64,000 nt of DNA from positions 211,420,001-211,484,000 of the forward strand of contig OZ024743.1 in the NCBI GenBank assembly GCA_964016885.1, given 5' to 3'. The notes under the pieces are model-generated. The model made no database searches and had not been told where the DNA came from. It saw only the letters and a program-made list of their open reading frames with translations. Both the position numbers and the translations under genes were made by a program. The stretch comes from Eledone cirrhosa. Its lineage: Eukaryota. Shown here one piece after another: positions 1 through 64,000 of this stretch. Position 1 is the first letter of the stretch. Every line of letters begins with the position of its first letter.

Positions 1-2873
1 TCTGAGGAAAGAATCACTAGAGAGCTGTTCCAGCTAGAGCCACTAATTCACTGAATTGAGAGATCACAGCGCTGATATTACAGACCTGTGGTTAGAATGT
101 CTGAGGAAAGAATCACTAGAGAGCTGTTCCAGGTAGAGCCGTTAATTCACTGAATTGAGAGATCATAGCTCTGATACTACAGACATGTGGTTAGAATGTC
201 TGAGGAAAGAATCACTAGAGAGCTGTTCCAGGTATGAGCCACTAATTCACTGAATTGAGAGATCACAGCTCTGATACTACAGACATGGGGTTAGAATTCC
301 TGAGGAAAGAATAACTAGAGAGCTGTTCCAGGTAGAGCCACTAATTCACCAAATTGAGAGATCATAGCTCTGATACTACAGACATGTGGTTAGAATGTCT
401 GAGGAACGAATCACTAGAGAGCTGTTCCAGGTAGTGCCACTAATTCACTGAATTGAGAGATCATAGCTCTGATACTACAGACATGTGGTTAGAATGTCTG
501 AGGAAAGAATCACTAGAGAGCTGTTCCAGGTAGAGCCACTAATTCACTGAATTGAGAGATCACAGCTCTGATACTACAGACATGTGGTTAGAATGTCTGA
601 GGAAAGAATCACTAGAGAGCTGTTCCAGGTAGAGCCACTAATTCACTGAATTGAGAGATCATAGCTCTGATACTACAGATATGTGGTTAGAATGTCTGAG
701 GAAAGAATCACTAGAGAGCTGTTCCAGGTAGAGCCACTAATTCACTGAATTGAGAGATCACAGCTCTGATATTACAGGCATGTGGCTAGAATGTCTGAGG
801 AAAGAATCACTGGAGAGCTGTTCCAGGTAGAGCCACTAATTCACTGAATTGAGAGATAATAGCTCTGATATTACAGACATGTGGTTAGAATGTCTGAGGA
901 AAGAATCACTAGAGAGCTGTTCCAGGTAGAGCCACTAATTCACTGAATTTAGAGATCACAGCTCTGATATTACAGACATGTTGTTAGAATGTCTCAGGAA
1001 AGAATCACTAGAGAGCTGTTCCAGGTAGAGCCACTAATTCACTGAATTGAGAGATCACAGCTCTGATACTACAGACATGTGGTTAGAATGTCTGAGGAAA
1101 GAATCGCTGGGGAGCTGTTCCAGGTAGAGCCACTAATTCACTGAATTGAGAGATCACAGCTCTGATATTACAGACATGTGGTTAGAATGTCTGATGAAAG
1201 AAACACTAGAGAGCTGTTCCAGGTAGAGCCACTAATTCACTGAATTGAGAGATAATAGCTCTGATATTACAGACATGTGGTTAGAATGTCTCAGGAAAGA
1301 ATCACTAGAGAGCTGTTTCATGTAGAGCCACTAATTCACTGAATTGAGAGATCACAGCTCTGATACTACAGACATGTGGTTAGAATGTCTGAGGAAAGAA
1401 TCACTAGAGAGCTGTTCCAGGTAGAGCCACTAATTCACTGAATTGAGAGATCATAGCTCTGATATTACAGACATGTGGTTAGAATGTCTGAGGAAAGAAT
1501 CACTAGAGAGCTGTTCCAGCTAGAGCCACTAATTCACTGAATTGAGAGATCACAGCTCTGATATTACAGACCTGTGGTTAGAATGTCTGAGGAAAGAATC
1601 ACTAGAGAGCTGTTCCAGGTAGAGCCGTTAATTCACTGAATTGAGAGATCATAGCTCTGATACTACAGACATGTGGTTAGAATGTCTGAGGAAAGAATCA
1701 CTAGAGAGCTGTTCCAGGTATGAGCCACTAATTCACTGAATTGAGAGATCACAGCTCTGATACTACAGACATGGGGTTAGAATTCCTGAGGAAAGAATAA
1801 CTAGAGAGCTGTTCCAGGTAGAGCCACTAATTCACTGAATTGAGATATCACAGCTCTGATACTACAGACATGTGGTTAGAATGTCTGAGGAAAGAATCAC
1901 TAGAGAGCTGTTCCAGGTAGAGCCACTAATTCACTGAATTGAGAGATCATAGCTCTGATACTACAGATATGTGGTTAGAATGTCTGAGGAAAGAATCACT
2001 AGAGAGCTGTTCCAGGTAGAGCCACTAATTCACTGAATTGAGAGAGCACAGCTCTGATATTACAGGCATGTGGCTAGAATGTCTGAGGAAAGAATCACTG
2101 GAGAGCTGTTCCAGGTAGAGCCACTAATTCACTGAATTGAGAGATCACAGCTCTGATATTACAGACATGGGGTTAGAATGTCTGAGGAAAGAATCACTAG
2201 AGAGCTGTTCCAGGTAGAGCCACTAATTCACTGAATTGAGAGATCATAGCTCTGATACTACAGACATGTGGTTAGAATGTCTGAGGAAAGAATCACTAGA
2301 GAGCTGTTCCAGGTAGAGCCACTAATTCACTGAATTAAGAGATCATAGCTCTGATATTACAGACATGTGGTTAGAATGTCTGAGGAAAGAATCACTGGAG
2401 AGCTGTTCCAGGTAGAGCCACTAATTCACCAAATTGAGAGATCATAGCTCTGATACTACAGACATGTGGTTAGAATGTCTGAGGAACGAATCACTAGAGA
2501 GCTGTTCCAGGTAGTGCCACTAATTCACTGAAGTGAGAGATCATCGCTCTGATACTACAGACATGTGGTTAGAATGTCTGAGGAAAAAATCACTAGAGAG
2601 CTGTTCCAGGTAGAGCCACTAATTCACTGAATTGAGAGATCACAGCTCTGATACTACAGACATGTGGTTAGAATGTCTGAGGAAAGAATCACTAGAGAGT
2701 TGTTCCAGGTAGAGCCACTAATTCACTGAATTGAGAGATCATAGCTCTGATACTACAGATATGTGGTTAGAATGTCTGAGGAAAGAATCACTAGAGAGCT
2801 GTTCCAGGTAGAGCCACTAATTCACTGAATTTAGAGATCACAGCTCTGATATTACAGGCATGTGGCTAGAATG
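1..2873. repeat. HOR variant, 29 monomers
   Basis: Marker CAGCGCTGAT has its CG at 70 and 2943 (2873 = 29x99+2). Relative to the 36-mer it has one extra monomer (ATCGCTGGGG, 1091), lacks two (fusion monomer 1785-1883) and lacks six more (fusion monomer at 2874). Confidence 0.9.
530..628 (+). mobile_element. Representative monomer read as a decayed 33-codon fragment of an RTE-clade non-LTR retrotransposon ORF (region C-terminal to the RT domain); applies to every monomer
   Basis: Direct translation of 530-628 gives VEPLIH*IERSQL*YYRHVVRMSEERITRELFQ. It matches without gaps the recalled RTE/Expander-type motif VEPLLLHIERSQLRWLGHLFRMPPGRLPGEVFQ (VEPL, IERSQL, HxxRM, RxxxExFQ). The match is from memory, not from a search. 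Confidence 0.8.
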
Positions 2874-5800
2874 TCTGAGGAAAGAATCACTGGAGAGCTG
2901 TTCCAGGTAGAGCCACTAATTCACTGAATTGAGAGATCACAGCGCTGATATTACAGACCTGTGGTTAGAATGTCTGAGGAAAGAATCACTAGAGAGCTGT
3001 TCCAGGTAGAGCCGTTAATTCACTGAATTGAGAGATCATAGCTCTGATACTACAGACATGTGGTTAGAATGTCTGAGGAAAGAATCACTAGAGAGCTGTT
3101 CCAGGTATGAGGCACTAATTCACTGAATTGAGAGATCACAGCTCTGATACTACAGACATGGGGTTAGAATTCCTGAGGAAAGAATAACTAGAGAGCTGTT
3201 CCAGGTAGAGCCACTAATTCACCAAATTGAGAGATCATAGCTCTGATACTACAGACATGTGGTTAGAATGTCTGAGGAACGAATCACTAGAGAGCTGTTC
3301 CAGGTAGTGCCACTAATTCACTGAATTGAGAGATCATAGCTCTGATACTACAGACATGTGGTTAGAATGTCTGAGGAAAGAATCACTAGAGAGCTGTTCC
3401 AGGTAGAGCCACTAATTCACTGAATTGAGAGATCACAGCTCTGATACTACAGACATGTGGTTAGAATGTCTGAGGAAAGAATCACTAGAGAGCTGTTCCA
3501 GGTAGAGCCACTAATTCACTGAATTGAGAGATCATAGCTCTGATACTACAGATATGTGGTTAGAATGTCTGAGGAAAGAATCACTAGAGAGCTGTTCCAG
3601 GTAGAGCCACTAATTCACTGAATTGAGAGATCACAGCTCTGATATTACAGGCATGTGGCTAGAATGTCTGAGGAAAGAATCACTGGAGAGCTGTTCCAGG
3701 TAGAGCCACTAATTCACTGAATTGAGAGATAATAGCTCTGATATTACAGACATGTGGTTAGAATGTCTGAGGAAAGAATCACTAGAGAGCTGTTCCAGGT
3801 AGAGCCACTAATTCACTGAATTTAGAGATCACAGCTCTGATATTACAGACATGTTGTTAGAATGTCTCAGGAAAGAATCACTAGAGAGCTGTTCCAGGTA
3901 GAGCCACTAATTCACTGAATTGAGAGATCACAGCTCTGATATTACAGACATGTGGTTAGAATGTCTGATGAAAGAAACACTAGAGAGCTGTTCCAGGTAG
4001 AGCCACTAATTCACTGAATTGAGAGATAATAGCTCTGATATTACAGACATGTGGTTAGAATGTCTCAGGAAAGAATCACTAGAGAGCTGTTTCATGTAGA
4101 GCCACTAATTCACTGAATTGAGAGATCACAGCTCTGATACTACAGACATGTGGTTAGAATGTCTGAGGAAAGAATCACTAGAGAGCTGTTCCAGGTAGAG
4201 CCACTAATTCACTGAATTGAGAGATCATAGCTCTGATATTACAGACATGTGGTTAGAATGTCTGAGGAAAGAATCACTAGAGAGCTGTTCCAGCTAGAGC
4301 CACTAATTCACTGAATTGAGAGATCACAGCTCTGATATTACAGACCTGTGGTTAGAATGTCTGAGGAAAGAATCACTAGAGAGCTGTTCCAGGTAGAGCC
4401 GTTAATTCACTGAATTGAGAGATCATAGCTCTGATACTACAGACATGTGGTTAGAATGTCTGAGGAAAGAATCACTAGAGAGCTGTTCCAGGTATGAGCC
4501 ACTAATTCACTGAATTGAGAGATCACAGCTCTGATACTACAGACATGGGGTTAGAATTCCTGAGGAAAGAATAACTAGAGAGCTGTTCCAGGTAGAGCCA
4601 CTAATTCACCAAATTGAGAGATCATAGCTCTGATACTACAGACATGTGGTTAGAATGTCTGAGGAACGAATCACTAGAGAGCTGTTCCAGGTAGTGCCAC
4701 TAATTCACTGAATTGAGAGATCATAGCTCTGATACTACAGACATGTGGTTAGAATGTCTGAGGAAAGAATCACTAGAGAGCTGTTCCAGGTAGAGCCACT
4801 AATTCACTGAATTGAGATATCACAGCTCTGATACTACAGACATGTGGTTAGAATGTCTGAGGAAAGAATCACTAGAGAGCTGTTCCAGGTAGAGCCACTA
4901 ATTCACTGAATTGAGAGATCATAGCTCTGATACTACAGATATGTGGTTAGAATGTCTGAGGAAAGAATCACTAGAGAGCTGTTCCAGGTAGAGCCACTAA
5001 TTCACTGAATTGAGAGAGCACAGCTCTGATATTACAGGCATGTGGCTAGAATGTCTGAGGAAAGAATCACTGGAGAGCTGTTCCAGGTAGAGCCACTAAT
5101 TCACTGAATTGAGAGATCACAGCTCTGATATTACAGACATGGGGTTAGAATGTCTGAGGAAAGAATCACTAGAGAGCTGTTCCAGGTAGAGCCACTAATT
5201 CACTGAATTGAGAGATCATAGCTCTGATACTACAGACATGTGGTTAGAATGTCTGAGGAAAGAATCACTAGAGAGCTGTTCCAGGTAGAGCCACTAATTC
5301 ACTGAATTGAGAGATCATAGCTCTGATACTACAGATATGTGGTTAGAATGTCTGAGGAAAGAATCACTAGAGAGCTGTTCCAGGTAGAGCCACTAATTCA
5401 CTGAATTGAGAGATCATAGCTCTGATATTACAGACATGTGGTTAGAATGTCTGAGGAAAGAATCACTAGAGAGCTGTTCCAGCTAGAGCCACTAATTCAC
5501 TGAATTGAGAGATCACAGCTCTGATATTACAGACCTGTGGTTAGAATGTCTGAGGAAAGAATCACTAGAGAGCTGTTCCAGGTAGAGCCGTTAATTCACT
5601 GAATTGAGAGATCATAGCTCTGATACTACAGACATGTGGTTAGAATGTCTGAGGAAAGAATCACTAGAGAGCTGTTCCAGGTATGAGCCACTAATTCACT
5701 GAATTGAGAGATCACAGCTCTGATACTACAGACATGGGGTTAGAATTCCTGAGGAAAGAATAACTAGAGAGCTGTTCCAGGTAGAGCCACTAATTCACCA

Positions 5801-7629
5801 AATTGAGAGATCATAGCTCTGATACTACAGACATGTGGTTAGAATGTCTGAGGAACGAATCACTAGAGAGCTGTTCCAGGTAGTGCCACTAATTCACTGA
5901 ATTGAGAGATCATAGCTCTGATACTACAGACATGTGGTTAGAATGTCTGAGGAAAGAATCACTAGAGAGCTGTTCCAGGTAGAGCCACTAATTCACTGAA
6001 TTGAGATATCACAGCTCTGATACTACAGACATGTGGTTAGAATGTCTGAGGAAAGAATCACTAGAGAGCTGTTCCAGGTAGAGCCACTAATTCACTGAAT
6101 TGAGAGATCATAGCTCTGATACTACAGATATGTGGTTAGAATGTCTGAGGAAAGAATCACTAGAGAGCTGTTCCAGGTAGAGCCACTAATTCACTGAATT
6201 GAGAGAGCACAGCTCTGATATTACAGGCATGTGGCTAGAATGTCTGAGGAAAGAATCACTGGAGAGCTGTTCCAGGTAGAGCCACTAATTCACTGAATTG
6301 AGAGATCACAGCTCTGATATTACAGACATGGGGTTAGAATGTCTGAGGAAAGAATCACTAGAGAGCTGTTCCAGGTAGAGCCACTAATTCACTGAATTGA
6401 GAGATCATAGCTCTGATACTACAGACATGTGGTTAGAATGTCTGAGGAAAGAATCACTAGAGAGCTGTTCCAGGTAGAGCCACTAATTCACTGAATTAAG
6501 AGATCATAGCTCTGATATTACAGACATGTGGTTAGAATGTCTGAGGAAAGAATCACTGGAGAGCTGTTCCAGGTAGAGCCACTAATTCACCAAATTGAGA
6601 GATCATAGCTCTGATACTACAGACATGTGGTTAGAATGTCTGAGGAACGAATCACTAGAGAGCTGTTCCAGGTAGTGCCACTAATTCACTGAAGTGAGAG
6701 ATCATCGCTCTGATACTACAGGCATGTGGTTAGAATGTCTGAGGAAAAAATCACTAGAGAGCTGTTCCAGGTAGAGCCACTAATTCACTGAATTGAGAGA
6801 TCACAGCTCTGATACTACAGACATGTGGTTAGAATGTCTGAGGAAAGAATCACTAGAGAGTTGTTCCAGGTAGAGCCACTAATTCACTGAATTGAGAGAT
6901 CATAGCTCTGATACTACAGATATGTGGTTAGAATGTCTGAGGAAAGAATCACTAGAGAGCTGTTCCAGGTAGAGCCACTAATTCACTGAATTTAGAGATC
7001 ACAGCTCTGATATTACAGGCATGTGGCTAGAATGTCTGAGGAAAGAATCACTGGAGAGCTGTTCCAGGTAGAGCCACTAATTCACTGAATTGAGAGATCA
7101 CAGCTCTGATATTACAGACATGTGGTTAGAATGTCTGAGGAAAGAATCACTAGAGAGCTGTTCCAGGTAGAGCCACTAATTCACTGAATTGAGAGATCAT
7201 AGCTCTGATACTACAGACATGTGGTTAGAATGTCTGAGGAAAGAATCACTAGAGAGCTGTTCCAGGTAGAGCCACTAATTCACTGAATTAAGAGATCATA
7301 GCTCTGATATTACAGACATGTGGTTAGAATGTCTGAGGAAAGAATCACTGGAGAGCTGTTCCAGGTAGAGCCACCTAATTCACTGAATTGAGAGATCACA
7401 GCTCTGATATTACAGACATGTGGTTAGAATGTCTCAGGAAAGAATCACTAGAGAGCTGTTTCATGTAGAGCCACTAATTCACTGAATTGAGAGATCACAG
7501 CTCTGATACTACAGACATGTGGTTAGAATGTCTGAGGAAAGAATCACTAGAGAGCTGTTCCAGGTAGAGCCACTAATTCACTGAATTGAGAGATCATAGC
7601 TCTGATATTACAGACATGTGGTTAGAATG
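2874..7629. repeat. HOR variant, 48 monomers (36-mer plus 12-monomer internal expansion)
   Basis: Markers at 2943 and 7699 (4756 = 48x99+4). The CCAGCTAG/GACCTG monomer occurs at both 4261 and 5450 (1189 = 12x99+1). Confidence 0.9.
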
Positions 7630-10600
7630 TCTGAGGAAAGAATCACTAGAGAGCTGTTCCAGCTAGAGCCACTAATTCACTGAATTGAGAGATCACAGCG
7701 CTGATATTACAGACCTGTGGTTAGAATGTCTGAGGAAAGAATCACTAGAGAGCTGTTCCAGGTAGAGCCGTTAATTCACTGAATTGAGAGATCATAGCTC
7801 TGATACTACAGACATGTGGTTAGAATGTCTGAGGAAAGAATCACTAGAGAGCTGTTCCAGGTATGAGCCACTAATTCACTGAATTGAGAGATCACAGCTC
7901 TGATACTACAGACATGGGGTTAGAATTCCTGAGGAAAGAATAACTAGAGAGCTGTTCCAGGTAGAGCCACTAATTCACCAAATTGAGAGATCATAGCTCT
8001 GATACTACAGACATGTGGTTAGAATGTCTGAGGAACGAATCACTAGAGAGCTGTTCCAGGTAGTGCCACTAATTCACTGAATTGAGAGATCATAGCTCTG
8101 ATACTACAGACATGTGGTTAGAATGTCTGAGGAAAGAATCACTAGAGAGCTGTTCCAGGTAGAGCCACTAATTCACTGAATTGAGAGATCACAGCTCTGA
8201 TACTACAGACATGTGGTTAGAATGTCTGAGGAAAGAATCACTAGAGAGCTGTTCCAGGTAGAGCCACTAATTCACTGAATTGAGAGATCATAGCTCTGAT
8301 ACTACAGATATGTGGTTAGAATGTCTGAGGAAAGAATCACTAGAGAGCTGTTCCAGGTAGAGCCACTAATTCACTGAATTGAGAGATCACAGCTCTGATA
8401 TTACAGGCATGTGGCTAGAATGTCTGAGGAAAGAATCACTGGAGAGCTGTTCCAGGTAGAGCCACTAATTCACTGAATTGAGAGATAATAGCTCTGATAT
8501 TACAGACATGTGGTTAGAATGTCTGAGGAAAGAATCACTAGAGAGCTGTTCCAGGTAGAGCCACTAATTCACTGAATTTAGAGATCACAGCTCTGATATT
8601 ACAGACATGTTGTTAGAATGTCTCAGGAAAGAATCACTAGAGAGCTGTTCCAGGTAGAGCCACTAATTCACTGAATTGAGAGATCACAGCTCTGATATTA
8701 CAGACATGTGGTTAGAATGTCTGATGAAAGAAACACTAGAGAGCTGTTCCAGGTAGAGCCACTAATTCACTGAATTGAGAGATAATAGCTCTGATATTAC
8801 AGACATGTGGTTAGAATGTCTCAGGAAAGAATCACTAGAGAGCTGTTTCATGTAGAGCCACTAATTCACTGAATTGAGAGATCACAGCTCTGATACTACA
8901 GACATGTGGTTAGAATGTCTGAGGAAAGAATCACTAGAGAGCTGTTCCAGGTAGAGCCACTAATTCACTGAATTGAGAGATCATAGCTCTGATATTACAG
9001 ACATGTGGTTAGAATGTCTGAGGAAAGAATCACTAGAGAGCTGTTCCAGCTAGAGCCACTAATTCACTGAATTGAGAGATCACAGCTCTGATATTACAGA
9101 CCTGTGGTTAGAATGTCTGAGGAAAGAATCACTAGAGAGCTGTTCCAGGTAGAGCCGTTAATTCACTGAATTGAGAGATCATAGCTCTGATACTACAGAC
9201 ATGTGGTTAGAATGTCTGAGGAAAGAATCACTAGAGAGCTGTTCCAGGTATGAGCCACTAATTCACTGAATTGAGAGATCACAGCTCTGATACTACAGAC
9301 ATGGGGTTAGAATTCCTGAGGAAAGAATAACTAGAGAGCTGTTCCAGGTAGAGCCACTAATTCACCAAATTGAGAGATCATAGCTCTGATACTACAGACA
9401 TGTGGTTAGAATGTCTGAGGAACGAATCACTAGAGAGCTGTTCCAGGTAGAGCCACTAATTCACTGAATTGAGAGATCATAGCTCTGATACTACAGACAT
9501 GTGGTTAGAATGTCTGAGGAAAGAATCACTAGAGAGCTGTTCCAGGTAGAGCCACTAATTCACTGAATTAAGAGATCATAGCTCTGATATTACAGACATG
9601 TGGTTAGAATGTCTGAGGAAAGAATCACTGGAGAGCTGTTCCAGGTAGAGCCACTAATTCACCAAATTGAGAGATCATAGCTCTGATACTACAGACATGT
9701 GGTTAGAATGTCTGAGGAACGAATCACTAGAGAGCTGTTCCAGGTAGTGCCACTAATTCACTGAAGTGAGAGATCATCGCTCTGATACTACAGACATGTG
9801 GTTAGAATGTCTGAGGAAAAAATCACTAGAGAGCTGTTCCAGGTAGAGCCACTAATTCACTGAATTGAGAGATCACAGCTCTGATACTACAGACATGTGG
9901 TTAGAATGTCTGAGGAAAGAATCACTAGAGAGTTGTTCCAGGTAGAGCCACTAATTCACTGAATTGAGAGATCATAGCTCTGATACTACAGATATGTGGT
10001 TAGAATGTCTGAGGAAAGAATCACTAGAGAGCTGTTCCAGGTAGAGCCACTAATTCACTGAATTTAGAGATCACAGCTCTGATATTACAGGCATGTGGCT
10101 AGAATGTCTGAGGAAAGAATCACTGGAGAGCTGTACCAGGTAGAGCCACTAATTCACTGAATTGAGAGATCACAGCTCTGATATTACAGACATGTGGTTA
10201 GAATGTCTGAGGAAAGAATCACTAGAGAGCTGTTCCAGGTAGAGCCACTAATTCACTGAATTGAGAGATCATAGCTCTGATACTACAGACATGTGGTTAG
10301 AATGTCTGAGGAAAGAATCACTAGAGAGCTGTTCCAGGTAGAGCCACTAATTCACTGAATTAAGAGATCATAGCTCTGATATTACAGACATGTGGTTAGA
10401 ATGTCTGAGGAAAGAATCACTGGAGAGCTGTTCCAGGTAGAGCCACCTAATTCACTGAATTGAGAGATCACAGCTCTGATATTACAGACATGTGGTTAGA
10501 ATGTCTCAGGAAAGAATCACTAGAGAGCTGTTTCATGTAGAGCCACTAATTCACTGAATTGAGAGATCACAGCTCTGATACTACAGACATGTGGTTAGAA

Positions 10601-10701
10601 TGTCTGAGGAAAGAATCACTAGAGAGCTGTTCCAGGTAGAGCCACTAATTCACTGAATTGAGAGATCATAGCTCTGATATTACAGACATGTGGTTAGAAT
10701 G
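7630..10701. repeat. HOR variant, 31 monomers (5-monomer deletion)
   Basis: Markers at 7699 and 10771 (3072 = 31x99+3). Monomer 9414-9512 has GAACGA of HOR monomer 19 but lacks its GTAGTG, and is followed directly by the TTAAGA monomer 25. Confidence 0.9.
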
Positions 10702-13700
10702 TCTGAGGAAAGAATCACTAGAGAGCTGTTCCAGCTAGAGCCACTAATTCACTGAATTGAGAGATCACAGCGCTGATATTACAGACCTGTGGTTAGAATG
10801 TCTGAGGAAAGAATCACTAGAGAGCTGTTCCAGGTAGAGCCGTTAATTCACTGAATTGAGAGATCATAGCTCTGATACTACAGACATGTGGTTAGAATGT
10901 CTGAGGAAAGAATCACTAGAGAGCTGTTCCAGGTATGAGCCACTAATTCACTGAATTGAGAGATCACAGCTCTGATACTACAGACATGGGGTTAGAATTC
11001 CTGAGGAAAGAATAACTAGAGAGCTGTTCCAGGTAGAGCCACTAATTCACCAAATTGAGAGATCATAGCTCTGATACTACAGACATGTGGTTAGAATGTT
11101 TGAGGAACGAATCACTAGAGAGCTGTTCCAGGTAGTGCCACTAATTCACTGAATTGAGAGATCATAGCTCTGATACTACAGACATGTGGTTAGAATGTCT
11201 GAGGAAAGAATCACTAGAGAGCTGTTCCAGGTAGAGCCACTAATTCACTGAATTGAGAGATCACAGCTCTGATACTACAGACATGTGGTTAGAATGTCTG
11301 AGGAAAGAATCACTAGAGAGCTGTTCCAGGTAGAGCCACTAATTCACTGAATTGAGAGATCATAGCTCTGATACTACAGATATGTGGTTAGAATGTCTGA
11401 GGAAAGAATCACTAGAGAGCTGTTCCAGGTAGAGCCACTAATTCACTGAATTGAGAGATCACAGCTCTGATATTACAGGCATGTGGCTAGAATGTCTGAG
11501 GAAAGAATCACTGGAGAGCTGTTCCAGGTAGAGCCACTAATTCACTGAATTGAGAGATAATAGCTCTGATATTACAGACATGTGGTTAGAATGTCTGAGG
11601 AAAGAATCACTAGAGAGCTGTTCCAGGTAGAGCCACTAATTCACTGAATTTAGAGATCACAGCTCTGATATTACAGACATGTTGTTAGAATGTCTCAGGA
11701 AAGAATCACTAGAGAGCTGTTCCAGGTAGAGCCACTAATTCACTGAATTGAGAGATCACAGCTCTGATATTACAGACATGTGGTTAGAATGTCTGATGAA
11801 AGAAACACTAGAGAGCTGTTCCAGGTAGAGCCACTAATTCACTGAATTGAGAGATAATAGCTCTGATATTACAGACATGTGGTTAGAATGTCTCAGGAAA
11901 GAATCACTAGAGAGCTGTTTCATGTAGAGCCACTAATTCACTGAATTGAGAGATCACAGCTCTGATACTACAGACATGTGGTTAGAATGTCTGAGGAAAG
12001 AATCACTAGAGAGCTGTTCCAGGTAGAGCCACTAATTCACTGAATTGAGAGATCATAGCTCTGATATTACAGACATGTGGTTAGAATGTCTGAGGAAAGA
12101 ATCACTAGAGAGCTGTTCCAGCTAGAGCCACTAATTCACTGAATTGAGAGATCACAGCTCTGATATTACAGACCTGTGGTTAGAATGTCTGAGGAAAGAA
12201 TCACTAGAGAGCTGTTCCAGGTAGAGCCGTTAATTCACTGAATTGAGAGATCATAGCTCTGATACTACAGACATGTGGTTAGAATGTCTGAGGAAAGAAT
12301 CACTAGAGAGCTGTTCCAGGTATGAGCCACTAATTCACTGAATTGAGAGATCACAGCTCTGATACTACAGACATGGGGTTAGAATTCCTGAGGAAAGAAT
12401 AACTAGAGAGCTGTTCCAGGTAGAGCCACTAATTCACCAAATTGAGAGATCATAGCTCTGATACTACAGACATGTGGTTAGAATGTCTGAGGAACGAATC
12501 ACTAGAGAGCTGTTCCAGGTAGTGCCACTAATTCACTGAATTGAGAGATCATAGCTCTGATACTACAGACATGTGGTTAGAATGTCTGAGGAAAGAATCA
12601 CTAGAGAGCTGTTCCAGGTAGAGCCACTAATTCACTGAATTGAGATATCACAGCTCTGATACTACAGACATGTGGTTAGAATGTCTGAGGAAAGAATCAC
12701 TAGAGAGCTGTTCCAGGTAGAGCCACTAATTCACTGAATTGAGAGATCATAGCTCTGATACTACAGATATGTGGTTAGAATGTCTGAGGAAAGAATCACT
12801 AGAGAGCTGTTCCAGGTAGAGCCACTAATTCACTGAATTGAGAGAGCACAGCTCTGATATTACAGGCATGTGGCTAGAATGTCTGAGGAAAGAATCACTG
12901 GAGAGCTGTTCCAGGTAGAGCCACTAATTCACTGAATTGAGAGATCACAGCTCTGATATTACAGACATGGGGTTAGAATGTCTGAGGAAAGAATCACTAG
13001 AGAGCTGTTCCAGGTAGAGCCACTAATTCACTGAATTGAGAGATCATAGCTCTGATACTACAGACATGTGGTTAGAATGTCTGAGGAAAGAATCACTAGA
13101 GAGCTGTTCCAGGTAGAGCCACTAATTCACTGAATTAAGAGATCATAGCTCTGATATTACAGACATGTGGTTAGAATGTCTGAGGAAAGAATCACTGGAG
13201 AGCTGTTCCAGGTAGAGCCACTAATTCACCAAATTGAGAGATCATAGCTCTGATACTACAGACATGTGGTTAGAATGTCTGAGGAACGAATCACTAGAGA
13301 GCTGTTCCAGGTAGTGCCACTAATTCACTGAAGTGAGAGATCATCGCTCTGATACTACAGACATGTGGTTAGAATGTCTGAGGAAAAAATCACTAGAGAG
13401 CTGTTCCAGGTAGAGCCACTAATTCACTGAATTGAGAGATCACAGCTCTGATACTACAGACATGTGGTTAGAATGTCTGAGGAAAGAATCACTAGAGAGT
13501 TGTTCCAGGTAGAGCCACTAATTCACTGAATTGAGAGATCATAGCTCTGATACTACAGATATGTGGTTAGAATGTCTGAGGAAAGAATCACTAGAGAGCT
13601 GTTCCAGGTAGAGCCACTAATTCACTGAATTTAGAGATCACAGCTCTGATATTACAGGCATGTGGCTAGAATGTCTGAGGAAAGAATCACTGGAGAGCTG

Positions 13701-16700
13701 TTCCAGGTAGAGCCACTAATTCACTGAATTGAGAGATCACAGCTCTGATATTACAGACATGTGGTTAGAATGTCTGAGGAAAGAATCACTAGAGAGCTGT
13801 TCCAGGTAGAGCCACTAATTCACTGAATTGAGAGATCATAGCTCTGATACTACAGACATGTGGTTAGAATGTCTGAGGAAAGAATCACTAGAGAGCTGTT
13901 CCAGGTAGAGCCACTAATTCACTGAATTAAGAGATCATAGCTCTGATATTACAGACATGTGGTTAGAATGTCTGAGGAAAGAATCACTGGAGAGCTGTTC
14001 CAGGTAGAGCCACCTAATTCACTGAATTGAGAGATCACAGCTCTGATATTACAGACATGTGGTTAGAATGTCTCAGGAAAGAATCACTAGAGAGCTGTTT
14101 CATGTAGAGCCACTAATTCACTGAATTGAGAGATCACAGCTCTGATACTACAGACATGTGGTTAGAATGTCTGAGGAAAGAGTCACTAGAGAGCTGTTCC
14201 AGGTAGAGCCACTAATTCACTGAATTGAGAGATCATAGCTCTGATATTACAGACATGTGGTTAGAATGTCTGAGGAAAGAATCACTAGAGAGCTGTTCCA
14301 GCTAGAGCCACTAATTCACTGAATTGAGAGATCACAGCGCTGATATTACAGACCTGTGGTTAGAATGTCTGAGGAAAGAATCACTAGAGAGCTGTTCCAG
14401 GTAGAGCCGTTAATTCACTGAATTGAGAGATCATAGCTCTGATACTACAGACATGTGGTTAGAATGTCTGAGGAAAGAATCACTAGAGAGCTGTTCCAGG
14501 TATGAGCCACTAATTCACTGAATTGAGAGATCACAGCTCTGATACTACAGACATGGGGTTAGAATTCCTGAGGAAAGAATAACTAGAGAGCTGTTCCAGG
14601 TAGAGCCACTAATTCACCAAATTGAGAGATCATAGCTCTGATACTACAGACATGTGGTTAGAATGTCTGAGGAACGAATCACTAGAGAGCTGTTCCAGGT
14701 AGTGCCACTAATTCACTGAATTGAGAGATCATAGCTCTGATACTACAGACATGTGGTTAGAATGTCTGAGGAAAGAATCACTAGAGAGCTGTTCCAGGTA
14801 GAGCCACTAATTCACTGAATTGAGAGATCACAGCTCTGATACTACAGACATGTGGTTAGAATGTCTGAGGAAAGAATCACTAGAGAGCTGTTCCAGGTAG
14901 AGCCACTAATTCACTGAATTGAGAGATCATAGCTCTGATACTACAGATATGTGGTTAGAATGTCTGAGGAAAGAATCACTAGAGAGCTGTTCCAGGTAGA
15001 GCCACTAATTCACTGAATTGAGAGATCACAGCTCTGATATTACAGGCATGTGGCTAGAATGTCTGAGGAAAGAATCACTGGAGAGCTGTTCCAGGTAGAG
15101 CCACTAATTCACTGAATTGAGAGATAATAGCTCTGATATTACAGACATGTGGTTAGAATGTCTGAGGAAAGAATCACTAGAGAGCTGTTCCAGGTAGAGC
15201 CACTAATTCACTGAATTTAGAGATCACAGCTCTGATATTACAGACATGTTGTTAGAATGTCTCAGGAAAGAATCACTAGAGAGCTGTTCCAGGTAGAGCC
15301 ACTAATTCACTGAATTGAGAGATCACAGCTCTGATATTACAGACATGTGGTTAGAATGTCTGATGAAAGAAACACTAGAGAGCTGTTCCAGGTAGAGCCA
15401 CTAATTCACTGAATTGAGAGATAATAGCTCTGATATTACAGACATGTGGTTAGAATGTCTCAGGAAAGAATCACTAGAGAGCTGTTTCATGTAGAGCCAC
15501 TAATTCACTGAATTGAGAGATCACAGCTCTGATACTACAGACATGTGGTTAGAATGTCTGAGGAAAGAATCACTAGAGAGCTGTTCCAGGTAGAGCCACT
15601 AATTCACTGAATTGAGAGATCATAGCTCTGATATTACAGACATGTGGTTAGAATGTCTGAGGAAAGAATCACTAGAGAGCTGTTCCAGCTAGAGCCACTA
15701 ATTCACTGAATTGAGAGATCACAGCTCTGATATTACAGACCTGTGGTTAGAATGTCTGAGGAAAGAATCACTAGAGAGCTGTTCCAGGTAGAGCCGTTAA
15801 TTCACTGAATTGAGAGATCATAGCTCTGATACTACAGACATGTGGTTAGAATGTCTGAGGAAAGAATCACTAGAGAGCTGTTCCAGGTATGAGCCACTAA
15901 TTCACTGAATTGAGAGATCACAGCTCTGATACTACAGACATGGGGTTAGAATTCCTGAGGAAAGAATAACTAGAGAGCTGTTCCAGGTAGAGCCACTAAT
16001 TCACCAAATTGAGAGATCATAGCTCTGATACTACAGACATGTGGTTAGAATGTCTGAGGAACGAATCACTAGAGAGCTGTTCCAGGTAGTGCCACTAATT
16101 CACTGAATTGAGAGATCATAGCTCTGATACTACAGACATGTGGTTAGAATGTCTGAGGAAAGAATCACTAGAGAGCTGTTCCAGGTAGAGCCACTAATTC
16201 ACTGAATTGAGATATCACAGCTCTGATACTACAGACATGTGGTTAGAATGTCTGAGGAAAGAATCACTAGAGAGCTGTTCCAGGTAGAGCCACTAATTCA
16301 CTGAATTGAGAGATCATAGCTCTGATACTACAGATATGTGGTTAGAATGTCTGAGGAAAGAATCACTAGAGAGCTGTTCCAGGTAGAGCCACTAATTCAC
16401 TGAATTGAGAGAGCACAGCTCTGATATTACAGGCATGTGGCTAGAATGTCTGAGGAAAGAATCACTGGAGAGCTGTTCCAGGTAGAGCCACTAATTCACT
16501 GAATTGAGAGATCACAGCTCTGATATTACAGACATGGGGTTAGAATGTCTGAGGAAAGAATCACTAGAGAGCTGTTCCAGGTAGAGCCACTAATTCACTG
16601 AATTGAGAGATCATAGCTCTGATACTACAGACATGTGGTTAGAATGTCTGAGGAAAGAATCACTAGAGAGCTGTTCCAGGTAGAGCCACTAATTCACTGA

Positions 16701-19700
16701 ATTAAGAGATCATAGCTCTGATATTACAGACATGTGGTTAGAATGTCTGAGGAAAGAATCACTGGAGAGCTGTTCCAGGTAGAGCCACTAATTCACCAAA
16801 TTGAGAGATCATAGCTCTGATACTACAGACATGTGGTTAGAATGTCTGAGGAACGAATCACTAGAGAGCTGTTCCAGGTAGTGCCACTAATTCACTGAAG
16901 TGAGAGATCATCGCTCTGATACTACAGACATGTGGTTAGAATGTCTGAGGAAAAAATCACTAGAGAGCTGTTCCAGGTAGAGCCACTAATTCACTGAATT
17001 GAGAGATCACAGCTCTGATACTACAGACATGTGGTTAGAATGTCTGAGGAAAGAATCACTAGAGAGTTGTTCCAGGTAGAGCCACTAATTCACTGAATTG
17101 AGAGATCATAGCTCTGATACTACAGATATGTGGTTAGAATGTCTGAGGAAAGAATCACTAGAGAGCTGTTCCAGGTAGAGCCACTAATTCACTGAATTTA
17201 GAGATCACAGCTCTGATATTACAGGCATGTGGCTAGAATGTCTGAGGAAAGAATCACTGGAGAGCTGTTCCAGGTAGAGCCACTAATTCACTGAATTGAG
17301 AGATCACAGCTCTGATATTACAGACATGTGGTTAGAATGTCTGAGGAAAGAATCACTAGAGAGCTGTTCCAGGTAGAGCCACTAATTCACTGAATTGAGA
17401 GATCATAGCTCTGATACTACAGACATGTGGTTAGAATGTCTGAGGAAAGAATCACTAGAGAGCTGTTCCAGGTAGAGCCACTAATTCACTGAATTAAGAG
17501 ATCATAGCTCTGATATTACAGACATGTGGTTAGAATGTCTGAGGAAAGAATCACTGGAGAGCTGTTCCAGGTAGAGCCACCTAATTCACTGAATTGAGAG
17601 ATCACAGCTCTGATATTACAGACATGTGGTTAGAATGTCTCAGGAAAGAATCACTAGAGAGCTGTTTCATGTAGAGCCACTAATTCACTGAATTGAGAGA
17701 TCACAGCTCTGATACTACAGACATGTGGTTAGAATGTCTGAGGAAAGAGTCACTAGAGAGCTGTTCCAGGTAGAGCCACTAATTCACTGAATTGAGAGAT
17801 CATAGCTCTGATATTACAGACATGTGGTTAGAATGTCTGAGGAAAGAATCACTAGAGAGCTGTTCCAGCTAGAGCCACTAATTCACTGAATTGAGAGATC
17901 ACAGCGCTGATATTACAGACCTGTGGTTAGAATGTCTGAGGAAAGAATCACTAGAGAGCTGTTCCAGGTAGAGCCGTTAATTCACTGAATTGAGAGATCA
18001 TAGCTCTGATACTACAGACATGTGGTTAGAATGTCTGAGGAAAGAATCACTAGAGAGCTGTTCCAGGTATGAGCCACTAATTCACTGAATTGAGAGATCA
18101 CAGCTCTGATACTACAGACATGGGGTTAGAATTCCTGAGGAAAGAATAACTAGAGAGCTGTTCCAGGTAGAGCCACTAATTCACCAAATTGAGAGATCAT
18201 AGCTCTGATACTACAGACATGTGGTTAGAATGTCTGAGGAACGAATCACTAGAGAGCTGTTCCAGGTAGTGCCACTAATTCACTGAATTGAGAGATCATA
18301 GCTCTGATACTACAGACATGTGGTTAGAATGTCTGAGGAAAGAATCACTAGAGAGCTGTTCCAGGTAGAGCCACTAATTCACTGAATTGAGAGATCACAG
18401 CTCTGATACTACAGACATGTGGTTAGAATGTCTGAGGAAAGAATCACTAGAGAGCTGTTCCAGGTAGAGCCACTAATTCACTGAATTGAGAGATCATAGC
18501 TCTGATACTACAGATATGTGGTTAGAATGTCTGAGGAAAGAATCACTAGAGAGCTGTTCCAGGTAGAGCCACTAATTCACTGAATTGAGAGATCACAGCT
18601 CTGATATTACAGGCATGTGGCTAGAATGTCTGAGGAAAGAATCACTGGAGAGCTGTTCCAGGTAGAGCCACTAATTCACTGAATTGAGAGATAATAGCTC
18701 TGATATTACAGACATGTGGTTAGAATGTCTGAGGAAAGAATCACTAGAGAGCTGTTCCAGGTAGAGCCACTAATTCACTGAATTTAGAGATCACAGCTCT
18801 GATATTACAGACATGTTGTTAGAATGTCTCAGGAAAGAATCACTAGAGAGCTGTTCCAGGTAGAGCCACTAATTCACTGAATTGAGAGATCACAGCTCTG
18901 ATATTACAGACATGTGGTTAGAATGTCTGATGAAAGAAACACTAGAGAGCTGTTCCAGGTAGAGCCACTAATTCACTGAATTGAGAGATAATAGCTCTGA
19001 TATTACAGACATGTGGTTAGAATGTCTCAGGAAAGAATCACTAGAGAGCTGTTTCATGTAGAGCCACTAATTCACTGAATTGAGAGATCACAGCTCTGAT
19101 ACTACAGACATGTGGTTAGAATGTCTGAGGAAAGAATCACTAGAGAGCTGTTCCAGGTAGAGCCACTAATTCACTGAATTGAGAGATCATAGCTCTGATA
19201 TTACAGACATGTGGTTAGAATGTCTGAGGAAAGAATCACTAGAGAGCTGTTCCAGCTAGAGCCACTAATTCACTGAATTGAGAGATCACAGCTCTGATAT
19301 TACAGACCTGTGGTTAGAATGTCTGAGGAAAGAATCACTAGAGAGCTGTTCCAGGTAGAGCCGTTAATTCACTGAATTGAGAGATCATAGCTCTGATACT
19401 ACAGACATGTGGTTAGAATGTCTGAGGAAAGAATCACTAGAGAGCTGTTCCAGGTATGAGCCACTAATTCACTGAATTGAGAGATCACAGCTCTGATACT
19501 ACAGACATGGGGTTAGAATTCCTGAGGAAAGAATAACTAGAGAGCTGTTCCAGGTAGAGCCACTAATTCACCAAATTGAGAGATCATAGCTCTGATACTA
19601 CAGACATGTGGTTAGAATGTCTGAGGAACGAATCACTAGAGAGCTGTTCCAGGTAGTGCCACTAATTCACTGAATTGAGAGATCATAGCTCTGATACTAC

Positions 19701-22700
19701 AGACATGTGGTTAGAATGTCTGAGGAAAGAATCACTAGAGAGCTGTTCCAGGTAGAGCCACTAATTCACTGAATTGAGATATCACAGCTCTGATACTACA
19801 GACATGTGGTTAGAATGTCTGAGGAAAGAATCACTAGAGAGCTGTTCCAGGTAGAGCCACTAATTCACTGAATTGAGAGATCATAGCTCTGATACTACAG
19901 ATATGTGGTTAGAATGTCTGAGGAAAGAATCACTAGAGAGCTGTTCCAGGTAGAGCCACTAATTCACTGAATTGAGAGAGCACAGCTCTGATATTACAGG
20001 CATGTGGCTAGAATGTCTGAGGAAAGAATCACTGGAGAGCTGTTCCAGGTAGAGCCACTAATTCACTGAATTGAGAGATCACAGCTCTGATATTACAGAC
20101 ATGGGGTTAGAATGTCTGAGGAAAGAATCACTAGAGAGCTGTTCCAGGTAGAGCCACTAATTCACTGAATTGAGAGATCATAGCTCTGATACTACAGACA
20201 TGTGGTTAGAATGTCTGAGGAAAGAATCACTAGAGAGCTGTTCCAGGTAGAGCCACTAATTCACTGAATTAAGAGATCATAGCTCTGATATTACAGACAT
20301 GTGGTTAGAATGTCTGAGGAAAGAATCACTGGAGAGCTGTTCCAGGTAGAGCCACTAATTCACCAAATTGAGAGATCATAGCTCTGATACTACAGACATG
20401 TGGTTAGAATGTCTGAGGAACGAATCACTAGAGAGCTGTTCCAGGTAGTGCCACTAATTCACTGAAGTGAGAGATCATCGCTCTGATACTACAGACATGT
20501 GGTTAGAATGTCTGAGGAAAAAATCACTAGAGAGCTGTTCCAGGTAGAGCCACTAATTCACTGAATTGAGAGATCACAGCTCTGATACTACAGACATGTG
20601 GTTAGAATGTCTGAGGAAAGAATCACTAGAGAGTTGTTCCAGGTAGAGCCACTAATTCACTGAATTGAGAGATCATAGCTCTGATACTACAGATATGTGG
20701 TTAGAATGTCTGAGGAAAGAATCACTAGAGAGCTGTTCCAGGTAGAGCCACTAATTCACTGAATTTAGAGATCACAGCTCTGATATTACAGGCATGTGGC
20801 TAGAATGTCTGAGGAAAGAATCACTGGAGAGCTGTTCCAGGTAGAGCCACTAATTCACTGAATTGAGAGATCACAGCTCTGATATTACAGACATGTGGTT
20901 AGAATGTCTGAGGAAAGAATCACTAGAGAGCTGTTCCAGGTAGAGCCACTAATTCACTGAATTGAGAGATCATAGCTCTGATACTACAGACATGTGGTTA
21001 GAATGTCTGAGGAAAGAATCACTAGAGAGCTGTTCCAGGTAGAGCCACTAATTCACTGAATTAAGAGATCATAGCTCTGATATTACAGACATGTGGTTAG
21101 AATGTCTGAGGAAAGAATCACTGGAGAGCTGTTCCAGGTAGAGCCACCTAATTCACTGAATTGAGAGATCACAGCTCTGATATTACAGACATGTGGTTAG
21201 AATGTCTCAGGAAAGAATCACTAGAGAGCTGTTTCATGTAGAGCCACTAATTCACTGAATTGAGAGATCACAGCTCTGATACTACAGACATGTGGTTAGA
21301 ATGTCTGAGGAAAGAATCACTAGAGAGCTGTTCCAGGTAGAGCCACTAATTCACTGAATTGAGAGATCATAGCTCTGATATTACAGACATGTGGTTAGAA
21401 TGTCTGAGGAAAGAATCACTAGAGAGCTGTTCCAGCTAGAGCCACTAATTCACTGAATTGAGAGATCACAGCGCTGATATTACAGACCTGTGGTTAGAAT
21501 GTCTGAGGAAAGAATCACTAGAGAGCTGTTCCAGGTAGAGCCGTTAATTCACTGAATTGAGAGATCATAGCTCTGATACTACAGACATGTGGTTAGAATG
21601 TCTGAGGAAAGAATCACTAGAGAGCTGTTCCAGGTATGAGCCACTAATTCACTGAATTGAGAGATCACAGCTCTGATACTACAGACATGGGGTTAGAATT
21701 CCTGAGGAAAGAATAACTAGAGAGCTGTTCCAGGTAGAGCCACTAATTCACCAAATTGAGAGATCATAGCTCTGATACTACAGACATGTGGTTAGAATGT
21801 CTGAGGAACGAATCACTAGAGAGCTGTTCCAGGTAGTGCCACTAATTCACTGAATTGAGAGATCATAGCTCTGATACTACAGACATGTGGTTAGAATGTC
21901 TGAGGAAAGAATCACTAGAGAGCTGTTCCAGGTAGAGCCACTAATTCACTGAATTGAGAGATCACAGCTCTGATACTACAGACATGTGGTTAGAATGTCT
22001 GAGGAAAGAATCACTAGAGAGCTGTTCCAGGTAGAGCCACTAATTCACTGAATTGAGAGATCATAGCTCTGATACTACAGATATGTGGTTAGAATGTCTG
22101 AGGAAAGAATCACTAGAGAGCTGTTCCAGGTAGAGCCACTAATTCACTGAATTGAGAGATCACAGCTCTGATATTACAGGCATGTGGCTAGAATGTCTGA
22201 GGAAAGAATCACTGGAGAGCTGTTCCAGGTAGAGCCACTAATTCACTGAATTGAGAGATAATAGCTCTGATATTACAGACATGTGGTTAGAATGTCTGAG
22301 GAAAGAATCACTAGAGAGCTGTTCCAGGTAGAGCCACTAATTCACTGAATTTAGAGATCACAGCTCTGATATTACAGACATGTTGTTAGAATGTCTCAGG
22401 AAAGAATCACTAGAGAGCTGTTCCAGGTAGAGCCACTAATTCACTGAATTGAGAGATCACAGCTCTGATATTACAGACATGTGGTTAGAATGTCTGATGA
22501 AAGAAACACTAGAGAGCTGTTCCAGGTAGAGCCACTAATTCACTGAATTGAGAGATAATAGCTCTGATATTACAGACATGTGGTTAGAATGTCTCAGGAA
22601 AGAATCACTAGAGAGCTGTTTCATGTAGAGCCACTAATTCACTGAATTGAGAGATCACAGCTCTGATACTACAGACATGTGGTTAGAATGTCTGAGGAAA

Positions 22701-25700
22701 GAATCACTAGAGAGCTGTTCCAGGTAGAGCCACTAATTCACTGAATTGAGAGATCATAGCTCTGATATTACAGACATGTGGTTAGAATGTCTGAGGAAAG
22801 AATCACTAGAGAGCTGTTCCAGCTAGAGCCACTAATTCACTGAATTGAGAGATCACAGCTCTGATATTACAGACCTGTGGTTAGAATGTCTGAGGAAAGA
22901 ATCACTAGAGAGCTGTTCCAGGTAGAGCCGTTAATTCACTGAATTGAGAGATCATAGCTCTGATACTACAGACATGTGGTTAGAATGTCTGAGGAAAGAA
23001 TCACTAGAGAGCTGTTCCAGGTATGAGCCACTAATTCACTGAATTGAGAGATCACAGCTCTGATACTACAGACATGGGGTTAGAATTCCTGAGGAAAGAA
23101 TAACTAGAGAGCTGTTCCAGGTAGAGCCACTAATTCACCAAATTGAGAGATCATAGCTCTGATACTACAGACATGTGGTTAGAATGTCTGAGGAACGAAT
23201 CACTAGAGAGCTGTTCCAGGTAGTGCCACTAATTCACTGAATTGAGAGATCATAGCTCTGATACTACAGACATGTGGTTAGAATGTCTGAGGAAAGAATC
23301 ACTAGAGAGCTGTTCCAGGTAGAGCCACTAATTCACTGAATTGAGATATCACAGCTCTGATACTACAGACATGTGGTTAGAATGTCTGAGGAAAGAATCA
23401 CTAGAGAGCTGTTCCAGGTAGAGCCACTAATTCACTGAATTGAGAGATCATAGCTCTGATACTACAGATATGTGGTTAGAATGTCTGAGGAAAGAATCAC
23501 TAGAGAGCTGTTCCAGGTAGAGCCACTAATTCACTGAATTGAGAGAGCACAGCTCTGATATTACAGGCATGTGGCTAGAATGTCTGAGGAAAGAATCACT
23601 GGAGAGCTGTTCCAGGTAGAGCCACTAATTCACTGAATTGAGAGATCACAGCTCTGATATTACAGACATGGGGTTAGAATGTCTGAGGAAAGAATCACTA
23701 GAGAGCTGTTCCAGGTAGAGCCACTAATTCACTGAATTGAGAGATCATAGCTCTGATACTACAGACATGTGGTTAGAATGTCTGAGGAAAGAATCACTAG
23801 AGAGCTGTTCCAGGTAGAGCCACTAATTCACTGAATTAAGAGATCATAGCTCTGATATTACAGACATGTGGTTAGAATGTCTGAGGAAAGAATCACTGGA
23901 GAGCTGTTCCAGGTAGAGCCACTAATTCACCAAATTGAGAGATCATAGCTCTGATACTACAGACATGTGGTTAGAATGTCTGAGGAACGAATCACTAGAG
24001 AGCTGTTCCAGGTAGTGCCACTAATTCACTGAAGTGAGAGATCATCGCTCTGATACTACAGACATGTGGTTAGAATGTCTGAGGAAAAAATCACTAGAGA
24101 GCTGTTCCAGGTAGAGCCACTAATTCACTGAATTGAGAGATCACAGCTCTGATACTACAGACATGTGGTTAGAATGTCTGAGGAAAGAATCACTAGAGAG
24201 TTGTTCCAGGTAGAGCCACTAATTCACTGAATTGAGAGATCATAGCTCTGATACTACAGATATGTGGTTAGAATGTCTGAGGAAAGAATCACTAGAGAGC
24301 TGTTCCAGGTAGAGCCACTAATTCACTGAATTTAGAGATCACAGCTCTGATATTACAGGCATGTGGCTAGAATGTCTGAGGAAAGAATCACTGGAGAGCT
24401 GTTCCAGGTAGAGCCACTAATTCACTGAATTGAGAGATCACAGCTCTGATATTACAGACATGTGGTTAGAATGTCTGAGGAAAGAATCACTAGAGAGCTG
24501 TTCCAGGTAGAGCCACTAATTCACTGAATTGAGAGATCATAGCTCTGATACTACAGACATGTGGTTAGAATGTCTGAGGAAAGAATCACTAGAGAGCTGT
24601 TCCAGGTAGAGCCACTAATTCACTGAATTAAGAGATCATAGCTCTGATATTACAGACATGTGGTTAGAATGTCTGAGGAAAGAATCACTGGAGAGCTGTT
24701 CCAGGTAGAGCCACCTAATTCACTGAATTGAGAGATCACAGCTCTGATATTACAGACATGTGGTTAGAATGTCTCAGGAAAGAATCACTAGAGAGCTGTT
24801 TCATGTAGAGCCACTAATTCACTGAATTGAGAGATCACAGCTCTGATACTACAGACATGTGGTTAGAATGTCTGAGGAAAGAATCACTAGAGAGCTGTTC
24901 CAGGTAGAGCCACTAATTCACTGAATTGAGAGATCATAGCTCTGATATTACAGACATGTGGTTAGAATGTCTGAGGAAAGAATCACTAGAGAGCTGTTCC
25001 AGCTAGAGCCACTAATTCACTGAATTGAGAGATCACAGCGCTGATATTACAGACCTGTGGTTAGAATGTCTGAGGAAAGAATCACTAGAGAGCTGTTCCA
25101 GGTAGAGCCGTTAATTCACTGAATTGAGAGATCATAGCTCTGATACTACAGACATGTGGTTAGAATGTCTGAGGAAAGAATCACTAGAGAGCTGTTCCAG
25201 GTATGAGCCACTAATTCACTGAATTGAGAGATCACAGCTCTGATACTACAGACATGGGGTTAGAATTCCTGAGGAAAGAATAACTAGAGAGCTGTTCCAG
25301 GTAGAGCCACTAATTCACCAAATTGAGAGATCATAGCTCTGATACTACAGACATGTGGTTAGAATGTCTGAGGAACGAATCACTAGAGAGCTGTTCCAGG
25401 TAGTGCCACTAATTCACTGAATTGAGAGATCATAGCTCTGATACTACAGACATGTGGTTAGAATGTCTGAGGAAAGAATCACTAGAGAGCTGTTCCAGGT
25501 AGAGCCACTAATTCACTGAATTGAGAGATCACAGCTCTGATACTACAGACATGTGGTTAGAATGTCTGAGGAAAGAATCACTAGAGAGCTGTTCCAGGTA
25601 GAGCCACTAATTCACTGAATTGAGAGATCATAGCTCTGATACTACAGATATGTGGTTAGAATGTCTGAGGAAAGAATCACTAGAGAGCTGTTCCAGGTAG

Positions 25701-28536
25701 AGCCACTAATTCACTGAATTGAGAGATCACAGCTCTGATATTACAGGCATGTGGCTAGAATGTCTGAGGAAAGAATCACTGGAGAGCTGTTCCAGGTAGA
25801 GCCACTAATTCACTGAATTGAGAGATAATAGCTCTGATATTACAGACATGTGGTTAGAATGTCTGAGGAAAGAATCACTAGAGAGCTGTTCCAGGTAGAG
25901 CCACTAATTCACTGAATTTAGAGATCACAGCTCTGATATTACAGACATGTTGTTAGAATGTCTCAGGAAAGAATCACTAGAGAGCTGTTCCAGGTAGAGC
26001 CACTAATTCACTGAATTGAGAGATCACAGCTCTGATATTACAGACATGTGGTTAGAATGTCTGATGAAAGAAACACTAGAGAGCTGTTCCAGGTAGAGCC
26101 ACTAATTCACTGAATTGAGAGATAATAGCTCTGATATTACAGACATGTGGTTAGAATGTCTCAGGAAAGAATCACTAGAGAGCTGTTTCATGTAGAGCCA
26201 CTAATTCACTGAATTGAGAGATCACAGCTCTGATACTACAGACATGTGGTTAGAATGTCTGAGGAAAGAATCACTAGAGAGCTGTTCCAGGTAGAGCCAC
26301 TAATTCACTGAATTGAGAGATCATAGCTCTGATATTACAGACATGTGGTTAGAATGTCTGAGGAAAGAATCACTAGAGAGCTGTTCCAGCTAGAGCCACT
26401 AATTCACTGAATTGAGAGATCACAGCTCTGATATTACAGACCTGTGGTTAGAATGTCTGAGGAAAGAATCACTAGAGAGCTGTTCCAGGTAGAGCCGTTA
26501 ATTCACTGAATTGAGAGATCATAGCTCTGATACTACAGACATGTGGTTAGAATGTCTGAGGAAAGAATCACTAGAGAGCTGTTCCAGGTATGAGCCACTA
26601 ATTCACTGAATTGAGAGATCACAGCTCTGATACTACAGACATGGGGTTAGAATTCCTGAGGAAAGAATAACTAGAGAGCTGTTCCAGGTAGAGCCACTAA
26701 TTCACCAAATTGAGAGATCATAGCTCTGATACTACAGACATGTGGTTAGAATGTCTGAGGAACGAATCACTAGAGAGCTGTTCCAGGTAGTGCCACTAAT
26801 TCACTGAATTGAGAGATCATAGCTCTGATACTACAGACATGTGGTTAGAATGTCTGAGGAAAGAATCACTAGAGAGCTGTTCCAGGTAGAGCCACTAATT
26901 CACTGAATTGAGATATCACAGCTCTGATACTACAGACATGTGGTTAGAATGTCTGAGGAAAGAATCACTAGAGAGCTGTTCCAGGTAGAGCCACTAATTC
27001 ACTGAATTGAGAGATCATAGCTCTGATACTACAGATATGTGGTTAGAATGTCTGAGGAAAGAATCACTAGAGAGCTGTTCCAGGTAGAGCCACTAATTCA
27101 CTGAATTGAGAGAGCACAGCTCTGATATTACAGGCATGTGGCTAGAATGTCTGAGGAAAGAATCACTGGAGAGCTGTTCCAGGTAGAGCCACTAATTCAC
27201 TGAATTGAGAGATCACAGCTCTGATATTACAGACATGGGGTTAGAATGTCTGAGGAAAGAATCACTAGAGAGCTGTTCCAGGTAGAGCCACTAATTCACT
27301 GAATTGAGAGATCATAGCTCTGATACTACAGACATGTGGTTAGAATGTCTGAGGAAAGAATCACTAGAGAGCTGTTCCAGGTAGAGCCACTAATTCACTG
27401 AATTAAGAGATCATAGCTCTGATATTACAGACATGTGGTTAGAATGTCTGAGGAAAGAATCACTGGAGAGCTGTTCCAGGTAGAGCCACTAATTCACCAA
27501 ATTGAGAGATCATAGCTCTGATACTACAGACATGTGGTTAGAATGTCTGAGGAACGAATCACTAGAGAGCTGTTCCAGGTAGTGCCACTAATTCACTGAA
27601 GTGAGAGATCATCGCTCTGATACTACAGACATGTGGTTAGAATGTCTGAGGAAAAAATCACTAGAGAGCTGTTCCAGGTAGAGCCACTAATTCACTGAAT
27701 TGAGAGATCACAGCTCTGATACTACAGACATGTGGTTAGAATGTCTGAGGAAAGAATCACTAGAGAGTTGTTCCAGGTAGAGCCACTAATTCACTGAATT
27801 GAGAGATCATAGCTCTGATACTACAGATATGTGGTTAGAATGTCTGAGGAAAGAATCACTAGAGAGCTGTTCCAGGTAGAGCCACTAATTCACTGAATTT
27901 AGAGATCACAGCTCTGATATTACAGGCATGTGGCTAGAATGTCTGAGGAAAGAATCACTGGAGAGCTGTTCCAGGTAGAGCCACTAATTCACTGAATTGA
28001 GAGATCACAGCTCTGATATTACAGACATGTGGTTAGAATGTCTGAGGAAAGAATCACTAGAGAGCTGTTCCAGGTAGAGCCACTAATTCACTGAATTGAG
28101 AGATCATAGCTCTGATACTACAGACATGTGGTTAGAATGTCTGAGGAAAGAATCACTAGAGAGCTGTTCCAGGTAGAGCCACTAATTCACTGAATTAAGA
28201 GATCATAGCTCTGATATTACAGACATGTGGTTAGAATGTCTGAGGAAAGAATCACTGGAGAGCTGTTCCAGGTAGAGCCACCTAATTCACTGAATTGAGA
28301 GATCACAGCTCTGATATTACAGACATGTGGTTAGAATGTCTCAGGAAAGAATCACTAGAGAGCTGTTTCATGTAGAGCCACTAATTCACTGAATTGAGAG
28401 ATCACAGCTCTGATACTACAGACATGTGGTTAGAATGTCTGAGGAAAGAATCACTAGAGAGCTGTTCCAGGTAGAGCCACTAATTCACTGAATTGAGAGA
28501 TCATAGCTCTGATATTACAGACATGTGGTTAGAATG
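10702..28536. repeat. Five tandem canonical 36-monomer HOR units of 3567 bp (starts 10702, 14269, 17836, 21403, 24970)
   Basis: Marker CG at 10771, 14338, 17905, 21472, 25039 and 28606, a constant spacing of 3567 = 36x99+3. The order of diagnostic variants is the same in each unit, and very few private substitutions were seen (11100; 14182 and 17749). Confidence 0.96.
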
Positions 28537-31500
28537 TCTGAGGAAAGAATCACTAGAGAGCTGTTCCAGCTAGAGCCACTAATTCACTGAATTGAGAGAT
28601 CACAGCGCTGATATTACAGACCTGTGGTTAGAATGTCTGAGGAAAGAATCACTAGAGAGCTGTTCCAGGTAGAGCCGTTAATTCACTGAATTGAGAGATC
28701 ATAGCTCTGATACTACAGACATGTGGTTAGAATGTCTGAGGAAAGAATCACTAGAGAGCTGTTCCAGGTATGAGCCACTAATTCACTGAATTGAGAGATC
28801 ACAGCTCTGATACTACAGACATGGGGTTAGAATTCCTGAGGAAAGAATAACTAGAGAGCTGTTCCAGGTAGAGCCACTAATTCACCAAATTGAGAGATCA
28901 TAGCTCTGATACTACAGACATGTGGTTAGAATGTCTGAGGAACGAATCACTAGAGAGCTGTTCCAGGTAGTGCCACTAATTCACTGAATTGAGAGATCAT
29001 AGCTCTGATACTACAGACATGTGGTTAGAATGTCTGAGGAAAGAATCACTAGAGAGCTGTTCCAGGTAGAGCCACTAATTCACTGAATTGAGAGATCACA
29101 GCTCTGATACTACAGACATGTGGTTAGAATGTCTGAGGAAAGAATCACTAGAGAGCTGTTCCAGGTAGAGCCACTAATTCACTGAATTGAGAGATCATAG
29201 CTCTGATACTACAGATATGTGGTTAGAATGTCTGAGGAAAGAATCACTAGAGAGCTGTTCCAGGTAGAGCCACTAATTCACTGAATTGAGAGATCACAGC
29301 TCTGATATTACAGGCATGTGGCTAGAATGTCTGAGGAAAGAATCACTGGAGAGCTGTTCCAGGTAGAGCCACTAATTCACTGAATTGAGAGATAATAGCT
29401 CTGATATTACAGACATGTGGTTAGAATGTCTGAGGAAAGAATCACTAGAGAGCTGTTCCAGGTAGAGCCACTAATTCACTGAATTTAGAGATCACAGCTC
29501 TGATATTACAGACATGTTGTTAGAATGTCTCAGGAAAGAATCACTAGAGAGCTGTTCCAGGTAGAGCCACTAATTCACTGAATTGAGAGATCACAGCTCT
29601 GATATTACAGACATGTGGTTAGAATGTCTGATGAAAGAAACACTAGAGAGCTGTTCCAGGTAGAGCCACTAATTCACTGAATTGAGAGATAATAGCTCTG
29701 ATATTACAGACATGTGGTTAGAATGTCTCAGGAAAGAATCACTAGAGAGCTGTTTCATGTAGAGCCACTAATTCACTGAATTGAGAGATCACAGCTCTGA
29801 TACTACAGACATGTGGTTAGAATGTCTGAGGAAAGAATCACTAGAGAGCTGTTCCAGGTAGAGCCACTAATTCACTGAATTGAGAGATCATAGCTCTGAT
29901 ATTACAGAAATGTGGTTAGAATGTCTGAGGAAAGAATCACTAGAGAGCTGTTCCAGCTAGAGCCACTAATTCACTGAATTGAGAGATCACAGCTCTGATA
30001 TTACAGACCTGTGGTTAGAATGTCTGAGGAAAGAATCACTAGAGAGCTGTTCCAGGTAGAGCCGTTAATTCACTGAATTGAGAGATCATAGCTCTGATAC
30101 TACAGACATGTGGTTAGAATGTCTGAGGAAAGAATCACTAGAGAGCTGTTCCAGGTATGAGCCACTAATTCACTGAATTGAGAGATCACAGCTCTGATAC
30201 TACAGACATGGGGTTAGAATTCCTGAGGAAAGAATAACTAGAGAGCTGTTCCAGGTAGAGCCACTAATTCACCAAATTGAGAGATCATAGCTCTGATACT
30301 ACAGACATGTGGTTAGAATGTCTGAGGAACGAATCACTAGAGAGCTGTTCCAGGTAGTGCCACTAATTCACTGAATTGAGAGATCATAGCTCTGATACTA
30401 CAGACATGTGGTTAGAATGTCTGAGGAAAGAATCACTAGAGAGCTGTTCCAGGTAGAGCCACTAATTCACTGAATTGAGATATCACAGCTCTGATACTAC
30501 AGACATGTGGTTAGAATGTCTGAGGAAAGAATCACTAGAGAGCTGTTCCAGGTAGAGCCACTAATTCACTGAATTGAGAGATCATAGCTCTGATACTACA
30601 GATATGTGGTTAGAATGTCTGAGGAAAGAATCACTAGAGAGCTGTTCCAGGTAGAGCCACTAATTCACTGAATTGAGAGAGCACAGCTCTGATATTACAG
30701 GCATGTGGCTAGAATGTCTGAGGAAAGAATCACTGGAGAGCTGTTCCAGGTAGAGCCACTAATTCACTGAATTGAGAGATCACAGCTCTGATATTACAGA
30801 CATGGGGTTAGAATGTCTGAGGAAAGAATCACTAGAGAGCTGTTCCAGGTAGAGCCACTAATTCACTGAATTGAGAGATCATAGCTCTGATACTACAGAC
30901 ATGTGGTTAGAATGTCTGAGGAAAGAATCACTAGAGAGCTGTTCCAGGTAGAGCCACTAATTCACTGAATTAAGAGATCATAGCTCTGATATTACAGACA
31001 TGTGGTTAGAATGTCTGAGGAAAGAATCACTGGAGAGCTGTTCCAGGTAGAGCCACTAATTCACCAAATTGAGAGATCATAGCTCTGATACTACAGACAT
31101 GTGGTTAGAATGTCTGAGGAACGAATCACTAGAGAGCTGTTCCAGGTAGTGCCACTAATTCACTGAAGTGAGAGATCATCGCTCTGATACTACAGACATG
31201 TGGTTAGAATGTCTGAGGAAAAAATCACTAGAGAGCTGTTCCAGGTAGAGCCACTAATTCACTGAATTGAGAGATCACAGCTCTGATACTACAGACATGT
31301 GGTTAGAATGTCTGAGGAAAGAATCACTAGAGAGTTGTTCCAGGTAGAGCCACTAATTCACTGAATTGAGAGATCATAGCTCTGATACTACAGATATGTG
31401 GTTAGAATGTCTGAGGAAAGAATCACTAGAGAGCTGTTCCAGGTAGAGCCACTAATTCACTGAATTTAGAGATCACAGCTCTGATATTACAGGCATGTGG

Positions 31501-33589
31501 CTAGAATGTCTGAGGAAAGAATCACTGGAGAGCTGTTCTAGGTAGAGCCACTAATTCACTGAATTGAGAGATCACAGCTCTGATATTACAGACATGTGGT
31601 TAGAATGTCTGAGGAAAGAATCACTAGAGAGCTGTTCCAGGTAGAGCCACTAATTCACTGAATTGAGAGATCATAGCTCTGATACTACAGACATGTGGTT
31701 AGAATGTCTGAGGAAAGAATCACTAGAGAGCTGTTCCAGGTAGAGCCACTAATTCACTGAATTAAGAGATCATAGCTCTGATATTACAGACATGTGGTTA
31801 GAATGTCTGAGGAAAGAATCACTGGAGAGCTGTTCCAGGTAGAGCCACCTAATTCACTGAATTGAGAGATCACAGCTCTGATATTACAGACATGTGGTTA
31901 GAATGTCTCAGGAAAGAATCACTAGAGAGCTGTTTCATGTAGAGCCACTAATTCACTGAATTGAGAGATCACAGCTCTGATACTACAGACATGTGGTTAG
32001 AATGTCTGAGGAAAGAATCACTAGAGAGCTGTTCCAGGTAGAGCCACTAATTCACTGAATTGAGAGATCATAGCTCTGATACTACAGATATGTGGTTAGA
32101 ATGTCTGAGGAAAGAATCACTAGAGAGCTGTTCCAGGTAGAGCCACTAATTCACTGAATTGAGAGAGCACAGCTCTGATATTACAGGCATGTGGCTAGAA
32201 TGTCTGAGGAAAGAATCACTGGAGAGCTGTTCCAGGTAGAGCCACTAATTCACTGAATTGAGAGATCACAGCTCTGATATTACAGACATGGGGTTAGAAT
32301 GTCTGAGGAAAGAATCACTAGAGAGCTGTTCCAGGTAGAGCCACTAATTCACTGAATTGAGAGATCATAGCTCTGATACTACAGACATGTGGTTAGAATG
32401 TCTGAGGAAAGAATCACTAGAGAGCTGTTCCAGGTAGAGCCACTAATTCACTGAATTAAGAGATCATAGCTCTGATATTACAGACATGTGGTTAGAATGT
32501 CTGAGGAAAGAATCACTGGAGAGCTGTTCCAGGTAGAGCCACTAATTCACCAAATTGAGAGATCATAGCTCTGATACTACAGACATGTGGTTAGAATGTC
32601 TGAGGAACGAATCACTAGAGAGCTGTTCCAGGTAGTGCCACTAATTCACTGAAGTGAGAGATCATCGCTCTGATACTACAGACATGTGGTTAGAATGTCT
32701 GAGGAAAAAATCACTAGAGAGCTGTTCCAGGTAGAGCCACTAATTCACTGAATTGAGAGATCACAGCTCTGATACTACAGACATGTGGTTAGAATGTCTG
32801 AGGAAAGAATCACTAGAGAGTTGTTCCAGGTAGAGCCACTAATTCACTGAATTGAGAGATCATAGCTCTGATACTACAGATATGTGGTTAGAATGTCTGA
32901 GGAAAGAATCACTAGAGAGCTGTTCCAGGTAGAGCCACTAATTCACTGAATTTAGAGATCACAGCTCTGATATTACAGGCATGTGGCTAGAATGTCTGAG
33001 GAAAGAATCACTGGAGAGCTGTTCCAGGTAGAGCCACTAATTCACTGAATTGAGAGATCACAGCTCTGATATTACAGACATGTGGTTAGAATGTCTGAGG
33101 AAAGAATCACTAGAGAGCTGTTCCAGGTAGAGCCACTAATTCACTGAATTGAGAGATCATAGCTCTGATACTACAGACATGTGGTTAGAATGTCTGAGGA
33201 AAGAATCACTAGAGAGCTGTTCCAGGTAGAGCCACTAATTCACTGAATTAAGAGATCATAGCTCTGATATTACAGACATGTGGTTAGAATGTCTGAGGAA
33301 AGAATCACTGGAGAGCTGTTCCAGGTAGAGCCACCTAATTCACTGAATTGAGAGATCACAGCTCTGATATTACAGACATGTGGTTAGAATGTCTCAGGAA
33401 AGAATCACTAGAGAGCTGTTTCATGTAGAGCCACTAATTCACTGAATTGAGAGATCACAGCTCTGATACTACAGACATGTGGTTAGAATGTCTGAGGAAA
33501 GAATCACTAGAGAGCTGTTCCAGGTAGAGCCACTAATTCACTGAATTGAGAGATCATAGCTCTGATATTACAGACATGTGGTTAGAATG
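28537..33589. repeat. HOR variant, 51 monomers (tandem duplication of HOR monomers 21-35)
   Basis: Markers at 28606 and 33659 (5053 = 51x99+4). Segment 30519-32004 is repeated at 32005-33490 (1486 bp). Confidence 0.92.
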
Positions 33590-34900
33590 TCTGAGGAAAG
33601 AATCACTAGAGAGCTGTTCCAGCTAGAGCCACTAATTCACTGAATTGAGAGATCACAGCGCTGATATTACAGACCTGTGGTTAGAATGTCTGAGGAAAGA
33701 ATCACTAGAGAGCTGTTCCAGGTAGAGCCGTTAATTCACTGAATTGAGAGATCATAGCTCTGATACTACAGACATGTGGTTAGAATGTCTGAGGAAAGAA
33801 TCACTAGAGAGCTGTTCCAGGTATGAGCCACTAATTCACTGAATTGAGAGATCACAGCTCTGATACTACAGACATGGGGTTAGAATTCCTGAGGAAAGAA
33901 TAACTAGAGAGCTGTTCCAGGTAGAGCCACTAATTCACCAAATTGAGAGATCATAGCTCTGATACTACAGACATGTGGTTAGAATGTCTGAGGAACGAAT
34001 CACTAGAGAGCTGTTCCAGGTAGTGCCACTAATTCACTGAATTGAGAGATCATAGCTCTGATACTACAGACATGTGGTTAGAATGTCTGAGGAAAGAATC
34101 ACTAGAGAGCTGTTCCAGGTAGAGCCACTAATTCACTGAATTGAGAGATCACAGCTCTGATACTACAGACATGTGGTTAGAATGTCTGAGGAAAGAATCA
34201 CTAGAGAGCTGTTCCAGGTAGAGCCACTAATTCACTGAATTGAGAGATCATAGCTCTGATACTACAGATATGTGGTTAGAATGTCTGAGGAAAGAATCAC
34301 TAGAGAGCTGTTCCAGGTAGAGCCACTAATTCACTGAATTGAGAGATCACAGCTCTGATATTACAGGCATGTGGCTAGAATGTCTGAGGAAAGAATCACT
34401 GGAGAGCTGTTCCAGGTAGAGCCACTAATTCACTGAATTGAGAGATAATAGCTCTGATATTACAGACATGTGGTTAGAATGTCTGAGGAAAGAATCACTA
34501 GAGAGCTGTTCCAGGTAGAGCCACTAATTCACTGAATTTAGAGATCACAGCTCTGATATTACAGACATGTTGTTAGAATGTCTCAGGAAAGAATCACTAG
34601 AGAGCTGTTCCAGGTAGAGCCACTAATTCACTGAATTGAGAGATCACAGCTCTGATACTACAGACATGTGGTTAGAATGTCTGAGGAAAGAATCGCTGGG
34701 GAGCTGTTCCAGGTAGAGCCACTAATTCACTGAATTGAGAGATCACAGCTCTGATATTACAGACATGTGGTTAGAATGTCTGATGAAAGAAACACTAGAG
34801 AGCTGTTCCAGGTAGAGCCACTAATTCACTGAATTGAGAGATAATAGCTCTGATATTACAGACATGTGGTTAGAATGTCTCAGGAAAGAATCACTAGAGA
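33590..34900. repeat. Terminal partial HOR unit and right boundary of the homogeneous domain
   Basis: HOR monomers 1-12 appear with the extra ATCGCTGGGG monomer (34680). Variants absent from the HOR domain follow: GATAATAC, AGTATGTCTCAGTAA, TCTAAGG, CTACAG, ATTAACT. Confidence 0.85.
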
Positions 34901-37099
34901 GCTGTTCCAGGTAGAGCCACTAATTCACTGAATTGAGAGATCACAGCTCTGATAATACAGACATGTGGTTAGTATGTCTCAGTAAAGAATCACTGGAGAG
35001 CTGTTCCAGGTAGAGCCGTTAATTCACTGAATTGAGAGATCATAGCTCTGATACTACAGACATGTGGTTAGAATGTCTAAGGAAAGAATCACTAGAGAGC
35101 TGTTCCAGGTAGAGCCGCTAATTCACTGAATTGAGAGATCATAGCTCTGATACTACAGACATGTGGTTAGAATGTCTGAGGAAAGAATCACTACAGAGCT
35201 GTTCCAGGTATGAGCCACTAATTAACTGAATTGAGAGATCACAGCTCTGATACTACAGACATGGGGTTAGAATTCCTGAGGAAAGAATAACTAGAGAGCT
35301 GTTCCAGGTAGAGCCACTAATTCACCAAATTGAGAGATCATAGCTCTGATACTACAGACATGTGGTTAGAATGTCTGAGGAACGAATCACTAGAGAGCTG
35401 TTCCAGGTAGTGCCACTAATTCACTGAATTGAGAGATCATAGCTCTGATACTACAGACATGTGGTTAGAATGTCTGAGGAAAGAATCACTAGAGAGCTGT
35501 TCCAGGTAGAGCCACTAATTCACTGAATTGAGAGATCACAGCTCTGATACTACAGACATGTGGTCAGAATGTCTGAGGAAAGAATCACTAGAGAGCTCTT
35601 CCAGGTAGAGCCACTAATTCACTGAATTGTGAGATCATAGCTCTGATACTACAGATATGTGGTTAGAATGTCTGAGGAAAGAATCACTAGAGAGCTGTTC
35701 CAGGTAGAGCCACTAATTCACTGAATTGAGAGATCACAGCTCTGATATTACAGGCATGTGGCTAGAATGTCTGAGGAAAGAATCACTGGAGAGCTGTTCC
35801 AGGTAGAGCCACTAATTCACTGAATTGAGAGATCACAGCTCTGATATTACAGACATGTGGTTAGAATGTCTGAGGAAAGAATCACTAGAGAGCTGTTCCA
35901 GGTAGAGCCACTAATTCACTGAATTGAGAGATCATAGCTCTGATACTACAGACATGTGGTTAGAATGTCTGAGGAAAGAATCACTAGAGAGCTGTTCCAG
36001 GTAGAGCCACTAATTCACTGAATTAAGAGATCATAGCTCTGATATTACAGACATGTGGTTAGAATGTCTGAGGAAAGAATCACTAGAGAGATGTTCCAGG
36101 TAGAGCCACTAATTCACTGAATTGAGAGATCACAGCTCTGATATTACAGACATGTGGTTAGAATGTCTGAGGAAAGAATCACTAGAGAGCTGTTCCAGGT
36201 AGTGCCACTAATTCACTGAATTGAGAGATAATAGCTCTGATATTACAGACATGAGGTTAGAATGTCTGAGGAAAGAATCACTCGAGAGCTGTTCCAGGTA
36301 GAGCCACTAATTCACTGAATTGAGAGATCACAGCTCTGATATTACAGACATGTGGTTAGAATGTCTCAGGAAAGAATCACTAGAGAGCTGTTTCAGGTAG
36401 AGCCACTAATTCACTGAATTGAGAGATCACAGCTCTGATATTACAGACATGGGGTTAGAATTCCTGAGGAAAGAATAACTAGAGAGCTGTTCCAGGTAGA
36501 GCCACTAATTCACCAAATTGAGAGATCATAGCTCTGATACTACAGACATGTGGTTAGAATGTCTGAGGAACGAATCACTAGAGAGCTGTTCCAGGTAGTG
36601 CCACTAATTCACTGAAGTGAGAGATCATCGCTCTGATACTACAGACATGTGGTTAGAATGTCTGAGGAAAGAATCACTAGAGAGCTGTTCCAGGTAAAGC
36701 CACTAATTCACTGAATTGAGAGATCACAGCTCTGATATTACAGGCATGTGGCTAGAATGTCTGAGGAAAGAATCACTGGAGAGCTGTTCCAGGTAGAGCC
36801 ACTAATTCACTGAATTGAGAGATCATAGCTCTGATACTACAGACATGTGGTTAGAATGTCTGAGGAAAGAATCACTAGAGAGCTGTTCCAGGTAGAGCCA
36901 CTAATTCACTGAATTAAGAGATCATAGCTCTGATATTACAGACATGTGGTTAGAATGTCTGAGGAAAGAATCACTAGAGAGCTGTTCCAGCTAGAGCCAC
37001 TAATTCACTGAATTGAGAGATCACAGCTCTGATATTACAGACCTGTGGTTAGAATGTCTGAGGAAAGAATCACTAGAGAGCTGTTCCAGGTAGAGCCGT

Positions 37100-40000
37100 T
37101 AATTCACTGAATTGAGAGATCATAGCTCTGATACTACAGACATGTGGTTAGAATGTCTGAGGAAAGAATCACTAGAGAGCTGTTCCAGGTATGAGCCACT
37201 AATTCACTGAATTGAGAGATCACAGCTCTGATACTACAGACATGGGGTTAGAATTCCTGAGGAAAGAATAACTAGAGAGCTGTTCCAGGTAGAGCCACTA
37301 ATTCACCAAATTGAGAGATCATAGCTCTGATACTACAGACATGTGGTTAGAATGTCTGAGGAACGAATCACTAGAGAGCTGTTCCAGGTAGTGCCACTAA
37401 TTCACTGAATTGAGAGATCATAGCTCTGATACTACAGATATGTGGTTAGAATGTCTGAGGAAAGAATCACTAGAGAGCTGTTCCAGGTAGAGCCACTAAT
37501 TCACTGAATTGAGAGATCACAGCTCTGATATTACAGGCATGTGGCTAGAATGTCTGAGGAAAGAATCACTGGAGAGCTGTTCCAGGTAGAGCCACTAATT
37601 CACTGAATTGAGAGATCACAGCTCTGATATTACAGACATGTGGTTAGAATGTCTGAGGAAAGAATCACTAGAGAGCTGTTCCAGGTAGAGCCACTAATTC
37701 ACTGAATTGAGAGATCATAGCTCTGATACTACAGACATGTGGTTAGAATGTCTGAGGAAAGAATCACTAGAGAGCTGTTCCAGGTAGAGCCACTAATTCA
37801 CTGAATTGAGAGATCATAGCTCTGATACTACAGATATGTGGTTAGAATGTCTGAGGAAAGAATCACTAGAGAGCTGTTCCAGGTAGAGCCACTAATTCAC
37901 TGAATTGAGAGATCACAGCTCTGATATTACAGGCATGTGGCTAGAATGTCTGAGGAAAGAATCACTGGAGAGCTGTTCCAGGTAGAGCCACTAATTCACT
38001 AAATTGAGAGATCACAGCTCTGATATTACAGACATGGGGTTAGAATGTCTGAGGAAAGAATCACTAGAGAGCTGTTCCAGGTAGAGCCACTAATTCACTG
38101 AATTGAGAGATCATAGCTCTGATACTACAGACATGTGGTTAGAATGTCTGAGGAAAGAATCACTAGAGAGCTGTTCCAGGTAGAGCCACTAATTCACTGA
38201 ATTAAGAGATCATAGCTCTGATATTCCAGACATGTGGTTAGAATGTCTGAGGAAAGAATCACTGGAGAGCTGTTCCAGGTAGAGCCACCTAATTCACTGA
38301 ATTGAGAGATCACAGCTCTGATATTACAGACATGGGGTTAGAATGTCTCAGGAAAGAATCACTAGAGAGCTGTTTCATGTAGAGCCACTAATTCACTGAA
38401 TTGAGAGATGACAGCTCTGATATTAGAGACATGTGGTTAGAATGTCTGAGGAAAGAATCACTAGCGAGCTGTTCCAGATAGAGCCGCTAATTCACTGAAT
38501 TGAGAGATCACAGCTCTGATACTACAGACTTGTGGTTAGAATGTCTGAGGAAAGAATCACTAGAGAGCTGTTACAGGTAGAGCCACTAATTCACTGAATT
38601 GAGAGATCATAGCTCTGATATTACAGACATGTGGTTAGAATGACTGAGGAACGAATCACTAGAGAGCTGTTCCAGGTAGAGCCACTAATTCACTGAATTG
38701 AGAGATCACAGCTCTGATATTACAGACATGTGGTTAGAATGTCTGATGAAAGAATCACTAGAGAGCTGTTCCAGGTAGAGCCACTAATTCACTGAATTGA
38801 GAGATAATAGCTCTGATATTACAGACATGTGGTTAGAACGTCTGAGGAAAGAATCACTAGAGAGCTGTTCCAGGTGGAGCCACTAATTCACTGAATTTAG
38901 AGATCACAGCTCTGATATTACAGACATGTGGTTAGAATGTCTCAGGAAAGAATCATTAGAGAGCTGTTCCAGGTAGAGCCACTAATTCACTGAATTGAGA
39001 GATCACAGCTCTGATATTACAGACATGTGGTTAGAATGTCTGAGGAAAGAATCAGTAGAGAGCTGTTCCAGGTAGAGACGCTAATTCACTGAATTGAGAG
39101 ATTATAGCTCTGATACTACAGACATGTGGTTAGAATGTCTGAGGAAAGAATCACTAGAGAGCTGTTCCAGGTAGAGCCACTAATTCACTGAATTGAGAGA
39201 TCACAGCTCTGATACTACTGACATGGGGTTAGAATTCCTGAGGAAAGAATAACTAGAGAGCTGTTCCAGGTAGAGCCACTAATTCACCAAATTGAGAGAT
39301 CATAACTCTGATACTACAGACATGTGGTTAGAATGTCTGAGGAACGAATCACTAGAGAGCTGTTCCAGGTAGTGCCACTAATTCACTGAATTGAGAGATC
39401 ATAGCACTGATACTACAGATATGTGGTTAGAATGTCTGAGGAATGAATCACTAGAGAGCTGTTGCAGGTAGAGCCACTAATTCACTGAATTGAGAGATCA
39501 CAGCTCTGATATTACAGGCATGTGGCTAGAATGTCTGAGGAAAGAATCACTGGAGAGCTGTTCCAGGTAGAGCCACTAATTCACTGAATTGAGAGATCAC
39601 AGCTCTGATATTACAGACATGTGGTTAGAATGTCTGAGGAACGAATCACTAGAGAGCTGTTCCAGGTAGTGCCACTAATTCACTGAATTGAGAGATCATA
39701 GCTCTGATACTACAGACATGTGGTTAGAATGTCTGAGGAAAGAATCACTAGAGAGCTGTTCCAGGTATGAGCCACTAATTCACTGAATTGAGAGATCACA
39801 GCTCTGATACTACAGACATGGGGTTAGAATTCCTGAGGAAAGAATAACTAGAGAGCTGTTCCAGGTAGAGCCACTAATTCACCAAATTGAGAGATCATAG
39901 CTCTGATACTACAGACATGTGGTTAGAATGTCTGAGGAACGAATCACTAGAGAGCTGTTCCAGGTAGTGCCACTAATTCACTGAATTGAGAGATCATAGC

Positions 40001-42093
40001 TCTGATACTACAGATATGTGGTTAGAATGTCTGAGGAAAGAATCACTAGAGAGCTGTTCCAGGTAGAGCCACTAATTCACTGAATTGAGAGATCACAGCT
40101 CTGATATTACAGGCATGTGGCTAGAATGTCTGAGGAAAGAATCACTGGAGAGCTGTTCCAGGTAGAGCCACTAATTCACTGAATTGAGAGATCACAGCTC
40201 TGATATTACAGACATGTGGTTAGAATGTCTGAGGAAAGAATCACTAGAGAGCTGTTCCAGGTAGAGCCACTAATTCACTGAATTGAGAGATCATAGCTCT
40301 GATACTACAGACATGTGGTTAGAATGTCTGAGGAAAGAATCACTAGAGAGCTGTTCCAGGTAGAGCCACTAATTCACTGAATTGAGAGATCATAGCTCTG
40401 ATACTACAGATATGTGGTTAGAATGTCTGAGGAAAGAATCACTAGAGAGCTGTTCCAGGTAGAGCCACTAATTCACTGAATTGAGAGATCACAGCTCTGA
40501 TATTACAGGCATGTGGCTAGAATGTCTGAGGAAAGAATCACTGGAGAGCTGTTCCAGGTAGAGCCACTAATTCACTAAATTGAGAGATCACAGCTCTGAT
40601 ATTACAGACATGGGGTTAGAATGTCTGAGGAAAGAATCACTAGAGAGCTGTTCCAGGTAGAGCCACTAATTCACTGAATTGAGAGATCATAGCTCTGATA
40701 CTACAGACATGTGGTTAGAATGTCTGAGGAAAGAATCACTAGAGAGCTGTTCCAGGTAGAGCCACTAATTCACTGAATTAAGAGATCATAGCTCTGATAT
40801 TCCAGACATGTGGTTAGAATGTCTGAGGAAAGAATCACTGGAGAGCTGTTCCAGGTAGAGCCACCTAATTCACTGAATTGAGAGATCACAGCTCTGATAT
40901 TACAGACATGGGGTTAGAATGTCTCAGGAAAGAATCACTAGAGAGCTGTTTCATGTAGAGCCACTAATTCACTGAATTGAGAGATGACAGCTCTGATATT
41001 AGAGACATGTGGTTAGAATGTCTGAGGAAAGAATCACTAGCGAGCTGTTCCAGATAGAGCCGCTAATTCACTGAATTGAGAGATCACAGCTCTGATACTA
41101 CAGACTTGTGGTTAGAATGTCTGAGGAAAGAATCACTAGAGAGCTGTTACAGGTAGAGCCACTAATTCACTGAATTGAGAGATCATAGCTCTGATATTAC
41201 AGACATGTGGTTAGAATGACTGAGGAACGAATCACTAGAGAGCTGTTCCAGGTAGAGCCACTAATTCACTGAATTGAGAGATCACAGCTCTGATATTACA
41301 GACATGTGGTTAGAATGTCTGATGAAAGAATCACTAGAGAGCTGTTCCAGGTAGAGCCACTAATTCACTGAATTGAGAGATAATAGCTCTGATATTACAG
41401 ACATGTGGTTAGAACGTCTGAGGAAAGAATCACTAGAGAGCTGTTCCAGGTGGAGCCACTAATTCACTGAATTTAGAGATCACAGCTCTGATATTACAGA
41501 CATGTGGTTAGAATGTCTCAGGAAAGAATCATTAGAGAGCTGTTCCAGGTAGAGCCACTAATTCACTGAATTGAGAGATCACAGCTCTGATATTACAGAC
41601 ATGTGGTTAGAATGTCTGAGGAAAGAATCAGTAGAGAGCTGTTCCAGGTAGAGACGCTAATTCACTGAATTGAGAGATTATAGCTCTGATACTACAGACA
41701 TGTGGTTAGAATGTCTGAGGAAAGAATCACTAGAGAGCTGTTCCAGGTAGAGCCACTAATTCACTGAATTGAGAGATCACAGCTCTGATACTACTGACAT
41801 GGGGTTAGAATTCCTGAGGAAAGAATAACTAGAGAGCTGTTCCAGGTAGAGCCACTAATTCACCAAATTGAGAGATCATAACTCTGATACTACAGACATG
41901 TGGTTAGAATGTCTGAGGAACGAATCACTAGAGAGCTGTTCCAGGTAGTGCCACTAATTCACTGAATTGAGAGATCATAGCACTGATACTACAGATATGT
42001 GGTTAGAATGTCTGAGGAATGAATCACTAGAGAGCTGTTGCAGGTAGAGCCACTAATTCACTGAATTGAGAGATCACAGCTCTGATATTACAG
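37100..42093. repeat. Block duplication with period 2576 bp (26 monomers): ~37100-39517 and ~39676-42093
   Basis: Rare variants pair at an offset of 2576: CACTAAATT 38000/40576, ATATTCCAG 38225/40801, TATGAG monomer 37156/39732. GATGAC, GACTTG, GTTACAG, GGTGGAG, GAGACGC, CATAACT and GTTGCAG each occur once per copy. Confidence 0.9.
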
Positions 42094-42901
42094 ACATGTG
42101 GTTAGAATGTCTGAGTAAAGAATCACTGGAGTGCTGTTCCAGGTAGAGCCACTAATTCACTGAATTGAGAGATAATAGCTCTGATATTACAGACATGTGG
42201 TTAGAATGTCTGAGGAAAGAATCACTAGAGAGCTGTTCCAGGTAGAGCCACTAATTCACTGAATTTAGAGATCACAGCTCTGATATTACAGACATGTGGT
42301 TAGAATGTCTCAGGAAAGAATCACTAGAGAGCTGTTCCAGGTAGAGCCACTAATACACTGAATTGAGAGATCACAGCTCTGATAATACAGACATGTGGTT
42401 AGTATGTCTCAGTAAAGAATCACTGGAGAGCTGTTCCAGGTAGAGCCGCTAATTCACTGAATTGAGAGATCACAGCTCTGATATTACAGACATGTGGTTA
42501 GAATGTCTGAGGAAAGAATCAGTAGAGAGCTGTTCCAGGTAGAGCCGCTAATTCACTGAATTGAGAGATCATAGCTCTGATACTACAGACATGTGGTTAG
42601 AATGTCTGAGGAAAGAATCACTAGAGAGCTGTTCCAGGTAGAGCCACTAATTCACTGAATTGAGAGATCACAGCTCTGATACTACTGACATGGGGTTAGA
42701 ATTCCTGAGGAAAGAATAACTAGAGAGCTGGTCCAGGTAGAGCCACTAATTCACCAAATTGAGAGATCATAGCTCTGATACTACAGACATGTGGTTAGAA
42801 TGTCTGAGGAACGAATCACTAGAGAGCTGTTCCAGGTAGTGCCACTAATTCACTGAATTGAGAGATCATAGCTCTGATACTACAGATATGTGGTTAGAAT
42901 G

Positions 42902-45900
42902 TCTGAGGAAAGAATCACTAGAGAGCTGTTCCAGGTAGAGCCACTAATTCACAGAATTGAGAGATCACAGTTCTGATACTTAAGACATGTGGTTAGAATG
43001 TCTGAGGAAAGAATCACTAGAGAGCTGTTCCAGGTAGAGCCACTAATTCACTGAATTGAGAGATCATAGCTCTGATACTACAGACATGTGGTTAGAATGT
43101 CTGAGGAAAGAATCACTAGAGAGCTGTTCCAGGTAGAGCCACTAATTCACTGAATTGAGAGATCACAGCTCTGATATTACAGACATGTGGCTAGAATGTC
43201 TGAGGAAAGAATCACTAGAGAGCTGTTCCAGGTAGAGCCACTAATTCACTGAATTGAGAGATCATAGCTCTGATACTACAGACATGTGGTTAGAATGTCT
43301 GAGGAAAGAATCACTAGAGAGCTGTTCCAGGTAGAGCCACTAATTCACTGAATTGAGAGATCATAGCTCTGATATTACAGACATGTGGTTAGAATGTCTG
43401 AGGAAAGAATCACTGGAGAGCTGTTCCAGGTAGAGCCACTAATTCACTGAATTGAGAGTTCACAGCTCTGATATTACAGACATGTGGTTAGAATGTCTGA
43501 GGAAAGAATCACTAGAGAGCTGTTCCAGGTAGTGCCACTAATTCACTGAATTGAGAGATAATAGCTCTGATATTACAGACATGTGGTTAGAATGTCTGAG
43601 GAAAGAATCACTAGAGAGCTGTTCCAGGTAGAGCCACTAATTCACTGAATTGAGAGATCACAGCTCTGATATTACAGACATGTGGTTAGAATGTCTGAGG
43701 AAAGAATCACTAGAAAGCTGTTCCAGGTAGTGCCACTAATTCACTGAATTGAGAGATAATAGCTCCGATATTACAGACATGTGGTTAGAATGTCTGAGGA
43801 AAGAATCACTAGAGAGCTGTTCCAGGTAGAGCCACTAATTCACTGAATTGAGAGATCACAGCTCTGATATTACAGACATGTGGTTAGAATGTCTCAGGAA
43901 AGAATCACTAGAGAGCTGTTCCAGGTAGAGCCAATAATTCACTGAATTGAGAGATCACAGCTCTGATATTACAGACATGTGGTTAGTATGTCTCCGTAAA
44001 GAATCACTAGAGAGCTGTTCCAGGTAGAGCCACTAATTCACTGAATTGAGAGATCACAGCTCTGATATTACAGACATGTGGTTAGAATGTCTCAGGAAAG
44101 AATCACTAGAGTGCTGTTTCATGTAGAGCCACTAATTCACTGAATTGAGAGATCACAGCTCTGATATTACAGACATGTGGTTAGAATGTCTGAGGAAAGA
44201 ATCACTAGAGAGCTGTTCCAGGTAGAGCCACTAATTCACTGAATTGAGAGATCATAGCTCTGATACTACAGACATGTGGTTAGAATGTCTGAGGAAAGAA
44301 TCACTAGAGAGCTGTTCCAGGTAGAGCCACTAATTCACTGAATTGAGAGATCACAGCTCTGATATTACAGACATGTGGTTAGAATGTCTGAGGAAAGAAT
44401 CACTAGAAAGCTGTTCCAGGTAGTGCCACTAATTCACTGAATTGAGAGATCACAGCTCTGATATTACAGACATGTGGTTAGTATGTCTCCGTAAAGAATC
44501 ACTAGAGAGCTGTTCCAGGTAGAGCCACTAATTCACTGAATTGAGAGATCACAGCTCTGATATTACAGACATGTGGTTAGAATGTCTCAGGAAAGAATCA
44601 CTAGAGTGCTGTTTCATGTAGAGCCACTAATTCACTGAATTGAGAGATCACAGCTCTGATATTACAGACATGTGGTTAGAATGTCTGAGGAAAGAATCAC
44701 TAGAGAGCTGTTCCAGGTAGAGCCACTAATTCACTGAATTGAGAGATCACAGCTCTGATATTACAGACATGTGGTTAGAATGTCTGAGGAAAGAATCACT
44801 AGAAAGCTGTTCCAGGTAGTGCCACTAATTCACTGAATTGAGAGATAATAGCTCCGATATTACAGACATGTGGTTAGAATGTCTGAGGAAAGAATCACTA
44901 GAGAGCTGTTCCAGGTAGAGCCACTAATTCACTGAATTGAGAGATCACAGCTCTGATATTACAGACATGTGGTTAGAATGTCTCAGGAAAGAATCACTAG
45001 AGAGCTGTTCCAGGTAGAGCCAATAATTCACTGAATTGAGAGATCACAGCTCTGATATTACAGACATGTGGTTAGTATGTCTCCGTAAAGAATCACTAGA
45101 GAGCTGTTCCAGGTAGAGCCACTAATTCACTGAATTGAGAGATCACAGCTCTGATATTACAGACATGTGGTTAGAATGTCTCAGGAAAGAATCACTAGAG
45201 TGCTGTTTCATGTAGAGCCACTAATTCACTGAATTGAGAGATCACAGCTCTGATATTACAGACATGTGGTTAGAATGTCTGAGGAAAGAATCACTAGAGA
45301 GCTGTTCCAGGTAGAGCCACTAATTCACTGAATTGAGAGATCATAGCTCTGATACTACAGACATGTGGTTAGAATGTCTGAGGAAAGAATCACTAGAGAG
45401 CTGTTCCAGGTAGAGCCACTAATTCACTGAATTGAGAGATCACAGCTCTGATACTACAGACATGTGGTTAGAATGTCTGAGGAAAGAATCGCTGGGGAGC
45501 TGTTCCAGGTAGAGCCACTAATTCACTGAATTGAGAGATCACAGCTCTGATAATACAGACATGTGGTTAGTATGTCTCAGTAAAGAATCACTGGAGAGCT
45601 GTTCCAGGTAGAGCCGCTAATTCACTGAATTGAGAGATCACAGCTCTGATATTACAGACATGTGGTTAGAATGTCTGAGGAAAGAATCACTAGAGAGCTG
45701 TTCCAGGTAGAGCCACTAATTCACTGAATTGAGAGATCACAGCTCTGATATTACAGACATGTGGTTAGAATGTCTGAGGAAAGAATCACTAGAGAGCTGT
45801 TCCAGGTAGAGCCGCTAATTCACTGAATTGAGAGATCATAGCTCTGATACTACAGACATGTGGTTAGACTGTCTGAGGAAAGAATCACTAGAGAGCTGTT

Positions 45901-47900
45901 CCAGGTAGAGCCACAAATTCACAGAATTGAGAGATCACAGCTCTGATACTACAGATATGTGGTTAGAATGTCTGAGGAAAGAATCACTAGAGAGCTGTTC
46001 CAGGTAGAGCCACTAATTCACAGAATTGAGAGATCACAGTTCTGATACTTAAGACATGTGGTTAGAATGTCTGAGGAAAGAATCACTAGAGAGCTGTTCC
46101 AGGTAGAGCCACTAATTCACTGAATTGAGAGATCATAGCTCTGATACTACAGACATGTGGTTAGAATGTCTGAGGAAAGAATCACTAGAGAGCTGTTCCA
46201 GGTAGAGCCACTAATTCACTGAATTGAGAGATCACAGCTCTGATATTACAGACATGTGGCTAGAATGTCTGAGGAAAGAATCACTAGAGAGCTGTTCCAG
46301 GTAGAGCCACTAATTCACTGAATTGAGAGATCATAGCTCTGATACTACAGACATGTGGTTAGAATGTCTGAGGAAAGAATCACTAGAGAGCTGTTCCAGG
46401 TAGAGCCACTAATTCACTGAATTGAGAGATCATAGCTCTGATATTACAGACATGTGGTTAGAATGTCTGAGGAAAGAATCACTGGAGAGCTGTTCCAGGT
46501 AGAGCCACTAATTCACTGAATTGAGAGTTCACAGCTCTGATATTACAGACATGTGGTTAGAATGTCTGAGGAAAGAATCACTAGAGAGCTGTTCCAGGTA
46601 GTGCCACTAATTCACTGAATTGAGAGATAATAGCTCTGATATTACAGACATGTGGTTAGAATGTCTGAGGAAAGAATCACTAGAGAGCTGTTCCAGGTAG
46701 AGCCACTAATTCACTGAATTGAGAGATCACAGCTCTGATATTACAGACATGTGGTTAGAATGTCTGAGGAAAGAATCACTAGAAAGCTGTTCCAGGTAGT
46801 GCCACTAATTCACTGAATTGAGAGATAATAGCTCCGATATTACAGACATGTGGTTAGAATGTCTGAGGAAAGAATCACTAGAGAGCTGTTCCAGGTAGAG
46901 CCACTAATTCACTGAATTGAGAGATCACAGCTCTGATATTACAGACATGTGGTTAGAATGTCTCAGGAAAGAATCACTAGAGAGCTGTTCCAGGTAGAGC
47001 CAATAATTCACTGAATTGAGAGATCACAGCTCTGATATTACAGACATGTGGTTAGTATGTCTCCGTAAAGAATCACTAGAGAGCTGTTCCAGGTAGAGCC
47101 ACTAATTCACTGAATTGAGAGATCACAGCTCTGATATTACAGACATGTGGTTAGAATGTCTGAGGAAAGAATCACTAGAGAGCTGTTCCAGGTAGAGCCA
47201 CTAATTCACTGAATTGAGAGATCATAGCTCTGATACTACAGACATGTGGTTAGAATGTCTGAGGAAAGAATCACTAGAGAGCTGTTCCAGGTAGAGCCAC
47301 TAATTCACTGAATTGAGAGATCACAGCTCTGATACTACAGACATGTGGTTAGAATGTCTGAGGAAAGAATCGCTGGGGAGCTGTTCCAGGTAGAGCCACT
47401 AATTCACTGAATTGAGAGATCACAGCTCTGATAATACAGACATGTGGTTAGTATGTCTCAGTAAAGAATCACTGGAGAGCTGTTCCAGGTAGAGCCGCTA
47501 ATTCACTGAATTGAGAGATCACAGCTCTGATATTACAGACATGTGGTTAGAATGTCTGAGGAAAGAATCACTAGAGAGCTGTTCCAGGTAGAGCCACTAA
47601 TTCACTGAATTGAGAGATCACAGCTCTGATATTACAGACATGTGGTTAGAATGTCTGAGGAAAGAATCACTAGAGAGCTGTTCCAGGTAGAGCCGCTAAT
47701 TCACTGAATTGAGAGATCATAGCTCTGATACTACAGACATGTGGTTAGACTGTCTGAGGAAAGAATCACTAGAGAGCTGTTCCAGGTAGAGCCACAAATT
47801 CACAGAATTGAGAGATCACAGCTCTGATACTACAGACATGTGGTTAGAATGTCTGAGGAAAGAATCACTAGAGAGCTGTTCCAGGTAGAGCCACTAATTC
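42902..47900. repeat. Duplicated ~20-monomer block with internal rearrangements
   Basis: CACAGAATT...GTTCTGATACTTAAG monomer at 42902 and 45971 (31x99). TCTCCGTAAAG monomer at 43991, 44486, 45080 and 47060. ATCGCTGGGG monomer at 45476 and 47357 (19x99). Confidence 0.85.
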
Positions 47901-49039
47901 ACTGAATTGAGAGATCATAGCTCTGATACTACAGACATGTGGTTAGAATGTCTGAGGAAAGAATCACTAGAGAGCTGTTCCAAGTAGAGCCACTAATTCA
48001 CTGAATTGAGAGATCACAGCTCTTATATTACAGACATGTGGCTAGAATGTCTGAGGAAAGAATCACTGGAGAGCTGTTCCAGGTAGAGCCACTAATTCAC
48101 TGAATTGAGAGATCACAGCTCTGATATTACAGACATGTGGTTAGAATGTCTGAGGAAAGAATCACTAGAGAGCTGTTCCAGGTAGAGCCACTAATTCACT
48201 GAATTGAGAGATCATAGCTCTGATACTACAGACATGTGGTTAGAATGTCTGAGGAAAGAATCCCTAGAGAGCTGTTCCAGGTAGAGCCACTAATTCACTG
48301 AATTGAGAGATCATAGCTCTGATATTACAGACATGTGGTTAGAATGTCTGAGGAAAGAATCACTGGAGAGCTGTTCCAGGTAGAGCCACTAATTCACTGA
48401 ATTGAGAGTTCACAGCTCTGATATTACAGACATGTGGTTAGAATGTCTGAGGAAAGAATCACTAGAGAGCTGTTCCAGGTAATGCCACTAATTCACTGAA
48501 TTGAGAGATAATAGCACTGATATTACAGACATGTGGTTAGAATGTCTGAGGAAAGAATCACTAGAGAGCTGTTCCAGGTAGAGCCACTAATTCACTGAAT
48601 TGAGAGATCACAGCTCTGATATTACAGACATGTGGTTAGAATGTCTGAGGAAAGAATCACTAGAGAGCTGTTCCAGGTAGTGCCACTAATTCACTGAATT
48701 GAGAGATAATAGCTCTGATATTACAGACATGTGGTTAGAATGTCTGAGGAAAGAATCACTAGAGAGCTGTTCCAGGTAGAGCCACTAATTCAATGAATTC
48801 AGAGATCACAACTCTGATATTACAGACATGTGGTTAGAATGTCTCTGGAAAGAATCACTAGAGAGCTGTTCCAGGTAGAGTCAATAATTCACTGAATTGA
48901 GAGATCACAGCTCTGATATTACAGACATGTGGTTAGTATGTCTCAGTAAAGAATCACTGGAGAGCTGTTCCAGGTAGAGCCACTAATTCACTGAATTGAG
49001 AGATCACAGCTCTGATATTACAGACATGTGGTTAGAATG

Positions 49040-52000
49040 TCTCAGGAAAGAATCACTAGAGAGCTGTTTCATGTAGAGCCACTAATTCACTGAATTGAGA
49101 GATCACAGCTCTGATATTACAGACATGTGGTTAGAATGTCTGAGGAAAGAATCACTAGAGATCTGTTCCAGGTAGAGCCACTAATTCACTGAATTGAGAG
49201 ATCACAGCTCTGATACTACATACATGTGGTTAGAACGTCTGAGGAAAGAATCACTAGAGATCTGTTCCAGGTAGAGCCGTTAATTCACCAAATTGAGAGA
49301 TCATAGCTCTGATACTACAGACATGTGGTTAGAATGTCTGAGGAAAGAATCACTAGAGAGCTGTTCCAGGTAGAGCCACTAATTCACTGAATTGAGAGAT
49401 CATTGCTCTGATACTACAGACATGTGCTTAGAATGTCTGAGGAAAGAATCACTAGAGAGCTGTTCCAGGTAGAGCTACTAATTCACTGAATTGAGAGATC
49501 ATAGCTCTGATATTACAGACATGTGGTTAGAATGTCTGAGGAAAGAATCACTAGAGAGCTGTTCCAGGTAGAGCCACTAGTTCACTGAATTGAGAGATCA
49601 CAGCTCTGATACTACACACATGGGGTTAGAATTCCTGAGGAAAGAATAACTAGTGAGCTGTTCCAGGTAGAGCCACTAATTCACCAAATTGAGAGATCAT
49701 AGCTCTGATACTACAGACATGTGGTTAGAATGTCTGAGGCAAGAATCACTAGAGAGCTGTTCCAGGTAGAGCCACTAATTCACTGAATTGAGAGATCACA
49801 GCTCTGATATTACAGACATGTGGTTAGAATGTCTGAGGAAAGAATCAATAGAGAGCTGTTCCAGGTAGAGCCAGCAGTTCACTGAATTGAGAGATCACAG
49901 CTCTGATACTACAGACATGTGGTTAGAATGTCTGAGGAAAGAATCACTAGAGAGCTGTTCCAGGTAGAGCCACTAATTCACTGAATTGAGAGATAACAGC
50001 TCTGATATTACAGACATGTGGTTAGAATGTCTGAGGAAAGAATCACTGGAGAGCTGTTCCAGGTAGAGCCACTAATTCACTGAATTGAGAGATCACAGCT
50101 CTGATATTACAGACATGTGGTTAGAATGTCTGAGGAAAGAATCACTAGAGAGCTGTTCCAGGTAGTGCCACTAATTCACTGAATTGAGAGATAATAGCTC
50201 TGATATTACAGACATGTGGTTAGAATGTCTGAGGAAAGAATCACTAGAGAGCTGTTCCAGGTAGAGCCACTAATTCACTGAATTGAGAGATCACAGCTCT
50301 GATATTACAGACATGTGGTTAGAATGTCTCAGGAAAGAATCACTAGAGAGCTGTTTCACGTAGAGCCACTAATTCACTGAATTGAGAGATCACAGCTCTG
50401 ATATTACAGACATGTGGTTAGAATGTCTGAGGAAAGAATCACTAGAGAGCTGTTCCAGGTAGTGCCGCTAATTCACTGAATTGAGAGATCATAGCTCTGA
50501 TACTACAGACATGTGCTTAGAATGTCTGAGGAAAGAATCACTAGAGAGCTGTTCCAGGTAGAGCTACTAATTCACTGAATTGAGAGATCATAGCTCTGAT
50601 ATTACAGACATGTGGTTAGAATGTCTGAGGAAAGATTCACTAGAGAGCTGTTCCAGGTAGAGCCACTAGTTCACTGAATTGAGAGATCACAGCTCTGATA
50701 CTAGAGACATGTGGTTAGAATGTCTGAGGAAAGAATCACTAGAGAGCTGTTCCAGGTAGAGCCACTGATTCACTGAATTGAGAGATCATCGCTCTGATAC
50801 TACAGACATGTGGTTAGAATGTCTGAGGAAAGAATCACTGGAGAGCTGTTCCAGGTAGAGCCACTAATTCACTGAATTGAGAGATCACAGCTCTGATATT
50901 ACAGACATGTGGTTAGAATGTCTGAGGAAAGAATCACTAGAGAGCTGTTCCAGGTAGTGCCACTAATTCACTGAATTGAGAGATAATAGCTCTGATATTA
51001 CAGACATGTGGTTAGAATGTCTGAGGAAAGAATCACTAGAGAGCTGTTCCAGGTAGAGCCACTAATTCACTGAATTGAGAGATCACAGCTCTGATATTAC
51101 AGACATGTGGTTAGAATGTCTCAGGAAAGAATCACTAGAGAGCTGTTCCAGGTAGAGCCACTAATTCACTGAATTGAGAGATCACAGCTCTGATATTACA
51201 GACATGTGGTTAGAATGTCTCAGGAAAGAATCACTAGAGAGCTGTTTCACGTAGAGCCACTAATTCACTGAATTGAGAGATCACAGCTCTGATATTACAG
51301 ACATGTGGTTAGAATGTCTGAGGAAAGAATCACTAGAGAGCTGTTCCAGGTAGTGCCGCTAATTCACTGAATTGAGAGATCATAGCTCTGATACTACAGA
51401 CATGTGGTTAGAATGTCTGAGGAAAGAATCACTAGAGAGCTGTTCCAGGTAGAGCCACTAATTCACTGAATTGAGAGATCACAGCTCTGATACTACAGAC
51501 ATGTGGTTAGAATTTCTGAGGAAAGAATAACTAGAGAGCTGTTCCATGTAGAGCCACTAATTCACCAAATTGAGAGATCATAGCTCTGATACTACAGACA
51601 TGTGCTTAGAATGTCTGAGGAAAGAATCACTAGAGAGCTGTTCCAGGTAGAGCTACTAATTCACTGAATTGAGAGATCATAGCTCTGATATTACAGACAT
51701 GTGGTTAGAATGTCTGAGGAAAGAATCACTAGAGAGCTGTTTCAGGTAGAGCCACTAATTCACTGAATTGAGAGATCACAGCTCTGATACTACAGACATG
51801 TGGTTAGAATTTCTGAGGAAAGAATAACTAGAGAGCTGTTCCATGTAGAGCCACTAATTCACCAAATTGAGAGATCATAGCTCTGATACTACAGACATGT
51901 GCTTAGAATGTCTGAGGAAAGAATCACTAGAGAGCTGTTCCAGGTAGAGCTACTAATTCACTGAATTGAGAGATCATAGCTCTGATATTACAGACATGTG

Positions 52001-55000
52001 GTTAGAATGTCTGAGGAAAGAATCACTAGAGAGCTGTTCCAGGTAGAGCCACTAATTCACTGAATTGAGAGATCATCGCTCTGATACTACAGACATGTGG
52101 TTAGAATGTCTGAGGAAAGAATCACTGGAGAGCTGTTCCAGGTAGAGCCACTAATTCACTGAATTGAGAGATCACAGCTCTGATATTACAGACATGTGGT
52201 TAGAATGTCTGAGGAAAGAATCACTGGAGAGCTGTTCCAGGTAGAGCCACTAATTCACTGAATTGAGAGATCACAGCTCTGATATTACAGACATGTGGTT
52301 AGAATGTATGAGGAAAGAATCACTGGAGAGCTGTTCCAGGTAGAGCCACTAATTCACTGAATTGAGAGATCACAGCTCTGATATTACAGACATGTGGTTA
52401 GTATGTCTCAGTAAAGAATCACTGGAGAGCTGTTCCAGGTAGAGCCACTAATTCACTGAATTGAGAGATCACAGCTCTGATATTACAGACATGTGGTTAG
52501 AATGTCTGAGGAAAGAATCACTAGAGATCTGTTCCAGGTAGAGCCACTAATTCACTGAATTGAGAGATCACAGCTCTGATACTACATACATGTGGTTAGA
52601 ACGTCTGAGGAAAGAATCACTAGAGATCTGTTCCAGGTAGAGCCGTTAATTCACCAAATTGAGAGATCATAGCTCTGATACTACAGACATGTGGTTAGAA
52701 TGTCTGAGGAAAGAATCACTAGAGAGCTGTTCCAGGTAGAGCCACTAATTCACTGAATTGAGAGATCATTGCTCTGATACTACAGACATGTGCTTAGAAT
52801 GTCTGAGGAAAGAATCACTAGAGAGCTGTTCCAGGTAGAGCTACTAATTCACTGAATTGAGAGATCATAGCTCTGATATTACAGACATGTGGTTAGAATG
52901 TCTGAGGAAAGAATCACTAGAGAGCTGTTCCAGGTAGAGCCACTAGTTCACTGAATTGAGAGATCACAGCTCTGATACTACACACATGGGGTTAGAATTC
53001 CTGAGGAAAGAATAACTAGTGAGCTGTTCCAGGTAGAGCCACTAATTCACCAAATTGAGAGATCATAGCTCTGATACTACAGACATGTGGTTAGAATGTC
53101 TGAGGCAAGAATCACTAGAGAGCTGTTCCAGGTAGAGCCACTAATTCACTGAATTGAGAGATCACAGCTCTGATATTACAGACATGTGGTTAGAATGTCT
53201 GAGGAAAGAATCAATAGAGAGCTGTTCCAGGTAGAGCCAGCAGTTCACTGAATTGAGAGATCACAGCTCTGATACTACAGACATGTGGTTAGAATGTCTG
53301 AGGAAAGAATCACTAGAGAGCTGTTCCAGGTAGAGCCACTAATTCACTGAATTGAGAGATAACAGCTCTGATATTACAGACATGTGGTTAGAATGTCTGA
53401 GGAAAGAATCACTGGAGAGCTGTTCCAGGTAGAGCCACTAATTCACTGAATTGAGAGATCACAGCTCTGATATTACAGACATGTGGTTAGAATGTCTGAG
53501 GAAAGAATCACTAGAGAGCTGTTCCAGGTAGTGCCACTAATTCACTGAATTGAGAGATAATAGCTCTGATATTACAGACATGTGGTTAGAATGTCTGAGG
53601 AAAGAATCACTAGAGAGCTGTTCCAGGTAGAGCCACTAATTCACTGAATTGAGAGATCACAGCTCTGATATTACAGACATGTGGTTAGAATGTCTCAGGA
53701 AAGAATCACTAGAGAGCTGTTTCACGTAGAGCCACTAATTCACTGAATTGAGAGATCACAGCTCTGATATTACAGACATGTGGTTAGAATGTCTGAGGAA
53801 AGAATCACTAGAGAGCTGTTCCAGGTAGTGCCGCTAATTCACTGAATTGAGAGATCATAGCTCTGATACTACAGACATGTGCTTAGAATGTCTGAGGAAA
53901 GAATCACTAGAGAGCTGTTCCAGGTAGAGCTACTAATTCACTGAATTGAGAGATCATAGCTCTGATATTACAGACATGTGGTTAGAATGTCTGAGGAAAG
54001 ATTCACTAGAGAGCTGTTCCAGGTAGAGCCACTAGTTCACTGAATTGAGAGATCACAGCTCTGATACTAGAGACATGTGGTTAGAATGTCTGAGGAAAGA
54101 ATCACTAGAGAGCTGTTCCAGGTAGAGCCACTGATTCACTGAATTGAGAGATCATCGCTCTGATACTACAGACATGTGGTTAGAATGTCTGAGGAAAGAA
54201 TCACTGGAGAGCTGTTCCAGGTAGAGCCACTAATTCACTGAATTGAGAGATCACAGCTCTGATATTACAGACATGTGGTTAGAATGTCTGAGGAAAGAAT
54301 CACTAGAGAGCTGTTCCAGGTAGTGCCACTAATTCACTGAATTGAGAGATAATAGCTCTGATATTACAGACATGTGGTTAGAATGTCTGAGGAAAGAATC
54401 ACTAGAGAGCTGTTCCAGGTAGAGCCACTAATTCACTGAATTGAGAGATCACAGCTCTGATATTACAGACATGTGGTTAGAATGTCTCAGGAAAGAATCA
54501 CTAGAGAGCTGTTCCAGGTAGAGCCACTAATTCACTGAATTGAGAGATCACAGCTCTGATATTACAGACATGTGGTTAGAATGTCTCAGGAAAGAATCAC
54601 TAGAGAGCTGTTTCACGTAGAGCCACTAATTCACTGAATTGAGAGATCACAGCTCTGATATTACAGACATGTGGTTAGAATGTCTGAGGAAAGAATCACT
54701 AGAGAGCTGTTCCAGGTAGTGCCGCTAATTCACTGAATTGAGAGATCATAGCTCTGATACTACAGACATGTGGTTAGAATGTCTGAGGAAAGAATCACTA
54801 GAGAGCTGTTCCAGGTAGAGCCACTAATTCACTGAATTGAGAGATCACAGCTCTGATACTACAGACATGTGGTTAGAATTTCTGAGGAAAGAATAACTAG
54901 AGAGCTGTTCCATGTAGAGCCACTAATTCACCAAATTGAGAGATCATAGCTCTGATACTACAGACATGTGCTTAGAATGTCTGAGGAAAGAATCACTAGA

Positions 55001-55760
55001 GAGCTGTTCCAGGTAGAGCTACTAATTCACTGAATTGAGAGATCATAGCTCTGATATTACAGACATGTGGTTAGAATGTCTGAGGAAAGAATCACTAGAG
55101 AGCTGTTTCAGGTAGAGCCACTAATTCACTGAATTGAGAGATCACAGCTCTGATACTACAGACATGTGGTTAGAATTTCTGAGGAAAGAATAACTAGAGA
55201 GCTGTTCCATGTAGAGCCACTAATTCACCAAATTGAGAGATCATAGCTCTGATACTACAGACATGTGCTTAGAATGTCTGAGGAAAGAATCACTAGAGAG
55301 CTGTTCCAGGTAGAGCTACTAATTCACTGAATTGAGAGATCATAGCTCTGATATTACAGACATGTGGTTAGAATGTCTGAGGAAAGAATCACTAGAGAGC
55401 TGTTCCAGGTAGAGCCACTAATTCACTGAATTGAGAGATCATCGCTCTGATACTACAGACATGTGGTTAGAATGTCTGAGGAAAGAATCACTGGAGAGCT
55501 GTTCCAGGTAGAGCCACTAATTCACTGAATTGAGAGATCACAGCTCTGATATTACAGACATGTGGTTAGAATGTCTGAGGAAAGAATCACTGGAGAGCTG
55601 TTCCAGGTAGAGCCACTAATTCACTGAATTGAGAGATCACAGCTCTGATATTACAGACATGTGGTTAGAATGTATGAGGAAAGAATCACTGGAGAGCTGT
55701 TCCAGGTAGAGCCACTAATTCACTGAATTGAGAGATCACAGCTCTGATATTACAGACATG
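49040..55760. repeat. Tandem block duplication with period 3366 bp (34 monomers)
   Basis: TACATACATG at 49221/52587 and TGTATGAGG at 52307/55673. GAGATCTG, CATTGC, CCAGCAGTT, GAGGCAAG and TAGTGAG are also paired. Edges are approximate. Confidence 0.9.
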
Positions 55761-58700
55761 TGGTTAGAATGTCTAAGGAAAGAATCACTAGAGAGCTGTT
55801 CCAGGTAGTGCCACTAATTCACTGAATTGAGAGATAATAGCTCTGATATTACAGACATGTGGTTAGAATGTCTGAGGAAAGAATCACTAGAGAGCTGTTC
55901 CAGGTAGAGCCACTAATTCACTGAATTGAGAGATCACAGCTCTGATATTACAGACATGTGGTTAGAATGTCTGAGGAAAGAATCACTAGCGAGCTGTTCC
56001 AGATAGAGCCGCTAATTCATTGAATTGAGAGATCACAGCTCTGATACTACAGACATGTGGTTAGAACGTCTGAGGAAAGAATCACTAGAGAGCTGTTCCA
56101 GGTAGAGCCACTAATTCACTGAATTGAGAGATCACAGCTCTGATATTACAGACATGTGGTTAGAATGTCTGAGTAAAGAATCAATGGAGTGCTGTTCCAG
56201 GTAGAGCCACTAATTCACTGAATTGAGAGATCACAGCTCTGATATTACAGACATGTGGTCAGAATGTCTGAGCAAAGAATCACTAGAGAGCTGTTCCAGG
56301 TAGTGCCGCTAATTCACTGAATTGAGAGATCATAGCTCTGATACTACAGACATGTGGTTAGAATGTCTGAGGAAAGAATAACTATAGAGCTGTTCCAGGT
56401 AGAGCCACTAATTCACTGAATTGAGAGATCACAGCTCTGATACTACAGACATGTGGTTAGAATTTCTGAGGAAAGAATAACTAGAGAGCTGTTCCATGTA
56501 GAGCCACTAATTCACCAAATTGAGAGATCATAGCTCTGATACTACAGACATGTGCTTAGAATGTCTGAGGAAAGAATCACTAGAGAGCTGTTCCAGGTAG
56601 AGCTACTAATTCACTGAATTGAGAGATCATAGCTCTGATATTACAGACATGTGGTTAGAATGTCTGAGGAAAGAATCACTAGAGAGCTGTTCCAGGTAGA
56701 GCCACTAATTCACTGAATTGAGAGATCACAGCTCTGATACTACAGACATGTGGTTAGAATTTCTGAGGAAAGAATAACTAGAGAGCTGTTCCATGTAGAG
56801 CCACTAATTCGCCAAATTGAGAGATCATAGCTCTGATACTACAGATATGTGCTTAGAATGTCTGAGGAAAGAATCACTAGAGAGCTGTTCCAGGTAGAGC
56901 TACTAATTCACTGAATTGAGAGATCATAGCTCTGATATTACAGACATGTGGTTAGAATGTCTGAGGAAAGAATCACTGGAGAGCTGTTCCAGGTAGAGCC
57001 ACTAATTCACTGAATTGAGAGATCACAGCTCTGATATTACAGACATGAGGTTAGAATGTCTGAGGAAAGAATCACTGGAGAGCTGTTCCAGGTAGAGCCA
57101 CTAATTCACTGAATTGAGAGATCACAGCTCTGATATTACAGACATGTGGTTAGAATGTCTCAGGAAAGAATCACTGGAGAGCTGTTCCAGGTAGAGCCAC
57201 TAATTCACTGAATTGAGAGATCACAGCTCTGATATTACAGACATGTGGTTAGAATGTCTGAGGAAAGAATCACTAGAGAGCTGTTCCAGGTAGTGCCACT
57301 AATTCACTGAATTGAGAGATAATAGCTCTGATATTACAGACATGTGGTTAGAATGTCTGAGGAAAGAATCACTAGAGAGCTGTTCCAGGTAGAGCCACTA
57401 ATTCACTGAATTGAGAGATCACAGCTCTGATATTACAGACATGTGGTTAGAATGTCTCAGGAAAGAATCACTAGAGAGCTGTTCCAGGTAGAGCCACTAA
57501 TTCACCGAATTGAGAGATCACAGCTCTGATATTACAGACATGTGGTTAGTATGTCTGAGTAAAGAATCACTGGAGAGCTGTTCCAGGTAGAGCCACTAAT
57601 TCACTGAATTGAGAGATCACAGCTCTGATATTACAGGCATGTGGTTAGAATGTCTGAGGAAAGAATCACTAGAGAGCTATTTCAGGTAGAGCCACTAATT
57701 CACTGAATTGAGAGATCACAGCTCTGATATTACAGACATGTGGTTAGAATGTCTGAGGAAAGAATCACTAGCGAGCTGTTCCAGATAGAGCCGCTAATTC
57801 ATTGAATTGAGAGATCACAGCTCTGATACTACAGACATGTGGTTAGAATGTCTAAGGAAAAAATCACTAGAGAGCTGTTCCAGGTAGAGCCACTAATTCA
57901 CTGAATTGAGAGATCACAGCTCTGATACTACAGACATGTGGTTAGAATGTCTGAGGAAAGAATAACTAGAGAGCTGTTCCATGTAGAGCCACTAATTCAC
58001 CAAATTGAGAGATCATAGCTCTGATACTACAGACATGTGCTTAGAATGTCTGAGGAAAGAATCACTAGAGAGCTGTTCCAGGTAGAGCTACTAATTCACT
58101 GAATTGAGAGATCATAGCTCTGATATTACAGACATGTGGTTAGAATGTCTGAGGAAAGATTCACTAGAGAGCTGTTCCAGGTAGAGCCACTAGTTCACTG
58201 AATTGAGAGATCACAGCTCTGATACTACAGACATGTGGTTAGAATGTCTGAGGAAAGAATCACTAGAGAGCTGTTCCAGGTAGAGCCACTAATTCACTGA
58301 ATTGAGAGATAATAGCTCTGATACTACAGACATGTGGTTAGAATGTCTGAGGAAAGAATCACTGGAGAGCTGTTCCAGGTAGAGCCACTAATTCACTGAA
58401 TTGAGAGATCACAGCTCTGATATTACAGACATGTGGTTAGAATGTCTGAGGAAAGAATCACTGGAGAGCTGTTCCAGGTAGAGCCACTAATTCACTGAAT
58501 TGAGAGATCACAGCTCTGATATTACAGACATGTGGTTAGAATGTCTGAGGAAAGAATCACTAGAGAGCTGTTCCAGGTAGTGCCACTAATTCACTGAATT
58601 GAGAGATAATAGCTCTGATATTACAGACATGTGGTTAGAATGTCTGAGGAAAGAATCACTAGAGAGCTGTTCCAGGTAGAGCCACTAATTCACTGAATTG

Positions 58701-61700
58701 AGAGATCACAGCTCTGATATTACAGACATGTGGTTAGAATGTCTGAGGAAAGAATCCCTAGAGAGCTGTTCCAGGTAGAGCCACTAATTCACTGAATTGA
58801 GAGATCATAGCTCTGATATTACAGACATGTGGTTAGAATGTCTGAGGAAAGAATCACTGGAGAGCTGTTCCAGGTAGAGCCACTAATTCACTGAATTGAG
58901 AGTTCACAGCTCTGATATTACAGACATGTGGTTAGAATGTCTGAGGAAAGAATCACTAGAGAGCTGTTCCAGGTAATGCCACTAATTCACTGAATTGAGA
59001 GATAATAGCACTGATATTACAGACATGTGGTTAGAATGTCTGAGGAAAGAATCACTAGAGAGCTGTTCCAGGTAGAGCCACTAATTCACTGAATTGAGAG
59101 ATCACAGCTCTGATATTACAGACATGTGGTTAGAATGTCTGAGGAAAGAATCACTAGAGAGCTGTTCCAGGTAGTGCCACTAATTCACTGAATTGAGAGA
59201 TAATAGCTCTGATATTACAGACATGTGGTTAGAATGTCTGAGGAAAGAATCACTAGAGAGCTGTTCCAGGTAGAGCCACTAATTCACTGAATTGAGAGAT
59301 CACAGCTCTGATATTACAGACATGTGGTTAGAATGTCTCAGGAAAGAATCACTAGAGAGCTGTTTCACGTAGAGCCACTAATTCACTGAATTGAGAGATC
59401 ACAGCTCTGATATTACAGACATGTGGTTAGAATGTCTGAGGAAAGAATCACTAGAGAGCTGTTCCAGGTAGTGCCGCTAATTCACTGAATTGAGAGATCA
59501 TAGCTCTGATACTACAGACATGTGCTTAGAATGTCTGAGGAAAGAATCACTAGAGAGCTGTTCCAGGTAGAGCTACTAATTCACTGAATTGAGAGATCAT
59601 AGCTCTGATATTACAGACATGTGGTTAGAATGTCTGAGGAAAGATTCACTAGAGAGCTGTTCCAGGTAGAGCCACTAGTTCACTGAATTGAGAGATCACA
59701 GCTCTGATACTAGAGACATGTGGTTAGAATGTCTGAGGAAAGAATCACTAGAGAGCTGTTCCAGGTAGAGCCACTGATTCACTGAATTGAGAGATCATCG
59801 CTCTGATACTACAGACATGTGGTTAGAATGTCTGAGGAAAGAATCACTGGAGAGCTGTTCCAGGTAGAGCCACTAATTCACTGAATTGAGAGATCACAGC
59901 TCTGATATTACAGACATGTGGTTAGAATGTCTGAGGAAAGAATCACTAGAGAGCTGTTCCAGGTAGTGCCACTAATTCACTGAATTGAGAGATAATAGCT
60001 CTGATATTACAGACATGTGGTTAGAATGTCTGAGGAAAGAATCACTAGAGAGCTGTTCCAGGTAGAGCCACTAATTCACTGAATTGAGAGATCACAGCTC
60101 TGATATTACAGACATGTGGTTAGAATGTCTCAGGAAAGAATCACTAGAGAGCTGTTCCAGGTAGAGCCACTAATTCACTGAATTGAGAGATCACAGCTCT
60201 GATATTACAGACATGTGGTTAGAATGTCTCAGGAAAGAATCACTAGAGAGCTGTTTCACGTAGAGCCACTAATTCACTGAATTGAGAGATCACAGCTCTG
60301 ATATTACAGACATGTGGTTAGAATGTCTGAGGAAAGAATCACTAGAGAGCTGTTCCAGGTAGTGCCGCTAATTCACTGAATTGAGAGATCATAGCTCTGA
60401 TACTACAGACATGTGGTTAGAATGTCTGAGGAAAGAATCACTAGAGAGCTGTTCCAGGTAGAGCCACTAATTCACTGAATTGAGAGATCACAGCTCTGAT
60501 ACTACAGACATGTGGTTAGAATTTCTGAGGAAAGAATAACTAGAGAGCTGTTCCATGTAGAGCCACTAATTCACCAAATTGAGAGATCATAGCTCTGATA
60601 CTACAGACATGTGCTTAGAATGTCTGAGGAAAGAATCACTAGAGAGCTGTTCCAGGTAGAGCTACTAATTCACTGAATTGAGAGATCATAGCTCTGATAT
60701 TACAGACATGTGGTTAGAATGTCTGAGGAAAGAATCACTAGAGAGCTGTTTCAGGTAGAGCCACTAATTCACTGAATTGAGAGATCACAGCTCTGATACT
60801 ACAGACATGTGGTTAGAATTTCTGAGGAAAGAATAACTAGAGAGCTGTTCCATGTAGAGCCACTAATTCACCAAATTGAGAGATCATAGCTCTGATACTA
60901 CAGACATGTGCTTAGAATGTCTGAGGAAAGAATCACTAGAGAGCTGTTCCAGGTAGAGCTACTAATTCACTGAATTGAGAGATCATAGCTCTGATATTAC
61001 AGACATGTGGTTAGAATGTCTGAGGAAAGAATCACTAGAGAGCTGTTCCAGGTAGAGCCACTAATTCACTGAATTGAGAGATCATCGCTCTGATACTACA
61101 GACATGTGGTTAGAATGTCTGAGGAAAGAATCACTGGAGAGCTGTTCCAGGTAGAGCCACTAATTCACTGAATTGAGAGATCACAGCTCTGATATTACAG
61201 ACATGTGGTTAGAATGTCTGAGGAAAGAATCACTGGAGAGCTGTTCCAGGTAGAGCCACTAATTCACTGAATTGAGAGATCACAGCTCTGATATTACAGA
61301 CATGTGGTTAGAATGTATGAGGAAAGAATCACTGGAGAGCTGTTCCAGGTAGAGCCACTAATTCACTGAATTGAGAGATCACAGCTCTGATATTACAGAC
61401 ATGTGGTTAGAATGTCTAAGGAAAGAATCACTAGAGAGCTGTTCCAGGTAGTGCCACTAATTCACTGAATTGAGAGATAATAGCTCTGATATTACAGACA
61501 TGTGGTTAGAATGTCTGAGGAAAGAATCACTAGAGAGCTGTTCCAGGTAGAGCCACTAATTCACTGAATTGAGAGATCACAGCTCTGATATTACAGACAT
61601 GTGGTTAGAATGTCTGAGGAAAGAATCACTAGCGAGCTGTTCCAGATAGAGCCGCTAATTCATTGAATTGAGAGATCACAGCTCTGATACTACAGACATG

Positions 61701-64000
61701 TGGTTAGAACGTCTGAGGAAAGAATCACTAGAGAGCTGTTCCAGGTAGAGCCACTAATTCACTGAATTGAGAGATCACAGCTCTGATATTACAGACATGT
61801 GGTTAGAATGTCTGAGTAAAGAATCAATGGAGTGCTGTTCCAGGTAGAGCCACTAATTCACTGAATTGAGAGATCACAGCTCTGATATTACAGACATGTG
61901 GTCAGAATGTCTGAGCAAAGAATCACTAGAGAGCTGTTCCAGGTAGTGCCGCTAATTCACTGAATTGAGAGATCATAGCTCTGATACTACAGACATGTGG
62001 TTAGAATGTCTGAGGAAAGAATAACTATAGAGCTGTTCCAGGTAGAGCCACTAATTCACTGAATTGAGAGATCACAGCTCTGATACTACAGACATGTGGT
62101 TAGAATTTCTGAGGAAAGAATAACTAGAGAGCTGTTCCATGTAGAGCCACTAATTCACCAAATTGAGAGATCATAGCTCTGATACTACAGACATGTGCTT
62201 AGAATGTCTGAGGAAAGAATCACTAGAGAGCTGTTCCAGGTAGAGCTACTAATTCACTGAATTGAGAGATCATAGCTCTGATATTACAGACATGTGGTTA
62301 GAATGTCTGAGGAAAGAATCACTAGAGAGCTGTTCCAGGTAGAGCCACTAATTCACTGAATTGAGAGATCACAGCTCTGATACTACAGACATGTGGTTAG
62401 AATTTCTGAGGAAAGAATAACTAGAGAGCTGTTCCATGTAGAGCCACTAATTCGCCAAATTGAGAGATCATAGCTCTGATACTACAGATATGTGCTTAGA
62501 ATGTCTGAGGAAAGAATCACTAGAGAGCTGTTCCAGGTAGAGCTACTAATTCACTGAATTGAGAGATCATAGCTCTGATATTACAGACATGTGGTTAGAA
62601 TGTCTGAGGAAAGAATCACTGGAGAGCTGTTCCAGGTAGAGCCACTAATTCACTGAATTGAGAGATCACAGCTCTGATATTACAGACATGAGGTTAGAAT
62701 GTCTGAGGAAAGAATCACTGGAGAGCTGTTCCAGGTAGAGCCACTAATTCACTGAATTGAGAGATCACAGCTCTGATATTACAGACATGTGGTTAGAATG
62801 TCTCAGGAAAGAATCACTGGAGAGCTGTTCCAGGTAGAGCCACTAATTCACTGAATTGAGAGATCACAGCTCTGATATTACAGACATGTGGTTAGAATGT
62901 CTGAGGAAAGAATCACTAGAGAGCTGTTCCAGGTAGTGCCACTAATTCACTGAATTGAGAGATAATAGCTCTGATATTACAGACATGTGGTTAGAATGTC
63001 TGAGGAAAGAATCACTAGAGAGCTGTTCCAGGTAGAGCCACTAATTCACTGAATTGAGAGATCACAGCTCTGATATTACAGACATGTGGTTAGAATGTCT
63101 CAGGAAAGAATCACTAGAGAGCTGTTCCAGGTAGAGCCACTAATTCACCGAATTGAGAGATCACAGCTCTGATATTACAGACATGTGGTTAGTATGTCTG
63201 AGTAAAGAATCACTGGAGAGCTGTTCCAGGTAGAGCCACTAATTCACTGAATTGAGAGATCACAGCTCTGATATTACAGGCATGTGGTTAGAATGTCTGA
63301 GGAAAGAATCACTAGAGAGCTATTTCAGGTAGAGCCACTAATTCACTGAATTGAGAGATCACAGCTCTGATATTACAGACATGTGGTTAGAATGTCTGAG
63401 GAAAGAATCACTAGCGAGCTGTTCCAGATAGAGCCGCTAATTCATTGAATTGAGAGATCACAGCTCTGATACTACAGACATGTGGTTAGAATGTCTAAGG
63501 AAAAAATCACTAGAGAGCTGTTCCAGGTAGAGCCACTAATTCACTGAATTGAGAGATCACAGCTCTGATACTACAGACATGTGGTTAGAATGTCTGAGGA
63601 AAGAATAACTAGAGAGCTGTTCCATGTAGAGCCACTAATTCACCAAATTGAGAGATCATAGCTCTGATACTACAGACATGTGCTTAGAATGTCTGAGGAA
63701 AGAATCACTAGAGAGCTGTTCCAGGTAGAGCTACTAATTCACTGAATTGAGAGATCATAGCTCTGATATTACAGACATGTGGTTAGAATGTCTGAGGAAA
63801 GATTCACTAGAGAGCTGTTCCAGGTAGAGCCACTAGTTCACTGAATTGAGAGATCACAGCTCTGATACTACAGACATGTGGTTAGAATGTCTGAGGAAAG
63901 AATCACTAGAGAGCTGTTCCAGGTAGAGCCACTAATTCACTGAATTGAGAGATAATAGCTCTGATACTACAGACATGTGGTTAGAATGTCTGAGGAAAGA
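53420..64000. repeat. Block duplication with period 5643 bp (57 monomers): ~53420-58357 and ~59063-64000, running off the window
   Basis: TGTATGAGG at 55673/61316, TTCGCCAA at 56811/62454 and CACCGAATT at 57506/63149, all at an offset of 5643 = 57x99. Confidence 0.92.

Follow-up and report, generated by a model that had tools for sequence, protein, structure and literature searches.

The window, by which we mean the whole stretch of 64,000 nucleotides analysed here, lies inside a single satellite array. TRF returns one array across positions 1-64000 with a period of 99, 646.1 copies and 94% matches. The 645 complete monomers measure 99 bp in 560 cases, 100 bp in 60 and 98 bp in 25, in agreement with the 33-codon monomer, repeated at least 646 times, that an earlier note had read from the letters; its translation of 530-628 was likewise exact. 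The entire array covers about 347 kb (G000:C4:211,175,840-211,522,964, about 3,500 units), of which the window is an internal part. The monomers are homogeneous (mean pairwise identity 0.952) and stand head to tail, and a diagnostic 19-mer matches the genome 2,804 times forward and once in reverse, where an unbroken array would give about 2,902. Satellites of 55, 45, 29 and 196 bp occupy the neighbourhood, forming a multi-satellite block; an Rfam search of these neighbours gave no matches, and no RNA runs were found among the holders listed in a sequencing-run search, in which runs with small shares were left aside. The features of the window are these:

1..64000, + strand: 99-bp satellite array of 646 monomers (TRF, monomer counts, 19-mer matches)
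518..616, + strand: one monomer, probably correctly framed as ELFQ VEPL...RITR and colinear with coding sequence downstream of RT in the host Rex3-like LINE (85/99 against copy L089)
548..550, + strand: first stop (TGA in 585, CAA in 52 and CGA in 2 of 645 monomers)
569..571, + strand: second stop (TGA in 641 and CGA in 3 of 645 monomers)
616..617, + strand: duplication junction, unit end joined to unit start, register as in the dispersed LINE-embedded arrays
11924..29750, limits approximate, + strand: near-perfect 36-monomer (3,567 bp) higher-order repeat

Higher-order repeats (HORs), already suspected in the earlier note, are present. At a lag of 36 monomers the identity is 0.965 overall and reaches 1.000 in two blocks of 120 monomers that begin at 11,924 and 17,868, while the best-lag identity never exceeded 0.954 when monomer order was shuffled (n=50). 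Elsewhere in the window the preferred lags are 26, 34, 31 or 42 monomers. With 347 kb of head-to-tail units and a 36-mer higher-order periodicity, the locus is satellite DNA with HORs, and judging from its sequence it most likely behaves as an ordinary heterochromatic satellite.

The monomer is a slice of LINE coding sequence, as had been proposed. It is identical at 85 of 99 positions to L089, a LINE copy with a single unit, and aligns at 61% to residues 777-817 of P0012, a protein with endonuclease (EN) and RT. The parent LINE is present in the genome, and it carries the unit in frame, as a single-copy stretch that follows the RT domain and precedes the GRPR tail, the very place predicted. 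Against eight of ten LINE proteins a monomer dimer scored 80-110, with null means of 27-33 in 300 dinucleotide shuffles (z 11.7-20.1); the other two proteins, with little or no motif, gave z of -0.1 and 2.2. The motif that the note had given for Rex3 proteins is carried by named ones: in a published RTE/Rex3 protein file, EPLLL and ERSQLRW each occur three times, one of the passages bearing the label GaRex3-a01.

The second stop does fall on the Arg of QLRW, its site reading CGA (Arg) in 14 of 29 single host LINE copies; the first stop site reads CGA in 16 of the 29, and TGA and CAA, both CpG-decay products of that codon, are present there among the monomers. Minor alleles indeed lie closer to the LINE, whose state is matched at six columns at frequencies of 6-49%; ACTGGAGAG, ATCGCTGGGGAG and GAGCCGCT occur 93, 4 and 13 times. 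A single LINE-like monomer type within the array was ruled out, since the ancestral alleles are mostly spread over different monomers. The period, a whole number of codons, could also recall a repeat protein encoded by the array, with a LINE likeness due to chance. Such a reading is scarcely conceivable, refuted by the scores against shuffles, by the DNA identity to the LINE copy and by the stops: none of 620 gap-free monomers is stop-free, and five have a single stop.

Part of the proposed register probably has to be revised. The LINE slice stands, but ELFQ was most likely misplaced, and the unit probably starts four codons earlier. From the window alone the register is ambiguous (8/12 upstream versus 7/12 downstream). 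In sister arrays, however, the junction reads ESLQ, the LINE sequence upstream of VEPL, so that the alignment of TRELFQ with PGEVFQ is likely fortuitous. By this comparison, the unit most likely runs ELFQ-VEPL...RITR, with ELFQ derived from upstream of VEPL.

Sequence comparison supports as parent an abundant, old, 5'-truncated Rex3/Expander-like LINE of the RTE clade. The element that carries the unit has a non-LTR reverse transcriptase upstream of it: RVT_1 scores 34.9 bits in host copy L158 (cut-off 29.6), with L157 and L159 under the cut-off. Host copies align with P0012 over residues 225-870, most pieces at about 49-77%, and those examined stop short of the endonuclease because all are 5'-truncated; the closest relatives, P0012 and P0003, have an AP endonuclease and RT in a single ORF. 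RTE/Rex3 elements are not known to carry a C-terminal CCHC knuckle, and the CCHC pattern is absent in five of five homologues. In pairwise comparison only, the host LINE protein is about 47% identical to Xiphophorus (platyfish) RT proteins versus 21% to a second LINE of its own genome, which we take to be CR1-like. The top family in a Pfam RVT_1 search of the genome was a different LINE, presumably CR1-like, and none of its 12 examined loci matched the monomer. In host copies a short 3' UTR with GAA-type tails follows the ORF end; the ORF and UTR features of the RTE/Rex3 group, in the consulted part of PMC2887409, include a very short 3' UTR and simple repeats such as (GAA)n. As far as excerpts of PMC2887409 and PMC3381678 describe the Rex3/Expander subgroup, the host parent resembles it in RT, post-RT motif and short (GAA)n-type tail, and differs in being old, dead in all copies seen and about 47% identical in protein to platyfish.

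The array on C4 is the extreme of a series, as the same genome holds LINE copies with one, two, tens or hundreds of units. The 99-bp junction and a second in-frame junction of 123 bp are common to many dispersed LINE copies of 2 to about 240 units. LINE sequence often stands on both sides, and for arrays of 3 to about 240 units the ORF is in frame on both sides. Tandem amplification of an internal LINE coding fragment is supported by the parent LINE and its in-frame unit. It is not a one-off event, the junction being common to many dispersed loci. Exact 24-mer matches number 5,781 for the native site, 1,151 + 117 for the 99-bp junction and 2,107 for the 123-bp junction, and L110 and L111 mix both unit lengths. 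One base at the junction is A in most junction matches versus 36 of the first 100 listed native rows (counted by eye), which fits a single origin; G-type junctions also exist. Under a second organism label, LINE depth is similar, 99-bp back-joints occur in 12 contigs and the window-type junction is about 50-fold lower in depth.

At neither end of the C4 array, where the earlier note had suggested looking, was LINE sequence found, and the founder copy therefore cannot be shown. A lone LINE 3' fragment lies 4.6 kb upstream; as two such fragments occur in the 55 kb flank, it is not counted as a lost tail.

The flanks of the dispersed copies allow the junctions to be dated. In fourteen two-unit copies, with 837 sites compared, the two units carry 53 and 55 private non-CpG changes and share 11. 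Each unit thus has a load of 6.3-6.6%, the same as the 6.3% of 29 single copies. Two-unit copies are as diverged internally as single ones, so that the junctions date back to the LINE burst. Tails agree at 0.810 pairwise in 34 junction-bearing copies and at 0.814 in 31 single copies, and no diagnostic site was found in the tails of the former (best p 0.037 of 384 tests). On C23-27 the unit load is 0.022 in 22 arrays versus 0.063 in singles (p 2e-4), most small-chromosome arrays having been chosen by likeness to the window, with a bias toward shared CpG states; the tail load is 0.092 in 11 of these arrays versus 0.087 in singles. One unit haplotype amid old, unrelated tails implies exchange between loci. 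For the same reason, old and unrelated tails, a young array-bearing master was rejected as the source of the small arrays.

We consider it probable that a 99-bp piece of an old Rex3-like LINE was amplified in tandem as non-coding DNA, the seeding duplication likely arising once near the burst, likely spreading among near-identical copies and likely expanding here by unequal exchange. The two internal duplications, 99 and 123 bp and both in frame, would have arisen early, probably once each. Retrotransposition of copies already duplicated, ectopic gene conversion between young LINE copies, or both may have carried them to many loci, for the most part close to chromosome ends and on small chromosomes. 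Copies with more than one unit would then grow by unequal crossover or slippage, with ongoing interlocus exchange homogenising the small-chromosome arrays, while the C4 locus would have lost its LINE flanks, diverged privately and grown to 347 kb with HORs.

How the junctions spread admits other accounts. Gene conversion alone, with a junction arising once in genomic DNA and ectopic recombination copying it into pre-existing single-unit LINE fragments, is a possibility that we hold tentatively. It would suit the near-identical units amid old unrelated tails, the often private haplotypes of first units, unlike the interior (L001, L110, L146), the flankless arrays of C27, which sit in unrelated DNA, and the clustering of junction loci, 18 of 34 of which lie within 30 Mb of the ends of C1-4 versus 8 of 107 native matches, a set drawn from the best 150 protein matches and hence from long, conserved copies, which may be scarcer towards chromosome ends. 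Yet two-unit copies lack a young donor-like segment and carry the full old load in both units, so that the invasion would need to be as old as the burst, and the in-frame lengths would be chance. It is improbable that a reverse transcriptase or replication fork slipped back repeatedly at just these two sites. The 99-bp junction, with 2-3 bases of microhomology, is indeed common to arrays whose private haplotypes differ widely (L149, C2:22.2 Mb, C2:25.9 Mb and the window), but no microhomology is evident for the 123-bp one. One base state is linked with the junction, and RNA structure around the unit is nothing above shuffles (z -0.65 and 0.14), which also led us to reject an RNA hairpin delimiting the unit.

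It is rather unlikely, in our judgement, that the two duplications originated in LINE masters still able to be translated, stayed in frame and spread mainly by retrotransposition. In its favour, the two primary junctions both preserve the reading frame (a chance of 1 in 9), two-unit copies match singles in age, many of them begin inside unit 1 and retain the 3' tail, and the 123-bp junction recurs exactly despite its lack of evident microhomology. Target site duplications (TSDs) are apparent at L109 and L112, the only convincing cases among 25 junction-bearing copies, the other 23 being at chance level. Against such masters speak the clustering of junction loci near chromosome ends, single-junction loci included, where native matches do not cluster; the tails, which bear no subfamily marker; the proteins, none of 115 motif-bearing homologues among 154 having the motif twice; and the young haplotype common to the small chromosomes, which is left unexplained. 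Were this account true, the codon-multiple monomer length would be a fossil of ORF selection. It is equally doubtful that protein selection set this length. On that reading two in-frame duplications would have survived in translatable Rex3-like masters and been retrotransposed, making the LINE's thousands of dead fragments into seeds and landing pads linked across the genome, and one of these would have become the 347-kb HOR satellite in a single lineage.

Non-coding amplification of a LINE piece, the reading that we prefer, has a close parallel in the squamate SINE-derived satellites sSat1-3. According to the sections of PMC10702118 consulted, an internal retroposon part is tandem inside dispersed copies, with few fixed unit types; as here, units from different loci resemble each other more closely than parent copies do, and few to more than 1,200 units, a subtelomeric bias and alternating variants in long loci add to the likeness. 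As against sSat1-3 so described (PMC10702118), the source here is a protein-coding LINE, the two primary unit lengths are both in frame, a single locus has about 3,500 units with 36-mer HORs in a multi-satellite block, and old flanking tails date the process. The unit is LINE coding sequence and not a tRNA-headed SINE; by this analogy the present satellite would work like an sSat, without being one.

Monomers related to LINEs, ORF2 included, are also listed in the available text of the review PMC9659126: chicken HinfI (CR1 partial ORF2 and 3' UTR), Phodopus PROsat and seal Pvc20 (L1 ORF2) and the common cetacean satellite (L1 3' end). There the LINE match covers part of the repeat or a small region of it, or takes in the 3' end, whereas here the whole monomer is one colinear RTE-clade coding slice; the word RTE is absent from that text. 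In the Ogre-derived satellites of Lathyrus sativus, from what the extract of PMC7004042 reports, short arrays in retrotransposon copies likewise gave some long arrays in one species, but Ogre is an LTR element whose copies carry subrepeats, while ours is a non-LTR coding region and most copies are single-unit. The rare junction common to loci recalls Rsp-like repeats inserted into 1.688 clusters in the Drosophila simulans clade, for which the excerpt of bioRxiv 10.1101/846238 proposes spread via homology, interlocus conversion or eccDNA; their landing pads are another satellite, and here they would be old LINE fragments. The literature searched, mostly at listing level and outside subscription papers, Dfam and Repbase, held no description of this satellite or of any Rex3/RTE-derived satellite.

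TE-derived satellites are already known; new here are the origin in a LINE ORF, the pair of fixed in-frame junctions and a clock that comes with the arrays. Satellite birth and the likeness of distant arrays are usually argued without ancestor or clock, and a single assembly here holds the ancestor and the precise junctions, along with stages that range from 1 to about 3,500 units. Because the unamplified LINE flanks of short arrays act as an internal clock, gene conversion between loci and the influence of chromosome position become measurable per locus. The series of intermediate stages likely records how a jumping gene seeds satellites, and it carries the pattern of the squamate SINE satellites over to LINE coding DNA, with relevance for genome evolution.

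A single block of tandem repeats, with a period of 99 bp and 646.1 copies, fills the window, in agreement with the earlier note, which had counted at least 646 monomers of 99 bp and whose translation of positions 530-628 was reproduced exactly. Among 645 monomers, 560 measure 99 bp, 60 measure 100 bp and 25 measure 98 bp, with a mean pairwise identity of 0.952. The array is non-coding, as every gap-free monomer (620 of 620) holds a stop. A 36-monomer higher-order repeat (HOR) of 3,567 bp, whose signal shuffles of monomer order come nowhere near, is near-perfect from ~11.9 to 29.7 kb in the window; outside this part other HOR lags prevail, and HORs are local within the array. The whole array spans ~347 kb, of which ~197 kb was read directly. 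A diagnostic 19-mer yielded 2,804 forward matches and 1 reverse match genome-wide against ~2,902 expected if the array were unbroken, and the window haplotype is therefore essentially one array. Its left edge begins mid-unit in AT-rich DNA and its right edge adjoins a 29-bp satellite; the flanking LINE sequence that the earlier note proposed to look for at the ends is left at neither of the two edges. The surroundings on chromosome C4 (~208.4-212.3 Mb; loci L028-L039 and L203-L209) form a block of unrelated satellites, including 55-, 45-, 29- and 196-bp types without any Rfam match; the block may represent a centromere or the scar of a fusion.

The 99-bp array and its neighbouring satellites on C4 of G000
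211,175,840 to 211,522,964: whole 99-bp array, ~347 kb (window starting at G000:C4:211,420,001)
208.4 to 210.9 Mb (probes): 55-bp satellite
211.04 Mb: 45-bp satellite
211.52-211.61 Mb: 29-bp satellite
211.64-212.28 Mb: 196/227-bp satellite, GC-richer, with higher-order periods

The satellite originates from a LINE, as had been proposed from the sequence alone. The monomer is identical to the host LINE copy L089 at 85 of 99 positions, and its dimer reaches z 11.7-20.1 against eight of ten LINE proteins. Dispersed matches to the monomer are short arrays within LINE fragments, the coding sequence running on in frame at one or both sides. The single, non-tandem copies whose existence remained to be verified do occur: 16 of 19 other loci picked via the 3' tail carry a single unit, and three carry arrays. 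The peptide upstream of the unit retrieves proteins with endonuclease and reverse transcriptase (RT) domains; RT is joined to the unit in host copies, none of those examined reaching the endonuclease. With 5,781 exact matches to a native-site 24-mer the family is large, and with single copies ~81% identical pairwise it is old. The motif is present in Rex3 entries in the available part of a published RTE protein file (PMC2887409 supplement; one labelled entry), and the parent is filed as a putative Rex3/Expander-like element, a class set by motif and pairwise protein comparison. The protein P0011 carries the name Herbaspirillum and groups with P0001 and P0012, the nearest LINE relatives; animal DNA that entered a metagenome bin is its probable source. 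Loci L011-L022 belong to a young LINE family, presumably CR1-like, with many intact 945-aa open frames and unrelated to the satellite.

The second stop of the unit had been placed on a conserved arginine, and single LINE copies indeed carry CGA there in 14 of 29 cases, and at the first stop in 16 of 29. At the first stop the array holds TGA (585) and CAA (52); the presence of both CpG-decay products suggests that the array already exceeded one unit while this site was still CG. The minor alleles thought to lie nearer the LINE were recovered as well, six columns with an array majority unlike the LINE retaining its base at 6-49%, scattered among different monomer types. The LINE slice stands, but its boundary at VEPL probably does not: at the junctions of sister arrays, the 12 bases that precede VEPL in the LINE are preserved unchanged, and the unit therefore most likely begins four codons before VEPL. 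The window's version of these bases matches the LINE upstream at 8/12 and downstream at 7/12; an upstream origin takes three transitions from the CpG form of copies L049 and L087, a downstream origin five changes, four of them transversions.

The joints between consecutive units are fixed in position. Leaving the window-type array aside, exact matches to the 99-bp junction number 1,151 + 117; those to a second junction, which yields 123-bp units, number 2,107, with both strands represented. Both junctions are in frame, and their units are mixed within some arrays; periods of 97, 89 and 121-122 bp in others reflect small deletions relative to them. Arrays with a LINE flank at each end hold between 2 and ~240 units, while seven arrays on C27 have no LINE flank at all. 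The largest (G000:C2:22,205,500-22,229,100; L126-L144) holds its ~240 99-bp units between intact LINE sequences, with a private haplotype and a within-array identity of only 0.91. A LINE copy at C2:25.92-25.93 Mb (L146, L147) retains its two flanks around an array of >120 units with a 97-bp period; the first unit of this array is 99 bp long, with a haplotype unlike the interior. L110 (C23:24.02 Mb) and L111 (C23:23.86 Mb), a segmental duplicate pair with near-identical tails, differ in array make-up, with 99- and 123-bp units mixed and one retaining an old private first unit. A second tandem amplification in L114 (reverse strand, ~3870-5004, period ~79 bp) affects the tail region of this LINE copy. 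The same junctions occur with periods of 75, 84 and 96 bp, each a multiple of three, at C15:6.93 Mb, C2:397.66 Mb, C1323 and C1709.

Two-unit copies are old. In 14 of them, private non-CpG changes amount to 6.3-6.6% per unit, with only 1.3% common to both units; single copies carry the same load (6.3%), dating the junctions to about the LINE burst. The un-amplified tails of 34 junction-bearing copies share no marker that we could find, and their divergence matches that of the tails of 31 single copies (pairwise 0.810 vs 0.814). This count excludes the segmental duplicates L046, L048, L059, L110 and L182, together with any copy whose units were partial or whose tail was short or rearranged. Unit load averages 0.053 in 16 arrays on C1-8, including the window (0.071), near the single-copy load. 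In 22 arrays on C23-27 it is 0.022, 12 of them lacking any fixed non-CpG difference, and their tails carry 0.092 (11 arrays with a measured tail). Young common units within old unrelated tails call for inter-locus exchange, unless assembly polishing equalised the units. Most C23-27 arrays were chosen by likeness to the window, a choice that biases them toward common CpG states; so many arrays without private change are unlikely to result from it.

We infer that each junction had a single early origin and would have spread through retrotransposition and/or ectopic conversion, that arrays were enlarged by unequal exchange, and that those of small chromosomes were homogenised later. LINE masters carrying the duplication may have dispersed the junctions, as the in-frame unit lengths and the 5'-truncation of two-unit copies would indicate; however, convincing target site duplications accompany only 2 of 25 copies, and none of the motif-bearing homologous proteins examined has the motif twice. 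These same two observations favour copying between loci by ectopic conversion, as does the clustering of junction loci on C1-4 (spaced at a median of 1.05 Mb, against an expected 12.8), where 18 of 34 lie near chromosome ends vs 8 of 107 native matches, a set skewed to long conserved LINE copies. The data fit either route, and both may have contributed. Recurrent slippage, recreating the junctions repeatedly, is less likely because no RNA structure was found at the unit. Junction loci cluster at the ends of C2 and C6 and internally on C4 (70-85 Mb and 207-237 Mb); the latter clusters may be former chromosome ends, provided C4 is a fusion.

In other sequencing data, the LINE part of the monomer reaches a summed contig depth of ~2.2 million in organism A runs vs ~2.4 million in organism B, and the window-type junction ~118,000 vs 2,200, these depths not being copy numbers and run X1 being a possible source of the assembly. 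Contigs with 99-bp back-joints number 8 and 12, respectively, and a second organism A study shows the window letters in about half of ~370 reads. Back-joints in both organisms, with such different window-type depths, fit an older junction with a lineage-specific large array.

Satellites derived from transposable elements, some from LINE ORF2, are already known (review PMC9659126). In the available parts of the respective reports, squamate SINE-derived satellites (PMC10702118) show nearly the same pattern as the 99-bp arrays, and Ogre-derived satellites (PMC7004042) and Rsp-like spread (10.1101/846238) each provide one half of the proposed mechanism. A literature search, with Dfam and Repbase outside its scope, found no description of the 99-bp family. 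The value of this case lies in a series of stages that are both dated and testable.
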